A stretch of DNA of 64,000 nt from a virus: the IMG/VR virus record IMGVR_UViG_3300046779_001735, positions 32,001-96,000 of that record; one strand, given 5' to 3'. The position numbers were made by a program, and so were the translations under genes. This document shows, in pieces, positions 1 to 64,000 of the stretch (position 1 is the stretch's first letter; every line of letters starts with the position of its first letter). The notes beneath the pieces are model-generated. The model worked only from the letters and a program-made list of their open reading frames with translations, made no database searches and was not told the origin of the DNA.

Positions 1-582
1 ATCATCTGTGCCCTGCGGTATACTGCGCCCACTCCAGGTCACACTTTCAAGTTCTACTACACTCAGACTGGTCCAGTCAATATAGTTGTCCGTGCCTTGT
101 ATTTCCAATGCGGGATTAAACAGTGTGAGTATCTGTTCAAGGATCTGCATTTTCTGGTTGGTATTGCTGGTCCAAATATCCAAGGTCAAGGTAAGTTTAT
201 AGGGCACCGGCATCAAGCGTTCAATGGTAAACGCATTTCCCTGTGTTACTTCATAGCTATCATTATCAGTATCGTAGTAACGTTGACGTACATTGATTTT
301 GTCAACAAAAGTTGGCTCTTGGATGCGTCCACGGTCATAATCAAGACTGGAAATATAAAAAGTCATGATTGGAGTGCTAGGCATGCTGTTGGTTGAATTT
401 TGTTGAATGATAGTCTGAGCATTGCGACTTGCATCACCATAGCGCACAGGCACACGATATAGGGTATCTGGTGGGGACACCCCAGCTTGATTTTGTCCAA
501 ACTCTACTTGAAAGTTGGAAAAGATTCTTGTAAATTGCAGCAAGAATCTACGAATTTGGCCGTCATAAAAAAACTGTTGCAT
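1..582 (-). CDS. T4 gp15-like tail completion/sheath stabiliser protein (runs off the window edge)
   Basis: Not in the ORF track; manual translation from ATG at 582 gives MQQFFYDGQIRRFLLQFTRIFSNFQVEFG...RVPVRYGDASR..., the typical gp15-like N-terminus; directly downstream of the gp14-like gene. Confidence 0.75.
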   Translation of the reverse strand, partial: MQQFFYDGQIRRFLLQFTRIFSNFQVEFGQNQAGVSPPDTLYRVPVRYGDASRNAQTIIQQNSTNSMPSTPIMTFYISSLDYDRGRIQEPTFVDKINVRQRYYDTDNDSYEVTQGNAFTIERLMPVPYKLTLTLDIWTSNTNQKMQILEQILTLFNPALEIQGTDNYIDWTSLSVVELESVTWSGRSIPQGTDD

Positions 583-584
583 AG

Positions 585-1961
585 TTAGCTTGATGGTTGT
601 CCGGGCTGGGTAGGCGGATATGGTTTAGGAGTTTTATTACCACCTTGATCTCCATTATCGGCTCTAGGTTTTAGTGCCTGACTAAGGCTTTGTCTACTAG
701 GTATTGGACCAAGGTCAGTGCTGTTTACAGTGTATGTATTGTTCACAAAACCTGAACGCAAGGTATTGTTGTCTGCACCAGGTGTAAGGTTGGTACGCAC
801 CACTTCTTCAATCTTGACCCAACGACTACCGTTGAATCTAAATAGTCTGTTTGGAAAGTAATCCAGCCGCAAACAATACTGTCCAACTTCGGCTTGCAGA
901 GGAAAACGTACTCCAGGCGTCACAGGCAAGCCATTAGGAGCAATGCCATCACCAGTAAGATAGCCAGATGTATAACCATCTGCTCTTGGCGTAAGATTCT
1001 CATTGCTTACAGTGCGGCTAGCGTCAGTTTGAGTGTAGTCAGCTGTATATGTACCAGGATCAGCAGGAGAACCGTCTGGGTTGGTGGGCAGGATATAGAA
1101 TTTAACAGTATCATAGCCACTCTTGGGTACTTCTTCCTCGGCCTGTACTAGGATAGCATCATTGATTTCAAGATCTTTGTTGCGTGTGCTTGCACTGTCT
1201 GCCAGAGTATTAATACGTGTTTTTTCAGCCCAATAGTCAGTGTTAGAAATGTCTATGTCTGCAGGTGTGTTTCGAAGAGCCACATAGTATACATCGTCAT
1301 AGTTCACAATGCTGCCAGCTGGATAGAAGTTGCCTGGATCCCAGATGTTTTCAGGCTCAAAAGGCTGTTGAAGAATGTCTTGATATTCCTGTGCATTGAC
1401 CATGGGCGTGGCCTTAACACGCCAGATGTGCGGTAACCAGGTTTGACTGAATCCTTCGCTAGCAAACGCAGCATCCTGCACTACATAAAACTTTGGCAAT
1501 GCTCGTGGTATGTTTGAATCCAGGGGATGAAAGTCACGTAGATTTGGAACTTCTAGTACGTCACCGTTCATGATCTTGCGTCCCAGTGTGTCAATCATGT
1601 CGTTGTAGTGAAATGTCACAAACAGAGTGTCATTGTTAAGGAACAGGCCAAACTGAGTTAGGTCAAAGTCAATATCTTGTGCACGGTACACTCCACGCAT
1701 CACATATACATCTGGATCATATGCACGATCGCGATTTTCTAGTAGCAGCAGATCTTGTATAAACAATGGACTTTCGCTGGCATAGTTTGGGATGGTAGCA
1801 TCATGCTGAGTATCGGTGGAACTGTCGCCTGTGACCTTGGGTCCAAGATACTTGTGTAGGTAGATATCAAGTCCGCCCACAGTGTATTGTTCCGAAATAG
1901 TTCGGTCAAAAAATTGGTAATCGCGAGTTCGATTAGGGCGGTATAGACTGAGTCTGGGCAT
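585..1961 (-). CDS. Neck/head-closure protein (T4 gp14-like) with an internal carbohydrate-binding-module-like insertion
   Basis: 458 aa ORF; DLTQFGLFL...GDVLEVP segment resembles gp14; position between gp13- and gp15-like genes; TAAATA on the minus strand at 1979-1984. Confidence 0.65.
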   Translation of the reverse strand: MPRLSLYRPNRTRDYQFFDRTISEQYTVGGLDIYLHKYLGPKVTGDSSTDTQHDATIPNYASESPLFIQDLLLLENRDRAYDPDVYVMRGVYRAQDIDFDLTQFGLFLNNDTLFVTFHYNDMIDTLGRKIMNGDVLEVPNLRDFHPLDSNIPRALPKFYVVQDAAFASEGFSQTWLPHIWRVKATPMVNAQEYQDILQQPFEPENIWDPGNFYPAGSIVNYDDVYYVALRNTPADIDISNTDYWAEKTRINTLADSASTRNKDLEINDAILVQAEEEVPKSGYDTVKFYILPTNPDGSPADPGTYTADYTQTDASRTVSNENLTPRADGYTSGYLTGDGIAPNGLPVTPGVRFPLQAEVGQYCLRLDYFPNRLFRFNGSRWVKIEEVVRTNLTPGADNNTLRSGFVNNTYTVNSTDLGPIPSRQSLSQALKPRADNGDQGGNKTPKPYPPTQPGQPSS

Positions 1962-2009
1962 TTGAGCGTTCCTTGCTGTATTTACCGGTTGAGCCGATGG
2001 CGGCTGTGG

Positions 2010-2038
2010 TTGACCAAATATCCCTAGGGTGTTATAAT
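2010..2038 (+). promoter_or_regulatory. sigma70-type early promoter
   Basis: TTGACC-17 nt-TATAAT. Confidence 0.8.
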
Positions 2039-2064
2039 TACTGAATATTCAAAATGGAGCTGCT

Positions 2065-3219
2065 ATGAGCAATGCAAAAACAGTTAAACCCACACGGCCT
2101 CTCAAGGCAATGACTTCTAAAACTGATGTCAAATACACCGGCTCTGAGCCTGAATGGAGAATACAGCCGGACAGCGATACCCGGTTAAGCAGCCTAAGCA
2201 GGGCGTTTGGATGGTATCACTACAGTTTTGGTAAAAAAGAAGCCAAGGAGCTGATCATTGATTGGTTGTCTAGGAACGAGCGATCAGTAGATGCCAAGGC
2301 CTTTGCTCGTGTACCCGAGCAATCAGTTAGTTGTACGTTTGGTTGGCTCAGCAGGATGAACCTAAGAGGGCTAGAGTTGCTCACAGAGGAAAAGAGTCGT
2401 TTGGACCAACATGTTGCAGATTTAATTGGTGCAGCAAAAAATATCAAACATATTGTAGAACAAGATTCAGAAGTAGTTGCAAAACCCAATATTCAAGAGC
2501 GATTGAAAGAAAAAGCTCAGGAGGTAGCAGGTGAACTTGAAGGAATGTTGGATAATATTATACAAGACAACGTTAAAATCACTGTCGAACACAAGCCTAT
2601 AAATCTGCTTCGGGGCATGAATATCAGTCAGCAGCATATCAGCGTAGTGAGAGACACATGGATAAAACATCGCGATGAATTTGCAGACGCTGTGGCGGGC
2701 AAGGATGCACAGCTAGTAGAAGCCTATGGTCACTTTGGTAAAATTCAGCTGCGAAACTTATTAAAGTTTGCAGAACAGGTGTTAGCTGACTGCGACAGTT
2801 ATGTGCAGATCAAAAAGGTAGAGCGCAGGCCACGCAAGAAAAAGCCTGTAAGTCCAGAAAAACTCACAGCTCGGTTCAAATATCTAAAAGAATTTCCTGA
2901 ACTCAAGTTGGTTAGCGAGCCTGTGACCAAGCTTGTGGGTGCAGGTGAAGCCTGGTTATATGACACAAAAAAGCGCAAATTAATCCATGTGGTAGCGGAT
3001 CAGCATGTCAGTGAGTTCACTGTTAAGGGATCGGCAATCGTGGGATTTGACGGCGGCGCCAGTATACAAAAAACACTGAGAAAGCCTGCGGAACAGATCA
3101 AGGCCTTGATGAGTGGGGGATTGCCTGCTGCTCGCAAATACTTCAAAGATATCAAGAGCACTGAAACCAAGTTTAATGGACGTGGCAACGAGAACCTAGT
3201 GCTACTGCGAATCCGGTAA
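2065..3219 (+). CDS. Hypothetical early phage protein, basic C-terminal domain
   Basis: 384 aa ORF with GGAG RBS and sigma70 promoter; no motif recognised. Confidence 0.7.
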   Translation: MSNAKTVKPTRPLKAMTSKTDVKYTGSEPEWRIQPDSDTRLSSLSRAFGWYHYSFGKKEAKELIIDWLSRNERSVDAKAFARVPEQSVSCTFGWLSRMNLRGLELLTEEKSRLDQHVADLIGAAKNIKHIVEQDSEVVAKPNIQERLKEKAQEVAGELEGMLDNIIQDNVKITVEHKPINLLRGMNISQQHISVVRDTWIKHRDEFADAVAGKDAQLVEAYGHFGKIQLRNLLKFAEQVLADCDSYVQIKKVERRPRKKKPVSPEKLTARFKYLKEFPELKLVSEPVTKLVGAGEAWLYDTKKRKLIHVVADQHVSEFTVKGSAIVGFDGGASIQKTLRKPAEQIKALMSGGLPAARKYFKDIKSTETKFNGRGNENLVLLRIR

Positions 3220-3222
3220 ATA
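3217..3222 (+). promoter_or_regulatory. T4-type late promoter core (TAAATA)
   Basis: TAAATA overlapping the upstream stop, before the neck gene; the same motif precedes many structural genes in the window. Confidence 0.6.
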
Positions 3223-3239
3223 CTGGATCAGGAGCAATT

Positions 3240-4001
3240 ATGCACGCAGGCACTCTAGACCAAATGAAACAGGAACTCATCGAATACACACAGCTTCAGC
3301 TGGGTGCCAACATGATTGATGTAGAGCTTGATCCTGCGCACTACGAAGCAGCATATCAAAGAACCATAGGAACCTATAGACAGCGTGCACAAAATGCATA
3401 TGAAGAATGCTATATCTTTATGGAATTGATCACTGATCAGAACGAATATTTTTTGCCGCAAGAAGTGGTGCAGGTCAAACAGATATTCAGAAGAACATTT
3501 GGTATAGCAACCGGGCCATTTAGCTCTGCGTTTGATCCCTTTAGTCAAGCCCAGATGCAGGTGTATCTCATGAACTTCAATCAAAGTGGTGGACTTGCTA
3601 CCTATGATTTTTATACTCAGTATGTGGAACTAGCAGCTAGAATGTTTGGTGGTTTCATTAACTTTACATGGAATCCTGTTACCAAAAAGCTACAACTCAT
3701 ACGTGATCCTAAAGGCACTGGTGAACAAGTGCTACTATGGGTATATCAACTCAAACCTGAAGTTCAACTGCTGCAAGACTATCAAATCAGCCAATGGCTG
3801 CGTGATTACATGGTAGCAGCCAGCAAAATGATGGTAGGCGAAGCACGTGAAAAGTTTGGGACTATTGCTGGTCCGGGCGGTGGTAGTACGCTTAACGGTA
3901 CTGCCATGAAAGCAGAAGCTCAAACACAGATGGATGTCTTGGTGGAACAACTCAAAAACTACATTGATGGATCTCAACCCTTAACCTGGGTAATTGGCTG
4001 A
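3240..4001 (+). CDS. Neck protein (T4 gp13-like head-tail adaptor)
   Basis: LGANMIDVELD N-terminus and EAREKFGTIAGPGGGSTLNG C-terminal motif typical of gp13. Confidence 0.8.
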   Translation: MHAGTLDQMKQELIEYTQLQLGANMIDVELDPAHYEAAYQRTIGTYRQRAQNAYEECYIFMELITDQNEYFLPQEVVQVKQIFRRTFGIATGPFSSAFDPFSQAQMQVYLMNFNQSGGLATYDFYTQYVELAARMFGGFINFTWNPVTKKLQLIRDPKGTGEQVLLWVYQLKPEVQLLQDYQISQWLRDYMVAASKMMVGEAREKFGTIAGPGGGSTLNGTAMKAEAQTQMDVLVEQLKNYIDGSQPLTWVIG

Positions 4002-4011
4002 TCACTCAGGC

Positions 4012-4040
4012 TTGACCTGCTGTGCATAGGCTGTTATAAT
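4012..4040 (+). promoter_or_regulatory. sigma70-type promoter, probably giving a leaderless mRNA
   Basis: TTGACC-17-TATAAT; ATG at 4047 is 7 nt after the -10 box; no SD. Confidence 0.8.
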
Positions 4041-4046
4041 AGCTCT

Positions 4047-4613
4047 ATGCACTTAATGATTGACATTGAAACTCTAGCCACAGCGCCGGACGCCACAATC
4101 CTCACTGTGGCAGCACAGTCTTTTGATCCTTTAGGACAGGGCTACTACGACTCCTGTTACTATGCAAGGGTGGATCTTGATAGTCAAAGCAATCGCAGCA
4201 TTGAACAAGGTACCATAGAATGGTGGTCCAAACAAAGCGATTTTGCTCGTGAAGAAGCCTTTGCGGAAGACAATCGTGTACCATTGGATCAAGTGCTTGA
4301 TGATCTAGGCAAACTTATATGGAAAAGCAGTGCCATCTGGGCCAACGGTCCTACGTTTGACATGACAATCCTAGAGAATGCCTATAAAAGTTATCAGAAG
4401 CCCTTGCCTTGGCAGTACTACAAAGTCAGAGATTGCCGTACGGTTTACATGCTATGGCCCAATGAAAAATTCAATGATACACCAGTGGCACCAATGTTGA
4501 TTAATAATCAAGCACATCGTCCCGCTAGTCATCATGCTTTGGATGACTGCAAACGACAGATTGATTTGCTACAAGAAACACTCAGGGCCATTGGCATAAA
4601 GGACTTGGTATGA
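4047..4613 (+). CDS. DEDDh 3'-5' exonuclease (DexA/Rv2179c-like)
   Basis: MIDIET, WANGPTFD, RDCRT and HHALDD motifs. Confidence 0.85.
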   Translation: MHLMIDIETLATAPDATILTVAAQSFDPLGQGYYDSCYYARVDLDSQSNRSIEQGTIEWWSKQSDFAREEAFAEDNRVPLDQVLDDLGKLIWKSSAIWANGPTFDMTILENAYKSYQKPLPWQYYKVRDCRTVYMLWPNEKFNDTPVAPMLINNQAHRPASHHALDDCKRQIDLLQETLRAIGIKDLV

Positions 4614-5284
4614 TCATAGGATTTGTGGGACTCATAGGGTCAGGCAAAGACACCGCAGCAGATTACCTTGTGAACTTTCATGGGTTTCGCCGGGACAGCT
4701 TTGCTGCCACGCTGAAAGATGCTGTGAGTGCTGTGTTTGGTTGGGACCGACTGATGCTTGAAGGCAGAACAGCTGAAAGTAGAGCCTGGCGTGAACAAGT
4801 TGACACCTGGTGGGCGCAAAGACTCAATATGCCCCATCTTACGCCTCGTTGGATATTGCAGCACTGGGGCACAGATGTGTTGCGCAATCATTTCAACGAT
4901 GATATCTGGATAGCTAGTCTTGAGCACAAGCTACAACGCAGCACCGATAACGTTGTAATATCAGATGTGCGTTTTCCTAATGAAATCAAAGCAATTCGCC
5001 GCGCTGGTGGGTATATTTACTGGATACAGCGTGGTGAACTACCACCATGGTACGAGTGTGCCTTGACAGAAAACACCACAGACGAGTATGACCAATGGTT
5101 ATTACAAGATGCGCACAAACTCATGGAGCAGTCTTGGCCTCAGGTTCATAATAGTGAGTGGGCCTGGGTTGGGCAAAGCTTTGATGCTGTTATTGACAAC
5201 AATAACAGTGTTGATGAACTTTATGATCAGCTTAAAAATCTGGTTCAAGATCACCGCGTCGCCATGGCCGATCTTGCCGCTTGA
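4610..5284 (+). CDS. Deoxynucleoside monophosphate kinase (T4 gp1-like)
   Basis: GLIGSGKDT P-loop, SFA..LKD, TPRWILQHWGTD, ISDVRFPNE. Confidence 0.9.
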   Translation: MIIGFVGLIGSGKDTAADYLVNFHGFRRDSFAATLKDAVSAVFGWDRLMLEGRTAESRAWREQVDTWWAQRLNMPHLTPRWILQHWGTDVLRNHFNDDIWIASLEHKLQRSTDNVVISDVRFPNEIKAIRRAGGYIYWIQRGELPPWYECALTENTTDEYDQWLLQDAHKLMEQSWPQVHNSEWAWVGQSFDAVIDNNNSVDELYDQLKNLVQDHRVAMADLAA

Positions 5285-5579
5285 TATCCTCCACACAGTT
5301 TCTACACACACTACGTAGATTGCGCGGCTCTACATTGTTTAAATCTCCATCAATGTGGTACACCAGTATCTGACTGGTACTTCGGCTTTTGAAACCACAA
5401 AGATCGCAGTTAGATTTTTTCTTGTATCCTGATTTTTTCCATTTTGGTTCTCTAGGACGTAGTTTTCTGTGTTTTCTAGAACAGGTATCGCACTTAGAGC
5501 GATAATGCACTTTATCAGGGCTATGGTAGTTTACAGCACAAGGTCGCTGTTCACAAACAATGCAAATTGGCCTTTTCAT
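5232..5579 (-). CDS. HNH-type endonuclease / Zn-binding protein
   Basis: CxxC pairs and HIDGDLNN...NLRSVCRNC; TAAATA on the minus strand at 5585-5590. Confidence 0.75.
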   Translation of the reverse strand: MKRPICIVCEQRPCAVNYHSPDKVHYRSKCDTCSRKHRKLRPREPKWKKSGYKKKSNCDLCGFKSRSTSQILVYHIDGDLNNVEPRNLRSVCRNCVEDIKRQDRPWRRGDLEPDF

Positions 5580-5643
5580 ATTGTTATTTACTAGCGTGCC
5601 TTTGCAAAGGGCAGCGTATCCTAGTAGTTTTTGGGGTTTCCGC

Positions 5644-5649
5644 TAAATA
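5644..5649 (+). promoter_or_regulatory. Late promoter core (TAAATA) for the tail sheath operon
   Basis: TAAATA followed by an AAGGA RBS and ATG at 5678. Confidence 0.65.
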
Positions 5650-5677
5650 TCAATAACTTGTAAAAGGAACCATCAAT

Positions 5678-8600
5678 ATGGCACTTACATCACCTGGCGT
5701 AGAAGTTACCGTAATCGACGAAAGTAACTACATCCCTGCAGCCACCAATACCGTACCGTTTATCATGATTGCCACTGCTCAGAACAAGATTTCTGGCACT
5801 GGTGCAGGCGTAGCCCCAGGAACACTGGCGGCGAATGCCAACAGAGTTTACACAATTACTAGTCAGCGTGATCTTGCCGCTACTTTTGGCGTACCGTTTT
5901 TCTATCAAACTTCAGCTGGCACTCCTATCAATGGCTATGAGCTTAATGAATATGGATTAATGGCAGCTTATTCATGCCTAGGTATTAGCAACCGTGCGTA
6001 TGTACAGCGTGCTGACATTGACCTAGCTGAACTAACTGCTACCCTGGTTCGTCCTACCGGTGACCCAGACAATGGCACTTTCTGGTTTGACACTGGCGTT
6101 AGTCGCTGGGGGATATTCCAGTGGAACGTGGCCACCGGTGCTTTCACTGAAATCACACCTTTGGTATTGACTAGCACTGATCAAATTGAACCAAGCCCAA
6201 GCACTCTGCCTCTTGAGTCAATTGGCAGCATTGGCAGCTACGCTATCAATGCTTTGAATGCTAACAATCCTGTGTATTACAAAAACTCTGTGAACGAATG
6301 GGTATTAGTTGGCAGCGATGCCTGGAAACTCAGCTGGCCAACTATCCAAGGAAGTTTGGCTCCGGTTACGCTGACTGAAAACACCACTTTCACAGTTAAC
6401 GACACACCTATTAACATTGCTGTGTCACCAAACAACACTGTGACCAGTGTGGTGTCTTCAATTAATGCTGCAAACATCCCTGGTGTAACAGCAGCCGTGG
6501 TTGATGGACGGTTGACTATCTATGCTGACAGTAACGCTACCAGTGATGGATCAACCGCTAATGGTGGTATTGTTACTGTATACAATGTAGTAGGCAACCC
6601 ACTTGGTGATCTTGGTATTACCCCAAGATCATATTATGCACCTGCACTGCAACAGAGTCCTAATTATCAAGTACCACGTTGGCGCGATACTGACGCGGAG
6701 CCCAAGGCTACTGGGTCTGTTTGGAACAAAACAACTTCTGCCAACCTAGGTGCAAATCTTGTAGTAAAGAAATACGATAGTATACTAGGTGCTTTTGTAC
6801 AGCAGAGCTGCCCAATCTATGCCAGCGATCAAGCTGCTAACAAAGCATTGGATCCAGCAGGCGGGGGGCAGAATATTCCTGCCAATACAACCTATGCAGT
6901 AACCAATGTTGAACAGGATGACACATTCACTCTTGAACTGCTTAAACGTCTGGCCACTGGGCCTACGAATGCCACTGGCAACGAAATTGATCCAGTGTTT
7001 ATTAATGGTACGAGTTTTACACTAAGAGCTAGCACTGCAAATAGTGATACGCTGACCAACGCTGTGACTGTGACCATTCTAGGATCAACACCTGCTGCAT
7101 TTGTAACCGCTGTAAGCGCAGCCAATGTGCCCAATGTTTCAGCTTCTGTGAATGCCAATGGCCAGATTGTGTTTACTCATTCACTAGGTGGCGTTATTCA
7201 AGTGGAAGATAATTCAGGTACGCCTTTGCTTACTGCTGGTATTGATCAGGCAATTAATGCAAGACAAAATCCTGATGGATCATATACTCTGAGCAACTGG
7301 GTTGAATTTGATTACACAGCCAGCAGCAATGCTCCTGATCAAGATCCGGCCAATGGACGTCTATGGTATTATTCAGCCGTGGATCAAGTTGACATCATGA
7401 TTAATGGTGATAATGGCTGGTCTGGATATCAGAATGTTACCAACGATGTGCGTGGATACAATTTGAGCCTGACCAATGCCACTGGCCCACAGTTTGCTAC
7501 ATCAGCGCCTACAACACAAAACGACGTAGCTCAAAGTCCCTTGGTTTATGGAGATCTTTGGATTGACACATCGGATTTAGAAAACTATCCACAACTTTAT
7601 CGTTGGGAAAACGCCGACGGCGAAGATCAATGGGTAAAAATCATCAACGCTGATCAAACCACTGAAAACGGTGTGTTGTTTGCTGATGCACGTTGGGCAA
7701 CCAACGGATCAGTAGATCCAATCACAGATACTATCCCAAGCATTGTGAGCCTGTTGACTTCAGATTATCTGGATCTTGACGCTCCAGATCCTGACCTGTA
7801 TCCCACAGGCATCCTGTTGTTCAACACACGTCGTTCAGGCTTCAATGTAAAGAGATTTGCTGTGGATTATTTTAATGCCACAGATTTCCCTGATCAAACA
7901 TTACCGGCCCAAAAGAATGCATGGGTCTCAGCTAGTGGACTCAAGAACGACGGCAGCGCATACATGGGCCGTCAGGCACAGCGTGCATTGGTCGTAGAAG
8001 CTCTTAAGTCTGGCATTGACTCAAACACTCAACTGCGTGAAGAGCAGTTGGTATACCAATTGATCGCAACTCCGCAGTATCCGGAGCTGGCTGTGAATAT
8101 GGTGGCCTTGAACAATGAACGCAACAACACAGGATTTGTGTTGCTTGATACTCCATTGCGTTTGAGTCCAGAAGGCACTGGTATTACTGATTGGGTAACA
8201 GACAACAACGGTGAAGGCCTACCAACTGGTGACGGACTGAACACTGCTAACCAGTATATGGCCACATTCTATCCAAGTTGCCAGACCACCGATCTAAGTG
8301 GCAATCCAATCGTACAGCCTGCAACACACATGATGCTGCGCACATTTATCCGCAATGACGAAGTGGCTTTCCCCTGGATGGCTCCAGCGGGCACACGTCG
8401 TGGTATAGTAGACAACGCTGCTCGCATTGGATATATTAATGCATTGACCGGCGAATTTGAACAACTAGGTGTGCGCCAAGGACTGCGTGATGTGCTGTAT
8501 GAAAACGCAATTAACCCAATTACCTTTATTCCTGGTGTGGGTATCACTAACTTTGGTAACAAGACCGCTACCAGCATTAGCTCAGCACTAAATCGTATTA

Positions 8601-8932
8601 ATGTAGCTCGTTTGGTTGCATTTATACGTGGACGTCTAGAGCAGATTGGCAAGCAGTTCTTGTTTGAACCAAATGATCAAATCACACGTGACGAAATCAA
8701 GAACAGTTGCGAGAGTCTAATGATTGATCTTGTGGCCAAGCGTGGTGTTTATGATTATCTAGTGGTGTGTGATCTAAGCAACAACACACCTGCCACTATT
8801 GATCGTAACGAACTCTATGTGGATATTGCAATTGAGCCTGTCAAGGCAGTTGAATTTATCTACATTCCGCTGCGAATCAAGAACACTGGTGAAATCAGTG
8901 CTGGACAGACAGCATCAGCACAGGCTATCTAA
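5678..8932 (+). CDS. Contractile tail sheath protein (T4 gp18-like), enlarged
   Basis: MALTSPGVEVTVIDES N-terminus; PWMAPAGTRRG, INPI, RINVARL, FEPND, IEPVKAVEFIYI C-terminal motifs. Confidence 0.95.
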   Translation: MALTSPGVEVTVIDESNYIPAATNTVPFIMIATAQNKISGTGAGVAPGTLAANANRVYTITSQRDLAATFGVPFFYQTSAGTPINGYELNEYGLMAAYSCLGISNRAYVQRADIDLAELTATLVRPTGDPDNGTFWFDTGVSRWGIFQWNVATGAFTEITPLVLTSTDQIEPSPSTLPLESIGSIGSYAINALNANNPVYYKNSVNEWVLVGSDAWKLSWPTIQGSLAPVTLTENTTFTVNDTPINIAVSPNNTVTSVVSSINAANIPGVTAAVVDGRLTIYADSNATSDGSTANGGIVTVYNVVGNPLGDLGITPRSYYAPALQQSPNYQVPRWRDTDAEPKATGSVWNKTTSANLGANLVVKKYDSILGAFVQQSCPIYASDQAANKALDPAGGGQNIPANTTYAVTNVEQDDTFTLELLKRLATGPTNATGNEIDPVFINGTSFTLRASTANSDTLTNAVTVTILGSTPAAFVTAVSAANVPNVSASVNANGQIVFTHSLGGVIQVEDNSGTPLLTAGIDQAINARQNPDGSYTLSNWVEFDYTASSNAPDQDPANGRLWYYSAVDQVDIMINGDNGWSGYQNVTNDVRGYNLSLTNATGPQFATSAPTTQNDVAQSPLVYGDLWIDTSDLENYPQLYRWENADGEDQWVKIINADQTTENGVLFADARWATNGSVDPITDTIPSIVSLLTSDYLDLDAPDPDLYPTGILLFNTRRSGFNVKRFAVDYFNATDFPDQTLPAQKNAWVSASGLKNDGSAYMGRQAQRALVVEALKSGIDSNTQLREEQLVYQLIATPQYPELAVNMVALNNERNNTGFVLLDTPLRLSPEGTGITDWVTDNNGEGLPTGDGLNTANQYMATFYPSCQTTDLSGNPIVQPATHMMLRTFIRNDEVAFPWMAPAGTRRGIVDNAARIGYINALTGEFEQLGVRQGLRDVLYENAINPITFIPGVGITNFGNKTATSISSALNRINVARLVAFIRGRLEQIGKQFLFEPNDQITRDEIKNSCESLMIDLVAKRGVYDYLVVCDLSNNTPATIDRNELYVDIAIEPVKAVEFIYIPLRIKNTGEISAGQTASAQAI

Positions 8933-8969
8933 TAGAATATGGACATGATTTTCCAGGATTGTTGTGCCA

Positions 8970-8975
8970 TAAATA
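8970..8975 (+). promoter_or_regulatory. Late promoter core (TAAATA)
   Basis: TAAATACTGTATATAGGA, nearly identical to TAAATACTGTATAGGA at 12095. Confidence 0.65.
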
Positions 8976-8994
8976 CTGTATATAGGAGATAAAC

Positions 8995-9636
8995 ATGGCC
9001 GTATCATCACTAACAAGAATGACAGTGCCACTGGCCAGCGATCAAAGCTCATCGACCCAGGGCCTGTTGATGCCCAAACTCAAGTATCGCTTTAGAGTGA
9101 TATTTGAAGGTTTGGGTGTGAGCACACCGCGCACTGAACTAACCAAACAGGTTATAGATTTTGCTAGACCAGAAGTGACTTTTGAAGAAATTCTAGTTCC
9201 AATTTATAACAGCACACTGAAGTTGGCCGGCAAACACAGCTGGGGCGACATCACAGTCAACCTACGCGACGATGCTGGTGGCAACGTGCAGAAACGTGTG
9301 GGCGAGCAGTTACAGAAGCAACTAGATTTCATGGAACAGGCTTCTGCAGCAGCAGGTATTGACTACAAATTTACCACCCGTTGTGAAGTACTAGACGGCG
9401 GTAATGGTACGTCAACACCAGTGGTGCTTGAGACCTGGGAGATCTATGGTTGCTATCTAAAAGGTGTCAACTACAACGACCTGAACTATGGAACAAGTGA
9501 AGCAGTTACAATCACAATGACCATGGCATTTGACAACGCATTGCAAACTCCAATTGGTTCTGGTGTTGGTGCATCAATTGGTCGTACTGTGGGTGACGTA
9601 ATCACAGGTTCATTAACAGGCGCTCCAGCAGCGTAA
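8995..9636 (+). CDS. Tail tube protein (T4 gp19-like)
   Basis: Follows the sheath gene; PKLKYRFRV, AGKHSW, ETWEIYGC motifs; strong AGGAG RBS. Confidence 0.85.
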   Translation: MAVSSLTRMTVPLASDQSSSTQGLLMPKLKYRFRVIFEGLGVSTPRTELTKQVIDFARPEVTFEEILVPIYNSTLKLAGKHSWGDITVNLRDDAGGNVQKRVGEQLQKQLDFMEQASAAAGIDYKFTTRCEVLDGGNGTSTPVVLETWEIYGCYLKGVNYNDLNYGTSEAVTITMTMAFDNALQTPIGSGVGASIGRTVGDVITGSLTGAPAA

Positions 9637-9640
9637 TCTA

Positions 9641-10810
9641 ATGCCATCTTGGGGACAAGATTTCCTTCAAGGATTCTTTGGTGTTGATTCCTTAAGAGAC
9701 TATAAACACGCCAGCAAAGTATTCCGTACTAACGGATACGAGCTGGCTCCTCGTTTTAAATTCCTTTATCATGTGAGCTTCACTGTAAATGATGTAAACA
9801 TTCCACAGATGTTTGCCGACACCGGTGCCTTCACCAGCACTGATATTAATAATCTTGGTTTGACTGTGAAAAATGTGCAATTGCCACAGTATGAACTTGC
9901 TGTAAACACTCTGAATCAATACAATCGCAAGAGACTGGTTCAAACCAAGATCAACTACCAACCTGTGCAAATAGTTTTTCACGACGATGGCGGTGATCTT
10001 GTGCGCAACATGTGGTACAACTATTTTAGTTACTACTACAAAGATCCAAGCCAGGCCTATAATGGCGGCGCAGGTACATCTGGAACCAATGGCAACGCAA
10101 ATAATATCTCTGCTGGCTTTGACTACAATGGTCGCGACATCTATCAGAACACACGCAATGGCAACGACTGGGGATTCATTGGTGAAAGTTATCAAAATCC
10201 TGCAGCCTATAGTAATGGAACAGATGCCAGCGGCAAGCCTGCGTTTTTTAAAGACATTAGAATCTTTGGATTGAACCAGCACAAGTTTGTAAGCTATGTG
10301 TTAATTAATCCTGTGATCACAGCATGGAATCATGATACATTTGACTACAGTGACTCAGGGACAATGCAGCACACTATGACCATTCAATATGAAACAGTGA
10401 AGTATTACAGCGGTGCTGTTGGGTCAAGGGCTCCAAAAGGTAGCGACAATCCCACTGACAGTGATGTTAATGTCAAGGGCTTTGCTGATCCATCAAGATA
10501 TGACACACAACGTAGTCCCTTGGCACGGCCAGGAAGCACTGCATCAGTGCTTGGACAAGGCGGTTTACTAGACACAGGGTTAGGTATCATCAGTGATCTA
10601 CAGCGTGGAGATACTGCTGGCATCCTTGGTGCTGTGCAAAAAGCAGGCACTTCCTACAATACATTTAAGAAAGCAGACATTGGTGGAATCATCAGAGAAG
10701 AGGCCACTGGTGCAGCCAAGGATGTGATTAGAGCCAGCGCGCCAGGCGCCACTAGAGCAGTGATTAACAAAAGCGACAGTGTGTTCTTTCCTACACCTCC
10801 TAAACGATGA
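9641..10810 (+). CDS. Tail-tube-fold baseplate/tube initiator protein (gp48/gp54-like)
   Basis: VKNVQLP...NQYNRKR..QTKINYQPV.I.FHDD tube-like motif; position after the tube gene. Confidence 0.6.
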   Translation: MPSWGQDFLQGFFGVDSLRDYKHASKVFRTNGYELAPRFKFLYHVSFTVNDVNIPQMFADTGAFTSTDINNLGLTVKNVQLPQYELAVNTLNQYNRKRLVQTKINYQPVQIVFHDDGGDLVRNMWYNYFSYYYKDPSQAYNGGAGTSGTNGNANNISAGFDYNGRDIYQNTRNGNDWGFIGESYQNPAAYSNGTDASGKPAFFKDIRIFGLNQHKFVSYVLINPVITAWNHDTFDYSDSGTMQHTMTIQYETVKYYSGAVGSRAPKGSDNPTDSDVNVKGFADPSRYDTQRSPLARPGSTASVLGQGGLLDTGLGIISDLQRGDTAGILGAVQKAGTSYNTFKKADIGGIIREEATGAAKDVIRASAPGATRAVINKSDSVFFPTPPKR

Positions 10811-11166
10811 CTAGTGTAAATGAAACCAATCTCAAGATTGATCAAACAGTAAGAGTGTTTGATGAATTTTACGGATTTGAACAAAATATTCCTGTGGCAC
10901 AGTATGATGCTGTGTTTTCTTATATGCGTTCGGTATTTGATACTGAGCAAGCTGCTGCAAACTTTACTACCACACTATTCAGAGCCAGCGGCGAATCTGG
11001 TATCAATGTCATGGACTTGCTGCAAGAGATACAACGCTATGGAAAGCCTGAACTGACTTCGGTACTGGCATATTACCTCAACGGTCTACGTAGTTCATCA
11101 ACACTACTAGGAGTACAGGCTAGAGTGTTGCCAAACTACTATGTGGCTAGAAATGTGATACCATGA
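10807..11166 (+). CDS. Hypothetical virion-associated protein
   Basis: 119 aa, ATGA-coupled to both neighbours in the tail operon. Confidence 0.6.
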   Translation: MTSVNETNLKIDQTVRVFDEFYGFEQNIPVAQYDAVFSYMRSVFDTEQAAANFTTTLFRASGESGINVMDLLQEIQRYGKPELTSVLAYYLNGLRSSSTLLGVQARVLPNYYVARNVIP

Positions 11167-11594
11167 GACGTTGGGCACAGGGCGTCTATACAGTAAAAAA
11201 TTCTAACAAGTATGTGGGCAAGAACAATCCAAGATATCGCTCAGGGTGGGAGTTTGCGTTCATGGCCTTTTGTGACAACAACGACAACATCCTGCAATGG
11301 GCCAGTGAAAGCATCAACATACCCTATCTTAATCCCTTGAGTGGTCGCCAAACAATCTACGTACCTGATTTTTTTATAACCTATCGTACTCGTGACAATC
11401 AGGTCAAAGCAGAAGTCATAGAGATAAAGCCCAAGAAACAAAGCGTGATTGAAAGCAAGCAGAGTGCTAGAGACCGTGCGGCTGTAGCGGTGAACTATGC
11501 CAAATGGGACGCTGCTACCAAATGGTGCAGACGTCAGGGACTTACCTTTAGAGTTATCACTGAAGACGACATGTTTCATAACGGTTCCAAATAG
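11163..11594 (+). CDS. Head completion nuclease (T4 gp4-like, TnsA-type PD-(D/E)xK)
   Basis: YRSGWE, WASE, YVPDF, EIKP, NYAKW, FRVITE motifs. Confidence 0.9.
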   Translation: MRRWAQGVYTVKNSNKYVGKNNPRYRSGWEFAFMAFCDNNDNILQWASESINIPYLNPLSGRQTIYVPDFFITYRTRDNQVKAEVIEIKPKKQSVIESKQSARDRAAVAVNYAKWDAATKWCRRQGLTFRVITEDDMFHNGSK

Positions 11595-11626
11595 CCCACA
11601 ACAAGATTTAGGCCGCTAAATATGGC

Positions 11627-12097
11627 ATGAATCGTAAACTTGAATCTTTGTTTGACTTACCTGATCACACTGAGTACGAACACGCTGATATTCCCCCACC
11701 TCCATTGCCCGTTACCACTGAAACACTCGCTGCTATTGACAAGATAGAAGCTGCACTGCCTGCTGTTCGAGGCCTTGAAGCCAGCGACGGTGAAATGGAT
11801 GAAATCGCCAGCAAGGCCATGGAAAGCTACAACAATCTCATGGACCTAGGTATGGCGGTTGAAGCACGATTCGCCAGTGAGATATTTGGTGTGGCCAGCA
11901 ATATGCTGGGACATGCTATCACAGCCAAAACAGCTAAGATGAACAAGAAGCTGAAAATGATTGACCTGCAGATGAAGAAGCTCAAACTAGACCGTGACAG
12001 CGGTGCAGACGTACCAGTAGCACAAGGAGAGCTCATTGATCGCAATGAATTGCTGCGCCAGATTATGGCCAATAATCAAAACCAGCAGAAAGAATAA
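11627..12097 (+). CDS. Probable terminase small subunit (gp16-like)
   Basis: Helical core EARFASEIFGVASNML...MIDLQMKK...DRNELL resembles gp16 of T4-like phages; TAAATA at 11617-11622. Confidence 0.5.
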   Translation: MNRKLESLFDLPDHTEYEHADIPPPPLPVTTETLAAIDKIEAALPAVRGLEASDGEMDEIASKAMESYNNLMDLGMAVEARFASEIFGVASNMLGHAITAKTAKMNKKLKMIDLQMKKLKLDRDSGADVPVAQGELIDRNELLRQIMANNQNQQKE

Positions 12098-12117
12098 ATA
12101 CTGTATAGGATCATGAC

Positions 12118-12714
12118 ATGAAACATTTTAAAGAATATCTAGTAGAAAGCGAAAAAACCTACAATTATCGCATCAAAGTGTGCGGTGAAACACCTCCGGG
12201 CTTTTTTAAAGATCTTAAAGATCGCCTTTCACAATTTGAAGTTGTAAAGATGAGCGATGCAAAAAACACACCTGTGTTACCATTGCCCACAGACTTTCCC
12301 AACTTCAAAAACGAGCGAGTGAGTTTTGTAGATGTGGAGTTTCGTTATCCTGCTGTTGAGCCGCAGATTAAACAGCTGGCACAATTGACAGGACTTGATC
12401 CAAATCGGATTGTGATGCATACTGAGGATTACACTGAAAGTATGGGCCAAGAGTACGAAGAGATTGAAAACAACGAAGATCTATTAACCAAAACTGATTA
12501 CCCAGCACCCAGTCGTGAACAAAAGGCTCTCAGCAAAGATTATGCCGCTGACCCACACGATCATGAGGTGCTGAAAAACTCTTACCGGAGCAAGTTTGCA
12601 GTGGCAGGTGGTAAAACACCTTCAGCTGAAACAACCAATGATTTGCCCATGGGCAACAAGAGTGCAATTACTGGCACCAACAGGCTACCCTCTGTAAAAT
12701 CCAATGCGAGATAA
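12118..12714 (+). CDS. Putative internal head protein with capsid-targeting-like N-terminus
   Basis: Starts MKHFKEYLVE; TAAATA at 12095-12100. Confidence 0.55.
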   Translation: MKHFKEYLVESEKTYNYRIKVCGETPPGFFKDLKDRLSQFEVVKMSDAKNTPVLPLPTDFPNFKNERVSFVDVEFRYPAVEPQIKQLAQLTGLDPNRIVMHTEDYTESMGQEYEEIENNEDLLTKTDYPAPSREQKALSKDYAADPHDHEVLKNSYRSKFAVAGGKTPSAETTNDLPMGNKSAITGTNRLPSVKSNAR

Positions 12715-15040
12715 CACTATGAACGATAACGACAACGCCAACATGTATGAAATTTTTGAACGCCTGAATCGCGTTCAATCACAGACTTCAAAAATTGATG
12801 AAGCTGCTACAACAAAAGCTCGCCTTGATGAAAGTGCATTCCAAGCAGCAATTGGTAAAAAGAAATATGGCGACGAAGGCATGAAAGCCTTGCAAAAAGC
12901 TGGCCGTGATCATGCCAGCGACAAAACCATGAAGAACATTCGCGACAAGTACGACAAGTATGACGAAGCTCAAGTCAATGAACTAAGTCCTGATACTTTA
13001 TCAAGTTATGCTGACAAGGCAAGAGGCCAGCGTAACTGGGCTGCTGGCAGAGCAATGGCAGCGCAGCAAGGCAATCAGTCAGCTGATCCACAAGGTAAGT
13101 TTGACAAACTTTGGGATAAAAGAGCAGCTGGATATAACAAAGCAGTAGCTAAAGGTGCTAGAGATATTGATAAGACTCAAGGACTACAAAGTCGCGGTGG
13201 ACCTGCATCAGGCTGGAACTGGAGCAAAGATGCAGAGCCAGCAGCCTTGAATAGACCAATGGAAGAATCAAAACCTGACTTTCTTGACCTTGACAAAGAC
13301 GGCAATAAAAAAGAGCCTATGAAGTCAGCGGCCAAGGATGCCAAGAAACACAAAAAAGACGTTGAAGAAGGCATGTTTAAAGATGCACCAGCCAAGAGCA
13401 AGGTGCCTGCGTTTCAACGCAAGGCCAAAGGTAGCAACTGGAAAACCAGCATGCAGGATCTTGAACATGAACGCAGTCAAAGTCCTACTGGAAGAGCAGG
13501 ACTTGAAAAAGCCAAACGTCGCCTTGGACAAGTCAGCGAAGGGCTTGATCAAATCATGCGCACCATGGGCCGTGACATAGAACAATTTAAACGCAGCGGT
13601 GAACTCACAGATGAACTTTATTCTGCATTGTATGATTATTACATGGACGAAATGCCCTATGGTGTGGCCAAGGCCCGCACAGGCGATCCCTATGAGTGGA
13701 TCATGAACAAGCTAGAAAGTGAACTAGGTGTTGACGAAGGTAATCTGTTCACAGGCAATCTTGCCAAAGCTCGTGCAGCTGGTGTAAAGAAAGCCGACCT
13801 TGACGGCGACGGCGACATGGAAAAAGTCAACGAGCTTGACATTAACTTGATCAAAGCAGCTCAAAAAGACGCTGCTAAAACTGTAAAACACAGTGATCCA
13901 GAAAGCGATCGTAACATACACAAAAAGTATGGACATCGCAGCGATCGTGATGACACTGGCAATGACGACGATTATGATGAATTTGGCAATGAAAAGAAAA
14001 AGAAATCACAGCCAGCCGCAGGCGACAAGCGTGGCCGTGGACGTCCTAAGAAATATACCGCAGACAAACCACGTCAAGAACGTGTCACAGCCAAGAGTCG
14101 CAAAGCAGACCGCACTGCCTATACCAAAAAGAAAGTAGGCGAAGAAGAGCTAAGTGAAAAGTCTGTGAGCAAAGCACAGCAGCGGTTTATGGGCATGGCA
14201 CATGCTATGCAAAAAGGCGAGAAAGTTCCTGGCGCAAGCAAGGAATTGAAAAAAGTGGCCAAGACCATGGGCAAAGGCGATGTTAAAGATTTTGCTAAGA
14301 CCAAACACAAAGGTCTGCCAGAAAAGAAAAAGAAAACTGACGAAATGACTACAAGTGGTGGTGTAGCTCCTAGCATGGCACCAATGGGAGTGCGTCAGAC
14401 CAAAGAAGAAATGACTGATGTATTACGAGCAGAAAAAGGCGGAGTCAAAGGTGCCACACAGCCTCCAGCAGATAGCCAATTTGCTCCTGGTGATAAAAGA
14501 AACTCCACACCAGCGCCATCAAGCACTTCGGCTCCAAAAGCAGTAAAAGAAACTGACAAGGTACCAACAAACAAGCCTAAAGAAAAAACAGGATCAGGCA
14601 GTATGCAGTTTGGCAAAGGCATCTATGATTCGTTTAATCGCAAGCTTGAAGGCATGATAGCCGAAGGTATGCAAATCAATGCTTCTATGAATACAGATGC
14701 TCAGGGTGGTCCAAGCAAAACCTTAACTATCACAGCCACTGACGAATCAGCAGAACAACTCATGATGTTGCTAAAAATGGCCGGCCTTACGCAAGACTCA
14801 GAAGCGTGCCCGCATTGCGGCCAAAGCCCTTGTGGTTGTGATCATGTAGAAGAAGATTTAGCCAATAGTCCTGACGAAGTCACTGCCAGCAGTGAAGTGG
14901 TTACACAGGGCATGTCCGGCGGTTTAAACAAACCCAAAAGTACAGGACAAACTACAGTTCCTGTGATGAACGTTGATCCCAAGCGTCAAGGCATGCTTGA
15001 GACTATGCAACGACAATTATGGAAAAAGTACCAAGGCTGA
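12704..15040 (+). CDS. Large charged modular protein, putative proteolytically processed internal head protein (AT-hook, DUF3008-like module)
   Basis: 778 aa; KRGRGRPKK; SKAQQRFMGMAH...KDFAKTKHKGLPEK; two DxDxDG loops; repeated [VLIM]-x-E; true start may be 12719. Confidence 0.6.
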   Translation: MRDNTMNDNDNANMYEIFERLNRVQSQTSKIDEAATTKARLDESAFQAAIGKKKYGDEGMKALQKAGRDHASDKTMKNIRDKYDKYDEAQVNELSPDTLSSYADKARGQRNWAAGRAMAAQQGNQSADPQGKFDKLWDKRAAGYNKAVAKGARDIDKTQGLQSRGGPASGWNWSKDAEPAALNRPMEESKPDFLDLDKDGNKKEPMKSAAKDAKKHKKDVEEGMFKDAPAKSKVPAFQRKAKGSNWKTSMQDLEHERSQSPTGRAGLEKAKRRLGQVSEGLDQIMRTMGRDIEQFKRSGELTDELYSALYDYYMDEMPYGVAKARTGDPYEWIMNKLESELGVDEGNLFTGNLAKARAAGVKKADLDGDGDMEKVNELDINLIKAAQKDAAKTVKHSDPESDRNIHKKYGHRSDRDDTGNDDDYDEFGNEKKKKSQPAAGDKRGRGRPKKYTADKPRQERVTAKSRKADRTAYTKKKVGEEELSEKSVSKAQQRFMGMAHAMQKGEKVPGASKELKKVAKTMGKGDVKDFAKTKHKGLPEKKKKTDEMTTSGGVAPSMAPMGVRQTKEEMTDVLRAEKGGVKGATQPPADSQFAPGDKRNSTPAPSSTSAPKAVKETDKVPTNKPKEKTGSGSMQFGKGIYDSFNRKLEGMIAEGMQINASMNTDAQGGPSKTLTITATDESAEQLMMLLKMAGLTQDSEACPHCGQSPCGCDHVEEDLANSPDEVTASSEVVTQGMSGGLNKPKSTGQTTVPVMNVDPKRQGMLETMQRQLWKKYQG

Positions 15041-15042
15041 TC

Positions 15043-16347
15043 ATGAAAACACTGCGTGATTATTTTGAGCAACAAAAACACATACACGATCGTCCGGTAA
15101 CGGGCGATCTGTTCGCGCTGAACATGCGTGAAGAATGTTTGTTAGAAAGTGAAGTTATTGAGCACGACGACGAAAGCATTACGTTGTTGGCTGATAATCA
15201 ACTCATGCAAATGCTTGAAAGTTATGGTGCCTTTGAAGACAAAATGATTGATGTTGATGGAACTGATGTTGATCAGTATGATTATGACACTGAAGAAGAA
15301 GTAGCAGAAGGCAGCGAACAACAAATCAACGACTACGATACCTGGAGTGACAAAGTCTCCGCACAAGGTGGTGAGATACACCCACAAAAGGATAGAGTTC
15401 GTATGGTAGCACAAAGCTGGTCCGGTGACACCATTGGTGAATTTAATTTGCGAACTAATCAAGGTTATATAATTCCCGGCTCTCAAGGTGTAGCGGAAGA
15501 ATCAGATGACAAAGCCGATGCTAAAGAACGCCTGGCACAATTAGAAAAACAATTTGATTCTAGTTACGAATACAGTGACGATCACAGCGTGTGGAAAAAG
15601 CACAACGCTATCAGACAAGAAATGGATAGTTTGAAAAAGATCATTGGACAAGATGTATCTGAAGAAAAACAAAAAGGTGTTGATGGCAAGGCCTGTTGGA
15701 AAGGCTACAAGCGCATGGGCACCAAACAGAAAGGTGGCAAGACTGTAGACAACTGTGTGCCTATGGGCGAAGACATCGAGGTTCAAGAACAGGAAATGTC
15801 TCGTTTACGTGAACTTGCAGGCATGCGTCAGTCTATGTGTAACGAGTGCGGAATGAGCGAAAGTAACTGCGGTTGTGAAGAGCCAGATCCGGCTCAATCA
15901 GGTGAATACGATTTTGAAGGCGACATGGCCAAAGACGATCTCTACAACATTGTCAAGGCCGCACGCAGACTCAACGGCATGCTGGATGATAACGAAAACA
16001 TGCCAGAATGGGTACAAAGCAAAATCAATAAAGCCGAAGACTATCTTGATGTAGCAGCAGACTACATCGAAGCCAACAAGGCCAGAGATCAGGTAGACAT
16101 GGACGAGGCCAAGTACCAAGGACGTGAAGTACAACTCAACAAACCCACAGCTGGTGATGTTGGCAAGTTCAAGGTTTATGTAAAAGACCCCTCAACTGGC
16201 AACGTTAAAAAAGTCAACTTTGGCGACAAAACCATGCGTATTAAAAAATCTAATCCAGCACGTCGCAAAAGTTTTAGAGCTCGACATCGCTGCGAAAACC
16301 CAGGTCCAAAAACCAAGGCACGTTATTGGAGTTGCCGCAAGTGGTAA
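15043..16347 (+). CDS. Modular putative internal head protein
   Basis: ORF 15019-16347, likely start MKTLRDYFE at 15043; modules CWKGYKRMGTK...NCVP, MPEWVQSKI, and C-terminal RKSFRARHRC...ARYWSCRKW. Confidence 0.6.
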   Translation: MKTLRDYFEQQKHIHDRPVTGDLFALNMREECLLESEVIEHDDESITLLADNQLMQMLESYGAFEDKMIDVDGTDVDQYDYDTEEEVAEGSEQQINDYDTWSDKVSAQGGEIHPQKDRVRMVAQSWSGDTIGEFNLRTNQGYIIPGSQGVAEESDDKADAKERLAQLEKQFDSSYEYSDDHSVWKKHNAIRQEMDSLKKIIGQDVSEEKQKGVDGKACWKGYKRMGTKQKGGKTVDNCVPMGEDIEVQEQEMSRLRELAGMRQSMCNECGMSESNCGCEEPDPAQSGEYDFEGDMAKDDLYNIVKAARRLNGMLDDNENMPEWVQSKINKAEDYLDVAADYIEANKARDQVDMDEAKYQGREVQLNKPTAGDVGKFKVYVKDPSTGNVKKVNFGDKTMRIKKSNPARRKSFRARHRCENPGPKTKARYWSCRKW

Positions 16348-16361
16348 ACAAGGAATAAAAT

Positions 16362-16658
16362 ATGGCCAGTCAAGTAAATGTTTATACCGGAGCACAAACC
16401 AATGTCGCCTGGCGCACTGACAAAGTGCAGATCAACACAGGCACAAACGCAGTAACCTTTCAGGTAAATGTAGCCAATGTTGCTAATGCCGGAGTAACCA
16501 GTGACACAATTTATAGCAATGCAGTGGTAGTACCAGCCAACAGTATCATGGAGATGTTTGTGGGAGTAGGCAACTTTATTACTATTGCCGGGGGTAATGC
16601 TTCAATCAGTGAACTAGGAACCGAAAGTTCAGGTAATGCCGCTGTAATGGCCATTTAA
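16362..16658 (+). CDS. Small beta-rich hypothetical structural protein
   Basis: 98 aa, AAGGA RBS, Asn/Val/Ala-rich. Confidence 0.6.
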   Translation: MASQVNVYTGAQTNVAWRTDKVQINTGTNAVTFQVNVANVANAGVTSDTIYSNAVVVPANSIMEMFVGVGNFITIAGGNASISELGTESSGNAAVMAI

Positions 16659-16666
16659 GAGGTTGT

Positions 16667-17038
16667 ATGCGAGCCCGTGAATTTATCCGTGAAGCACAAA
16701 ATGCCAAACTCAGCAAGCGTAAACAATTTCCCACACGCGGTTTGCATATCTTCAGTGATGGTGACAAATGGAACAGCGATTACACACTTAATCGTGTGAT
16801 GATGGCCTTGGCCTCTACAGATGGCACATTTGTTCCTGAACTCAATCCACTTAGCTGGGTAGGCAAACATAAAACTGCACACCCATACACTGAAGAAGAA
16901 CAGCAGATGTTGAAAATGGCTTACAAAGCCGCAGGCGCAGACTGGCATGATCTTAACAAAGGTGATATGGAAAGCCAAGAAATGCCTGACACCGACAAGC
17001 AAAGTCCAATCAAAGCTTTCAAGGGATATCCACGATGA
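16667..17038 (+). CDS. Putative internal head protein, paralog A
   Basis: MRAREFIRE...DKQSPIKAFKGYPR; GAGG RBS. Confidence 0.65.
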   Translation: MRAREFIREAQNAKLSKRKQFPTRGLHIFSDGDKWNSDYTLNRVMMALASTDGTFVPELNPLSWVGKHKTAHPYTEEEQQMLKMAYKAAGADWHDLNKGDMESQEMPDTDKQSPIKAFKGYPR

Positions 17039-17421
17039 GAGCACGTGAATTCATACGTGAGCAACGCGATCTGCCACCAGAAACCAAAGAACCTTTAAAG
17101 AATACATTTGTATTACCAGGACTGAAATCATCTGATCCATACAACAACTATAGATTTGGCGTGGCCATTGCCCGAGCAAGAAGCGATGCTTCACCAGACG
17201 CAGTGAATGAATTTAGACCAGAATGGAGTGCTGAAACTCCTTTTGGTGAAAATGCAGTGATAGTAGGCTTCAATAACAACGTTGATCCCATAATTGATGC
17301 TGCACTTAAAATGACCAAGACACCTGGCGGCAAACGTTTGGTGTCAACCCCCCAAAGCCAAGAACCAGATTTTGTAGACAAACAGAGTCCAGTAAAGGCA
17401 TTCAAAGGATACCCTAGATAA
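17035..17421 (+). CDS. Putative internal head protein, paralog B
   Basis: MRAREFIRE...DKQSPVKAFKGYPR; ATGA-coupled to paralog A. Confidence 0.65.
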   Translation: MRAREFIREQRDLPPETKEPLKNTFVLPGLKSSDPYNNYRFGVAIARARSDASPDAVNEFRPEWSAETPFGENAVIVGFNNNVDPIIDAALKMTKTPGGKRLVSTPQSQEPDFVDKQSPVKAFKGYPR

Positions 17422-18992
17422 TGGCCTTTCCAGAACCCACAGAAGTGTCCCCTTGGTACCTGCGTAATATCACCCAGGCTCTTGAGTTAAACGCAGCCAC
17501 CGGGCAGGTGTTTGTACGTACCAACGCTGCTATTGTTGGCAATGTAAGTGTGGGCAACGTGGCCATTGGCAGTCTAGGCAACGTTGACATATCTGGCAAC
17601 ACACTGCCTATATCTGGCAACATTGTTGTATCCGGCGGAAACATAAATGCAAATGTGTCAGGTAATGTAGGTATCTTAGGCAACGTGAATGTCACACAAG
17701 GAACTGATCCTTGGATAGTATCCGGCAATGTTGGCATAAGTGGTAATGCAAATGTAGTGTTGGCCGATGATGCCAACGTGGTGATTTCTGGGTTCTCTGG
17801 TGCTGTGTCAGATGCTTTTGGTCGTTTGAGAGTGAGCGATCCTTATAGTCTTTTTGAAACTCAGGCACGTTATTTTGATCACAAACAGTTTGCCAACTCC
17901 ATATCCGGCACGGCTAATGTGGTTTATGTTCAAGATCAAAGTTCTTATCAATTAAATGTAGGACAGGTGTCAGGCGACAGTGTGATTAGAGAAACACTTA
18001 AACCGTTTCCTTATCAGCCTGGCAAAAGTCAACTTACACTAAACACTTTTTGCTTTGCAACACCCAAAATTGGCTTGCGTCAACGAGTGGGATTGTTTGA
18101 TGCCAATGATGGCGTGTATTTTGAAACCAGCGGAACCACAAACTATTTTGTCATACGTTCGGGATCTACTGGTGTTGAAGAACGCATCGCTCAGAGTGCA
18201 TGGAATGTGGATAGACTGAATCCCAGTCTGGGTCTCAACCCCAGTGGGTACACATTGTCAGTTGATCGCACACAGATCATGTTTGCTGATGTAGAATGGC
18301 TGGGCGTGGGATCAGTGCGTGTGGGGTTTGTGATTAATGGCGCATACTTAATTTGTCACCAGTTCAATCATGCTAATCAACCAGGCAATACCAAGGTTTA
18401 CATGACCACAGCCACACTGCCCATTCGTTATGAAATAACCAATACAGCCAATACCACCAGTGTGAGTCAACTGACACAGATCTGTAGTACGGTGATATCC
18501 GAAGGTGGTTTTCAATTGGCAGGATCAGGAAACCCTCGTGCAGCATCACATGATATTGCAACGCCGGTAAGATTGCCTAACGATCTAAGTTTCAAGCCAG
18601 TGATTGCCATACGTTTGAAAAGCACTAATTTAAATGCTGTGGTCATACCTATAAATTATTCTCTAGTGCCTACCGCTGGTAGTATCTTCCAGTTCCGTGT
18701 GTATAAAAAAGCCATTACGTCTGGCGGCAGCTGGGTAGATTCGGCGGCTGATAGTTCGGTACAATACAATCTTGCACCTACTGCCTTGGTATCCGGAGAC
18801 ATTGCCGAACAATCATTCATAAACTCAACTAATCAAAGTACTGGAGCACCTACTCAAGAAAGATTCACCTTTGAATATCAGCTGGAGCGGGATCCATTTA
18901 CCGGAGTGCCGTATGAGTATGTGATAACCATGGCTACCACAGGTACCAATCAAGACGTATATGCCAGCGTGGAGTGGCAGGAGATCACCTAA
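17421..18992 (+). CDS. Virion fibre/decoration-like protein with GN[VI] repeats
   Basis: About ten xxGN[VIT] repeats in residues ~38-112, then DAFGRLRVS and a beta-rich domain. Confidence 0.55.
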   Translation: MAFPEPTEVSPWYLRNITQALELNAATGQVFVRTNAAIVGNVSVGNVAIGSLGNVDISGNTLPISGNIVVSGGNINANVSGNVGILGNVNVTQGTDPWIVSGNVGISGNANVVLADDANVVISGFSGAVSDAFGRLRVSDPYSLFETQARYFDHKQFANSISGTANVVYVQDQSSYQLNVGQVSGDSVIRETLKPFPYQPGKSQLTLNTFCFATPKIGLRQRVGLFDANDGVYFETSGTTNYFVIRSGSTGVEERIAQSAWNVDRLNPSLGLNPSGYTLSVDRTQIMFADVEWLGVGSVRVGFVINGAYLICHQFNHANQPGNTKVYMTTATLPIRYEITNTANTTSVSQLTQICSTVISEGGFQLAGSGNPRAASHDIATPVRLPNDLSFKPVIAIRLKSTNLNAVVIPINYSLVPTAGSIFQFRVYKKAITSGGSWVDSAADSSVQYNLAPTALVSGDIAEQSFINSTNQSTGAPTQERFTFEYQLERDPFTGVPYEYVITMATTGTNQDVYASVEWQEIT

Positions 18993-19427
18993 ATGAAAAA
19001 ATTATTTTTAACCCTATTGTTATTGCCTACACTGGCATTTGCACAAAAATCGCCACAAGGTGTTACATATGATGCAACAGTTATTCGTGTGAACGATGGA
19101 GATACAGTGGTCATATCAGCGCCTTTTTTACCTGCACCATTAAAGCCTGAACTGGCAGTTCGTGTATATGGTGTTGATACCCCAGAAAAAGGTCATCGCG
19201 CTCAATGTCCAAGCGAAGATCAACGTGGACAAGCTGCTACTGCGTTTACTAAAAATGCTGTAGCAAAAAGTCTAAAGCGTCAAATAATACTTTACGGTTG
19301 GGATAAGTTTGGTGGTCGTGTGCTGGGTGACATGATCCTAGACGGTCAAAGTCTACGTATGATGCTTATCGCCAATGGTTTTGCACGTGAGTACTATGGC
19401 GAAGCCAAACAATCGTGGTGTCAATGA
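18993..19427 (+). CDS. Thermonuclease (SNase-like) with N-terminal signal peptide
   Basis: MKKLFLTLLLLPTLAFA signal; RVNDGDT, VRVYGVDTPE, DKFGGRVLG. Confidence 0.85.
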   Translation: MKKLFLTLLLLPTLAFAQKSPQGVTYDATVIRVNDGDTVVISAPFLPAPLKPELAVRVYGVDTPEKGHRAQCPSEDQRGQAATAFTKNAVAKSLKRQIILYGWDKFGGRVLGDMILDGQSLRMMLIANGFAREYYGEAKQSWCQ

Positions 19428-19636
19428 CTCTAGAACGTCTACAACAGCTTAGTGGTGTAAAACCTTTTGGTAACGCAGCTCGAATGACTGCGTATGTGCC
19501 CGAAGGATCTAATATCAGTCTAACAGGTAATGAAAAAGCTGAATTACAACGCAAACACAATATTCAACCCGGTACTCCTGAATGGTTTCAACTCTGGTTC
19601 AGTTTGCCTTATCTAACTGGTGAACGCCCAATCTAA
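19424..19636 (+). CDS. Small hypothetical protein
   Basis: ORF 19415-19636, ATGA overlap suggests a start at 19424; IQPGTPEWFQLWF motif. Confidence 0.6.
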   Translation: MTLERLQQLSGVKPFGNAARMTAYVPEGSNISLTGNEKAELQRKHNIQPGTPEWFQLWFSLPYLTGERPI

Positions 19637-20759
19637 ACACTGTGCAGCACCATGGCGCGGCTTACACATCAATCCACGCGGTGATGTCAAGGTATGCTGT
19701 GCAGGTAATCCCAATATGCTGGGCAATCTTAACACGCAATCAATCACAGAAATTTTACAAAGCGACAGCCTTAAAGCAATCAGACAGAGTGTTCGTCAAG
19801 GCGTGTTGCCTGCTTATTGTGAAAACTGTATTAAGGTTGAAGAATATGGACCAAGTGAACGCAACTGGCACAACAGTCTAAGTCCTAACTTTGATCCCGC
19901 TACTGCTACAGACAATGATCATGTGCCTGTGCTTGCAGATCTTAGATGGAATATAACCTGTAACTTGAGCTGTAACTATTGCGATGAAAAGAGTTCTAGT
20001 CGTTGGGTTGCAATGAAAGCCATACCTTTCCGCAGTGGCGCACGTCCCTACTTTGAATCTGTGGTTGAGTACATACAACAACATCAAGAACATCTAAAAG
20101 AAGTGGCACTTGTAGGCGGTGAACCACTGTTGCTGCCAGAAAATGATAGGTTGTTGGATGTTGTTCCTGCTCATTGTGTGGTTACTTTGATCACCAATTT
20201 GTCTTGTAATCTAGATTCTAATTCTATTTTTCAAAAACTGTGTCAACGTGACAAAGTGGGCTGGAGTATTAGTTTTGATAATATCCAAGAAAGATTTGAA
20301 TATGTAAGATTTGGCGCCAAATGGACAGCGTTTGAAAACAATCTTGACAGGATTATAACCTTGATGCGCAGTCGTGAACAATGGGGCGGTATGCATGCTG
20401 TGTACAACATCTACAGCGCCACAAGATTAACAGAGCTTGTTCAGTATGCTCGAAACAAAGGTATTACCATGATGTGGCAACCATTACATCATCCAGACTA
20501 TCTTGATCCCAATAAACTTGGCAAAGAAATCAAACAGTTGGCACACAGCGAAATTCACGCAGTATTACAAAGCGGATTGTGTTTGCCAACGGAACAGGAT
20601 TTTTTGCAACAGGTATTGGCAAATCCTAGTCAAGATGATCTTAGACCTCAGTTTCGTCAACATATTGAAGCAATAGAAACAAAGTTTCATGTATCTACTC
20701 AAGGTCGTTTTGCACAGTTATGGCCGGAAATCGCACAACATCTTGGTCAAACGCAGTAA
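19620..20759 (+). CDS. Radical SAM protein with N-terminal SPASM/twitch-like Cys cluster
   Basis: CNLSCNYC, GGEPLL; N-terminal C..PW...G.V..CC...C..C. Confidence 0.85.
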   Translation: MNAQSKHCAAPWRGLHINPRGDVKVCCAGNPNMLGNLNTQSITEILQSDSLKAIRQSVRQGVLPAYCENCIKVEEYGPSERNWHNSLSPNFDPATATDNDHVPVLADLRWNITCNLSCNYCDEKSSSRWVAMKAIPFRSGARPYFESVVEYIQQHQEHLKEVALVGGEPLLLPENDRLLDVVPAHCVVTLITNLSCNLDSNSIFQKLCQRDKVGWSISFDNIQERFEYVRFGAKWTAFENNLDRIITLMRSREQWGGMHAVYNIYSATRLTELVQYARNKGITMMWQPLHHPDYLDPNKLGKEIKQLAHSEIHAVLQSGLCLPTEQDFLQQVLANPSQDDLRPQFRQHIEAIETKFHVSTQGRFAQLWPEIAQHLGQTQ

Positions 20760-20767
20760 ATAGACCT

Positions 20768-22333
20768 ATGAGCACACTAGAAACCGTATTAATTAAGCCA
20801 GCACACAAGCCTATGATGTACAGCGAGCGAGAGCTCACTGATTTTGCAAAATGTGCTGATCCTAAAAGTGGTCCTCACTATTTCTTAGACAATTTTTTCT
20901 ATATTCAGCATCCTACGCAGGGTAGACTGCTACTACATCCATTTGAGTATCAACGACGCCTTGTTGACACTTATCATCATAATCGCTTTAGTATTTCCTT
21001 GATGCCTAGACAGACAGGTAAGAGTACCCTGGCTGCTGGATACCTACTCTGGTATGCTATGTTTATTCCAGACTCTACGATTCTAGTAGCTGCTCACAAA
21101 TATCTTGGTGCGCAGGAAATCATGCAGCGTGTGCGCTTTGGTTATGAATCTTGTCCAGATCACATTAGAGCAGGAGTTGTAAATTACAACAAAGGCTCAA
21201 TAGAATTTGAAAACGGTTCACGCATTGTGAGTCAAACCACAACCGAAAACACAGGTCGTGGTATGAGTATATCTTTGCTGTACTGTGATGAGTTTGCTTT
21301 TGTGCGCCCCACCATTGCCAAGGAATTCTGGACTTCTATTTCACCCACACTAGCAACTGGTGGTAAGGCAGTGATCACATCTACTCCAAACTCAGATGAA
21401 GATCAGTTTGCCTATATTTGGAAAGGGGCAAACAAGTGCGAAGATGAGTTTGGCAATCCCACTGAGCTTGGCATCAATGGGTTCAAAGCATTCAGAGCTA
21501 AATGGCAAGAACATCCAGATCGAGACCAATCCTGGGCCGATCAAATGCGAGCCCAGCTTGGCGAAGAGCGTTTTCGTCGCGAAATGGAATGTGAGTTCGT
21601 AATCGATGACGAAACCTTAATATCAGCAATCAAACTGCTGGACCTTGACGGCACCGAGCCCATACGCAAAACTGGACAAGTGCGCTGGTACAAACAGATT
21701 GACCCAAACAAAATTTATGTGGTAGGACTTGACCCAAGTCTGGGCACCGGCGGCGATCCTGCTGCGATACAGGTGTTTGAAGCAAATAGCACCATCCAGG
21801 TTGCTGAATGGCGACACAATCAAACTGACATCCCAGGGCAAGTGCGTATAATGGCAGGCATTATTGATGAAATCAATGAAGTGGTCAAAGATCCACAGTC
21901 AACCTACTACAGTGTGGAAAACAACACCATTGGTGAAGCTGCCTTGATATCAATTGCTGAATGGGGCGAAGAAAACATCCGGGGATATTTTCTAAGCGAT
22001 ACTAATAGTCCAGGCCAGCGTAGATTTCGTAAGGGCTTTAACACCACAAACAAAAGCAAGCTAGCTGCCTGCGCCAAGCTTAAAAACCTAGTAGAGTCTG
22101 GGCGCATGAAAATCATGAGCAGACCTTTAGTCAGCGAGCTAAAGACCTTTGTGGCTAACGGCAACAGCTACATGGCCAAGGCCGGTGAAACCGACGATCT
22201 TGTTATGAGTACAATTCTAGTGGTACGTATGCTGCAAACGCTACAGAGTTACCACAGCGAGCTTGATCAACAGATCCGGGATCATGGAGATGTGGTGATA
22301 GAACCCATGCCTTTCATAAGCCTAGCTCGCTAA
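20768..22333 (+). CDS. Terminase large subunit (T4 gp17-like)
   Basis: PRQTGKST Walker A, YCDEFAF Walker B, ITSTPN, GLDPSLG and DDLV nuclease motifs; start chosen 5 nt after TAAATA (20757-20762). Confidence 0.95.
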   Translation: MSTLETVLIKPAHKPMMYSERELTDFAKCADPKSGPHYFLDNFFYIQHPTQGRLLLHPFEYQRRLVDTYHHNRFSISLMPRQTGKSTLAAGYLLWYAMFIPDSTILVAAHKYLGAQEIMQRVRFGYESCPDHIRAGVVNYNKGSIEFENGSRIVSQTTTENTGRGMSISLLYCDEFAFVRPTIAKEFWTSISPTLATGGKAVITSTPNSDEDQFAYIWKGANKCEDEFGNPTELGINGFKAFRAKWQEHPDRDQSWADQMRAQLGEERFRREMECEFVIDDETLISAIKLLDLDGTEPIRKTGQVRWYKQIDPNKIYVVGLDPSLGTGGDPAAIQVFEANSTIQVAEWRHNQTDIPGQVRIMAGIIDEINEVVKDPQSTYYSVENNTIGEAALISIAEWGEENIRGYFLSDTNSPGQRRFRKGFNTTNKSKLAACAKLKNLVESGRMKIMSRPLVSELKTFVANGNSYMAKAGETDDLVMSTILVVRMLQTLQSYHSELDQQIRDHGDVVIEPMPFISLAR

Positions 22334-22343
22334 ATATTACACT

Positions 22344-23753
22344 ATGAGCACATCCAATATTTCCACAGATCTGTATAACTTGTTGACTAGCCGAGGGCTA
22401 GATCCTGAAGTGCTTGATCCCAAAACAGGTAAAAATCCAGTAGATCCCAAGACTGGTGATGTTGATATCAACCAAGGTAAACTGTTTGTTTTTGATTGGG
22501 TAAGTTCGTCGGGCAAGGATTATGGCACAGCGGAAATCCTAATTGACAGCGACAACGTATTAAATCTTTACTTTGGTGACAATCTTGGGCGCAGCATGGA
22601 AGACCAGGACAAAGAAGAGTGGTTTCAATTTCTAAGGCACCTTAAAAAGTTTGCCAGCAAAAACTTCATGAACTTTACACCGCAAAATATCAATAGATTG
22701 AAGTTTGCTCTCAACAATCTTTCAACAATTCATGAAGGCTTATTTGAGAGCTACTATGGCACACGCAAGGTTAGTTACATGGGTGAATCTACACATGCTA
22801 GACTAGTGATCAAGCACAATCGCACACTGGGTGAGAATGATGCTAGATATCGCTATGTAGAAAGCTTATTCATTGAAACAGTTGACAGCGAGCGTTTCAA
22901 ATTACCATTTCGTAATCTTGCTGGTGGTAGAGCAATGCTAGAACATGTACGCCAAGGCGGCCGTCCTTATGATCCAAGAGGCACACACATTGCCCACATA
23001 GTTGAAAGTCTGTCAATTCTGTCAAGATTCCGCAAGGCCAGTCAAGGGCGGGTGCTTGAAGGACAGGCCGGGCAACTGGTGGAACATGGCAATCAACACT
23101 ATGACGCACTGCGTCAAAATCTAAAGAGTATACAGACCAGTCGTGGCTACAGTAGATATTTTGAAAGTTGGCAGCCTATGGAAATCAGCGCCGAAGACAC
23201 TTTAGTTGAAGAGGTGCGGCAACTGTTTATTGAACAAACACTTGATCAAAGAATTGAACAAGCACTTCCGCTGCTGGTTAGTTTACAACAACAAGAAACC
23301 ATGCCACGAGAAGCTGAAATTTTTGAAACTTGGGCTAGTCGCATGGTAGAAGGCACATGGCATACACCAGATACACCAGAAGCGCAACAACAGTTAATTG
23401 ATTTGCTGAGTAATGCCACATTGCCAGTTGGTGCAGATGCTGAAGTAGTTATATCACAGCTTGATGGCGTTCTTGGAGACGATGAATTATATGATCAACT
23501 GTTGACGTTAGCTGATAATGATCCAAATGCTGATGCCAAGCCCATGATAATGCAGCGCCTAGAACAAATGGCTGGTGATCCTGATATCAGTCAAGTATTG
23601 GTTAGTCTACAAAAGGCAAGCAAACAGCCTGAACCCGAAGTTGATGAGGCAGACAATCTTGCTACTTTTGAAGGTAATCCTGCTGAGACCGGCGTAAGCA
23701 TCATGAAAGAAACAGATCTGGCAACATTAAAAACGCTAATAGGCAAGATATAA
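22344..23753 (+). CDS. Hypothetical late (probably head-associated) protein
   Basis: 469 aa after the terminase; TAAATA at 22331-22336. Confidence 0.6.
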   Translation: MSTSNISTDLYNLLTSRGLDPEVLDPKTGKNPVDPKTGDVDINQGKLFVFDWVSSSGKDYGTAEILIDSDNVLNLYFGDNLGRSMEDQDKEEWFQFLRHLKKFASKNFMNFTPQNINRLKFALNNLSTIHEGLFESYYGTRKVSYMGESTHARLVIKHNRTLGENDARYRYVESLFIETVDSERFKLPFRNLAGGRAMLEHVRQGGRPYDPRGTHIAHIVESLSILSRFRKASQGRVLEGQAGQLVEHGNQHYDALRQNLKSIQTSRGYSRYFESWQPMEISAEDTLVEEVRQLFIEQTLDQRIEQALPLLVSLQQQETMPREAEIFETWASRMVEGTWHTPDTPEAQQQLIDLLSNATLPVGADAEVVISQLDGVLGDDELYDQLLTLADNDPNADAKPMIMQRLEQMAGDPDISQVLVSLQKASKQPEPEVDEADNLATFEGNPAETGVSIMKETDLATLKTLIGKI

Positions 23754-23764
23754 GATAAATAAAT

Positions 23765-23793
23765 TTGACACAGAGGTAGAAAGCGCATATACT
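23765..23793 (+). promoter_or_regulatory. sigma70-type promoter for ssb
   Basis: TTGACA-17-TATACT. Confidence 0.75.
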
Positions 23794-23813
23794 CCGTGTG
23801 TATGCGCTTTTTT
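23780..23813 (+). terminator. Intrinsic terminator-like hairpin overlapping the ssb -10 box
   Basis: AAAGCGCATATAC-TCCGT-GTGTATGCGCTTT followed by a T run. Confidence 0.65.
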
Positions 23814-23825
23814 ATTGACGTGTAT

Positions 23826-23865
23826 AGGCATCATGCCGCAAGGCATATTAGGCAAATTTTAGGCA
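23826..23865 (+). repeat. Four AGGCA direct repeats in the ssb 5' leader
   Basis: AGGCA at 23826, 23841, 23850 and 23861. Confidence 0.7.
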
Positions 23866-23884
23866 TATCAAAGGAGAAACCATT

Positions 23885-24883
23885 ATGGCCTCATTAGCAG
23901 AAATCCGCGCACGACTCCAAGCCGCAGAGTCGAACAAAGGCGGTCAAACCGGCGGCGACAACGCAATTTTCCCACATTGGAACATAGCAGAAGGAACCAG
24001 CGCATTGGTGCGCTTTTTGCCAGACGGCAATTCCAAGAATACTTTTTTCTGGGTTGAGCGTGCTATGATTCGACTGCCATTTAATGGCGTCAAAGGCGAA
24101 GCAGACAGCAAACAAACCTATGTACAGGTACCCTGTGTTGAGATGTGGAACGAAGCCTGCCCAATCTTGGCAGAAGTGCGTCCTTGGTTCAAAGACAAGA
24201 GTCTTGAAGAACTAGGTCGTAAGTATTGGAAGAAGCGCAGCTATGTGTTTCAAGGATTTGTGCGTGAGAATCCACTAAGTGAAGACAAGACACCAGAGAA
24301 TCCAATTCGTAGATTCATTATTGGTCCTCAGATCTTTACAATCATCAAGGCAGCATTGATGGATACAGAACTAATTGAAATGCCAACTGACTACGCAGCT
24401 GGTCTAGACTTCCGCATTGCCAAGACACAAAAAGGCGGTTATGCTGACTACAACACTTCCAAGTGGAGCCGCAAAGAATCATCGCTCACCGCAGAAGAAG
24501 CAGAGGCAATAGAAAAGCATGGCCTATTTGATCTGGCCGGCTTTCTGCCCAAGAAGCCAGGTGAAGTTGAACTGCGTGTGATGAAAGAAATGTTCGAAGC
24601 AAGTGTAGATGGGCAGCCATTTGACATGGAACGTTGGGGTCAGTACTATCGTCCAGCGGGCATGGCAGCACCTAGCGGTGCCACTGACGCAGACGAAGAC
24701 ACTCCGGTGTCACGCGGAGGTGGAGGTGTGCAATCAAAAGTTGCTAGTCCTGCAGTCACAGCCGCTGTTGATGAAGAAGAAGACGTACCAGCAGCTACAG
24801 CACCAGTGGTAACACCTGCTGCGGGCGGCAACAAGGCCGAAGATATCTTGGCCATGATTCGGGCACGTCAAAAGTCTAGTTAA
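23885..24883 (+). CDS. Single-stranded DNA-binding protein (T4 gp32-like)
   Basis: VRFLPD, CPIL, YWKKRSY, G.DFRI.KT..GGYADY..SKW, acidic tail; AAGGAG RBS. Confidence 0.9.
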   Translation: MASLAEIRARLQAAESNKGGQTGGDNAIFPHWNIAEGTSALVRFLPDGNSKNTFFWVERAMIRLPFNGVKGEADSKQTYVQVPCVEMWNEACPILAEVRPWFKDKSLEELGRKYWKKRSYVFQGFVRENPLSEDKTPENPIRRFIIGPQIFTIIKAALMDTELIEMPTDYAAGLDFRIAKTQKGGYADYNTSKWSRKESSLTAEEAEAIEKHGLFDLAGFLPKKPGEVELRVMKEMFEASVDGQPFDMERWGQYYRPAGMAAPSGATDADEDTPVSRGGGGVQSKVASPAVTAAVDEEEDVPAATAPVVTPAAGGNKAEDILAMIRARQKSS

Positions 24884-24885
24884 CA

Positions 24886-25668
24886 ATGTACGCACGCTTG
24901 GTCTGGCAACCATCTGGAGATAGTATCAAATTCCGTGTGGTCTGGCCAGACCTTTTTCTTTACTGGCTTGGACGTCTAGACTCATACAACAGTTTTGAGT
25001 GTGGTGTGAGTTCGGATGCTATAACCATTCGTGATAGTTTGCAGGCCAATGTTCATGCTATTCAAGCAGCACCACTAGGCTTGCCACCTTTGATCACTGA
25101 ATGGCCCACTGATTTGTTTGATCAAACGCAGTTGAATAAGCTGCATAGAGATTGGGTCGCAGCAGGACAACGCTGGTCCAAGCTGCCTTTGTTGTTACAA
25201 CAATTAAATCTAGAGTCTGCATGGCGTGGTATAAATCATGACATACATCGTCTTGAAGGATGTTTTACCTGGCAGTTTCAAAACTATCGCGTGCATCCAT
25301 GGCAAATACCCAATAAATTTGGTACTAAATTTTTAGACCACGCCACTAGTAATATCATGTTGGCATATGATAATCTTGGGCGTAGTAGTTGGGAAAAGTT
25401 TTGTAATCATGACACTGATGGGTTTGATGTTGATACCAATAACTTTGAAATGTTGAGTGGCAAATTAGAAATCACGTTGTCAAAGCCTATGATGTGGACT
25501 CGCCCGGAAAATTACAGCAATTGGTGTGCGTTACACAACGTGCCAGAAGTAGGCAGTAACATGCGAATTGGTAATTTTGATGATGATGTTAGAACCTTGA
25601 CCACACTTAGACATCTGTTTGTGCGCAACCAAAATGAACCCTCTAATACAATCTGTTTTGCAATATAG
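24886..25668 (+). CDS. Hypothetical protein
   Basis: 260 aa ORF immediately after ssb. Confidence 0.55.
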   Translation: MYARLVWQPSGDSIKFRVVWPDLFLYWLGRLDSYNSFECGVSSDAITIRDSLQANVHAIQAAPLGLPPLITEWPTDLFDQTQLNKLHRDWVAAGQRWSKLPLLLQQLNLESAWRGINHDIHRLEGCFTWQFQNYRVHPWQIPNKFGTKFLDHATSNIMLAYDNLGRSSWEKFCNHDTDGFDVDTNNFEMLSGKLEITLSKPMMWTRPENYSNWCALHNVPEVGSNMRIGNFDDDVRTLTTLRHLFVRNQNEPSNTICFAI

Positions 25669-26263
25669 ACCCACTGACACCTGGATTCAAGTTCACAGCG
25701 GGTTGTCGTGGTTGGCACTAGATATTGATGTACCTTGTAAACAGATAGCACAGGAAGCAGCACAGATTTTTGATCAACGAGTAGAACACCGTGATCAAGA
25801 CAATGTGCTAGGCTACCATAATCAAGGTTGGCATAGTCTATGTTTGCATGGCGAGTCGGCCACTGCCACTAGCAGTGATCAAGGCACAATGTCCTGGACA
25901 CCAATTGCAGATAAATGTCCTGTGACCACAGAATTTGTACAAACCTATTGGGACACCGGAGTATGTGGGCGAATAAGATTCATGTGGCTAGCACCTGGAG
26001 GCTATATCATGCCACATCAAGATCGAAAAGATCCACAGTTATTCGAATGTAATATAGCGATTGAGCATCCGGACAACTGTAAAGTACAGTTTTTAGACTA
26101 CGGTCAAATACCTTTTGAGTCTGGTAGAGCATTTATCATAGATACCAGCCACAGACATTTTGCAATTAATCAATCTGATTCTTGGCGTCTGCACATGATT
26201 GTGCATGCTGATCTGAAGCCAGGCATCCTGCGTAGAAGTTATGAAAAAAGTTTTTATAGTTGA
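25634..26263 (+). CDS. Aspartyl/asparaginyl beta-hydroxylase-like 2OG-Fe(II) oxygenase
   Basis: RIRFMWLAPGGYIMPHQD...H...N.S...RLHMI; ORF 25619, ATG at 25634. Confidence 0.8.
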   Translation: MNPLIQSVLQYRPTDTWIQVHSGLSWLALDIDVPCKQIAQEAAQIFDQRVEHRDQDNVLGYHNQGWHSLCLHGESATATSSDQGTMSWTPIADKCPVTTEFVQTYWDTGVCGRIRFMWLAPGGYIMPHQDRKDPQLFECNIAIEHPDNCKVQFLDYGQIPFESGRAFIIDTSHRHFAINQSDSWRLHMIVHADLKPGILRRSYEKSFYS

Positions 26264-27071
26264 TCAGTATCAACATGCCCGACTGTTGCACTTCACACAG
26301 GCCAAGGTCATGTTTAATGCTAAAAATCAATATACTACCTGGGCTGATGATATAGTAACAGTGCCAGATATTGAAAGCGTTGGTCATCAGGCAGGTGTGG
26401 TGATTGCCAGCGGTGACATAGTTACTACAAATTTTAGATCAAGGCCCTGGGACTGGCAACAAACAAATATTCAACTTCATGATTCAGATCTAATTAAGTT
26501 TGACGCAGATTACAGCTATCAAATGCATCAACGTCCTCCATTTGAGAGTGGATCAAAACAACTGTATATCTTAGAAAATCTTTATCGTGTTGTTTTGCGT
26601 AGCAGTAAGTTGATTTATATAGACAATACCGAAACTTATGAACCAAGATCGCTCACAGGATCGGTATTATATGGTTTGGCGTCAGGATGGAAAACTGTAA
26701 GAATGTTTAGAGATGGCAACTTTGAAAGAGTGATAGTGTATGATAAAAATCAAACACAGTTGAATTATCAACAGCGTCTACACAGTCAACCATACATAGC
26801 TGACCAAATTGATATTCAAGGTGATGTTGTAGGATCAAGAACAGTGCCAAAGGATATTCAGGATTTTTGGCCTAGCTGGCATCGTATGAAAGTTGAGTTT
26901 AAGCTAATAGATTTGTTTCACACGCCTGTGCTAGAAGAGCACAGCGTGATCTGGGTGAGTAATGTGTTTTGTTACGAACCTACAATTTTTAAACAGGGAT
27001 GGGAAGCTTGTAAATTGGCACGAGTCAGCTTGCAAAATGCCAACCCATCGTGTACAATTTTAGAATACTAG
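26241..27071 (+). CDS. Hypothetical protein (possible modification enzyme)
   Basis: 276 aa ORF; no firm motif. Confidence 0.5.
   Translation: MKKVFIVDQYQHARLLHFTQAKVMFNAKNQYTTWADDIVTVPDIESVGHQAGVVIASGDIVTTNFRSRPWDWQQTNIQLHDSDLIKFDADYSYQMHQRPPFESGSKQLYILENLYRVVLRSSKLIYIDNTETYEPRSLTGSVLYGLASGWKTVRMFRDGNFERVIVYDKNQTQLNYQQRLHSQPYIADQIDIQGDVVGSRTVPKDIQDFWPSWHRMKVEFKLIDLFHTPVLEEHSVIWVSNVFCYEPTIFKQGWEACKLARVSLQNANPSCTILEY
27030..27058 (+). promoter_or_regulatory. sigma70-type promoter for uvsX
   Basis: TTGCAA-17-TACAAT. Confidence 0.55.
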
Positions 27072-27079
27072 GAGAACCT

Positions 27080-28138
27080 ATGCCCAAGCCATTTGATGTA
27101 AGCAAGTTTCGCAAAGAAATAACCAAGAGCATTGACGGACTGTCTATTGGTTTTAATGATCCAACAGACTGGATCTCAACAGGTAACCATGCCTTGAACT
27201 ATTTGATATCAGGAGATTTCAACAAGGGTGTGCCTTTGGGCAAGGTCACTGTGTTTGCTGGTGAATCCGGCGCAGGTAAAAGTTATATTTGCTCTGGCAA
27301 CATTATCAAACACGCACAGCAACAAGGCATCTTTGTGGTGTTGATTGACAGTGAAAACGCTCTTGATGAAGCATGGTTACATGCACTAGGAGTGAGTACT
27401 GATGAAAGCAAACTGTTAAAGTTGAGCATGGCAATGATTGATGATGTAGCCAAAACAATCTCAACCTTTATGCAGGAATACAAAACTCTAGCCGATGGCG
27501 ATCGTCCCAAGGTTCTGTTTGTGATTGATAGTTTAGGTATGTTGTTAACACCAACAGATGTTAATCAGTTTGAAGCAGGCGAAATGAAAGGTGATCTAGG
27601 TCGTAAACCCAAAGCACTTACAGCACTTGTTCGGAACTGTGTCAACATGTTTGGCAGTTACAATGTAGGTCTAGTATGTACTAACCATACCTATGCTAGC
27701 CAAGACATGTTTGATCCCGATGACAAAATTTCCGGCGGCCAAGGTTTTATCTACGCAAGCAGTATTGTGGTCGCTATGAAAAAACTCAAGCTAAAAGAAG
27801 ATGAGGATGGTAACAAAGTCACTGATGTTATGGGTATTCGATCGGCATGCAAAGTCATGAAAACACGTTATGCCAAACCATTTGAAGGCGTGCAGGTTAA
27901 GATTCCATATGAAACAGGCATGAACCCCTACAGTGGCCTAGTGGACCTTGCTGAAAAGCGTGGCTTACTTAAGAAAGATGGCAACCGTTTGGCCTTTACT
28001 ACCACTGACGGAGAAATCATCAAACAGTTTCGCAAGGCCTGGGAATCAAACGAAGACGGATGCCTGGACAAGATAATGGCAGACTTTACAAATCAACCTG
28101 AAGAACTAAGTACCACTGAAGCAACAGTGGAGGAGTAA
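27080..28138 (+). CDS. uvsX: RecA-like recombinase
   Basis: GESGAGKS, IDSENA, VIDSLGML, NHTY, SGGQG; GGAG RBS before ATG 27080. Confidence 0.92.
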   Translation: MPKPFDVSKFRKEITKSIDGLSIGFNDPTDWISTGNHALNYLISGDFNKGVPLGKVTVFAGESGAGKSYICSGNIIKHAQQQGIFVVLIDSENALDEAWLHALGVSTDESKLLKLSMAMIDDVAKTISTFMQEYKTLADGDRPKVLFVIDSLGMLLTPTDVNQFEAGEMKGDLGRKPKALTALVRNCVNMFGSYNVGLVCTNHTYASQDMFDPDDKISGGQGFIYASSIVVAMKKLKLKEDEDGNKVTDVMGIRSACKVMKTRYAKPFEGVQVKIPYETGMNPYSGLVDLAEKRGLLKKDGNRLAFTTTDGEIIKQFRKAWESNEDGCLDKIMADFTNQPEELSTTEATVEE

Positions 28139-28139
28139 C

Positions 28140-28394
28140 ATGCATTCAACATTGGTAAGCGAACTTTGGTATGAACTCAAGCGTCACATTCCCGCAAGTG
28201 ACAGAGCAGATGCAGCTGAGACTGTGGTAGCGGTGTTGGTCAATAATGATGAAGACATTGACGACATTAAAACAGCTTTCAAAAGCGATCGTGAAATTAA
28301 AACAGCTTTGATGGCCTATCTTGACACAGAAAAAAGCTACGACGAAGAAGACGAAGAAGAATACGAAGACGAAGAAGATAACGACGAATGGTAA
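28140..28394 (+). CDS. Small acidic hypothetical protein
   Basis: 84 aa, GGAGGAG RBS, D/E-rich tail; between uvsX and uvsY. Confidence 0.7.
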   Translation: MHSTLVSELWYELKRHIPASDRADAAETVVAVLVNNDEDIDDIKTAFKSDREIKTALMAYLDTEKSYDEEDEEEYEDEEDNDEW

Positions 28395-28397
28395 TCT

Positions 28398-28850
28398 GTG
28401 TGGTATAATCGTATTGTAAGCGACCTCAGCGTAATTCCAGATTTCATAACACACTATGAGTCTGAGCTTGCCGCGGCCAAGAGCGACTGTCGTCTTGGAG
28501 GTGTGATTGAAAAAAACATCACAGCACTGCCAGGGATCACCGAACACAGGTTTAACCAATTACAGGAGATAGAAGCAGTGCTTAACTATCTTAACATACA
28601 GCTACGCAAGATCCGCAGACGCCATTTTCAAAAGTATCTTGAAGCCTACGCTAGGCAATTGACTAGTAGAGACGCAGAAAAGTACGTAGACGGCGAGGAT
28701 GAGGTTATTGATTTTGAAACTATTATCAACGAAGTGGCTCTCTTGCGTAACAAATGGCTTGGTATCATGAAGGGGCTTGACAGCAAGCAGTGGATGGCTG
28801 GACATGTTGTGAGGCTAAGAACTGCTGGCATGGAAGATGTGCGGGTGTAA
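28398..28850 (+). CDS. uvsY: Recombination mediator (UvsY-like)
   Basis: 150 aa helical; LTSRDAEKYVDGE...KGLDSKQW; position after uvsX. Confidence 0.75.
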   Translation: MWYNRIVSDLSVIPDFITHYESELAAAKSDCRLGGVIEKNITALPGITEHRFNQLQEIEAVLNYLNIQLRKIRRRHFQKYLEAYARQLTSRDAEKYVDGEDEVIDFETIINEVALLRNKWLGIMKGLDSKQWMAGHVVRLRTAGMEDVRV

Positions 28851-28858
28851 ATAATCAA

Positions 28859-29206
28859 ATGACTGAAAAAACCACAAGACCCTGGGGATACTATAGAGTA
28901 TTACACGAAATTAGCAGCGTAGTAAAAGTCAAAGAGCTCACAGTTGATCCATTTAGTAGCTTGTCTATGCAAAGGCACAAAGATCGTGCTGAGATATGGT
29001 TCATAGCCGAAGGAAGAGCCACCCTTTATCGGATAAACAAAAGCACAGACAGTGACTTGGTAGGACACTACGAGCAATTCCAAACTCTTTTTATCTCCAA
29101 AAATTCATGGCATCAGCTCGCAAATGAAACTGATCACCCATTAAAGATAATTGAAATACAATACGGTGATCAATGCGTAGAAGAAGACATAGAAAGACAA
29201 TCTTAA
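28859..29206 (+). CDS. Cupin (mannose-6-phosphate isomerase type II C-terminal-like)
   Basis: RPWGYY, LSMQRH..RAE.W, WHQL.N, IIEIQYG...EEDIER; TAAATA at 28848-28853. Confidence 0.85.
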   Translation: MTEKTTRPWGYYRVLHEISSVVKVKELTVDPFSSLSMQRHKDRAEIWFIAEGRATLYRINKSTDSDLVGHYEQFQTLFISKNSWHQLANETDHPLKIIEIQYGDQCVEEDIERQS

Positions 29207-29212
29207 AATAAA

Positions 29213-31363
29213 ATGCATCAGACTAGCGTGACTGAGCAAAAGTCAGTTGACATGCTTTTGCTCAGTGTGCCTTATTCCGAAATGAGTTATCCTCCGTGTG
29301 GACCTGCTGTGCTTAAAGGCATAGCGCAGTCTCATGGTTTTAATGTTGTCACATGGGATCTTGCAGTTGACTTTGATCAATTTATGGATCAATATCCGCA
29401 TATTGATCGCGTGGAAGTGATGTCAACTTGGGTTACAGCGTTTGATCATACACATCGTCATTTTCACACTATAGAAAAATTTTATCAGTATTGCATTGAA
29501 AAGGTTGTTAAGATTGACTGTAGATACCTTGGTGTGAGTGTATTCAGCGGACATCAGCACAGATTTACTTTTGACTTTTGTCAGCGTTTAAAAAACTTTA
29601 CTTCAAACTATCATGTAGTGTTAGGGGGCAAAGGATGCAGTGTACATCATAATGTTGCAATAAAGAATCTAATTAAGCCAACAGAAAAATATCTTGAGTT
29701 CTATCAAATAATGCAACGTCGTAAATTAGTACATCAGGTGGTAATAGGTGATGCTGAAGATGCCATTGTTGATCTACTTTCTGGCAAATTAGATGCTGAC
29801 GATACTTCTCGAAAGCAGCCATTGGTGCCTGATTTATCATATCCTTTTTCAAATTTTGACGACTACGACTTTGATTTTTATGGCAATGCTGAAATAGGAT
29901 TCAGGCAACTACCTGTAGTAAGCAGTAAAGGGTGTGTGCGTAGTTGTGATTTTTGCGACGTGGGTGCGCATTTTGTTAAGTTTCAAAGTAAAAACGGTGT
30001 ACGGCTAGCCGAAGAAATGATATATTTGCGCAACAGGTATAATGTTTTCAGTTTTGCTTTACAAGATAGTATTGCAAATGGCAACATGAAAAGTCTTAGA
30101 GAGATGTGCAATCATCTTGCTGAATACAATAAAAACAGACCTAAAGATCAACACATACGTTGGGCTGGTAATTGGATAGCTAGGCCAACTAACACTATCA
30201 AGCCTGTTTTTTTTGATTTGTTAGCAGCATCAGGGTGCGAGTCTCTTGTAATTGGTGCTGAGTCAGGCAGCAACCGTGTGCTAGAATTCATGCAAAAAAA
30301 GACCACTGTAGAAGGCTTGTTCTACGAACTTGAACAAATGGATCGCTGTGGCATACAGGTACAAGTCAACACAATTGTAGGCCACTGGAGTGAACTATAC
30401 GAAGATTTTGTTGATAGTGTAGACATGATCCTCAAATTAGCACAGTATCATGCCAAAGGCACCGTCACAGGATTGATTAGTAACTCAGGATTTATGGTAT
30501 TAGAAAACACTCCTGCTAGCCGTTACCCATACAGCGGTATACACAAAGAAACAGGAGACTGGGTAATGCTGTGGTACAGCGACAAAAATCCCAGCTTCAC
30601 AGCTAGAGCTCGTTTTGCTAGGCTATATACCACGTGGAAGATTTACAAATTGTTGCATATTTCTGCGTTTAATGCCAACGAGACTCTTACTCCTGTGATT
30701 GAAGGCATGATTGATTTACGCGACCAATGGGCAGACTTTTATGAACCCTTGTTGCCAGCTGATTACAAAGTGTGCGAACAGTCAGTGGCACTCCTGGATC
30801 AAGTGGATAACTTTTTGCATGATAGATTACAAAAACTTTTTCCAAGCACAGAAGTTACATTTACAGTTGAATCTAACTCGTGTAACGGAGATCCAAGATT
30901 TTTTGTACGGTACAATAACAAAGTGATCTATGAAAACCTGCTGACACACGGCAAACACATTGTGACTTTACATCTAGACTATGATTATGATCGTGAGAAT
31001 CATTTTATAGAATTTGGCATGAATAACAAACAACCAGGTCAAGACACCGAAGTTGATCAAGATGGTAACATCATAGCAGACAAACGCATACTGGTAGAGT
31101 CACTAGTGATTGACGGTATAGATATCTGCGAGAATATTGATCTTTATTATCACCATAGTGAATACAGAGATCAAGGACAACTACAATCAATAGCAGCACC
31201 CGGATTTTACTCTAATGCTAGCATTGGTTGGAAATTTCAAGCACCGTTTTGGCGAAAGGTATTACAACATCGAACAGATGTTTTTTCACACGAATATGGT
31301 GCTAATAGAACCGATAGACTTCTTGAGCAGATGCGGCAAGAAATACAATTGCTAAAGTATTGA
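29213..31363 (+). CDS. Cobalamin-binding radical SAM enzyme (class B methyltransferase-like) with an extra C-terminal domain
   Basis: N-terminal PPCGPAVLK...VVLGG...GDAE; SKGCVRSCDFC; IGAESGS..VL..M.K. Confidence 0.85.
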   Translation: MHQTSVTEQKSVDMLLLSVPYSEMSYPPCGPAVLKGIAQSHGFNVVTWDLAVDFDQFMDQYPHIDRVEVMSTWVTAFDHTHRHFHTIEKFYQYCIEKVVKIDCRYLGVSVFSGHQHRFTFDFCQRLKNFTSNYHVVLGGKGCSVHHNVAIKNLIKPTEKYLEFYQIMQRRKLVHQVVIGDAEDAIVDLLSGKLDADDTSRKQPLVPDLSYPFSNFDDYDFDFYGNAEIGFRQLPVVSSKGCVRSCDFCDVGAHFVKFQSKNGVRLAEEMIYLRNRYNVFSFALQDSIANGNMKSLREMCNHLAEYNKNRPKDQHIRWAGNWIARPTNTIKPVFFDLLAASGCESLVIGAESGSNRVLEFMQKKTTVEGLFYELEQMDRCGIQVQVNTIVGHWSELYEDFVDSVDMILKLAQYHAKGTVTGLISNSGFMVLENTPASRYPYSGIHKETGDWVMLWYSDKNPSFTARARFARLYTTWKIYKLLHISAFNANETLTPVIEGMIDLRDQWADFYEPLLPADYKVCEQSVALLDQVDNFLHDRLQKLFPSTEVTFTVESNSCNGDPRFFVRYNNKVIYENLLTHGKHIVTLHLDYDYDRENHFIEFGMNNKQPGQDTEVDQDGNIIADKRILVESLVIDGIDICENIDLYYHHSEYRDQGQLQSIAAPGFYSNASIGWKFQAPFWRKVLQHRTDVFSHEYGANRTDRLLEQMRQEIQLLKY

Positions 31364-31388
31364 CAAATTGTAGCATTGATGTTACAAT
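31360..31388 (+). promoter_or_regulatory. sigma70-type promoter
   Basis: TTGACA-17-TACAAT. Confidence 0.75.
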
Positions 31389-31409
31389 CATTATCACAGG
31401 AGAATATAC

Positions 31410-31754
31410 ATGATAGAAGGTAAAGTCTGGGGACAGACAGAACTATTAGAAGCCACCGGAGTCTTGGAGTTTCATAGGATTAAAATCAAAAAAGGCGGAG
31501 TGTGTTCTAAGCACAAACACAAGCACAAATGGAATGGATTCTTTGTAGAGCAAGGCGCCCTGCTGATACGTGTGTGGAAAAACAACTATGATCTAGTTGA
31601 TGAAACAGTGCTTATGGATGGAATGTACACCAAGGTATCACCAGGTGAGTATCATCAGTTTGAAGCACTAGAAGATACAATTGCGTTTGAACTTTACTGG
31701 GCAGAGTTTGATCATGATGATATTGAACGCGAAACTGTGGGATTTACCAAATGA
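31410..31754 (+). CDS. Cupin-domain protein
   Basis: KVWG, CSKHKH..KWNGF.V..G, PGEYHQF. Confidence 0.8.
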   Translation: MIEGKVWGQTELLEATGVLEFHRIKIKKGGVCSKHKHKHKWNGFFVEQGALLIRVWKNNYDLVDETVLMDGMYTKVSPGEYHQFEALEDTIAFELYWAEFDHDDIERETVGFTK

Positions 31755-32578
31755 AGAAAATTTTAGTTACTGGTTGTTCAGGTTATATTGGCGGACACCT
31801 GGTACAACTGCTGAAAAAAATCACTGACCATGAGATACATGGCATTGATCGCCGTGCACCAGAACATGTGGCTCCGCACCAGTTCCTCCCATTAGACATA
31901 CGACATCTGCGCAATGATTTAATGCCAGAATTTGATTGTGTAATACATCTGGCAGGATCAGTAAACGTAGGTGCTAGTGTGCATGATCCTTGGAAATATT
32001 ATGAAACCAATATTGTAGGTACTCGTAACGTGTTGGATTTACGTAGTAAAAATTTTGTGCTTGCTAGTACAGGAGCAGCCGCAGGGCTTGGCAGTCCCTA
32101 TGGTATTAGCAAGCGTGCAGCAGAAGACATAGTCACACAAGTGTGTAGAGAACGCGAACGCAGTTATACAATATTTAGATTTTATAATGTAATTGGGTCC
32201 GATGGCGTTCCACCTACCAATCCTGATGGGCTCATGATGAACTTGATCAAGGCTCGTGAAACCGGCGAGTTTCAGCTCAACGGCGTTGATTATAATACAC
32301 GGGATGGCACATGTTTGCGAGACTATGTACATGTGAATGAAATCTGTCATGCATTGATTAAAGCCATTGATCAGCCAGCTAATGGTCTAGAGAATCTTGG
32401 GCATGGTGCAGGTATCACTGTGCAGGAAATGATAGACATGTTCAAACGTGTAAACAACTGCGATTTTCAAGTGCGTGTGGGACAGCGTCGTAGTGGTGAT
32501 CTTGAAGCCAGTGTACTAGATAATCCCAGCGATTATTTGCCCAGACTTTACAATCTAGAAGATTTGCTTAAGATCTAA
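31751..32578 (+). CDS. galE: NAD-dependent epimerase (UDP-glucose 4-epimerase-like)
   Basis: TGCSGYIG, YGISK, RFYNV, DGTCLRDYVHV, RRSGD. Confidence 0.85.
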   Translation: MKKILVTGCSGYIGGHLVQLLKKITDHEIHGIDRRAPEHVAPHQFLPLDIRHLRNDLMPEFDCVIHLAGSVNVGASVHDPWKYYETNIVGTRNVLDLRSKNFVLASTGAAAGLGSPYGISKRAAEDIVTQVCRERERSYTIFRFYNVIGSDGVPPTNPDGLMMNLIKARETGEFQLNGVDYNTRDGTCLRDYVHVNEICHALIKAIDQPANGLENLGHGAGITVQEMIDMFKRVNNCDFQVRVGQRRSGDLEASVLDNPSDYLPRLYNLEDLLKI

Positions 32579-32597
32579 ATTCTGCGCCGATACGACT

Positions 32598-32605
32598 TAT
32601 AAATA
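32598..32605 (+). promoter_or_regulatory. T4 late promoter consensus TATAAATA
   Basis: Exact TATAAATA, 8 nt before ATG 32614; no SD. Confidence 0.7.
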
Positions 32606-32613
32606 TCGGCGTT

Positions 32614-33300
32614 ATGAAATCCATTCCTATTTTTATCGGGTTCGATCCCCGTGAAGCAGTGGCATATCATGTGTGCTCAAACAGCATCATACGTCACTCC
32701 AAACATCCAGTATCAATTACCCCTTTGGCATTGAACAATCTTGGTGATTACACCGAGACTCATGCCGACGGTAGCAATCAATTTATCTACAGTAGATTTC
32801 TTGCACCTTTTCTATCTGATTATCAAGGATGGGCGTTGTTTATTGATGGTGACATGCTGCTCCGAGCTGATATTCAAGAACTCTGGAATCTGTGCGACCA
32901 ATCCAAGGCAGTCATGGTGGTCAAACACGATTATCAAACTCGCATGACCGAAAAGTATCTAGGCAGTAAAAATGAAAATTATCCAAGAAAAAACTGGAGC
33001 AGCGTGATATTATGGAACTGTGCACACCCAAAAAATCTTGTGCTCACCCCTCGTTGGATCCAGAATGCCACAGGGGCTCAATTACACAGATTTACCTGGC
33101 TAGATGACAGTGATATAGGCGAGCTACCACGAGAATGGAATTGGCTGCCAGATGAATACGGGGCCAATCCTGATGCTAAGTTATTGCACTACACGTTGGG
33201 CACACCATGCTTTCATGATTTCGCTCTGACTCCCATGGCAGATGAGTGGCATCGTGAGCGAATCTACACAGATTACAGCACCCAGCGAGGTCTAGATTAA
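32614..33300 (+). CDS. GT-A fold glycosyltransferase (GT8-like)
   Basis: IFIGFDPRE, FIYSRFL, FIDGDML, YPRKNWSS, EWNWL, LHYTLGTP. Confidence 0.8.
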   Translation: MKSIPIFIGFDPREAVAYHVCSNSIIRHSKHPVSITPLALNNLGDYTETHADGSNQFIYSRFLAPFLSDYQGWALFIDGDMLLRADIQELWNLCDQSKAVMVVKHDYQTRMTEKYLGSKNENYPRKNWSSVILWNCAHPKNLVLTPRWIQNATGAQLHRFTWLDDSDIGELPREWNWLPDEYGANPDAKLLHYTLGTPCFHDFALTPMADEWHRERIYTDYSTQRGLD

Positions 33301-33301
33301 T

Positions 33302-34948
33302 ATGTGGAAAGTGTACATTGGATGGGATCCGGCACAACAAGAAGCAGCAGAAGTTTGTAGATACACACTGTTAAAACACAGCACTATTCCTTTGCAGGTT
33401 AGTTTTTTAAGATTAAAAGATCTTCAAGAGCAAAAAATAATTTGGGCAAAAGATTTAGAAGCTACCACAGAAACCACACTCTCTAGATTTCTTGTGCCGC
33501 ACCTAAGCCAATATCAGGGCTGGAGTTTGTATGTTGATCCTGACTATGTGTTTATGGGTGATGTAAGAGAACTGTTTCAAAGCATGGAGTCTAGATATGC
33601 TTGTTCAGTAGTAAAGGTACAGTACAAACCTCAACAAGAAACCAAACTAGACGGACGAACACAGGTCACATATCCAAGAAAGTGCTGGAGTAGTTTGATT
33701 TTATATAATAATTCACATGGAAAAATCAAGAGCCTTACTCCAGAATTTGTGAACCAATCCAAGCCAAGTTTCCTACATAGATTTGACTGGATAGCAGGCA
33801 ACGAACTTGGTGGATTAAATCTTGAATGGCAAGTGATTCCTGGGTACGCAGATGCCAGCATAGAAACATCCAAGATTAAAGCTCTACATTTTACCGCCGG
33901 CGGCCCTTGGCACCCACAAGCACGCAGTGTTGAATATGGGTGGTATTATAGTGAAGCACTTAATCAATTCAAACAGAGTCAGCAACTGCAACCTCCTCCC
34001 AAGTTGTTTGATGCATTGCCTCAATCAGTAACAGATGTATTCAACAAAATCATAAACTACAGACATGACCCTGCAGGTCATTATTATAAAGATTCAAGTT
34101 ACGAGCAAATAATCAAGGACTTAGCTATGTTAGACAACAAAGCCTGCGTAGCAGTTGAAGCCGATACTGAAGATGAAGCCAGCGACAAGCTAGAAGCCAA
34201 AGGACAAAACTATGATCCATTTCTAAAAAGTTTTATCATTGGATCTGGTGGACAAATTTCAGTATGGGATAAAACTAGCGAAAGCAAGGCGCCAGTGGTA
34301 GTACGAGGTGTGACCAAGCGCAAACAAATGGATGCTTGTAGAAAATCCGGACGAGATTTTTACTATATTGACACAGGGTATTTTGGTAATGGCAGAAAGA
34401 AAACCTATCACCGTGTTACCAAAAATAACATGCAGTATCTTGGAGAAGTCAAGCATCGGCCTAGAGATAGACTGTCAGCAACTGGTTGGCAAGTACGTAA
34501 ATTTCGGCCAGGAGCAAATATATTATTGGCACCACCAAGTCAAAAATTGCTGATGTGCTATGACATTGATCTAGATAAATGGCTAGAAGAAACAGTTGCA
34601 CAAATGAAGTTGTTTACTGACCGTGAGATAATCATTAGAAACAAAGCCAGTCGCAGTGTAAGACAAAGTACTGATACTATGGAAATGGCTCTAGAGAGAA
34701 ATGTTCATTGTTTAGTGACATTTAGTTCTATAGCTGCAATAGAAGCCATCTGTCTGGGCAAGCCAGCGATAGTGCTTGGTCCCAGTGCCGCAGCCCCAGT
34801 GTGTAGTCGGGCAGTCAAAGACATTGAAAATCCTTTCATTCCCACACTTGATGAAGTAGAGGAATGGTTAGCACATCTAGCTTACTGTCAATTCACAGAG
34901 GCTGAGATGCGCGACGGTACGGCCTGGCGGATTCTCAATGACAATTGA
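33302..34948 (+). CDS. Fusion: GT8-like glycosyltransferase plus KpsS/KpsC-like (capsule-synthesis) domain
   Basis: N-half paralogous to 32614 (YIGWD, SRFLVP, YPRKCWSS, HFTAGGPW); C-half YIDTGYFG...VTFSSIAAIEA...W..HLAYCQF. Confidence 0.7.
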   Translation: MWKVYIGWDPAQQEAAEVCRYTLLKHSTIPLQVSFLRLKDLQEQKIIWAKDLEATTETTLSRFLVPHLSQYQGWSLYVDPDYVFMGDVRELFQSMESRYACSVVKVQYKPQQETKLDGRTQVTYPRKCWSSLILYNNSHGKIKSLTPEFVNQSKPSFLHRFDWIAGNELGGLNLEWQVIPGYADASIETSKIKALHFTAGGPWHPQARSVEYGWYYSEALNQFKQSQQLQPPPKLFDALPQSVTDVFNKIINYRHDPAGHYYKDSSYEQIIKDLAMLDNKACVAVEADTEDEASDKLEAKGQNYDPFLKSFIIGSGGQISVWDKTSESKAPVVVRGVTKRKQMDACRKSGRDFYYIDTGYFGNGRKKTYHRVTKNNMQYLGEVKHRPRDRLSATGWQVRKFRPGANILLAPPSQKLLMCYDIDLDKWLEETVAQMKLFTDREIIIRNKASRSVRQSTDTMEMALERNVHCLVTFSSIAAIEAICLGKPAIVLGPSAAAPVCSRAVKDIENPFIPTLDEVEEWLAHLAYCQFTEAEMRDGTAWRILNDN

Positions 34949-35837
34949 TGTTGTAGTTTATTTCAGTAGTCTGCAAAAACAAACACCCAGTCGCAAGATT
35001 GATGTGTTGCAGGCCTTTGCTGACGGCGCTCGAAGTCAAGGTGCATCAGTGGTGATAGAGAAAAGCTACAATATCAAACCGGCTAGGTTGGCTGTGATAT
35101 TGGGTTGGCCTAGTCCATTGCAAGATGGACCCAACATACGTCTTAGACATGCTGTGGTAAAAGAACAAAAAAGAACAAATAATCATGTCATGGCCATTGA
35201 TGCGAGTACATTTAAGTTTCATGACAGCACCGGCAAGTACCTACGCTATAGCTTAAATGGCGTGTTTTATGACACAGCAGAATACGCTAACCGTAATAGT
35301 GATGCTGCAAGATGGCTTACTATTAGTAAAGACCTAGGTCTACAACTTCAACCCTGGCGTTCAGGTGGTAATTATGTGCTGCTATTGATGCAGCGTGATG
35401 GCGGCTGGAGTATGAAAGGCCTTAATCCTATAGAATGGACACGCAACAAAATAGCCGATCTACGTCGCGTGACAGATTTACCTATCCTAGTAAGACCCCA
35501 TCCTGGTAAAAAAATTGATTTATCCGACCTTGCGAATCTCAATGTCATGATCAGTCCCAGCAAAATCAGATCATTAAATGATGACCTAGCTGATGCACAA
35601 TCAGCCTGCGTGTTTAATTCCAGTTCAGGAGTAGCATCTATTCTAGCAGGAGTTCCTTTGTTAGTTGATGATCGCAGCTCGGTTTGCTGGGACGTTTCTC
35701 ATCATGGCCTAGACGAACTAGCAGAGCCACGTTGGTTCCCTAGAGAACAGTGGATTTATGACCTAGCTGCATGCCACTGGAGCGACGAAGAAAGCCGTCG
35801 CGGGCTTGTATTCAACAAATTTTTGCCCTTCCTATAA
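34938..35837 (+). CDS. KpsS/KpsC-like capsule-synthesis-domain glycosyltransferase
   Basis: LMQRDG, VRPHP, FNSSSGVASILAGVP. Confidence 0.6.
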   Translation: MTIDVVVYFSSLQKQTPSRKIDVLQAFADGARSQGASVVIEKSYNIKPARLAVILGWPSPLQDGPNIRLRHAVVKEQKRTNNHVMAIDASTFKFHDSTGKYLRYSLNGVFYDTAEYANRNSDAARWLTISKDLGLQLQPWRSGGNYVLLLMQRDGGWSMKGLNPIEWTRNKIADLRRVTDLPILVRPHPGKKIDLSDLANLNVMISPSKIRSLNDDLADAQSACVFNSSSGVASILAGVPLLVDDRSSVCWDVSHHGLDELAEPRWFPREQWIYDLAACHWSDEESRRGLVFNKFLPFL

Positions 35838-35840
35838 ATA
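35833..35840 (+). promoter_or_regulatory. T4 late promoter consensus TATAAATA
   Basis: Exact TATAAATA overlapping a stop codon. Confidence 0.65.
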
Positions 35841-35892
35841 CCCTTGGGACGCAAGATCCCTATAACAATAATAATAAAAGGGAAAATGAGAA

Positions 35893-36675
35893 GTGGATCC
35901 ACTCACACTATTTGCACTGGCAAATGGTGCTGTCAAGCTTGTAAAAGAAGGATGTAAACTTTACAAGGACATCAAGGGAGCAGCCGGCGACATCAAGGAT
36001 GTTCTGCAGGATCTTGACGACCAATTCAATAAAAAATACAAAGATCACCCACCTACAGTAGCTGAACGTAATCAGTATGTTCAAGAAAAAAATCGCATCA
36101 TTGAACTCAACAAAAAAGATGGCGAAACTGTCAACATCTATCAAGAAATTGGCGATCAACTAGGCGCATACTTTGACAACTATTACAAGTGCATGGCGAT
36201 CTTTGAAGAGGAAGAACGTCGAGCTCATACCGAAGTATATGTAGGTGAAGACAGCATAGGTAAACGTGCTTTAAAACGTGTGCTGATGAAAAAGCAACTC
36301 ATACAAATGCAAGCCGAGCTTCGTGAAATTATGGTGTATCAAAGTCCTCCTGAACTAGGAGCACTTTATACAGAAGTAGAAGAAATGATGAAAGAGATGG
36401 GCAAAGAACAGGTAGTGTTAATTGCCGAGAAGATGCAAAAAGAAAGAGCAGCACTGATTGCCCGACGCCGTAGAATCAATCGTATACGATGCGATGCATG
36501 GAAATGGGGATTAACTTTGTTATTTGCAGGGTATATTGTTTGGTTGGCCTGGGCAGTGGTTCAAATACGTATTGAAGCGCGGCCTGAACTAGGAAGGTGT
36601 CTATTGCCCAAAGGCACTTTGTTTTATGAAAAATATAATAACCTTAAATGGATTGATTGCGAAATAAATGATTGA
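35893..36675 (+). CDS. Coiled-coil protein with one C-proximal transmembrane helix
   Basis: 260 aa; hydrophobic WGLTLLFAGYIVWLAWAVV segment. Confidence 0.65.
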   Translation: MDPLTLFALANGAVKLVKEGCKLYKDIKGAAGDIKDVLQDLDDQFNKKYKDHPPTVAERNQYVQEKNRIIELNKKDGETVNIYQEIGDQLGAYFDNYYKCMAIFEEEERRAHTEVYVGEDSIGKRALKRVLMKKQLIQMQAELREIMVYQSPPELGALYTEVEEMMKEMGKEQVVLIAEKMQKERAALIARRRRINRIRCDAWKWGLTLLFAGYIVWLAWAVVQIRIEARPELGRCLLPKGTLFYEKYNNLKWIDCEIND

Positions 36676-36865
36676 CGAACCAATAAAACCAAAAAAAGCC
36701 AAAAAAAAACTTGCTGTACCACCGGAGTTTCTTGAAAGTGCCAAGAGTTACGATGATAAACTCGTATTGGTCAAATACCTAGCAGAAAAAGAAAAAGGTC
36801 GATTTATGCTGTTGGTAAAAAAAATGTTGGAACCTGAACCTCCAAAAAAGCCTCCTAGGTCTTAG
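36668..36865 (+). CDS. Small basic hypothetical protein
   Basis: 65 aa ORF overlapping the upstream stop. Confidence 0.45.
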   Translation: MIDEPIKPKKAKKKLAVPPEFLESAKSYDDKLVLVKYLAEKEKGRFMLLVKKMLEPEPPKKPPRS

Positions 36866-37523
36866 GAGCTTTCAGCGTCCACCACGCCACAGCGGCATCA
36901 GCTTTTTTATACTGTGATACAAAATCATAGGTAATTTGCCACTCATCTGGATGCTGATAGTTACCTCGTATCAATGGCATGTGAGTTCTCACAGTATAGG
37001 CACGAGTTTCAGGAAGCATTAACAATCTAAATGTTCTATTGCCGCTTTTGAGTTTTTTTAGATTTTGACTTTCCCACAGCGGGGCATCAGTGGGTGATAT
37101 CTTTGCTCTATTGGCACAGATAACAAAATCTTGCACTTTGGGAAAGCCTTGTGCAGGAATACGGTTATAGTTTTCTGCAAAGTCTGTGACCAACTCCATG
37201 CCAATGTATGCAAGATCATTTTCGTTGTTGACAATCATTGACATTTCTTTTAAGATAACATCAACTGCGGCATCGCTGAGCCAGACATCAGTGCGCATTT
37301 TGATTATGTGCTTTTCTGTCATACGCGACAGAGCTTGATAGAAATCCCAAACTTGTATTACACCTGCCAAGTCGCTGGGACAATTTCTTGACCATGCTTT
37401 ATTCCAGGTATAATCATAGATTTGTATAGGCCAGTTTTCTCTTAACCGGTTCCATAATTTTTCATGATTTACACGACCAATGTCTGAGAATCTTGGTTCA
37501 CCAATATAAAATATACCTATCAT
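36855..37523 (-). CDS. Putative glycosyltransferase-like protein (R-T-D motif), paralog of 37520-38362
   Basis: MIGIFYIGEPR, GVIQVWDF, IKMRTDVW, VQDFVI, SGN; ATGA overlap places the start at 37523. Confidence 0.5.
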   Translation of the reverse strand: MIGIFYIGEPRFSDIGRVNHEKLWNRLRENWPIQIYDYTWNKAWSRNCPSDLAGVIQVWDFYQALSRMTEKHIIKMRTDVWLSDAAVDVILKEMSMIVNNENDLAYIGMELVTDFAENYNRIPAQGFPKVQDFVICANRAKISPTDAPLWESQNLKKLKSGNRTFRLLMLPETRAYTVRTHMPLIRGNYQHPDEWQITYDFVSQYKKADAAVAWWTLKAPKT

Positions 37524-38362
37524 AATTTTTGCCAATCCCACCATTCATCAACTGTTATGTCTTTTGGCGCCCACTGTTGTTGTGATCGCCACCAATTCAC
37601 AGCATCCTGCATGGGATGCGGAATTGCTAGGTTTTTCTTGCCAGCTTTTGCTTTGTCGTCAACAATATAACTTTGGATGTAATCTCTCACAACAATGTTG
37701 TTATCTGGATATTCTTCATAGGTTTGTCGAACAAGCCAGATCTGACACAGGATTCTATGTGCTCTACTAACTTGATCTAGTCCATCCATCTTTAAAATGT
37801 ATCTAAAAAGTTTATTTCCGCTGCGGCGTTTGTTAGGGTTTAACAAATCAATATCAGTTATCACGGTGTTAAAATCTTTGAGACCATCGCGACGAGCTGC
37901 AATCACAAAATCTTGCACGTGGTGGTCGCGATGAATGTTTACTGGTAATTTTAAATTAATCATTCCAATAGCTTCGTTGAGCCAGTCACTGCCAAAATAT
38001 GCAACGTCAGTTTTGTTGTTTAACAACAGTTGTATTTCATCACAGATTACCTTTACACTTGATTCAGTAAACCAAAGATCCGTTCTCAATCTAATCACAA
38101 CGGGTTCTTGAGTGCGTTCTACACCACGCATAAAGTCCCAGACTTGCACAGCACCACCAAATCCACGGCGGTATTTGTTGTCTGGATCGGCTTGTCTGTG
38201 TGGAGGATCATAAGGACATTGTGTACGCTCAGGATCATCTCGTGTGAATCTATACACATTGACTTCGCAGAATTGACTCAGCTGATCAATCAGTAGTTTG
38301 TGATTGGCAGCAGCTATGTCTTGATTGTGACGAACGTCGCCTGTGTAAAATACTGCTATCAC
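37520..38362 (-). CDS. Putative glycosyltransferase-like protein (R-T-D motif)
   Basis: MIAVFYTGDVR, GAVQVWDF, IRLRTDLW, VQDFVI, SGN. Confidence 0.5.
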   Translation of the reverse strand: MIAVFYTGDVRHNQDIAAANHKLLIDQLSQFCEVNVYRFTRDDPERTQCPYDPPHRQADPDNKYRRGFGGAVQVWDFMRGVERTQEPVVIRLRTDLWFTESSVKVICDEIQLLLNNKTDVAYFGSDWLNEAIGMINLKLPVNIHRDHHVQDFVIAARRDGLKDFNTVITDIDLLNPNKRRSGNKLFRYILKMDGLDQVSRAHRILCQIWLVRQTYEEYPDNNIVVRDYIQSYIVDDKAKAGKKNLAIPHPMQDAVNWWRSQQQWAPKDITVDEWWDWQKL

Positions 38363-39381
38363 AAAAAATCTCCTATGGTATCACTGTCTCGTGGTATGTT
38401 CACGGCTATGGCTCGTGGATAAGGATTGGCTGTGTTGTAATCGTTAATTAATATACGTTTGACATTCTTCAATCCAGTGATCAAAGTAAAATCTTTAAAC
38501 CCTAATGAGTCAAGCATAGCGTGGATTTCGTCATATCGCTCTGTGGGTCTTGCTGTGGTAAACACAAGCTGTGAACCTTGTGCAACCATGTCTTGTACTA
38601 GTTTGATATTTTTAACTAGCGGCACAGGTGGCTCACCAAATTCTTCTCTAGCCTGCGCATGTACAACAGTTCCATCAATATCACAAAAAATCACAGCCAG
38701 GTCATTGTAAGCGTGCCATTCTTCAGCAGTGCCAACATCAACATATTGGTCAACAAGCTGTGCAGAAAACACATGATCTTGTGCTAAACAATGTTTTATA
38801 ACATGGCTAACAAACACTTCGCCGCTGTGATGGCTCAGCTCATCATAGGCTTGAACAAATGTTGCAGCACTGCTAAATTTGTATCCACCCACACAAAACA
38901 ATTCACTTATAACTTGTTTTTCCGCAATGTCAGTAACGATATCATGTGTGTTGACACGTACAAAACTCTTGCTGGCCAGCCGTTTCAAAACTTCATGTTG
39001 AGCAATGTTGCTGACACATACGTAGTTGCCAGGTGGATTGTCATGGGAAAAGAAGCTATCACAGTCTTTGATTAGTATTTCACTGCCTAGATCAATGTTG
39101 GCTTGTGTAATTATTTCACGTACTGTGTGCGCCGGACCGGTTGTGATTTGTTCTAGGATTACAGGATTGACGTGATCGCTGTATTTTTCTTTGAGGTATC
39201 GCAGCACTGGATAGGATTCAACATGTTGTTTGAGTACGCCAATTGTAACACGATGTTGTCCTACGTATTGCTCAATAGCACGTTCAATCATCATTGCACC
39301 ACTGTGATCAGTCAGGGTGTATTTTGGTCTCATGCCCGGAAAGCGAGTGCTCAACCCAGCAGCTGGTACTATTATTTCCAT
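38359..39381 (-). CDS. Sugar nucleotidyltransferase-like domain fused to a HAD phosphatase
   Basis: IVPAAGLSTRF...PK, TTGPAHT, KDCD, DVGT; then FCDIDGT, FTTAR, LIND. Confidence 0.8.
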   Translation of the reverse strand: MEIIVPAAGLSTRFPGMRPKYTLTDHSGAMMIERAIEQYVGQHRVTIGVLKQHVESYPVLRYLKEKYSDHVNPVILEQITTGPAHTVREIITQANIDLGSEILIKDCDSFFSHDNPPGNYVCVSNIAQHEVLKRLASKSFVRVNTHDIVTDIAEKQVISELFCVGGYKFSSAATFVQAYDELSHHSGEVFVSHVIKHCLAQDHVFSAQLVDQYVDVGTAEEWHAYNDLAVIFCDIDGTVVHAQAREEFGEPPVPLVKNIKLVQDMVAQGSQLVFTTARPTERYDEIHAMLDSLGFKDFTLITGLKNVKRILINDYNTANPYPRAIAVNIPRDSDTIGDFL

Positions 39382-40124
39382 AAATTTTCAATTGCCTCTA
39401 CAATAAATTTTTGTTCTTCGCTGGCAGCATCACAGTAACGATAAACACGCAACAGCATTAAAGTTAGTAAAATAGAATTGTTAGCATCAGGCCATTGAGA
39501 CAGTAAGCCTTGCTCTAGATATTGTAATTTTTGATCAAGATCCGCTGGATTGTTTCTCAAAAACCAACCGCACTTGATGTCTTGTCTAAGTTTGCAAATA
39601 TCAAAGATATAACTATCCCAGATACCACTCTGTGCATCAATAAGATAAAAACCTTTAGTGGGGTGCCACAGTATGTTTTCAAGTGTTAGGTCGCCGTGAT
39701 AAGGACTCTTGGGTAATTTAGTGGGTATAGATTGTAAAATTTCCGCAGCGGCGAATGGCATACTATCAAGATCAATTATATCTAAAAAGTCCTCTGCTGT
39801 GGATTGATAGTTAACGGTTTCAATACACATAGTGAATTTTGTCAGCACTGACTTTAAAAAAATCAACAACGGTTCAGGATCATTATCAAGCAAATATGTA
39901 CGCATGTCAATGCCATCAACGTATTCCATGTCTATGGTATCATCAAACACATGGTATATTTCTGGCATTGGTACTGACGGAATTTGTTTTGATAATACAG
40001 TGTACCTGTCAAGATTCCTGGCAATGTTACCTTGTTTGCGTACAAACAAACGGCCGTGTTTGGTCATCAAGAAAATCTTGCTGCCACTGTGTCCGTGAAA
40101 CTGCTGTACGATACGTGCTGCCAT
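39372..40124 (-). CDS. APH/choline-kinase-like phosphotransferase
   Basis: GHSGS, HGDLTLENIL, LID, DICKLRQD. Confidence 0.8.
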   Translation of the reverse strand: MAARIVQQFHGHSGSKIFLMTKHGRLFVRKQGNIARNLDRYTVLSKQIPSVPMPEIYHVFDDTIDMEYVDGIDMRTYLLDNDPEPLLIFLKSVLTKFTMCIETVNYQSTAEDFLDIIDLDSMPFAAAEILQSIPTKLPKSPYHGDLTLENILWHPTKGFYLIDAQSGIWDSYIFDICKLRQDIKCGWFLRNNPADLDQKLQYLEQGLLSQWPDANNSILLTLMLLRVYRYCDAASEEQKFIVEAIENLWK

Positions 40125-40672
40125 TATTTTGTTGCCACCACTCTTGAGTCAATGCTACTTTTACCGTATTGGTTGGGTTGTATTTCTGTGCGAGAAAACC
40201 CTGCTTCTTGAAACATACGACACATGGCTTCAGCACTGTATCCCCATTTGTGTAACATTGTGGGATCAGGATAACGTGCTGAATCTCCGTAGATACCAGA
40301 TATTGTACGTTTGGTTAGACGCTTGTCAGTGGTCCAAAAGCAATCAGGATACTTGATTACTTCCTGGCACATTTTCAGCAGATCCGGCCACTCCATGGCA
40401 ACAGATCCTCCAGGGCGACATATTCTATAAAATTCACGGAACATAGGCATCACATATTGACGGCTGAGATGTTCTACTACATGCACAGTCAGTATTTCAT
40501 CTACTGTGTTGTCTGCCAGTGCAAATGGCTTGGTGATATCTTGTATTACAACGTCCGGATCATGCTGCATGTACTCACCATCTACGTTGATCCATCCTGC
40601 TAGTTTTACAGTGCCACAGCCAAGGTGCAAGCGCACGGGTCCAACACAGTTTTTTACAGTTTGTTCAAGCAT
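40124..40672 (-). CDS. Class I SAM-dependent methyltransferase
   Basis: LHLGCG, HVVEHL, RICRPGG. Confidence 0.85.
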   Translation of the reverse strand: MLEQTVKNCVGPVRLHLGCGTVKLAGWINVDGEYMQHDPDVVIQDITKPFALADNTVDEILTVHVVEHLSRQYVMPMFREFYRICRPGGSVAMEWPDLLKMCQEVIKYPDCFWTTDKRLTKRTISGIYGDSARYPDPTMLHKWGYSAEAMCRMFQEAGFSRTEIQPNQYGKSSIDSRVVATK

Positions 40673-41276
40673 CTTTTTTAGTTCCTAACATCATAACCAA
40701 TAGGTAAGGCAAATATTTTTTTTGACTGCCATCATCATTAATATGTATCAAAGTCCATTTACTATCGCGTCCTATCTCGCCGCGGCTGACCCAGCGTATA
40801 TCTCCACCTTGTTCTCCGGCATAAGCAAAATTGTCCCAAGTAAAGTCAGGATACAACGTTTCAACGCCACGATGACTAAATCTAAAATAGTCGTCAGGAT
40901 AAGCATGATAACGCCAGGACCAAGGCACACTGATAAACAACTGTCCGCCTGGTTTGACTACTTCTGTGATTTTTTCTGCCATGATCCAGGGTTTTGTAAC
41001 ATGTTCCATGACACTGCAACATAGCACCAAATCAAATGTGTTTTTTGGCAGTGGATTTTCATCTGCGGTTAAATCGCAAACATAGTCAACGTCTGGTCCT
41101 TCTTCAAGGTCAGTGCCAAAATACTCAACTGTGTCAGTGTGTTGGCAATTGTCACAGGGTTCAGTAAAAAACTTTCTGAATCCAGTGGTGTTGAATCTTG
41201 CTCCAACTTCTAAGATTGACCCATTGATTTTACCCACGGTTTTCTTTATATACAACAAATCATTTGGACTACCCAC
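40665..41276 (-). CDS. Class I SAM-dependent methyltransferase
   Basis: LEVGA, SVMEHV, KPGG, HAYPDDYFRF. Confidence 0.85.
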   Translation of the reverse strand: MGSPNDLLYIKKTVGKINGSILEVGARFNTTGFRKFFTEPCDNCQHTDTVEYFGTDLEEGPDVDYVCDLTADENPLPKNTFDLVLCCSVMEHVTKPWIMAEKITEVVKPGGQLFISVPWSWRYHAYPDDYFRFSHRGVETLYPDFTWDNFAYAGEQGGDIRWVSRGEIGRDSKWTLIHINDDGSQKKYLPYLLVMMLGTKKDA

Positions 41277-42210
41277 GTACTACTCCTAGCCATTGTTTTG
41301 CTATTGCTTGCGGACTATAATTATCAATAGTGTATTGTTGTCCGGATTGAATCTTTTGCAGAGTCTTACCAGGGTGTTCTTTTGCCCAGCGAATGCCTTG
41401 CATTGCATCCTGTTGCCAAGTCCAAGCATCAAACTCTAAATAACTGGCCAAGGGCGTTGTTATTACAAATCTACCACTCATCAAGCCATCAATTAATCGA
41501 TTGGCACTTTTAGTATCAGTTCTATAATTAGTATGTACCACCGGAATCAACACAATGTCTGTGTCTACTAGCAGTTGTCCTTGTAAATCCCAATTCCACT
41601 CTTGAAAATGCAGTCTATTAAAGTTCACGCCTGAAAAAACACCACGTTGTTGACGCTCCTGCATTTTGTGTTTGATACGATCAGCTTTGGCAGTGACCAT
41701 AGTGAATTGATAGTTTTTGATTTGTAATTCCAGTTGCTGCCAAAGTTCTACCCAAGGCACAAATTTTAAACTTGCACTGCTACCAAACCATAGCAAGTTA
41801 ATGTCGTTACCTGGAGCAAACTTTGGTTCTAACAGCGGGCGTTCAGCGGGATCGGGAATCACTGTGCTGTCACGTCCAGTGGTTTGACGAACACTTATTC
41901 CCATTTGTTCGCTATTGACTGTGATAGCATCGGCGGCAGCACAGCAAGGTTCGTATTCTTGTTTTTCATCAAACTTGTTGTCACATAGATCATAGATGGT
42001 ATGTGCACCAAGGCGCTTGGCTTCAAGGATGTCTGTGGGCTGCGAGTTTTTTAAGAATACAACAGTGGTGTCCGCATCAACTCCCTCAAGACTACGACCA
42101 CATGTGGCGTTGTATCCCATGCTAGCCAATGTGTTGGCCATAAGCTCACCACGCAGTCTATGGCTAGCACGTTTGTTCTTAAATCTACTGCTGAAAAATA
42201 CAATCTTCAT
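41269..42210 (-). CDS. GT-B fold glycosyltransferase (GT4-like)
   Basis: ASHRLR, IYDLCD, WFG, KSANRL...G..VI. Confidence 0.65.
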   Translation of the reverse strand: MKIVFFSSRFKNKRASHRLRGELMANTLASMGYNATCGRSLEGVDADTTVVFLKNSQPTDILEAKRLGAHTIYDLCDNKFDEKQEYEPCCAAADAITVNSEQMGISVRQTTGRDSTVIPDPAERPLLEPKFAPGNDINLLWFGSSASLKFVPWVELWQQLELQIKNYQFTMVTAKADRIKHKMQERQQRGVFSGVNFNRLHFQEWNWDLQGQLLVDTDIVLIPVVHTNYRTDTKSANRLIDGLMSGRFVITTPLASYLEFDAWTWQQDAMQGIRWAKEHPGKTLQKIQSGQQYTIDNYSPQAIAKQWLGVVRG

Positions 42211-42863
42211 TTAACGTTCCATCCCATAATCCAGTCATCTTTGACTTGATCTAGACGTACCATGCCCCATTCTTGTAGTAATCCAATAGCCGCATGTTGT
42301 TTGTATTGATCACTGTAGGCATCGTGCGGCTTTTGTTCTACAACCACAACAGGACGACATCTTAGAATAGTTTCTTTGGCGCCTTGTATAATACGATACT
42401 CAAACCCTTCGCAGTCCATCTTGATGTAATCAATGTTTTCATAGTTGTAATCGTCAAGTCTGCGTACCTCGGTATCACCGTTGCCAAAACTAGCAGGATC
42501 AATATGAGTATGACCCATGTTGTCCATGGTGATGTTCATGCGAGCAGTTGTGGCTTGATCGCCCAGCGCAATGGATTCAACTTGTAACTTGTTGCTGTTG
42601 ACATTTTTAGTCAAACAGTCACGAAATATCTCTACAGGTTCAAACGCAATTACTGATTGAAATCGTTCACATAGATCACGACTCCATAGCCCAACGTTGG
42701 CACCAATGTCCAAGGCCACTCTGAAATTTTTAACATACGTCAAACTGCGATCTCGCACTTGGTATTGATAACGTGCAGGGCCACCTTTGGCCACGCTTTT
42801 GTCTAGCATTTTTTGAAAATGTGTTTCACCTTCGGGAAACCACCAACCTCTGTGTTCTTTCAT
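42207..42863 (-). CDS. FkbM-family methyltransferase
   Basis: LDIGANVG, AFEP, IKMDCEGFE. Confidence 0.9.
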   Translation of the reverse strand: MKEHRGWWFPEGETHFQKMLDKSVAKGGPARYQYQVRDRSLTYVKNFRVALDIGANVGLWSRDLCERFQSVIAFEPVEIFRDCLTKNVNSNKLQVESIALGDQATTARMNITMDNMGHTHIDPASFGNGDTEVRRLDDYNYENIDYIKMDCEGFEYRIIQGAKETILRCRPVVVVEQKPHDAYSDQYKQHAAIGLLQEWGMVRLDQVKDDWIMGWNVK

Positions 42864-43663
42864 CTAGGCCACTCTTGTCTTATAATTGCTTCAGCAGTGC
42901 CATTGCCTAGTTCATTATTATGAAACTGTCCATAGGCAAGATGCCGACACCACTGTTGTACTAAATCCTCGTCTGGAAACCAAGGATCGTCAATTTTGGT
43001 AAAGTCTTTGTTGCTAACTGGCAGAGCAGCACTAACTGGCGCCCTTACAAATACTGGAACACCGGCCAGCACTGCTTCCACAGCAGCATTACTGTTATAG
43101 GTCACCACGGCGTGAACATCCGATAGCGCGGCACTGAAATCATTTACCAAACGTTTTTGCCGATTGGGATCACGTTGTCTAACTTCAATAGGTCGATCCG
43201 TGTGTGTTTTAATTGCACTGATAGTATCAGTTAGCCACTGTTCAAGTTCAATTCCGTATACCTGACAGGGTTTTACATCAGGTGCAGCTATTAATATTTT
43301 CTTGCCAGTTTTTTGGCGAGGATTTGGTTTTATGTTTAACCGTTCCCATCGGTCGCTTGGACGTTCAATTATTTCACTGTGTTGTATGTTGTCCGGGACC
43401 ACACGATGCCAGACTTTCCAGCCATGTGGATTCAGTGGATTGGGACGATTGCCAAAATAACCAGTGTCCATGTAAAGAAATGGTCTGGCATCTGTCCAGC
43501 AGCGTTTGTATATCTTGTGTTTAAGTATGCCGCGTAGAACCAACGGGTCTTGGTTACTATCGTAATTCCAACTTTCCAGCACAGTGGGAGCTTGTCTTGC
43601 GCCCTGGGCAAACAAATTGATATACTCGTCTACTCCACCTTTGCTAAGAAATATCCATTTCAT
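42860..43663 (-). CDS. KpsS/KpsC-like capsule-synthesis-domain glycosyltransferase
   Basis: YMDTGYFG, TDRPIEVR, VTYNSNAAVEAVLAGVP, HLAYGQF; paralog of the C-half of 33302; ATGA overlap places the start at 43663. Confidence 0.6.
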   Translation of the reverse strand: MKWIFLSKGGVDEYINLFAQGARQAPTVLESWNYDSNQDPLVLRGILKHKIYKRCWTDARPFLYMDTGYFGNRPNPLNPHGWKVWHRVVPDNIQHSEIIERPSDRWERLNIKPNPRQKTGKKILIAAPDVKPCQVYGIELEQWLTDTISAIKTHTDRPIEVRQRDPNRQKRLVNDFSAALSDVHAVVTYNSNAAVEAVLAGVPVFVRAPVSAALPVSNKDFTKIDDPWFPDEDLVQQWCRHLAYGQFHNNELGNGTAEAIIRQEWPR

Positions 43664-44505
43664 CGCAGATTCTGCCAATATGCTTCTGTTCGTTGAACTT
43701 TGATATCATGCTGTAGACTATGTCCGGCTTGCTTGCGATTGTCACCTTTGAGATGATCAAGATATGCACCCCATTCTGAGTTGATCAAGGGATGCCCTTC
43801 GCCTGGCGAATTAGCAGGACTACGACGTAGATCTCCCAGCCTTTCGCTCCAGTTCAATTCACGAAGCCCATCAATACGCTGGCGCACAGCATCAAACACA
43901 AAACTATCATGCCACTCGCCTAGAGTAAAAATTCCATTTTCAGCATCATTATACATGCGTTGGAATTCTTTTATGAATCTAGTGGTACCTTTGGTACCAA
44001 TCTGCATGGCATACAATCCGCATTCGCTAAACTTCCCAGGACGCCCAAGAAAACAAATATCTTTGTCTTCTGGGCACATTGTGTCTAAGAAAGTTTCATT
44101 TAACGAACTATGGCATACCATGTCAGCATCCATCCACAGTACCCATTGACTCTGAGCGTGCTTCACTGCATGAAACACCGCATAGACTTTGTGTGCAAAG
44201 CGCACAGCATCCCACTTGAATGATTTAGCATGATCTTTGCGTTGACCTCGTACAGGATCACCTGAGATATCTCCAGTGGCCTTGGGCACTGAACTCCAAC
44301 GATCTTTGAATGCCACTAAATCTGGGCAGGTTGATTCAAGATCCAGGATTTCTAGATTAGGTGCACGTTGTATGACCTCACAACGCTCCGCATACACCCG
44401 TAAACCTGTGCTCGAAGGCCAGGTAGCCAACCAGGTATCAATCATTCGATTGGCGTATAAGTTATATCCAGCTTGGTGGAAAGTGGTAATTACTTGATAT
44501 TTCAC
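43660..44505 (-). CDS. GT-A fold glycosyltransferase
   Basis: RFAHKV, WMDAD (DxD), SECG, EWHDS, HLKG; likely GTG start at 44505, 5 nt after a minus-strand TAAATA (44511-44516). Confidence 0.7.
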   Translation of the reverse strand: MKYQVITTFHQAGYNLYANRMIDTWLATWPSSTGLRVYAERCEVIQRAPNLEILDLESTCPDLVAFKDRWSSVPKATGDISGDPVRGQRKDHAKSFKWDAVRFAHKVYAVFHAVKHAQSQWVLWMDADMVCHSSLNETFLDTMCPEDKDICFLGRPGKFSECGLYAMQIGTKGTTRFIKEFQRMYNDAENGIFTLGEWHDSFVFDAVRQRIDGLRELNWSERLGDLRRSPANSPGEGHPLINSEWGAYLDHLKGDNRKQAGHSLQHDIKVQRTEAYWQNLR

Positions 44506-44516
44506 AAGGATATTTA

Positions 44517-45362
44517 GTGATACGTACTCTTGCCTATTTTCAAAATCTCTGCGCTTTGAACAGTCGCGAGCCGTTGGCCGCTTTTCTACAGGGCGCACAA
44601 TCACATGGGATTCAGCCCTTGCCGGATAGCATGGATGCAGATGCGGCTGTGATATGGTCAGTCTTATGGTCTGGTCGTATGCGCGGTAACCGAGAAGTAT
44701 TTCAACATTATAGATCGCAGCTGAAACCTGTGATAGTGATAGATGTTGGTGCTCTGGTTAGAAACGTCACATGGAAGGTAGCGGTTAATCATGTAACTGC
44801 GCAGGGCGCCTACGGGCATACTCATACGCTTGATTTTGATAGACCAAAAAAACTTGGTATTGCACAACACAATGTTCAACCTGGATCACCTGCTGTTTTA
44901 ATATGCAGTCAGCATGCTCAAAGTCTGCAGATGCAAAACTTTGCCAAGATTGAAGACTGGGTAAATCTTGCTGTGGCTCGTGTCAAACAACACACTGATC
45001 GACCCGTGATTATCAGGCCACATCCAAGGAGTTTACTGCGTATGAATTTCCTCACGCCCGGAATTGATATACAAGATCCACATAAACTGCCAAACACCTA
45101 TGATAGTTTTGATCTTAGATTTAACTATCATGCTATTGTTAATCATAATTCTGGCCCCGGCATTCAAGCAGCAATTAGGGGATGCAGGCCTGTGGTTGAC
45201 AGCACAAGCCTAGCCTATCCAGTGAGTGTGCAACCGGAACAACTTGAGCAGCCCTATACAGTTGATCGTGATCAATGGCTGGTAGAAATCTGTCACACTG
45301 AATACACAGTGCCTGAACTACAAGCAGGAACCTGGGTAACTAGACTAGCTGAATTTTTATGA
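44517..45362 (+). CDS. KpsS/KpsC-like capsule-synthesis-domain glycosyltransferase
   Basis: TDRPVIIRPHP, NHNSGPGIQAAIRG. Confidence 0.6.
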   Translation: MIRTLAYFQNLCALNSREPLAAFLQGAQSHGIQPLPDSMDADAAVIWSVLWSGRMRGNREVFQHYRSQLKPVIVIDVGALVRNVTWKVAVNHVTAQGAYGHTHTLDFDRPKKLGIAQHNVQPGSPAVLICSQHAQSLQMQNFAKIEDWVNLAVARVKQHTDRPVIIRPHPRSLLRMNFLTPGIDIQDPHKLPNTYDSFDLRFNYHAIVNHNSGPGIQAAIRGCRPVVDSTSLAYPVSVQPEQLEQPYTVDRDQWLVEICHTEYTVPELQAGTWVTRLAEFL

Positions 45363-46252
45363 CCGACAAACATGCAAAAAGACTAAGACGAGCAGTAGAG
45401 TATGAACTCCGACAACAGGATCAACAAAGAGAAGCTCGTGCGTTGCTCAAAGCACAAAAACGTTTGCAAAAAATACATGCACACAAAGAAAAAACACCAA
45501 CCCCGGCATTAGAGGAGCCCACACCAGCACCATTGATTGGTCCTCTACATGTGGCCTGCTTGATTCATGGGCAAGCCTATGACTGGATGTATGTAGAGCG
45601 ACTTTACAATTCTGTGCGTAGAAACACCACATACGAGATTGTGTTTCATGTGTTTACAGAATACTCACGTGAAGTGCCATCACACATGATTAAACACAAT
45701 TTGGTTGAATGGGCCGATGTACATGGCCCACGAAAGAGTTGGTGGTACAAAATGCAGATCTATAATCCAGCTCATCACAGCGGCCCATTGTTGTATTTTG
45801 ACCTAGACACAGTTATATTGAAAAATATTGACTGGATCGCTAAACTGCCCATACGATATTTTTGGGCTAGTAAGGATTTTAGGCATCTTTGGCGTCCAAA
45901 TCACAGAGGCATTAATAGTAGTGTGATGTGGTGGGACACGCAGCGATTTGATTGGATGTATCAAGAATTTGAAAAACGCAACATCTATCATCTCATGAAA
46001 CAATATCAAGGTGATCAAGACTATGCCAGCGAGCTGCTTACAGACCGAGATCTTCGCTATTTTCCGCCAAACTACACAGCCAGTTGGCGCTGGCAGTGTC
46101 TAGATGGTGGCATGGATTTTAGGACAAAAAAATACCGAGCGCCCAACACAGGCACACAGGTTGATCCCCAGACATCTATATTGATATTTCACGGATCACC
46201 CAAGCCCCATGAGCTATTGCATGATAGAGTGGTCAAGAACTTCTGGCAGTGA
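45359..46252 (+). CDS. GT8-like glycosyltransferase with a charged N-terminal extension
   Basis: YVERLYNSV, WWYKM, YFDLD, NSSVM, GDQDY, IFHGSPKPH. Confidence 0.75.
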   Translation: MTDKHAKRLRRAVEYELRQQDQQREARALLKAQKRLQKIHAHKEKTPTPALEEPTPAPLIGPLHVACLIHGQAYDWMYVERLYNSVRRNTTYEIVFHVFTEYSREVPSHMIKHNLVEWADVHGPRKSWWYKMQIYNPAHHSGPLLYFDLDTVILKNIDWIAKLPIRYFWASKDFRHLWRPNHRGINSSVMWWDTQRFDWMYQEFEKRNIYHLMKQYQGDQDYASELLTDRDLRYFPPNYTASWRWQCLDGGMDFRTKKYRAPNTGTQVDPQTSILIFHGSPKPHELLHDRVVKNFWQ

Positions 46253-46275
46253 TAAATATACTAGATATTTCAAAT

Positions 46276-46908
46276 ATGCACACACGCACTCTAACATTTA
46301 CCGGGTACAAACTTGGAACTAACAATGCTGAAATTACAGTGAGTTTTGATGGTGAAACTGTGTTTTCTGGCAGTGTAACCAATGACAGTTTGGGAACCAT
46401 TTTTACTCATACCATCCCAGTTACAAGTGTAGATTTGGCAGATTTTTCAAATCCTGGATCTGCAAACATCATCCCCATAATTACTTCTAGTCACACTGTT
46501 AGAGTAACGTGTACTCAAGGAAGCATCGCGCTTGAAACTGTTACAAGTCCTGCGCTTAACGAGACAGATAACTTTAGTGTGATTCCTGATCCACTTTGGT
46601 TTGTTGAAACTTATTCTATAATTCATGGGCAGGAGCATGATAGAACAGCACCTTTGCCGCCGGCGCCACGTGAGGCCACTGTTGATCCAAAGTATCATGT
46701 AACTCTTGATGGATCTGCTGTAAATAATCAGGTAACGTCCAACGACAATGGGCTATATACTCAAACTATTCCCACTAATTCTACATTAGAATTTAAGATC
46801 ATGATCAGGAATCTAATTGCATTTAAAGAACCAGGTTTTATACCGCCAATGGTCCTGTGGCAGCAATTAGAAAAACCGCTTAGAGGAGAAACATATGGCG
46901 ACCAGTAG
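46276..46908 (+). CDS. Hypothetical beta-rich late protein, paralog A
   Basis: TAAATA at 46253-46258; MHTRTLTFTGYKLG... Confidence 0.55.
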   Translation: MHTRTLTFTGYKLGTNNAEITVSFDGETVFSGSVTNDSLGTIFTHTIPVTSVDLADFSNPGSANIIPIITSSHTVRVTCTQGSIALETVTSPALNETDNFSVIPDPLWFVETYSIIHGQEHDRTAPLPPAPREATVDPKYHVTLDGSAVNNQVTSNDNGLYTQTIPTNSTLEFKIMIRNLIAFKEPGFIPPMVLWQQLEKPLRGETYGDQ

Positions 46909-47401
46909 AACACTTTCATTTCGTGGATACAAATTAGGTTTAGACACAGCCACAATCACTGTTACAATCAATGGACAGCAGATATACTCTGGTCCTGTTA
47001 ACAATGACACAGACGCTGAAATTTTTAGCTACATTGTACCTGTTACCGAAATAACCTCTGCGCAGATTCCGCAGGAAATGACCAATGACATCATTCCAGT
47101 GATCACTACAGAATACGCCGTGGTGGTAGAATGCACAGCTGGAACCATGAGAGTAAGTGATGTTAGAACTCCAAGACTGGATGCATTTGATGAACTGCCT
47201 TTGATTCTGGATGGTGATAATTATGGATTTCCCGGACAGCCGGCCACTAATTTTGACAGCAAATATGATGTACATTTAAACCTACAACCAATCACTGTGG
47301 AACGTTTGGAACAGGCCACTGGTGGGTGGCATCATACTGTGGCAGCAGGCAACAGACTCAGCTTCAAAATCAGGGTGATGAATCACGTGCAAATTTCGTA
47401 A
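46895..47401 (+). CDS. Hypothetical beta-rich late protein, paralog B
   Basis: MATSRTLSFRGYKLG...; GAGGAG RBS. Confidence 0.6.
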   Translation: MATSRTLSFRGYKLGLDTATITVTINGQQIYSGPVNNDTDAEIFSYIVPVTEITSAQIPQEMTNDIIPVITTEYAVVVECTAGTMRVSDVRTPRLDAFDELPLILDGDNYGFPGQPATNFDSKYDVHLNLQPITVERLEQATGGWHHTVAAGNRLSFKIRVMNHVQIS

Positions 47402-47419
47402 CATTGTTGATTTGTTAAC

Positions 47420-47447
47420 AAAAACCCTGCTTTTGTGCAGGGTTTTT
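47420..47447. terminator. Intrinsic terminator (potentially bidirectional)
   Basis: AAAAACCCTGC-TTTTGT-GCAGGGTTTTT. Confidence 0.8.
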
Positions 47448-47452
47448 CATGG

Positions 47453-47481
47453 TTGACCAATAATACCCAATTCGCTATAAT
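47453..47481 (+). promoter_or_regulatory. sigma70-type early promoter
   Basis: TTGACC-17-TATAAT. Confidence 0.8.
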
Positions 47482-47512
47482 ACTGACATACTAACAAAAC
47501 GGAGCAAAAGCA

Positions 47513-48532
47513 ATGTCTACTATTTTAGTTCGCAGCGGTGTGTACCGCAATCAGCCTGTAGTCAACCAAATCTTTACGCTGGTAAAGGGTTTCCAAAGTG
47601 GTCGCAAGGGCGGCTATGTTACAGTAAAATCAGACGGCGTGTTTGGCCCAGAATTTGATGTTGTAAGAATTCGGGTAAACGGAATTGACAGTATTGAATA
47701 CACCGCAGGAGAACCCGTGAGTAGTAATGTATTGGAAATGCCCAAAAGCACCAAGGTAGAGACCGACGAAGAAGTCATGGATCGCATTGAACAGCGTTTC
47801 AATATCCTAGACGACATGACCAAGGCCGCGATAAACGGTGACATACGTGCTATGATTGTACAAGGTCCTCCAGGTGTTGGTAAATCTTATGGTGTTGAGT
47901 TCCAATTAGAAAAGGCCGGCTTATTTGACAAAATGAGCGGCCGCAAGATCAAGTACGAAGTGATCAAAGGCGCTATGACGCCAATTGGCCTGTATGCAAC
48001 ATTGTACCGACACAGTGACCCCAAGAATGTCTTGGTGTTTGATGACTGCGACAGTATTCTGCTTGATGACCTGGCGCTGAACATTCTCAAGGCTGCATTG
48101 GATTCGGGCAAAAAACGTCGTATCCACTGGAATGCTGACTCTGCTCTGCTGCGTCGTGAAGGCATACCAGACAGTTTTGACTTCAAAGGTTCGGTAATTT
48201 TTATTACTAATCTTAAGTTCAACAACATCAAGTCTAAGAAACTGCAAGACCATTTAGAGGCATTACAGAGTCGCTGTCACTTCCTGGATCTCACACTAGA
48301 CACAACACGTGACAAGATCCTGCGTATTAGACAGATCTTTCGCAAGGGCGACTTGTTCCAGGACTACAATTTGACATCCGAACAAGGTGAACAAATTGTG
48401 CAGTTTATGCAAGACAATCATGCTAGACTGCGCGAAATAAGTCTGCGCATGGCGCTGAAGCTTGCGGATCTTACCAAGATATCCAGCAACTGGCAACAGT
48501 TGGCTGAGAGCACTTGCATGCGTCACAGTTGA
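47513..48532 (+). CDS. AAA+ ATPase with an SRC arginine-finger motif
   Basis: GPPGVGKS, LVFDDCD, IFITN, ALQSRC. Confidence 0.8.
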   Translation: MSTILVRSGVYRNQPVVNQIFTLVKGFQSGRKGGYVTVKSDGVFGPEFDVVRIRVNGIDSIEYTAGEPVSSNVLEMPKSTKVETDEEVMDRIEQRFNILDDMTKAAINGDIRAMIVQGPPGVGKSYGVEFQLEKAGLFDKMSGRKIKYEVIKGAMTPIGLYATLYRHSDPKNVLVFDDCDSILLDDLALNILKAALDSGKKRRIHWNADSALLRREGIPDSFDFKGSVIFITNLKFNNIKSKKLQDHLEALQSRCHFLDLTLDTTRDKILRIRQIFRKGDLFQDYNLTSEQGEQIVQFMQDNHARLREISLRMALKLADLTKISSNWQQLAESTCMRHS

Positions 48533-48590
48533 TTGCTCCGTGGGACTCCAGTCCCACATGATTGGGCCCTTGCTCCGGTCCAATCTTTTT
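48533..48590 (+). ncRNA. Candidate structured 3'-UTR/small RNA with CUCC-containing loops
   Basis: Two hairpins (48540-48557, 48560-48585) and TTGCTCCG twice (48533, 48570). Confidence 0.4.
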
Positions 48591-48619
48591 AATAGGCACT
48601 GAATGGTGCCTATTTTTTT
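48591..48619 (+). terminator. Intrinsic terminator
   Basis: AATAGGCAC-TGAATG-GTGCCTATT followed by a T run. Confidence 0.8.
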
Positions 48620-48646
48620 GACTTGTGTAAATAAGCGTCATACAAT
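48618..48646 (+). promoter_or_regulatory. sigma70-type promoter for uvsW (leaderless), with an embedded TAAATA
   Basis: TTGACT-17-TACAAT; ATG 7 nt after the -10 box; TAAATA at 48628-48633. Confidence 0.7.
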
Positions 48647-48652
48647 AGCACA

Positions 48653-50119
48653 ATGCCACAAGCCAAACTAATCATACGCGACGAAGTTAATGTCAAGATT
48701 GAAGGACTAGAACTTGATGCAAAACGCACTCTAGTCAACAAATTCAAATACGATGTGCCCTATGCTAGATATTTGCCAGCTGTAAGGCTAGGACGCTGGG
48801 ACGGCAAGATTGCTTATTTTCAACTAGGCGGCAGTACCTATGTGAATCTACTGCCTGACATCATTCCTGTTCTTGATGAAATGGGTTATGATTTTGAACT
48901 TGATGATCAACGAGAGTATCGTAGAGATTTTGAGTTCGAACGAGTCAATGAAAACACATTTGCGGAATTGACATGGCCTCGCGGACACCCGCAAGCCGGA
49001 CAACCAATACTGCTGCGCGACTATCAAGTTAGTATTATCAATGATTTTTTAACCAATCCGCAGTGTTTGCAAGAAGTAGCCACTGGTGCAGGTAAAACTA
49101 TCATGACCGCGGCTCTGAGTTATTCTGTGTCACCGTATGGGCGCAGCATTATTATTGTGCCCAACAAAAGCCTGGTTACACAAACTGAAAAAGACTATGT
49201 AAATCTTGGACTAGACGTTGGTGTGTACTTTGGAGACCGTAAAGAATTTGGACGTCAACACACTATCTGTACATGGCAAAGTCTCAATGTGCTGTTTAAA
49301 AATACCAAGAACTCTGTAGGCGATGTTACTATACAAGAATTTATTGAAGATGTTGTGTGCGTTATTGTGGACGAAGTACACATGGCCAAAGCAGACGCAC
49401 TGAAAACTCTGCTCACAGGTGTTATGAGTCGCATACCCATACGCTGGGGACTCACAGGCACCATTCCCAAGGAACAGTTTGAAAGTCAAGCACTAAAAGT
49501 CAGTATTGGTCCTATTGTGAGTCACTTGGCTGCTGCTGAACTACAAGAACGTGGTGTGCTGGCACAGTGTCATGTTAACATTGTGCAATTAGTTGATCAT
49601 GTTGAGTACAACAATTATCAAAGCGAATTAAAATATTTGCTAGAAGAATCAGGAAGATTGAATGCTATTGCCAACTTGGTTGCACAGATCAAACAAACTG
49701 GCAACACTCTTATTCTTGTTGATCGCATCGCAGCAGGGCAGGAACTGGTAAATAGATTGCCCAATGCAGTTTTTATTTCAGGGTCCACCAAAGCCGGGGA
49801 CAGACAGGAACATTATGACGAAGTGGCAGAGGCAACAGACAAAATCATCGTCGCTACCTACGGCGTTGCTGCTGTTGGTATCAATATTCCCCGCATTTTT
49901 AATCTTGTTTTACTTGAGCCTGGTAAATCTTTTGTACGAGTTATACAAAGCATTGGGCGGGGAATACGTCGAGCAGAGGACAAAGACTTTGTACAGATCT
50001 GGGACATCACGTCCACCTGCAAGTTCGCCAAACGACATCTAACCAAGCGCAAGGCCTACTATAAGGATGCTCGCTATCCTTTCACACACGAAAAACACGA
50101 ATGGATGACAATAAAATGA
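48653..50119 (+). CDS. uvsW: SF2 DNA helicase (UvsW-like)
   Basis: LRDYQ, ATGAGKT, VDEVH, GLTGT, QSIGRGIR. Confidence 0.9.
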   Translation: MPQAKLIIRDEVNVKIEGLELDAKRTLVNKFKYDVPYARYLPAVRLGRWDGKIAYFQLGGSTYVNLLPDIIPVLDEMGYDFELDDQREYRRDFEFERVNENTFAELTWPRGHPQAGQPILLRDYQVSIINDFLTNPQCLQEVATGAGKTIMTAALSYSVSPYGRSIIIVPNKSLVTQTEKDYVNLGLDVGVYFGDRKEFGRQHTICTWQSLNVLFKNTKNSVGDVTIQEFIEDVVCVIVDEVHMAKADALKTLLTGVMSRIPIRWGLTGTIPKEQFESQALKVSIGPIVSHLAAAELQERGVLAQCHVNIVQLVDHVEYNNYQSELKYLLEESGRLNAIANLVAQIKQTGNTLILVDRIAAGQELVNRLPNAVFISGSTKAGDRQEHYDEVAEATDKIIVATYGVAAVGINIPRIFNLVLLEPGKSFVRVIQSIGRGIRRAEDKDFVQIWDITSTCKFAKRHLTKRKAYYKDARYPFTHEKHEWMTIK

Positions 50120-50955
50120 CAATTCAAGTTAAAGACTTCGCCATCGGTTCAGGGCAACCTTTGTGTGTAATTGCTGGACCCTGTCAAATTCAAAGCCTGG
50201 ATCATGCACTAATGATGGCCACAGCTTTGAAAAAACTCTGTGGAGAACTTGGAGTAAACTTTATATACAAGAGCAGTTTTGACAAAGCCAATCGCACAAG
50301 TATTACAACTCAGCGCGGAGTTGGTATAACTGAAGGATGTGAAATACTGTATGAAGTACAATCACAACTCAAGGTTCCTGTACTAACAGATATACATCTT
50401 CCTAGTCATGCTGACCGTTGTCAGTTCTGGGGTATTGACATGATACAGATACCTGCATTTCTATCCAGGCAAACCGACTTGCTGATAGCCGCAGGTGAAT
50501 CGGGTGCTGCGGTTAATATCAAAAAAGGCCAGTTTATGGCACCAAATGATATTAGCCGGGCAGCAGAAAAAGTTGCCAGCACTGGTAACAAAAGAATATT
50601 ACTTTGCGAACGAGGAGTTACACATGGATACAATAATCTTGTGGTTGACATGCGCAGTCTACCTATCATGGCACGCACTGGCTATCCCGTGGTATTTGAC
50701 TGCACACATAGTGTTCAACAACCAGGAGGACTGGGAACGAGTTCTGGCGGGGATCGCGGGATGGTACCCTACCTCGCCCGAGCAGCAGTGGCCACGGGAT
50801 CAGTAAATGCAGTGTTTATTGAAACACATGAAGATCCAGATTCAGCCCCTAGTGATGGACCAAACATGATTCCATTGAACAAGATGTATGAGTTAATTGC
50901 ACAACTCAAACAATTACACAGGTTGGTTGCAGAGTATGACAAAGGTATAGTATAA
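50116..50955 (+). CDS. kdsA: Kdo-8-phosphate synthase
   Basis: IAGPC, KSSFDKANRTS, QIPAFLSRQTDL, KKGQF, CERG, DCTHSVQ.PG, ETH, SDG; ATGA-coupled to uvsW. Confidence 0.95.
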   Translation: MTIQVKDFAIGSGQPLCVIAGPCQIQSLDHALMMATALKKLCGELGVNFIYKSSFDKANRTSITTQRGVGITEGCEILYEVQSQLKVPVLTDIHLPSHADRCQFWGIDMIQIPAFLSRQTDLLIAAGESGAAVNIKKGQFMAPNDISRAAEKVASTGNKRILLCERGVTHGYNNLVVDMRSLPIMARTGYPVVFDCTHSVQQPGGLGTSSGGDRGMVPYLARAAVATGSVNAVFIETHEDPDSAPSDGPNMIPLNKMYELIAQLKQLHRLVAEYDKGIV

Positions 50956-50962
50956 TAGAGTT

Positions 50963-51463
50963 ATGAAAATACTAACCCTTGACAACCAGTCATACGACTT
51001 AAACACGCTGCCTGAGCAGGTAGATGATCTTAGATTTGCTATACTAGACAATAGTAATCCAAGCGATCCAGACTATCATTATATTCCTTTGATATTTTTG
51101 GAAAGCTTTAATTCACCATCGCTTGTGCTGCGTATAGGTGAACACAAGATCAAGATGCCTGTTGATTGGCAAGTGCTTATAGGTGAGCCAGACTTTGGTG
51201 ATCTTGAAGTGTTACCGCTTACATCAATCAACGATCGTGGATTTAATGTGTTTGAATTCAATCCACTTACCAGCTTTCGTCCTAGCTTTCCATCAATAGA
51301 AATCATTGATGTGTATCATGATGTAAATTGGTACTCGCCTAAGCTAAAAAATGGTCAATTACTAGCAGTACCACTAAATGATGATCCTGAACCGCCTTGT
51401 ATATATTTTGTTAAAGACATTTCTCGTAATTGTGAAATAGTAGATTATCGTAGAGCATGGTAG
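50963..51463 (+). CDS. Hypothetical protein of the replication cluster
   Basis: 166 aa; TATAAT at 50951-50956, ATG 7 nt later. Confidence 0.65.
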   Translation: MKILTLDNQSYDLNTLPEQVDDLRFAILDNSNPSDPDYHYIPLIFLESFNSPSLVLRIGEHKIKMPVDWQVLIGEPDFGDLEVLPLTSINDRGFNVFEFNPLTSFRPSFPSIEIIDVYHDVNWYSPKLKNGQLLAVPLNDDPEPPCIYFVKDISRNCEIVDYRRAW

Positions 51464-52332
51464 TATATCAACCGTGGCCTAGACTGCGAATTAATTTTGA
51501 TAACGACGGTGCTGTGTTTGTGCTCTACCCCTGGGGCGCCGGCGGCAAGTTTGTTATCAACAGTCTAGCTGTAAGTACTCGAGCTGTGCCACAGGATGCT
51601 AGCTTGGCCGAGCAGCAACTCAATAAAGAATTATCAACAGCACAAAAAAAGCAAATAATTCTTGACAGACTTGCAGCGGAAAAAAATCGCTGGCAAGATC
51701 TGCATTTCAGTGTAGACGCACTCACCGGAGTTAACGAACGCTGTTACATAATTGAACCACCTAGTACTGCACAGTATTGGCCATGGAATCATTTTATGTC
51801 ACAGCTATCGCGAACGGCTATAAAATGGTTTGCTGACATACACGACGCAGGTCACCTATCAGCTTATCTAACTGTATGGCCTAATGCTCGCGTGATTAAC
51901 ATGGTAAACAGCAAAGCATTTTTAGAATGGCGTAGAGTCAACTACAATCGTGATTTGGTACAAAAATTTTGGCAAACAATTCGTGATCCCTCTTGGCCTA
52001 TAGAGGCGCCAGAGACCTGGAATGAATTTATTACATTACCTAAAGATATTCAAAAAGAATTACTGTTTGTCCGACACGGTGATATTTTCCAATTCATCCA
52101 ACATCCTGAAGCACAAGATCAATATGAGCACGCCAGACTTAAACATATAGCTCAGGTGTGTGAGGGGCGCGAGGTGTTTGAATTTGACACACAATGTTTA
52201 TTAGATACTAGTCAGTATCTAGAAACCATTGCTAGATGTTATAGTTGGACTGGCTTATATGATTTTGACAAAACTTTTTTAGAATGTTATCATAAACAAT
52301 GGCTAGAAAAAATACAGCAAGTACCAATATAA
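51457..52332 (+). CDS. Hypothetical protein (P-loop-like GAGGKF, DPSWP motif; possible sulfotransferase-like fold)
   Basis: 291 aa ORF; weak motifs only. Confidence 0.45.
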   Translation: MVVYQPWPRLRINFDNDGAVFVLYPWGAGGKFVINSLAVSTRAVPQDASLAEQQLNKELSTAQKKQIILDRLAAEKNRWQDLHFSVDALTGVNERCYIIEPPSTAQYWPWNHFMSQLSRTAIKWFADIHDAGHLSAYLTVWPNARVINMVNSKAFLEWRRVNYNRDLVQKFWQTIRDPSWPIEAPETWNEFITLPKDIQKELLFVRHGDIFQFIQHPEAQDQYEHARLKHIAQVCEGREVFEFDTQCLLDTSQYLETIARCYSWTGLYDFDKTFLECYHKQWLEKIQQVPI

Positions 52333-52793
52333 AAAGCGACAAGCTTTCCATTCAAAATGAAATGAATAGCTTTGATCTTAAGGATCGATCTTTTTATGAC
52401 AGCTTGACCGATGAAGAACGCAAAAAGTTTTCTCCTTATCTTATGATTCGTTGGGGTAGTGCTGTTGAAAGCGCACCCAATCGTCCGGCGTCGCCTGACA
52501 TGCAAAAATTCTACGTAATTGCTACCAATGAACGATTAAACAAACATTTTTTTGCTGTAAATCGTCATCCTAAACTACAATGGCTCATGGCTACATCTGT
52601 GAGTCCCGGATACGGAGTACTACGTCACAATTGGATAGCCCCCAAGAAAAAAGAAGGTAGCAACAGTGCCCGCAAAAAATTTCTTGCTGAAATTTACCCG
52701 CAATTTAAAATGTCGGACATTGAAACTTTGTCAGCAGTGATGACTGATCAAGAGTATACACAACTTCAACGAGACCACGGAGTAGAAAAGTGA
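52299..52793 (+). CDS. Probable clamp-loader small subunit (T4 gp62-like)
   Basis: KKFSPYLMIRW, HPKLQW, WIAPKKK pattern and size; start uncertain. Confidence 0.55.
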   Translation: MARKNTASTNIKSDKLSIQNEMNSFDLKDRSFYDSLTDEERKKFSPYLMIRWGSAVESAPNRPASPDMQKFYVIATNERLNKHFFAVNRHPKLQWLMATSVSPGYGVLRHNWIAPKKKEGSNSARKKFLAEIYPQFKMSDIETLSAVMTDQEYTQLQRDHGVEK

Positions 52794-53485
52794 ACACAGA
52801 CACAGCAGCGTTTACCTGCTCGTTCTGTGACAAGACATTTCGTAGAGAAAGTAGTCTTGAAGTGCATCTGTGTGAATCCAAGCGACGCTGGCGCGAGCGC
52901 GATGAGCGCGGAGTACAACTGGGCCTCATGGCTTATCTAAAATTCTATGAATACCATCAAGGTAGTTCCAAGCTCAAAGGATTTGAAGATTTTGCAGCCA
53001 GCAATTACTATCGTGCGTTTGTCAAGTTTGGACGTTATTGTGTTGATACAAGAGTAATTAATCCTTTGTTGTTCATGGAATGGTTGTTGAAAAACAATCG
53101 ACGAATTGATTATTGGTGTCGTGATAGCTATTATGGAGAGTGGTTGAATGAATATATCCGTATTGAATCAGTGCAGGATGCTTTGGAACGAGCACTCCGA
53201 GAAATGCAAGACTATACTGATAGAAACAGTGGCCTGGCTATTTTTAGCCACTATTTTAGGTACGGTAATACTAATAGGATCTGTCATCATATTACCACTG
53301 GTCGTGTTAGTCCTTGGGTTATCTATAACTGTGGTAGTGGGCGTGACTGGCTTGAAAGTCTTAACCAAGATAGCATTGCCATTGTCCTTCCTGTTATTGA
53401 CCCTGATTTTTGGCATCGTAAGTTTGAAACTTTCCCTGCTGACGTAGAATGGTGTAAACATATTCTCAATGAGGCTGGACTTTGA
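52790..53485 (+). CDS. Zn-finger-containing hypothetical protein
   Basis: FTCSFCDKTF......HLC C2HC/C2H2-like finger at the N-terminus. Confidence 0.65.
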   Translation: MNTDTAAFTCSFCDKTFRRESSLEVHLCESKRRWRERDERGVQLGLMAYLKFYEYHQGSSKLKGFEDFAASNYYRAFVKFGRYCVDTRVINPLLFMEWLLKNNRRIDYWCRDSYYGEWLNEYIRIESVQDALERALREMQDYTDRNSGLAIFSHYFRYGNTNRICHHITTGRVSPWVIYNCGSGRDWLESLNQDSIAIVLPVIDPDFWHRKFETFPADVEWCKHILNEAGL

Positions 53486-53697
53486 CTTTGGTGCGTTTGA
53501 GTTTAGCAGGTTACTCAAACACTGCTCTAGGATGGCGTGCTCAGAAAGGAATAGAACTCAGTCACTGGTGTAGATCCCAAGGACTTGATCTTGGTTCGGA
53601 CTATGAATGGTCGTTTCAGCACAGCATGAATGAATTGCATTTTAAGTTTAAAGATCCTGTGATGGCAACTTTTTTCAATTTGAAGTGGGGGCAATAG
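53482..53697 (+). CDS. Small hypothetical protein
   Basis: 71 aa, TTG start overlapping the upstream stop; F.F.D...ATFF.LKW ending. Confidence 0.5.
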   Translation: MTLVRLSLAGYSNTALGWRAQKGIELSHWCRSQGLDLGSDYEWSFQHSMNELHFKFKDPVMATFFNLKWGQ

Positions 53698-53700
53698 TTC

Positions 53701-54855
53701 ATGAAGGTCCGTATTCAAGCAACAGATCAATACTTTTTTGGCCAGGATGTATTTGATTATTTCGTGGCTGAATATCAATGGCGTAGTGACTACAATGCCA
53801 CGCCGGATATTGTGTATGGTGAGCCAGAAGCAGATGCGGTAAACATCGCTTTTGTAAGTATGCCCGAACATGTAGATTCTGCGTTGACGTCAGCAGATAT
53901 TATTCTATTGGACAACATAGATGAACCCTTTGGGCGTGGCACGCAGGCACTATATGATATTTTTGAAACGTATCCCAATAGCTATCTAAGCTGTAATAGC
54001 TATCTAGCTTCTGACCATGTTTACTTTGATCAGGTCAACTCACGCATCATAAACACCATGATTGCCTGGACCTATCATAGACGTTTTTACACTGAGCCTG
54101 CGTTCCCTAGTAGTCTAGAATTTAGATCTCAACCCACTGATCCCGCCAGTATGGTGTGGATCAATGGAAAAAATCGCAGTTGGAGAGAGTATCTAAGTCA
54201 GTTAATTGCACAGCAGATACCCATGCTTTCACAACACAATGTAATTCATAATCAAACAGTAACGCCTACTGCTTATTGTTGGTACGAAGATATTCATGAT
54301 ACAAAATTTAGACAATGGTGTAATCAAACCTATGCCAATGATCTTGTTAATCTTGTACCACCTGACACTCGTTGGCCCGCATTACCCAGCGGTGTGAACG
54401 GAAGACATGGCCAAATTGAATGGCAGGATAGATTTGTTGATGCCATCCGTCATAATGCAGTGATTGTGTTCCCCGAAACCACATGGCAAAACAACGTGTT
54501 GGCCATGAATGAAAAGTGTTTGAAATGTTTCTTACACCTGCGTTGGGCAATGCCATTTGGTGGAGCCAATATACATCAGATGCTGGAACAACTTGGATTT
54601 ACCACAGCTCGAAGCCTGTTGCCTAGAGAATTGCAAGCATTTGATCAAGAGCTTGATCACTTAAAAAGATGGCAAGCGCAGTGTGAGGCCATTAAATGGT
54701 TGCAGCAAAATTCCCAGATATTTCACACAACAATGGCAAGACAAATGTTGCAGGAAAATCAGTCTCGCTGTATCATGCTATCAAGCTCAGCTGGAGCTCA
54801 ACTGTATTCTATAATTGAACAATGCCACAATGAAAAAACCCGACATCGACATTGA
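53701..54855 (+). CDS. Hypothetical protein, possibly glycosyltransferase-like
   Basis: 384 aa; IVFPET....NEKCLKCF....PFG....LGF C-terminal pattern. Confidence 0.4.
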   Translation: MKVRIQATDQYFFGQDVFDYFVAEYQWRSDYNATPDIVYGEPEADAVNIAFVSMPEHVDSALTSADIILLDNIDEPFGRGTQALYDIFETYPNSYLSCNSYLASDHVYFDQVNSRIINTMIAWTYHRRFYTEPAFPSSLEFRSQPTDPASMVWINGKNRSWREYLSQLIAQQIPMLSQHNVIHNQTVTPTAYCWYEDIHDTKFRQWCNQTYANDLVNLVPPDTRWPALPSGVNGRHGQIEWQDRFVDAIRHNAVIVFPETTWQNNVLAMNEKCLKCFLHLRWAMPFGGANIHQMLEQLGFTTARSLLPRELQAFDQELDHLKRWQAQCEAIKWLQQNSQIFHTTMARQMLQENQSRCIMLSSSAGAQLYSIIEQCHNEKTRHRH

Positions 54856-55402
54856 TCTAGCAGATCGCAGTCAGGTCTTGGCCTTGATTCCGCACGTGGC
54901 TGCAACACAGATAGTTGATCAGCGATCACGCAAGCACAACTCTGGAGTGTATGTTACTAGCATACCCTACGATCCTGTACGTGACTGCGCGGCCATTGAA
55001 TACCGTGAAGCGGAACAGCGTGGCTACTTCAAGTTAGATCTGCTTAACATGACTGTGTATCAAGACATTCGTGATCAAGCACACTATGACTCACTATTAC
55101 AAAGTGCTCCGCCTTGGTCAAGACTGCAAGAGCCCAAGTTTGTTGAACGCATTGTGCACATCAATAATCATTATGATTTGTTGTGCAAGATGCCAGAGCC
55201 TGTGGATTCAGTGCCAAGAATGGCTATGTTTTTGGCTATAATTCGACCGGGTAAACGACATCTTGTGGGGCTGCCCTGGAATGAAGTAGCTACTACAGTA
55301 TGGGAAGCCACGGAAGATTCATATAGCTTTAAGAAATCGCATGCAATCAGCTACGCAGTATTGGTTACACTGCACATGAATCTAATCAACACGTCTGACT
55401 AG
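54830..55402 (+). CDS. Miniature DNA polymerase III alpha (DnaE)-like catalytic-core protein
   Basis: PDIDID, KHNSGVYV, GYFKLDLL, AIIRPG, YSFKKSHAISYA within 190 aa. Confidence 0.8.
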   Translation: MKKPDIDIDLADRSQVLALIPHVAATQIVDQRSRKHNSGVYVTSIPYDPVRDCAAIEYREAEQRGYFKLDLLNMTVYQDIRDQAHYDSLLQSAPPWSRLQEPKFVERIVHINNHYDLLCKMPEPVDSVPRMAMFLAIIRPGKRHLVGLPWNEVATTVWEATEDSYSFKKSHAISYAVLVTLHMNLINTSD

Positions 55403-55759
55403 CGTGATACTCTTGCGCTTTGTGCGCTTTTTTGAAATATCATTCAAACTGCATACCGGACCATGAATTATGGTCAAATCCCGGTTCATAAACGTGCGCA
55501 GACAGTAACGAAATTCGTCCCAGTCCCCACGGAGAAAAATGTTTATGGGTATGCTGCGATTGCTTTCCCACCACCACACGTTGGCTAGTTCTATAAATCT
55601 TTGCTTTTGGTCCTGTGATACCAGTACACCAAAGTCATAGATAGTTGTAATAGTATCATCGCGATTTTGTACTATTCCTATGTATTCTAAATCAGCATAG
55701 ATGCACAGCGTGATAAATGGGTATTTTTCAGCCAATTTGTCAAAAAATTCTCTGCCCAT
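55382..55759 (-). CDS. Hypothetical protein
   Basis: 125 aa; WWWESNRSIPINIFL motif, basic tail. Confidence 0.65.
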   Translation of the reverse strand: MGREFFDKLAEKYPFITLCIYADLEYIGIVQNRDDTITTIYDFGVLVSQDQKQRFIELANVWWWESNRSIPINIFLRGDWDEFRYCLRTFMNRDLTIIHGPVCSLNDISKKRTKRKSITLVRRVD

Positions 55760-55780
55760 AAATATTATTTGGAGATCCTT

Positions 55781-56791
55781 ATGTATTCAACCACAGCGTA
55801 CTTATACCAACAAAAAGCTCGTGTACTTTTGGTTGAAACCAATGGCAGCTATTTCACAGCGAGGTATGAACCCGTGTATGCAAAATCACTTACTTTAAAC
55901 CGTGGCGTTGACAACGTTCTACTGTTTGAGTTTATAAATCAAGATCAAAAACCTGTGAATATCACAGGCAGCACCTTTGTGTTTAGAATAATAAATCAAG
56001 ACGGCTTGGTAATGCTTCTAGAGAAGCCCATGCAAATCATAGCTCCTAGCCGTGGCAGAGTCAAGGTAGTAATAGATAGTTCAGATACAGATCGGTTGAT
56101 AGCACAACCTGCTAGCTACAGTATCCTACGCACTCAGGGAAACTACACAGAAGCAGTGTATGTTGATGATGCAGCAGGCGCCCGCGGTGATATCAACATT
56201 GTTGACAGTGTAGGGCCAAAGCCTTTGCCCAGCAAACATCTCACTATTCCTGATATCTATGGGCCTCCCGGAGATAGCCAAGGACAAGCCGAATACTTCA
56301 GTAGCGAAGTTTTGAATCCTTTGTTTACAACCACGTTTCAGTTGTATCTTGACACCTATACTGGCACTATTAAGTTTCAAGGCAAACAGGATGATGAGTT
56401 GGAATGGACTAATGCTAGTTACAGCTACGAATATCAAGCTGAGTCAGGTTGGAAAGTATATGAAGTCACGGGATATTATGATAGGCTACGTGTGGCTTTA
56501 GACAATAGACTGGGGTACAGCGCACAGGCCAATGTCACTGCTGCCAATGGGGTGATTACCAGCGCATCTGTAACCGCACCTGGCTATAACTACATTGCAC
56601 CTCCAAGAATTAGAATATTTGGCAATGGATCAGGAGCAGCAGCAACTAGCACACTGAATGGGGCAGGTGGAGTGGCTAGTATTACTATCACACAGGGCGG
56701 TAGTGGTTACACTCCCTTGGCCATTGGTGGCTCAACATGTGGCACTGTGGTAATTGATGGTGGCGGTGTGCTAGACATTTTATATAGGTAA
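55781..56791 (+). CDS. Virion structural protein (baseplate/tail-associated)
   Basis: TAAATA at 55759-55764, GGAG RBS; C-terminal VTAPGYNY / ITQGGSGYT repeats typical of T4-like baseplate and tail proteins. Confidence 0.55.
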   Translation: MYSTTAYLYQQKARVLLVETNGSYFTARYEPVYAKSLTLNRGVDNVLLFEFINQDQKPVNITGSTFVFRIINQDGLVMLLEKPMQIIAPSRGRVKVVIDSSDTDRLIAQPASYSILRTQGNYTEAVYVDDAAGARGDINIVDSVGPKPLPSKHLTIPDIYGPPGDSQGQAEYFSSEVLNPLFTTTFQLYLDTYTGTIKFQGKQDDELEWTNASYSYEYQAESGWKVYEVTGYYDRLRVALDNRLGYSAQANVTAANGVITSASVTAPGYNYIAPPRIRIFGNGSGAAATSTLNGAGGVASITITQGGSGYTPLAIGGSTCGTVVIDGGGVLDILYR

Positions 56792-56796
56792 ACAGC

Positions 56797-57177
56797 GTGG
56801 CTACTACAACCCTACTACAAAACATACAACAAGGTGTTCCCAGTGGAAACTATGATGGCAGCAGCAGCAGTTTCTATGGTAATGCCGGAAGATGTAACGG
56901 TTTCTATCTAGGTTACTCCGGCGTACAACAGGTTGAAATAAGAATTGAAAACTTCTATGGACGTGTGATCATACAAGGGACTCTGGGTAGCGTACCACTC
57001 ACAGCAGCCTGGGTTGATTTGACTAGTTTTGATTACAACGACAGTTCACTTAACACTCTTACTGCCAGTCAAATCGTACTGGGAGAATATGTGTTTATGC
57101 GAGCTTTGGTTACTGAATTTGAGTCTGGTAAAATAGACTATCTCAATACCACATTTGAGGTACGTGAAGACTATTAA
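56797..57177 (+). CDS. Hypothetical structural protein
   Basis: 126 aa; F.G...IQGTL....W motif similar to the central part of 55781. Confidence 0.5.
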   Translation: MATTTLLQNIQQGVPSGNYDGSSSSFYGNAGRCNGFYLGYSGVQQVEIRIENFYGRVIIQGTLGSVPLTAAWVDLTSFDYNDSSLNTLTASQIVLGEYVFMRALVTEFESGKIDYLNTTFEVREDY

Positions 57178-57877
57178 ACCATTCCGTAGGATCATTGCAT
57201 TTGGTGATTCTTTTGTCTGGGGCGACGAACTAGTTGATCCTAAGCTAGGTCATGATGTTACTGCTGCCACTGCAGAAAATACTGCTTACAGAGAACAACA
57301 CTGCTTTGTTGGCCAATTGGGCACACATTATGGTGTACCAACTGAGAATTTCTCTTGGCCCGGCAGCAGCCTTCAAAGTGCGATTTGGAACTACTGCTGG
57401 TGGCGCGAACGCACCCAGGATCTAGATCAATACCTAGTGATAGTGGGACTCACATCTGCTTATCGTACAAGTTTTTATAACCCTAACCATGTGATCTATG
57501 AAAACGATCCGCCTTGGCACAGATATGTGCACAGCACCTGGGTCAACCATAGTCAAATGATGTATGATCAGCCCTGGCAGGATCTAGTGAAGCTGCACAC
57601 TGTGTTGACCAACAGTGAACAGAGTCAAAAGCTAAATTATCTCCAAAGTGTTTATTTTTGGCAAGGAGTCCAGACATGCCATGCTGGTGTGTTACAGTTT
57701 CCTACCATGCCTGCTGTGACTCAAGTTCAAGCTGATAATTTAATCTGGGCAAACAGCAGTCTACGAGATTGGTTACACACACCGGATCTGACCTGCGCAC
57801 ATGGTCATCCAAATGAAAAAGGTCACCTAGAGATTTCTAATAAGTTGCAACACCTAATCAATCATGCTATACTCTAG
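57164..57877 (+). CDS. SGNH/GDSL hydrolase-like protein
   Basis: AFGDSFVWG and HPNEKGH; ORF 57155. Confidence 0.65.
   Translation: MKTIKPFRRIIAFGDSFVWGDELVDPKLGHDVTAATAENTAYREQHCFVGQLGTHYGVPTENFSWPGSSLQSAIWNYCWWRERTQDLDQYLVIVGLTSAYRTSFYNPNHVIYENDPPWHRYVHSTWVNHSQMMYDQPWQDLVKLHTVLTNSEQSQKLNYLQSVYFWQGVQTCHAGVLQFPTMPAVTQVQADNLIWANSSLRDWLHTPDLTCAHGHPNEKGHLEISNKLQHLINHAIL
57845..57873 (+). promoter_or_regulatory. sigma70-type promoter for primase (leaderless)
   Basis: TTGCAA-17-TATACT with TG extension; GTG 7 nt after the -10 box. Confidence 0.65.
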
Positions 57878-57879
57878 CT

Positions 57880-58866
57880 GTGCTAGATATTAATCTTTAT
57901 TTGCCGGTTAAACGTAAGAATTCTGTGTCTGGGTGGACCAGTTTCAATGCGGTGTGCTGTGTGCACAATGGCCACAGTCAAGATCGTCGCGGACGCGGTG
58001 GCATCAAGACATCCGATCAAGGCTGGAGTTATCATTGTTTTAACTGTGGATACACAGCGAGTTTTACAATAGGACGTAATCTTTCATTCAAGTCACGCAG
58101 ATTCTTGACTTGGCTAGGTGTGCCTCCAGAAGAAATTGAACGAGTAAATCTTGAAAGTCTAAGACATCGTAGCATGGAGACGCTGTTGAATGATAGGCAG
58201 CGAGTGGTCGCAGTGCCGCAAGATATTCAATTTGAAGAACGCGAACTACCGCCAGCAGCTGAATTGGTCACACCCGAGCACGTGACCGAGTGGCAGTATC
58301 TAAGAGATCGTGGTGTGCCTGAAGATTTTCCTATCATGACTGTGAAAGTAAATGACACCGGGCACTGGGCACGACCACAGGTGATTGTGCCATTTACCTA
58401 TAACAATGACTTAGTGGGCTATAGTTGCCGCATGTTGGACAATCGCACGCCTAAGTATATACACAGCACACAACCTGGTTATGTGTTTGGCACAGATCTA
58501 CAGCACAGCTCATGGCAGCATGCAATTGTAGTTGAAGGTGTGTTTGATGCTCTAGCAATAAATGGCCTAGCAGTGCTCCATGCAGAGATCAATGATGCAC
58601 AGGCAAGATTGATACGCAGCCTAGAGCGTGAGATTACCCTGGTGCCTGATCAGGATCAATCAGGACTGGCCTTAATTGATAGAGCCATGGAACTCAACTG
58701 GGCAGTAAGTATGCCTGAATGGCCCGATGATGTGAAAGATGTCAATGATGCGGTAAAGAAGTTTGGAAAACTTGTGACCATGATACATATATTCCAAGCG
58801 AGAGAAACCAACAAGATTAAAATAGAACTAAGGAAAAAACGCCTTGCTCAACGACTACGGAAGTGA
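57880..58866 (+). CDS. DNA primase (T4 gp61-like)
   Basis: Zn motif CCVH...HCFNC; TOPRIM VVEGVFD, PDQD, KDVND. Confidence 0.9.
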   Translation: MLDINLYLPVKRKNSVSGWTSFNAVCCVHNGHSQDRRGRGGIKTSDQGWSYHCFNCGYTASFTIGRNLSFKSRRFLTWLGVPPEEIERVNLESLRHRSMETLLNDRQRVVAVPQDIQFEERELPPAAELVTPEHVTEWQYLRDRGVPEDFPIMTVKVNDTGHWARPQVIVPFTYNNDLVGYSCRMLDNRTPKYIHSTQPGYVFGTDLQHSSWQHAIVVEGVFDALAINGLAVLHAEINDAQARLIRSLEREITLVPDQDQSGLALIDRAMELNWAVSMPEWPDDVKDVNDAVKKFGKLVTMIHIFQARETNKIKIELRKKRLAQRLRK

Positions 58867-60253
58867 TGTTCAAAAATTATTTTTGGAAATGATGCTGGAA
58901 GACGCACAGAGCTATGTGCGTGTACAGAATATCTACAATCCAGAAAACTTTGATCGCAATCTAAGATCCGCTGCTAAGTTTATCAAGGATCACTGCGACA
59001 ATCACAAGACCATGCCTGATCGTGCGCAGATCGCTGCGGCCACGGCCACACAGCTAAACAGTATTCCTGATTTAAACCAAGGCCACTTTGATTGGTTCAT
59101 GGAAGAGTTTGAACAGTTTACCAAGCAGAAAGAACTAGAACGTGCTATTCTCAAGGCAGCTGACTTGCTAGAAAAAGGCAACTTTGATCCTGTTGAAAAG
59201 TTGATCAAAGACGCTGTGCAGATTTCATTAACCAAGGACATGGGCACTGACTATTTTGCCGATCCGCGTGCTAGACTCATGGCCTTGAAAAGCAACAACG
59301 GACAGAACTCCACTGGTTGGCCTGCCCTGGACAAACTGTTATATGGTGGATTTAATCGCGGTGAGCTACAGATCTTTGCAGGTGGGTCAGGATCAGGCAA
59401 AAGCTTGTTCATGCAGAATCTTGCTGTGAACTGGGTCACAGCTGGCCTCAGTGGCGTCTATATCACATTAGAACTTGCAGAAGGACTGTGTTCTTATCGC
59501 ATAGACTCCATGATGACTAATACAGCGGCCAAGGACATTTTCCGTGACATTGACACAGTGGAAATGAAAGTGAAAATGCTGGCCAAGAAAGCAGGCAAGC
59601 TACAGGTCAAGTATATGCCTGCACAGAGTACAGTAAATGACATACGTGCATATCTCAAAGAGCTGCAGGTGCAAACAGGACTCAAGGCCGATTTCTTGTG
59701 CGTAGATTATCTGGATCTCTTGATGCCTGTAAGTGCCAAGGTATCTCCCAATGATTTGTTTGTGAAAGACAAATATGTTTCGGAAGAACTGCGTAACCTT
59801 GCTCGTGAACTCAACATACTGTTTGTCACAGCATCGCAGTTGAATCGTGGAGCTGTGGAAGAAATAGAATATGATCATAGTCACATATCTGGTGGTATCT
59901 CTAAAATCAACACAGCAGACAATGTGTTTGGTATCTTTACCAGTCGTGGCATGCGTGAAAAAGGACGCTATCAATTACAACTCATGAAAACACGCTCTAG
60001 TTCAGGTGTAGGACAAAAAGTAGAACTTGAGTTTGATGTAGAAAGTCTGCGTATACGTGATCTTGCTGAAGATACCGACTATCAAGAATTTAAAAAGCGT
60101 GCGCCTAGCATTTATGAAAGTATCAAGGCCACTGCTAAGTTGACAGACAGTGAGGACAATGCCACTGTGGCTGATGAGCCAGGCAAGATCACAGCCGATG
60201 TACAAAGTGCCAAGCTTAAACAACTGCTGGGTAAAATCAAACAGAGCTCATGA
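58844..60253 (+). CDS. Replicative DnaB-like helicase (T4 gp41-like)
   Basis: GGSGSGKS, ITLEL, VDYLDL, TASQLNR, MKTRSS. Confidence 0.93.
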   Translation: MLNDYGSDVQKLFLEMMLEDAQSYVRVQNIYNPENFDRNLRSAAKFIKDHCDNHKTMPDRAQIAAATATQLNSIPDLNQGHFDWFMEEFEQFTKQKELERAILKAADLLEKGNFDPVEKLIKDAVQISLTKDMGTDYFADPRARLMALKSNNGQNSTGWPALDKLLYGGFNRGELQIFAGGSGSGKSLFMQNLAVNWVTAGLSGVYITLELAEGLCSYRIDSMMTNTAAKDIFRDIDTVEMKVKMLAKKAGKLQVKYMPAQSTVNDIRAYLKELQVQTGLKADFLCVDYLDLLMPVSAKVSPNDLFVKDKYVSEELRNLARELNILFVTASQLNRGAVEEIEYDHSHISGGISKINTADNVFGIFTSRGMREKGRYQLQLMKTRSSSGVGQKVELEFDVESLRIRDLAEDTDYQEFKKRAPSIYESIKATAKLTDSEDNATVADEPGKITADVQSAKLKQLLGKIKQSS

Positions 60254-61362
60254 ACGCTAACCACTGTGCCATGATCCACGGCGGGCTAAATCTAGTTCTC
60301 AAGGATGCTGAGCCTTGGATACAGAGTTGTTGCCTACGTACCGACTTTGTGCCCGTACAAGTGGGACAAAAATTCTGGCAACTTGAACCCTTGCAGCAAC
60401 TACGCACAGCAAATCAAAATGGTGTCTGGGATCCTGGTTGCTTTAATTGTGAGAGTCTAGAACAGTCAGGTATGCTGAGTTTTCGTCAAGGCATGAATCA
60501 CGGCTTGCGTACAGAGCCTGGCATGACGGGGCCTGCTCGTATTGACTTGATGTTTGATATCAGCTGCAACCTAGCCTGTAGAACCTGCGGCCCTGCACAT
60601 AGTACATACTGGCAAAAACATCTCAAGACTCTAGGCGAATGGTCTAGACCTATTTTCACACCAAGAACACAGGATCAAGTCATAGCGGCCTTGAGTGCTA
60701 TCAATCTTGATAATCTGCAGCAGGTGGTGTTCTGCGGTGGAGAGACGCTGCTAGGACAAGAGTACTGGGAGGTTGCAAAATGGTTGGCTCAACGAGTGCC
60801 CAATGCCAAGCAGCAGCTCACGCTGTGTTTTCAAACCAATGGCACACAGCCAATTCTTGAACACAATCATGCAGTGGTTGACAGTGTGCATTTGGTCAAA
60901 CTACATGTGAGTATTGATGGTACTGGCCAGCAGTTTGACTACCTACGTTGGCCTGCTACCTGGCGGGAGACAACTAATAATCTAGAAAATATTAGACAAA
61001 CTGTGCCTAGTAATGTGATGTTCTTGATAGAACAAACAGTAAGTGTGTTTAATGTGCTGAGTCTGAATCAGGTTGATCAATGGGCGCAGCGTGATTTTAG
61101 CATGAACCGTGAAGGTGATCCTGTAGAAGTAACCAGACACCTGGCCAATGGAATTTTTGGACTGCACAATATTAGTCAGGAACTTCGAGATCAGTTATTA
61201 GATCATGGACTTGGCCATTTTGTGCATCCTAATTGGCAGGAACGTAGCAGCGACATTCAACGTATGTGCTCAGAGATTCTAAGATTTGATTATCACAGAC
61301 AACAAAGCGTGGCTCAGGCATTTCCTGAGATGTGGCAACATTATCAAAGATTCATTAGTTGA
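60250..61362 (+). CDS. Radical SAM protein
   Basis: CNLACRTC, GGETLL, TNGT, SIDG, YLRWP. Confidence 0.85.
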   Translation: MNANHCAMIHGGLNLVLKDAEPWIQSCCLRTDFVPVQVGQKFWQLEPLQQLRTANQNGVWDPGCFNCESLEQSGMLSFRQGMNHGLRTEPGMTGPARIDLMFDISCNLACRTCGPAHSTYWQKHLKTLGEWSRPIFTPRTQDQVIAALSAINLDNLQQVVFCGGETLLGQEYWEVAKWLAQRVPNAKQQLTLCFQTNGTQPILEHNHAVVDSVHLVKLHVSIDGTGQQFDYLRWPATWRETTNNLENIRQTVPSNVMFLIEQTVSVFNVLSLNQVDQWAQRDFSMNREGDPVEVTRHLANGIFGLHNISQELRDQLLDHGLGHFVHPNWQERSSDIQRMCSEILRFDYHRQQSVAQAFPEMWQHYQRFIS

Positions 61363-63058
61363 TTTCAAGATACTGTTGGATTGGCAGACTCTTGATATTG
61401 CCACGCTTGACCTGTAGAAATTGACTGCCATCTCTACTTTGTTTTTCGCCTTGTCCTACTATCACTGATCCTGCGTTGTACTTGATTGGATTGTCTATGA
61501 TTAGATCAACGTATTCGCCCTCATCCACGCCCAGTGTGATAAAGTGAATATATCGTTTACGATCTCTGCGAAACACACGAGAGTTGGCCACGATGCCTGC
61601 AAACTCAAACCGATCTAGATACACATTGCGCACCCCCATGTTGGGCAAGAAGCCAGGAGAGTTCCACGCACCGTGTTCAATAAAACTTTCCACAGGATCT
61701 TCTGTGACCCAGTTGCCAAACCCCAGTTCACGTAGATCCCAGCCCGCACGTTTGGCTTCGTTGCGATAGACCCAGCGTGCATAGGAACCTTGGCAGTGCA
61801 TGAGAGCTGCTCGCCAGAACTCGCGAGGATTGTGGGCTTTCTGATAAGCCAAGGCCCAGATCAGCCTGCCAAGATTTACTGCATGAGCACGACACAGGCC
61901 AAAACCTGCAAGACTCTGCATCTCCGCACGTATCTGTTCGCGTTCAGTATGATCACCCAAGCGTGCCATAAACTCCATGACCTTTTCTTCGTTGCGCTTG
62001 GCAAACGCACGTCGGTACATGTCAGCTTCGTATGCGTTGACACCAATCAACTTCATGATTTTTTCTATGGCGTCATCTTCGCACACTATAGCAGACTCTT
62101 GTACAGACTTCTTGGTCCAGTCATGAAAGAACGATGCTTTTTTACGTCCTTCTACAGCCACAGGACGTACCAGAGCAGTGGCAAACACACAGTCGTCAAC
62201 TGATGTGGGACGTATGGCACGAAATAGTCTACGCATAGCAGGTGATTCGCCTTGGGTAACACCCAGCACATCTCCGCGCTGCAAAAGGTCAGCTGTGAGT
62301 TCATCGGTCTTGGGATACTCGTGTATCATGCGTGTGGAATCAATTTCCATGAGCTGACTGAGCCCACGATTGGCTAGGATATCTACCTTAAGGTGTTCAA
62401 GATCTTCTACTTCGTTTTTGTCCAGTAGTATAAGATTGTCGTCGCGGAACAAACTCTGTGGCAACTTGCGATCAAACACTATAACTCCTCCGCAGTGTTT
62501 ACTCAAGCAGCGTTTCTTGCCCATGAGTTTCTTTTCAATGCGTTCAGCTTCTTCTACATCAATACCCAGTTTAGCATAATCAATGTCTTTTGGCAAACGT
62601 CCTTTGGCACCAAGTCGCTTGGCAGCTTCTCGTCGTGCTGACTTTTCCTTGTACATTACATAGTTTGATATGCGTGCGGTCTTGCCTGGCCAGGCATCAA
62701 ATATACGCTGCATAGCTAGTTCTTGTTTGTGATGCGGAACGTCAACGTCTACATCAGGTAGATCGTCTCGAAAAGGATTTAAAAAACGTGCCAATGGTAT
62801 GTGCCATTCTATGGGATCAACGTCAGTTATACCCATGAGATAACAAACCAAACTGGATCCTGCGGATCCGCGAGTCATGTGCGGAATGTCTTTGTTGAGA
62901 TCTAGTATTCTGCGTATTTTTAAAAAATATTCAGTGAATCTTTGATTGATTATTATACCAAATTCTTCTGTTAGTCGCTCTTGGTATTCTTCACCCTGGG
63001 GACAGGGCCTGCGAAATTGATCTAATAGTGCCTGTATTTGTTCTAGTTCAGTTGCCAT
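61355..63058 (-). CDS. dnaE: DNA polymerase III alpha (DnaE)-like protein lacking the PHP domain
   Basis: RGSAGSSLVCY.MGIT.VDP, RFLNP.R...PDVDVD, KHCGG, KVDIL, ALVRP, FGLCRAHA; short OB-like C-terminus. Confidence 0.85.
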   Translation of the reverse strand: MATELEQIQALLDQFRRPCPQGEEYQERLTEEFGIIINQRFTEYFLKIRRILDLNKDIPHMTRGSAGSSLVCYLMGITDVDPIEWHIPLARFLNPFRDDLPDVDVDVPHHKQELAMQRIFDAWPGKTARISNYVMYKEKSARREAAKRLGAKGRLPKDIDYAKLGIDVEEAERIEKKLMGKKRCLSKHCGGVIVFDRKLPQSLFRDDNLILLDKNEVEDLEHLKVDILANRGLSQLMEIDSTRMIHEYPKTDELTADLLQRGDVLGVTQGESPAMRRLFRAIRPTSVDDCVFATALVRPVAVEGRKKASFFHDWTKKSVQESAIVCEDDAIEKIMKLIGVNAYEADMYRRAFAKRNEEKVMEFMARLGDHTEREQIRAEMQSLAGFGLCRAHAVNLGRLIWALAYQKAHNPREFWRAALMHCQGSYARWVYRNEAKRAGWDLRELGFGNWVTEDPVESFIEHGAWNSPGFLPNMGVRNVYLDRFEFAGIVANSRVFRRDRKRYIHFITLGVDEGEYVDLIIDNPIKYNAGSVIVGQGEKQSRDGSQFLQVKRGNIKSLPIQQYLEIN

Positions 63059-63061
63059 ATG

Positions 63062-63102
63062 TGCCTTTGTTTGCCTGTGTGATATTTAATTTGAAGTTGC
63101 CT
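63062..63102 (-). repeat. Three AGGCA repeats and a TAAATA in the dnaE upstream region
   Basis: TGCCT on the plus strand at 63062, 63072, 63098; TATTTA at 63083-63088. Confidence 0.6.
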
Positions 63103-63124
63103 AGGGCCATTAAATATTGCCAGC

Positions 63125-63781
63125 ATGAAATCAACCCAATATCTTGTGGCCTGTGGTGACAGTTTTTTATATGGCAGTGATTTATCATCCCCGGATCAAA
63201 CCTGGCCCTGTGTGGTAGCTCAACAACTAGAACTTGAATATCAATGTCGAGCTCGTCCTGGGGTAGGCAATGCCCAGATTCTACAACAGATTATTTCAGC
63301 TCAAGCTGAGTTTGGTCAACAGGCCGTGTACATAATCAATTGGACCTGGATAGATCGTTTTGATTATGTGAATATTCAAGACAACACCTGGCATACTACA
63401 AGGCCAGTATTAGATGACCCCGAGCGAGATCCTGTGTATTATAGATATTTCCACAGTGAGCTCGCAGACAAATTCCATAATTTAGTGTATATTAACACTG
63501 CTATCAACACACTTAAACATCATGACTCAATAATGACCTACATGGACTATCTATTGTTAGATCAACGCTGGCACGCACCTGATTACATACAGATTCTACA
63601 GCAACAGATTGGTCCCTGCTTGGAGAATTTCAACAAATTAAATTTTCTAGATTGGAGTCGCGAACAGCAATTTCCCATTAGTGATCGCTGGCATCCCTTG
63701 GAACACGCACATCAAGCGGCCGCTGCATGGTGGTATCCCCAAGTAAGCAGATTAATTCAAACCCAAAATTCCAATAAATAA
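63125..63781 (+). CDS. SGNH/GDSL hydrolase-like protein
   Basis: ACGDSFLYG, G.GN, WTWIDR, WHPLEHAH; TAAATA at 63111-63116. Confidence 0.65.
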   Translation: MKSTQYLVACGDSFLYGSDLSSPDQTWPCVVAQQLELEYQCRARPGVGNAQILQQIISAQAEFGQQAVYIINWTWIDRFDYVNIQDNTWHTTRPVLDDPERDPVYYRYFHSELADKFHNLVYINTAINTLKHHDSIMTYMDYLLLDQRWHAPDYIQILQQQIGPCLENFNKLNFLDWSREQQFPISDRWHPLEHAHQAAAAWWYPQVSRLIQTQNSNK

Positions 63782-63800
63782 AGCATCAGGACGCAGAAAA

Positions 63801-64000
63801 ATGCAAAAAAAGACACGTAGCATCCTTGAAGAACTAGAATCAATGTACACTGAGCGCGATCAGCGCCATGTGGTTGAAAGTCGCGCCAACAATATCATTG
63901 CATCGGCTATTAGACTCATGGAACAAATTGATGAGAGTTTTCCTGGCGAGCAAGCAGAAAATCTGCAGCGCAAGTTTTTAAATGCAATAAAATTCCGCGA
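63801..64000 (+). CDS. Hypothetical late protein (runs off the window edge)
   Basis: Manual translation MQKKTRSILEELESMYTERDQRHVVESRANNIIASAIRL...; TAAATA at 63775-63780 and AGGA RBS. Confidence 0.65.
   Translation, partial: MQKKTRSILEELESMYTERDQRHVVESRANNIIASAIRLMEQIDESFPGEQAENLQRKFLNAIKFR

Follow-up and report, generated by a model that had tools for sequence, protein, structure and literature searches.

A phage-encoded glycan-assembly island in a freshwater jumbo phage, with virion proteins as the leading candidate acceptor

The 17-kb segment at positions 28859-46252 of the analysed window (64,000 nucleotides, positions 32,001 to 96,000 of IMG/VR record IMGVR_UViG_3300046779_001735) is a phage-encoded glycan-assembly island. 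It carries 11 glycosyltransferase-type domains together with sugar-nucleotide enzymes and methyltransferases, and belongs to a 156.6 kb fragment (about 45% complete) of an uncultured, Rak2/Atu_ph07-like jumbo phage from freshwater. The original prediction of such an island was borne out in gene content and position, and so was its operon arrangement, convergent at about 36860 and divergent at 44505/44517. We tentatively read the island as building a methylated oligosaccharide, or else a short polysaccharide, that probably contains Kdo or a related ulosonic acid; virion proteins are the leading candidate for its acceptor.

Four KpsS/KpsC-like domains had been predicted and are indeed present. 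They are mutual paralogues, found in the C-terminal half of the 33302-34948(+) product and in the products of 34938-35837(+), 42860-43678(-) and 44517-45362(+). The 42860-43678 protein was modelled (AF2, pLDDT 92) and the top 12 Foldseek matches were all KpsC, WbbB or KrkA, with E values down to 1.3e-6; VIA yielded Z scores of 11.8 (KpsC), 11.0 (WbbB) and 9.8, with 218-238 of 272 residues aligned, whereas generic GT-B folds reached at most 8.8. Alignment to PF05159 (Capsule_synth)-bearing proteins by hhalign gave 95% (E 4e-8); the proteins themselves had no PF05159 match in Pfam and matched DUF6716 weakly. Only two of the four subfamilies keep the HP motif, each with at least 95% conservation: that of 34938-35837, where MQRDGG and RPHPG are conserved, and that of 44517-45362. 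In the other two, which comprise 42860-43678 and the C-terminal half of 33302-34948, Arg or Lys replaces the His. On the evidence of the model, the fold common to the four paralogues is that of retaining beta-Kdo transferases. The QxxxD nucleophile motif is out of register in every subfamily and, since two of them also lack HP, donor and chemistry could differ. The similarity to KpsC/KpsS (GT107), WbbB (GT99) and KrkA covers the whole-length fold and the C-terminal-domain profile, and extends in two of the four subfamilies to the RPHP and NSxxxxEAxxxGxP motifs; moreover, the modules occur in pairs like the two modules of KpsC, and a kdsA gene lies near the island. However, identity to KpsC, WbbB and KrkA is only about 10-14% and, unlike KpsC systems, the island is viral and without KpsMTED.

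The three GT8-like domains and the other GT-A enzyme of the original prediction, the latter of family GT2, were found by profile, paralogue and database matches. The product of 32614-33300(+) matches PF01501 (27.3 bits, cut-off 24.3) and phrog_28018 (3e-40) and shares 50% identity with gp188 of Pelagibacter phage Mosig. Its paralogue (35% identity, same phrog match) forms the N-terminal half of the 33302-34948(+) fusion, whose GT8-like and KpsC-like halves are encoded separately by most relatives. The third, encoded by 45359-46252(+), is a homologue of Mosig gp183. Its DLD motif is invariant, its N-terminal tail is charged and rich in Pro, and its Atlas neighbours are named GT8; its best PDB match, a weak one, is a GT8 enzyme. 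The GT2 gene (43660-44505(-), start corrected to GTG 44505) matches PF00535 with 34.3 bits (cut-off 23.3). The predicted GT4-like protein of 41269-42210(-), present in 16/80 loci, is kept as a weak GT-B candidate: 3 of 14 homologues match Glyco_trans_1_2 (best E 0.0014) and two JGI homologues carry cell-wall glycosyltransferase names. The two weaker candidates correspond to a pair of paralogues in a variable cassette, 36855-37544(-) and 37520-38362(-), which may encode GT-A-fold transferases. The model of the second (AF2, pLDDT 86) resembles generic GT-A and nucleotidyltransferase folds with Z 10-11 (Foldseek/VIA), the Atlas gave a WavE lead for it, and Foldseek neighbours of the family include Mimivirus R655 and PBCV-1 A64R.

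The accessory enzymes were all recovered as predicted. The first cupin (28859-29206(+), start corrected to ATG 28859 from the long ORF 28790; 37/80 loci) is like the isomerase domain of type II phosphomannose isomerase (PF01050, 4.8e-22; C-terminal part of TIGR01479). It is followed by a B12-type (class B) radical SAM methyltransferase-like gene, a rare accessory found in 3/80 loci (29213-31363(+); PF04055 above cut-off, B12-binding below cut-off, matches to NCBIfam radical SAM methyltransferase families), by a WbuC-like small cupin, cupin2 (31410-31754(+); PF07883; TIGR04366 4.6e-7, below cut-off), and by a GalE-like short-chain NDP-sugar epimerase/dehydratase (SDR; 31751-32578(+); PF01370 6.6e-35; TIGR01179 148 bits, below the equivalog cut-off) for which the 80 loci contain no homologue. 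The minus strand encodes a sugar-phosphate nucleotidyltransferase fused to a HAD phosphatase (38359-39381; phrog_3980, weak HAD matches, motifs AAGLSTRF and DIDGT, PDB 4evw with E 0.03), an APH-type small-molecule/sugar kinase (39372-40124; PF01636 above cut-off), two class I SAM methyltransferases (40124-40672 and 40665-41276; PF08241 above cut-off in both) and an FkbM-family methyltransferase (42207-42863; PF05050 5e-18, TIGR01444 above cut-off; 79/80 loci). Kdo-8-phosphate synthase is encoded by kdsA, 4 kb downstream and beyond the range of the original prediction (50101-50955(+); NF003543 380.7 bits and TIGR01362 351 bits, both above equivalog cut-offs). In two relatives (L036 and L064) this gene is located within the island; among relatives it occupies two different spots in or beside the island, and most of them lack it; KdsB, KdsC and KdsD are absent from the phage. 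Two acidic, beta-rich paralogues (46276-47401(+)), behind a TAAATA box at 46253, form a second variable site. Among the island genes, the only ORF with a membrane helix by hydropathy is a rare, non-enzyme one, 35893-36675(+), present in 1/80 loci; it encodes a coiled-coil protein with a single C-terminal helix and a weak KpsE-family match (17.5 bits).

Eighty loci of relatives, taken from at least 579 candidate loci, were examined. In the 13 long loci that were mapped, the island always lies between uvsX and uvsW with the same synteny. The conserved core consists of the first cupin, the GT8 gene, two KpsC-like pairs (each with one HP-type and one non-HP-type module), the GT2 gene, the GT8-like gene 45359-46252 and the FkbM methyltransferase. 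In its middle lies the hypervariable tailoring cassette, 6 bp to 7.5 kb long among relatives. Its gene families number at least 22; most are methyltransferases, and GT25, radical SAM and cytidylyltransferase genes occur as well. The same core is found in two cultured phages, Mosig and Caulobacter phage CcrSC; in CcrSC it follows tail fibre and tail protein genes and is embedded in a tail/lysis block.

In this genome TAAATA is a genuine late-type motif. Of its 54 copies, 21 lie in the intergenic DNA that makes up 4.3% of the sequence, an about ninefold enrichment, and it is also found ahead of the genes for the tail sheath and for a homologue of a virion structural protein. It heads three island gene blocks, 5 nt upstream of the cupin ATG (28848-28853(+)), 8 nt upstream of the GT8 ATG (32600-32605(+), inside TATAAATA at 32598-32605) and 5 nt upstream of the GT2 start (44511-44516(-)), in agreement with the late-type boxes predicted at the glycosyltransferase operons. 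The full T4 octamer TATAAATA occurs at chance level in the genome, and no TAAATA box precedes the plus-strand block from 44517. The 44511-44516(-) box is kept in 38/76 relatives, TAAGTA being seen among other relatives listed, and the box at 32600 in 1/41. The sigma70-like promoter announced for cupin2-galE was found in the gap before these genes (TTGACA-17-TACAAT, 31360-31388(+), 11/12 positions), but such sites are not above chance region-wide. The proposed split into early donors and a late glycan is a conjecture based on this one site before two genes that fewer than 5/80 relatives possess; the first donor-type gene, the cupin with ATG 28859, itself has a TAAATA box.

No membrane helix was detected by hydropathy in any island enzyme, and the enzymes look soluble as had been stated. 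In five related records, one of them 95% complete, no ABC_tran above cut-off, ABC2_membrane, Bac_transf, Glycos_transf_4 or Wzx family could be detected, in agreement with the predicted lack of Wzx, ABC exporter and initiating transferase. These searches support the view that genes for export and initiation are lacking from the phage; no recognisable protein-initiating transferase was found. Late in infection, the glycan would be assembled at the cytoplasmic side. The KpsC-like modules would add beta-linked Kdo-type residues from host-made CMP-Kdo, kdsA topping up the Kdo supply in this phage, and the GT8 and GT2 enzymes would add hexoses. The cassette kinase, nucleotidyltransferase-HAD fusion and extra transferases may contribute a strain-specific activated sugar, and the methyltransferases would cap or decorate the chain. 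The most likely acceptor would be phage-made: virion proteins exposed on the capsid, fibres or tail. All solved relatives of the KpsC-like modules use lipid-linked glycans and not proteins as substrates; the closest in structure, KpsC, WbbB and KrkA, like LPS-core GT8 enzymes, act on lipid-linked acceptors exported by host machinery. Because all these enzymes are also without membrane helices, a cytoplasmic phage substrate does not follow from solubility, as the original prediction had argued, and the step to the virion is weak. Furthermore, the core moves between phages with unrelated virion proteins, so a universal acceptor (lipid, LPS core or DNA) fits at least as well as the virion.

It is conceivable, although somewhat doubtful, that the island remodels the host envelope, with peripheral membrane enzymes acting on host lipid-linked intermediates (lipid A-core, undecaprenyl-linked O-antigen or a phosphatidylglycerol-Kdo primer) and host MsbA/Lpt or ABC exporters delivering the altered glycan to the cell surface. 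Without exception, the nearest families are LPS/capsule enzymes (KpsC/WbbB/KrkA, GT8, the WavE lead, kdsA, and GT25 in relatives), the kinase/nucleotidyltransferase/HAD trio is heptose-pathway-like, the bacterial LPS/capsule counterparts likewise have no membrane helices, and a universal lipid acceptor would suit a core that is portable between phages whose hosts differ widely. On the other hand, expression from late-type promoters leaves the surface little time to turn over, the lack of a phage exporter, flippase or initiating enzyme makes the whole route dependent on the host, no lytic phage is known to provide experimental support, and the CcrSC module has tail and lysis genes as neighbours. 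The LPS-like or GT8-rich clusters of pelagimyophages and T4-like cyanophages resemble the island as GT8-dominated, hyperplastic regions of aquatic myophages, and those of pelagimyophages have been read as host O-chain modification, a prediction without experiment (PMC7029224). Mosig carries the core module of the island; unlike the pelagimyophage clusters, where KpsC-like genes were left as hypothetical proteins (PMC7029224), the island is larger, lies between uvsX and uvsW and belongs to a jumbo lineage.

A soluble cytoplasmic product altering host physiology, either a free polymethylated oligosaccharide like the mycobacterial polymethylated polysaccharides or a glycosylated small molecule like glycosylated natural products, is improbable. 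Helix-free enzymes, plentiful methyltransferases and a class B radical SAM enzyme and kinase typical of natural-product tailoring are compatible with it, and natural-product transferases are the next structural neighbours among generic GT-B folds; but polysaccharide enzymes give the best fold matches, genes that would form a scaffold (PKS, NRPS, aglycone synthesis) were not seen, few of the loci carry the radical SAM gene, and no known benefit explains such a product late in infection. Least probable is that the transferases glycosylate a modified base in the phage DNA to evade restriction, in the way that phage enzymes attach Kdo, heptose or arabinose to hydroxylated cytosines. Phage transferases are reported to install Kdo on 5hmC, and a HAD/APH, cytidylyltransferase and GT-B set resembling cassette 38359-42210 to install heptose (bioRxiv 10.1101/2023.12.21.572611), the island sits in the uvsX-uvsW replication/recombination module and DNA is common to all module-bearing phages, but 5-11 transferases and 3-5 methyltransferases are far more than any known DNA glycan involves, no T4 beta-glucosyltransferase is among the Foldseek/VIA matches listed for the modelled KpsC-like protein, and the five records, including the 95%-complete relative, contain no ThyA-family hydroxymethylase, 5hoC synthase, C5-methylase or TET/JBP (for TET a weak negative, as the control search matched nothing anywhere). 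The known DNA hypermodification clusters share with the island transferases using Kdo, heptose or arabinose donors and the HAD, APH-type kinase and cytidylyltransferase accessory set, whereas they have far fewer transferases and a ThyA homologue or methylase plus TET for the hydroxyl handle, none of which was found here (bioRxiv 10.1101/2023.12.21.572611; PMC13326640).

Giant-virus glycan clusters, including predicted Kdo pathways, provide a precedent; the 38-kb CroV cluster combines such a pathway with glycosyltransferases and sugar methyltransferases (PMC9614988). Together with the clade-specific clusters of Mimivirus and PBCV-1 A064R, it resembles the island as a virus-encoded, exporter-free set of glycosyltransferase, sugar-nucleotide and methyltransferase genes with lineage-variable content and a Kdo link; unlike them, the island belongs to a bacterial virus, is known from its genes alone and has only kdsA of the Kdo pathway, and no KpsC-like modules are described in the giant-virus clusters (PMC9614988). 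The same core set recurs in hundreds of related phages. If virion proteins are the acceptors, the particles would carry a variable glycan coat, as in giant viruses and some mycobacteriophages; if the host envelope is remodelled, the changed receptors would block superinfection or prevent the loss of progeny to infected cells and debris.

The gene set at 28859-46252 (the island) very probably encodes a phage-borne assembly line for a glycan and is under late-type control, a conclusion that we consider robust. The parent IMG/VR virus record has a length of 156,620 bp and a completeness estimate of 45%, and the UvsX protein of this phage shares 64-69% identity with its counterparts in Phosso, Atu_ph07, CBB, GAP32 and XbC2, all jumbo myophages. 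The window also encodes gp32, UvsW and an AAA ATPase, together with a tail sheath gene (5678-8932) and a virion structural protein homologue (22344-23753). Megablast of the island DNA against 50,697 phage records gave no match, and the KpsC-like genes are not carried by the cultured Rak2-like relatives identified via UvsX. A gene for a 2OG oxygenase of the Asp/Asn beta-hydroxylase family, immediately upstream of uvsX (25619-26263) and present in one of 80 relatives, places a protein-hydroxylating enzyme close to the island.

The gene content was determined by ORF listing and family scans (Pfam, PHROGs, NCBIfam), and all-against-all BLAST of the island proteins revealed the paralogue sets. A plus-strand block (28859-36865) encodes, in order, a cupin resembling the isomerase domain of type II phosphomannose isomerase, a B12-type radical SAM enzyme, a WbuC-like cupin, a GalE-like SDR, a GT8, a fusion of GT8 with a KpsC-like domain, a second KpsC-like protein, a coiled-coil protein that has a single membrane helix and a small basic ORF. 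On the minus strand (44505-36855) follow GT2, a KpsC-like protein, an FkbM methyltransferase, a candidate GT-B enzyme, two SAM methyltransferases, an APH-type kinase, a nucleotidyltransferase-HAD fusion (AAGLSTRF and DIDGT motifs) and two paralogues designated famC. The last block (44517-47401, plus strand) encodes a KpsC-like protein, a GT8-like enzyme and two small acidic beta-rich paralogues designated famD. The family scans gave no match for the famC pair, 45359 or the two famD genes and nothing useful for 41269 and 35893, and PDB sequence searches with single proteins returned chance-level matches only.

The four KpsC-like paralogues (the C-terminal half of 33302, 34938, 42860 and 44517) were characterized through an AF2 model of 42860-43678 made from 25 sequences (pLDDT 92). 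In a Foldseek search of the PDB, ranks 1 to 12 were all retaining beta-Kdo transferases (KpsC, WbbB, KrkA), with E down to 1.3e-6. VIA alignment gave Z scores of 11.8 for KpsC (232 residues, rmsd 4.9), 11.0 for WbbB and 9.8 for KrkA, over 218-238 residues, against at most 8.8 for generic GT-B enzymes. The model thus predicts for this protein the modified GT-B fold common to KpsC, WbbB and KrkA (GT99/GT107). At the sequence level, hmmscan at E 0.01 detected no PF05159 (Capsule_synth) match in the family, DUF6716 alone appearing below its cut-off; hhalign against eight PF05159-bearing bacterial proteins gave 95% probability and E 4e-8, in the C-terminal domain only. The best PDB sequence match of the family profile was WbbB, yet at E 0.16.

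In retaining beta-Kdo transferases, the His of the HP motif protonates the CMP leaving group and the Asp of the QxxxD motif is the nucleophile (PMC10148158). Conservation of RPHP reaches at least 95% in the subfamilies of 34938 and 44517, and in those of 42860 and the C-terminal half of 33302 it gives way to R-x-R or R-x-K, with Arg or Lys at the His position. Asp was found at Q+4 in no subfamily: the corresponding region reads MQRDGG in the 34938 subfamily (Asp at +2), Q without an acid in that of 44517 and P-D-E-K in that of 42860. The nucleophile register is uncertain, as the profile alignment to WbbB that matches D134 with the nucleophile has an E value of only 0.16. The four genes seem to form two pairs, each made of one HP and one non-HP member, and the same pairing was found again in Pelagibacter phage Mosig and in the Caulobacter phage CcrSC. 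Clustered at 50% identity (E 0.001 or better), the family counts at least 4839 clusters, with GT1, GT8 or DUF268 domains fused to some of its members. Because the fold matches and the catalytic residues are only partly kept, the proteins were classed as a family of their own in the KpsC/WbbB fold group, short of proven Kdo transferases. Kdo-type transfer is nevertheless plausible, with the balance tilting slightly in its favour.

A possible source of the donor was found at 50101-50955, where a gene encodes KdsA, the Kdo-8-phosphate synthase, above both NCBIfam equivalog cut-offs (NF003543, 380.7 vs 242; TIGR01362, 351 vs 314). kdsA occurs in four related loci and was not found in the 95%-complete relative. 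In two of these loci it lies inside the island and adjoins the cupin (L036, 18959-19696; L064, 14464-15201) instead of downstream of uvsW, and this independent placement ties it to the island. The case for CMP-beta-Kdo as the donor, with retention, is circumstantial and comes from kdsA beside or inside the island. Among other Kdo and nonulosonic acid genes, KdsB, SIS isomerases and NeuB were sought and not found, so donor activation would have to be host-supplied. As a clue to the host, kdsA was discarded, since the cellular homologues closest to it share 45-55% identity and are scattered over many phyla.

Two further transferases exceeded their gathering cut-offs: GT8 (PF01501) at 32614-33300 (27.3 bits vs 24.3) and GT2 (PF00535) at 43660-44604 (34.3 bits vs 23.3). 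The protein of 45359-46252 is indirectly indicated to be a GT8-like enzyme by an invariant DLD motif, Atlas neighbours named GT8 and a best PDB match to the GT8 structure 6mw5 at E 0.19. For 41269-42210, PF13524 scored 13.1 bits, below the cut-off of 25, and was matched by 3 of 14 homologues (best E 0.0014); two JGI homologues carry glycosyltransferase names, hinting weakly at a candidate GT4-type/GT-B transferase. For the famC paralogues, at 36855-37544 and 37520-38362 on the minus strand, the model (of 37520-38362, pLDDT 86) shows a GT-A/nucleotidyltransferase fold; its first Foldseek matches include Mimivirus R655, KdsB and PBCV-1 A64R, and VIA gave it tied Z scores of 10-11 to many GT-A enzymes and to enzymes of the GlmU/IspD type. 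Since this fold fits both, a glycosyltransferase and a sugar-phosphate nucleotidyltransferase are not separable here.

The T4 late octamer TATAAATA occurred at chance level (2 found vs 2.05 expected) and was replaced by the shorter TAAATA core. This core is enriched, 21 of its 54 copies falling in intergenic DNA that makes up 4.3% of the record, and copies stand ahead of the genes for the tail sheath and the structural-protein homologue. The two late-type boxes of the original prediction were recovered in the island, ahead of the GT8 (ATG 32614) and GT2 (GTG 44505) starts, and a third TAAATA stands ahead of the cupin start (ATG 28859), each at a distance of 5-8 nt. Of 76 relatives, 38 retain the GT2 box, TAAGTA being seen among the other relatives listed; the GT8 box is unique to the window phage, and in relatives GT8 comes straight after the cupin. 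Boxes located 5-8 nt before starts devoid of a Shine-Dalgarno sequence were noted at 20757, 22331, 28848, 32600, 44516 (minus strand) and 63111 of the window and at 100444 and 117322 of the full record, a spacing which suggests that this phage makes repeated use of near-leaderless late transcripts. A sigma70 promoter had also been proposed before cupin-galE: a good sigma70-like site does lie ahead of the second cupin and galE, but both genes are rare accessories. A clear early-type promoter, contrasting with the island boxes, precedes the AAA ATPase gene (47513), where TTGACC-17-TATAAT at 47453-47481 was present in all 14 related loci listed (the gene occurs in 45).

The IMG/VR scan yielded at least 579 loci encoding a relative, of which 80 were kept. 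The island lies between the uvsX/28140/28398 genes and the AAA ATPase gene in all 13 long loci mapped. Its core reads cupin, GT8 and two KpsC-like genes, then FkbM, KpsC-like and GT2, then KpsC-like and the GT8-like enzyme, each gene being present in 37 to 80 of the 80 loci. The interval from FkbM to the 34938-type KpsC-like gene varies from 6 bp to 7.5 kb (46 loci) and holds at least 22 gene families, most commonly SAM methyltransferases, with GT25, radical SAM and cytidylyltransferase-like genes as well. The cassette of the window phage (35838-42206) has a G+C content of 0.40, below the roughly 0.44 of the window overall. This arrangement of a core with a hypervariable cassette is similar to that of serotype regions in capsule loci and suggests that an exposed glycan is under diversifying selection.

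The DNA between the GT8-like and AAA ATPase genes forms a second variable site of smaller size. It holds the two famD genes (46276-47401), which are preceded by a TAAATA box of their own and encode acidic, Thr/Asn-rich paralogues of beta type that could be a lectin, carrier or decoration protein. They were found at the same site in six relatives, mostly those with a large tailoring cassette (both in 4 loci, one in 5, neither in 36; raw loci, kinship ignored). A role as glycan acceptor was set aside and kept as a lead only, given this restriction to six relatives and a cassette tie drawn from raw locus counts.

Two cultured carriers of the module were recognized. Mosig gp183-191 include two FkbM-type methyltransferases, GT2, GT8 (50% identical), a KpsC-like protein, a sulfotransferase, a second KpsC-like protein and a GT8-like enzyme. 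The sulfotransferase gene, between the two KpsC-like genes of this module (Mosig 124832-130666), suggests that sulfated glycan variants may be made. CcrSC gp170-173 comprise two KpsC-like proteins, GT8 and FkbM, and lie directly after tail fibre and tail protein genes, ahead of a lysozyme gene.

The search for export and anchoring functions covered five related records, including one with 95% completeness, the window phage itself being about 45% complete. In agreement with the original prediction, ABC_tran gave nothing over its cut-off and ABC2_membrane nothing at all, and PF02397, PF00953 and PF01943, which would reveal the initiating transferase or flippase of a Wzx/Wzy or synthase-dependent polysaccharide pathway, were likewise absent from these five records. 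The KpsMT and KpsED genes that accompany KpsS/KpsC in group 2 capsule systems were not recovered. The enzymes had been expected to be soluble, and hydropathy predicted a membrane helix in none of them. The sole membrane protein of the island is the 260-aa coiled-coil protein of 35893-36675, with a single C-terminal helix, present in one of 80 relatives; its very weak KpsE/BexC-family match (17.5 bits) is the sole trace of KpsMTED-type genes.

Virion proteins are a candidate acceptor, in line with the late timing, the export genes not found, the tail-gene neighbourhood of the CcrSC module, the hypervariable cassette and the precedents of giant viruses and mycobacteriophages. A scan of the 156-kb record for Ser/Thr-rich acceptors returned nothing but repeat-bearing, fibre-like proteins encoded upstream of the window and was not diagnostic. 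These form a run at 7281-30729 of the full record, one of 2814 aa, with GN(I/V)(S/T)GGN(I/V)TTTG-type repeats, and may be exposed Ser/Thr-rich glycosylation targets. The other candidate is lipid-linked glycans of the host envelope: all close enzyme families are LPS or capsule families, whose bacterial members likewise have no membrane helices, and the module moves among phages that differ in host and whose virion proteins are unrelated. Related clusters have been taken as host envelope glycan modification, without experiment (PMC7029224). Phage DNA, for which a real precedent exists, is disfavoured because the transferases are too many and no handle-making enzyme was found in the five records, by PF00303 (ThyA), PF00145 (C5-methylase) or PF12851 (TET/JBP), the last absence being weak since its control search gave signal in no genome.

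Returning to virion proteins as the target, we propose, tentatively and as a possibility that falls well short of probable, that the large unnamed viral KpsC-like family in HP/non-HP pairs forms with GT8 and FkbM a portable module by which many aquatic phages (freshwater jumbo phages, pelagimyophages and Caulobacter giant siphophages) would give their own particles a coat of methylated, Kdo-containing glycan, varied from strain to strain by a swap-in cassette. The acceptor question is now testable at the bench, as the module is present in workable cultured phages (Caulobacter CcrSC-type, Pelagibacter Mosig).

Giant viruses and a few mycobacteriophages are established cases of virus-encoded glycan synthesis; in aquatic phages such synthesis has, to our knowledge, been guesswork so far. 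The present analysis assigns a fold to a very abundant phage family annotated as hypothetical, together with a probable chemistry, Kdo-type transfer, and delineates a core module that is portable and carries a hypervariable cassette. If the proposal of a virion-coating module is true, it would be the bacterial-virus counterpart of giant-virus glycan coats and would contain the first viral beta-Kdo transferases. Should virions prove to be the target, the phage particles of lakes and oceans may bear variable sugar coats, which would affect adsorption, grazing, aggregation and defence.

Follow-up and report, generated by a model that had tools for sequence, protein, structure and literature searches.

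Organization of the ATPase locus

The window, as we call the whole 64,000-nucleotide stretch analyzed here, corresponds to bases 32001 to 96000 of a 156.6-kb IMG/VR record, and the genome that it represents is estimated to be 45% complete. The relatives of this genome are contigs of 315 to 364 kb from freshwater and lake samples. The locus under study is that of an AAA+ ATPase gene, which was found in 20 sequencing runs, all of freshwater or lake DNA. Next to none of the locus's words were present in RNA runs of the same study, and a nucleotide search of a phage collection with the locus gave no match. The encoded 339-aa P-loop protein is a homologue of the T4-type nrdC.10 protein, with weak matches to AAA families of Pfam and 35 to 38% identity to nrdC.10 of T4-like phages and to a protein of phage PA5oct. 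Its predicted structure (pLDDT 86) combines an N-terminal beta domain with a generic AAA+ core, and the solved folds closest to it are those of MoxR/NorQ, RuvB, and clamp-loader subunits; the model takes the assignment as far as a generic AAA+ fold, where it stops. The features of the locus, in order along the window, are as follows.

47425-47447, + strand: intrinsic terminator of the upstream unit, CCCTGC-ttttgt-GCAGGG followed by T5, read directly
47453-47481, + strand: predicted sigma70-type ATPase promoter, TTGACC-17-TATAAT, 11 of 12 consensus matches
47499-47507, + strand: ribosome-binding site (RBS) and target site ACGGAGCAA, ending 5 nt before the ATG at 47513; Shine-Dalgarno (SD) core GGAG, followed by a conserved C
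47513-48532, + strand: AAA+ ATPase gene, 339 aa, phrog_1250
48533-48541, + strand: anti-RBS copy 1, TTGCTCCGT, directly after the stop codon; single-stranded 5′ of hairpin 1, with its last two bases in the stem
48540-48557, + strand: hairpin 1, GTGGGAC-TCCA-GTCCCAC, 7 bp with a tetraloop; structural
48560-48585, then T5 to 48590, + strand: hairpin 2, GATTGGGCC-CTTGCTCC-GGTCCAATC, 9 bp with one G-U pair and an 8-nt loop
48570-48576, + strand: anti-RBS copy 2, TTGCTCC, displayed in the 8-nt loop of hairpin 2
48591-48619, + strand: intrinsic terminator, 10-bp stem (48591-48614) and T7; the T run overlaps the next −35 box
48618-48655, + strand: next unit, outside the element; promoter TTGACT-17-TACAAT (48618-48646), ATG 6 nt past the −10 box, leaderless-type UvsW-like helicase gene

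The upstream terminator isolates the ATPase unit. With boundaries placed by promoter and terminator motifs, the transcript would start at about 47488 and carry a leader of about 25 nt, and the gene would be a self-contained unit of promoter, leader, open reading frame (ORF), 3′ untranslated region (3′UTR), and terminator. An SD-like motif precedes only about half of the ORFs of the window genome, and RBSs of the GGAGC type are few and not enriched (10 of 195 ORFs). A minus-strand gene that would use the complement of GGAGC as its RBS was considered and rejected, as it has no suitable start or ORF.

Several observations concern the surroundings of the unit. The T run of its terminator enters the −35 box of the next promoter (window positions 48613-48623, TTTTTTTGACTT), and the same terminator-promoter junction is present in most related loci. 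The UvsW-like helicase gene is overlapped at its end by a KdsA-type gene (DAHP_synth_1, 222 bits; 50101-50955). Leaderless-type ORFs, in which a sigma70-type −10 box ends 5 to 6 nt before the ATG, begin at window positions 4047, 48653, 50963, and 52299, and a fifth, weaker case lies past the window end, for a total of 5 among 195 crude ORFs. The initial annotation had joined such genes with the 3′ element into a translation-takeover system, an idea that found no support: there are about four to five leaderless-type ORFs, and nothing links them to the element. A homologue of ribosomal protein bS21 (PF01165, 52.8 bits, above the cut-off) is encoded about 24 kb past the window end (G000:C1:120083-120241, + strand), and giant freshwater phages that encode bS21 are available for comparison with the window phage (PMC9723584). 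No link between the bS21 homologue and the anti-RBS element was found.

A 3′UTR with two sequences complementary to the RBS of its own gene

The ATPase gene ends with TGA at 48530-48532, and both anti-RBS sequences, which we refer to as seeds, fall between this stop codon and the terminator. The 92-nt 3′UTR is predicted to fold as exactly three hairpins (minimum free energy of −39.5 kcal/mol, z = −5.5 against shuffled sequences), in agreement with the hairpins, seeds, and terminator that had been described after the ATPase stop in the initial annotation. Copy 1, TTGCTCCGT, was also correctly described there as the exact reverse complement, over 9 nt, of the RBS ACGGAGCAA about 1 kb upstream. 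Of three CTCC copies noted in the region, the third, in the loop of hairpin 1, is incidental and not conserved: this loop reads TCCA, GCTA, or TTCG in close relatives, in which the stem is either kept or replaced. The pairing available in the window clade is short. Copy 1 offers 9 nt, two of which also belong to the stem of hairpin 1, and copy 2 offers 7 to 8 nt inside an 8-nt loop. The search of Rfam with 48530-48620 returned no family, even at E values of up to 10.

Among the 195 crude ORFs of the 156-kb genome, the ATPase gene alone has a 9-nt complement between leader and 3′UTR, the next-best cases being two unrelated 8-mers. On the + strand of the 156 kb there are five copies of TTGCTCC, of which only two, those in the seeds, are intergenic; no comparable arrangement was found in the other 3′UTRs of the window genome. 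Because this uniqueness is the post hoc top of 195 genes, it is only suggestive on its own, and the weight of the case comes from relatives.

The leader and the 3′UTR covary across relatives

Three scans of viral contigs yielded 127 usable loci in 48 protein clusters (about 88% amino acid identity), with ATPases that span 51 to 100% identity to the window protein. Ranking full 90-nt 3′UTRs by RNAduplex energy was uninformative, with terminators and GC-rich seeds dominating the scores, and was replaced by anchored and bulge-tolerant match tests. A sigma70-type promoter lies in 108 of 109 distinct homologue upstream regions, with its −10 box ending 28 to 38 nt before the start codon; given this fixed distance, the architecture of the unit is conserved. 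Nearly all homologues of 60 to 100% identity have GGAGC 4 to 8 nt upstream of the start codon.

Exact complements of at least 8 nt between leader and 3′UTR are present in 19 of the 48 clusters versus 0 of 48 in each of two coding-sequence controls. When one bulge is allowed, scores of at least 8 are reached in 30 of the 48 clusters versus 4 of 48 in the coding-sequence control. In a permutation test on 10 clade representatives, the extension of the match beyond the core amounts to 41 in own pairs versus a mean of 19.8 (P = 3e−5), and swapping partners among the representatives halves the matched extension. We found at least 12 lineage-specific matched pairs of RBS and seed, some of which alter the SD core itself, and between lineages the match ranges from 7 to 13 nt in length. 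The pairs are given below as leader / 3′UTR.

ACGGAGCAA / TTGCTCCGT: window lineage; also given as GGAGCAA/TTGCTCC
GGAGCAAA / TTTGCTCC
GGAGCGAA / TTCGCTCC
CAGGAGCA(A)TT / AATGCTCCTG
AGGAGCATTC / GAATGCTCCT
TAGGAGC(N)TAGAC / GTCTAGCTCCTA: bulged
TAGGAGC-AGACTA / TAGTCT(A)GCTCCTA: bulged
TAGGAGCTAA / TTAGCTCCTA
(C)AGGAGCTA / TAGCTCCT(G)
GAG(A)GGGTTGA / TCAACCCCTC (also GAGGGTTGA/TCAACCC(C)TC): clade of 51% identity
GAGGGTTAA / TTAACCCTC (also TTAACCC(C)TC): clade of 51% identity; relative to the GAG(A)GGGTTGA pair, G to A is matched by C to T
GAATGGGAG / CTCCCATTC: clade of 51% identity
GAGAGAG / CTCTCT: clade of 51% identity

Within the clade of 51% identity, the SD core too is altered. Copy 1 is kept as (T)TTGCTCC in loci L002-L007, L197, and L133.

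The structures that surround the seed vary in a way that preserves pairing. Hairpin 2 shows G-U to A-U exchanges at two stem positions among L001, L002, and L003, and the equivalent of hairpin 1 in a larger clade has compensatory changes at 6 of 8 pairs. In two class alignments, the stems beside the seed carry compensatory changes in 11 of 16 and 12 of 17 predicted pairs, and GCTCC is invariant in both (27 and 28 loci). In every class, the seed is predicted to be unpaired and lies upstream of the terminator. In the window clade, in the large AGGAGCTA clade, and in most of the 51% clade, it flanks a hairpin on the 5′ side; the GTCTAGCTCCTA clade has it in a loop of about 20 nt, and a further group has it in the terminator loop, of 10 to 11 nt. 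Its distance from the stop codon ranges from 1 to 8 nt in several classes to 25 to 40 nt or a whole ORF in others. Some loci have a small ORF inserted behind the ATPase gene, and there too the module of seed, hairpins, and terminator has its seed ahead of the terminator; such ORFs, of about 30 to 95 aa and of several unrelated kinds, separate the ATPase gene from the module in L169, L171, L185, L054, L150, and L131. With a covariance model derived from a single clade, one module and no more was found in each of three complete or near-complete relatives, and model R1 matches the window at 48565-48624, that is, copy 2 and the terminator (E = 1.4e−6). The module is single-copy and tied to the ATPase gene.

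Eleven of the 48 clusters are without the module and keep the promoter, from which we conclude that the module is dispensable. Because most of these clusters retain a GGAGC-type RBS, the module alone does not account for conservation of the C that follows GGAG. The distant homologues nrdC.10 of the T4-like phage Acj9 and those of Citrobacter phage Ci1 and Vibrio phage D506 are operonic and without the element. In PA5oct, the homologue L082 (MK797984.1, 248735-249889 plus flanks; 38% identical) has the leader GGAGTAGCAT and the 3′ flank ATGCTACTTT, which can form 8 Watson-Crick and 2 G-U pairs covering the SD. PA5oct may show the same logic in a cultured phage.

The initial annotation had proposed that the 3′UTR autoregulates the ATPase, through either a 3′UTR-derived sRNA or long-range 5′-3′ pairing, and had named covariation of loop and RBS among homologues, beforehand, as the check; that covariation is clearly present, and the proposal is strongly supported. 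Together, the complementarity and the covariation make a reading in which the element targets its own gene well supported, and the seed at the 3′ end of the ATPase mRNA probably pairs with the SD region of that mRNA and limits its translation.

Matches to distant RBSs

The ATPase RBS is the only partner that is conserved across all lineages. In the window genome, which is only 45% complete, no RBS stands out against the seeds (z of about −3). The neck gene had been named as a second target on account of its RBS GGAGCAAT (3231-3238, 8 nt, before the ATG at 3240). This RBS is present, but in four complete relatives the RBS of the homologue of the ORF at 3240 does not match the seed beyond GGAG. 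A broader suggestion, that the element silences GGAGC-type RBSs in trans, finds no support for the neck gene, and GGAGC sites are not enriched in the genome. In complete relatives, however, the RBSs of other genes match the seed over 10 to 17 nt. The distant matches are as follows.

G001:76668: 205-aa signal-peptide protein; 11 nt, ΔG of about −27 to −30, z = −5.6; best seed match of its genome
G002:42112: CsgF-like protein (PF10614); 17 of 18 nt, ΔG of −26 to −33, z = −5.5; best seed match of its genome
G002:45456: 10 nt
G005:55091: CsgF-like protein; 10 nt

In these complete relatives, late genes for secreted proteins located 40 to 75 kb from the ATPase gene match the seed even better than the ATPase RBS does, which is suggestive of action in trans as well. 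The candidate distant target genes lie behind putative TAAATA boxes that resemble T4 late promoters. Between two seed classes, the RBS of the CsgF-like gene differs in step with the seed. The targets vary, and the CsgF-like RBS of G036 matches the seed over 6 nt only. The 205-aa secreted protein of G001 was rejected as a constant target, since its G004 homologue has an unrelated RBS with no match. In 27 partial contigs that carry the ATPase gene, no CsgF-like gene was found. We consider action in trans on a few late genes likely in some lineages.

The CsgF-like protein (PF10614, 56.8 bits) is encoded in complete relatives at L224 (G005:55091-55531), L225, and L227. In each case, a gene with a lipoprotein signal follows, and there is a TATAAATA-like box in front; the two genes could form a phage-borne, curli-type secretion pair. 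At the CsgF-like genes L289, L296, L302, and L314 (in G035, G037, G039, and G042), the SD is GGGG and lies in a local CCCCG...CGGGG hairpin, and the ATPase gene of these lineages is without the module. Such a local hairpin may sequester the CsgF-like SD in place of a distant seed.

Alternative explanations

If the distant matches are given precedence, the module could essentially be a trans-acting small RNA (sRNA), either released from the ATPase 3′UTR or acting as that 3′UTR, with late mRNAs for secreted or membrane proteins as its main targets; the match to the ATPase RBS would then provide feedback as a secondary function or follow from the sharing of an RBS tag. The layout resembles that of an Hfq-type sRNA, with an unpaired seed, a hairpin, and, after an AUUUUA linker, a terminator ending in a U7-9 tail; the AU-rich linker and long U tail are compatible with an Hfq-dependent sRNA and no proof of one. 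The strength of the matches in G001, G002, and G005, the covariation of the CsgF-like RBS with seed class, and the presence of two seed copies in the window clade also fit such an sRNA. We nevertheless judge it improbable, given that the ATPase RBS alone is conserved as a partner in all lineages, while the distant targets differ between genomes (as in G004 and G036) and the window genome, incomplete as it is, has no standout RBS. A role of the two sites as DNA is less probable still. Co-evolution could also occur in an inverted repeat around the gene that serves recombination or binds a sequence-specific protein, as paired protein-binding sites would covary too, and the long-range helix showed no G-U pairs. 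Because of the lack of G-U pairs, the argument for RNA rests on bulges, location, and hairpins. In a whole clade, the leader half contains a variable extra base (C, A, or G); this half always overlaps the SD, 4 to 8 nt from the start codon, and the other half is invariably found past the final stop codon of the unit and ahead of the terminator, in the unpaired part of a covarying hairpin. The range of matched lengths (7 to 13 nt) and the replacement of G-U by A-U pairs in hairpin 2 of the window's closest relatives likewise speak against DNA sites.

Pairing between the mRNA ends could also have a positive role, and both forms of it have precedents: a loop that protects the mRNA from RNases, as in the 5′/3′UTR interaction of hbs (PMC5737220), and an inert form that is activated later, as in the tac/fbi fold-back of hok mRNA, in which end-to-end pairing keeps the mRNA untranslated (PMC9841398). 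In the classes with the seed 1 to 8 nt past the stop codon, terminating ribosomes would open the pairing, as a positive role would allow, but in other classes the seed is 25 to 40 nt or a whole ORF away. Moreover, the pairing covers the SD itself, which represses translation in tested cases, and a strong terminator follows the seed and would stand in the way of activation by 3′ trimming. The hok system also differs in that fbi pairs with the extreme 5′ end rather than the SD, in its activation by 3′ trimming, and in being a type I toxin system with an antisense RNA. We regard a positive role as very unlikely. The least probable explanation is coincidence, in which CTCC would occur by chance in ordinary tandem terminator hairpins. 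Both hairpin 2, with its T5, and the last hairpin are scored as intrinsic terminators, and one 9-mer match picked from 195 genes would be unremarkable, but neither point accounts for the covariation statistics or for an invariant GCTCC amid variable stems. Plain tandem terminators with nothing conserved beyond structure are argued against by the invariant, unpaired GCTCC-type seed that covaries with the RBS.

Comparison with known systems and a proposed model of autoregulation

The regulatory logic of pairing between a 3′UTR and the RBS of the same message is already known from bacteria, and the literature that we searched yielded no 3′UTR-based regulation of this kind in a phage. The closest parallel is icaR of Staphylococcus aureus, in which an anti-SD sequence in the 3′UTR (UCCCCUG) pairs with the SD of its own mRNA and represses initiation (PMC3868564). 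In both cases, the 3′UTR of a monocistronic mRNA contains an anti-SD sequence, UUGCUCC in the phage, that is complementary to the SD of that mRNA. In the phage, the motif falls within the 3′UTR of the same transcript, as delimited by promoter and terminator motifs, and the complementarity to its own SD has been maintained in evolution. The two elements have no sequence relationship, the one belonging to a bacterium and the other to a phage, and the 3′UTR is about 390 nt in icaR versus about 90 nt here. The icaR pairing creates an RNase III substrate. The phage element, in contrast to icaR, is backed by extensive phylogenetic covariation and has additional candidate targets elsewhere in the genomes of relatives.

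OppZ and CarZ of Vibrio cholerae are autoregulatory sRNAs derived from 3′UTRs, released by RNase E and requiring Hfq (PMC7398697). They resemble the phage element in having a regulator at the mRNA 3′ end that shares the terminator and pairs with a ribosome-binding region of its own unit, which in OppZ and CarZ gives negative feedback. The phage module sits at the transcript end, also when an ORF is inserted, and its target is the first RBS of the unit. The differences are that release by RNase E and a need for Hfq have been demonstrated for OppZ and CarZ, and that the phage target is the RBS of the first, and usually only, cistron. In Bacillus subtilis, anti-SD-like 8-mers located hundreds of nucleotides downstream pair with the RBS, block initiation, and promote decay, and they are depleted from genes (PMC12697547). 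The likeness to the phage element lies in a pyrimidine-rich anti-SD far downstream that pairs with the RBS within one molecule. However, the B. subtilis sequences are synthetic or selected against, while the phage seed is conserved, extends beyond the SD core, and is displayed by dedicated hairpins.

By analogy with icaR, with OppZ and CarZ, and with long-range anti-SD folding, we infer that the pairing represses translation. We propose that the mRNA ends in a riboregulator module, in which an unpaired anti-RBS seed is accompanied by one or two hairpins and by an intrinsic terminator. The seed would base-pair with the SD region of the ATPase message and block binding of the 30S subunit, and the result would be negative autoregulation of the gene, whose message is presumably early because its promoter is of the sigma70 type. 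Of the probability that we give to this autoregulation, a little over half falls to pairing within one molecule (in cis) and the rest to a tail fragment that acts on other copies of the mRNA (in trans). The distal position of the seed suggests a delay: ribosomes could load during transcription, and the RBS would close once the tail, 1 kb downstream, exists or accumulates.

A wider system is possible, and we put it forward tentatively. The giant lake phages may possess a private translational address system, in which a single-copy seed on the tail of the early ATPase transcript co-evolves with an extended RBS tag that is shared by the ATPase gene and, depending on the lineage, a few late genes that encode secreted or envelope proteins, CsgF-like ones among them. 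If this were true, an early transcript would limit its own translation and also time or dose late proteins.

Implications

Tested regulation through bacterial 3′UTRs consists of a handful of cases (icaR, hbs, and OppZ/CarZ), most of which have little phylogenetic support. In the phage, an RNA-RNA contact that would span 1 kb has a dozen independent compensatory solutions, some of which change the SD core, and the element would count among the better comparative cases for control of an RBS from the 3′ end. Because the ATPase unit is a 1.2-kb cassette with a sigma70-type promoter, it can be moved into a laboratory host as it is, and pairs of seed and tag could serve as orthogonal parts for translational control. 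For the phages themselves, our findings suggest that large uncultured phages tune single genes by built-in RNA brakes.
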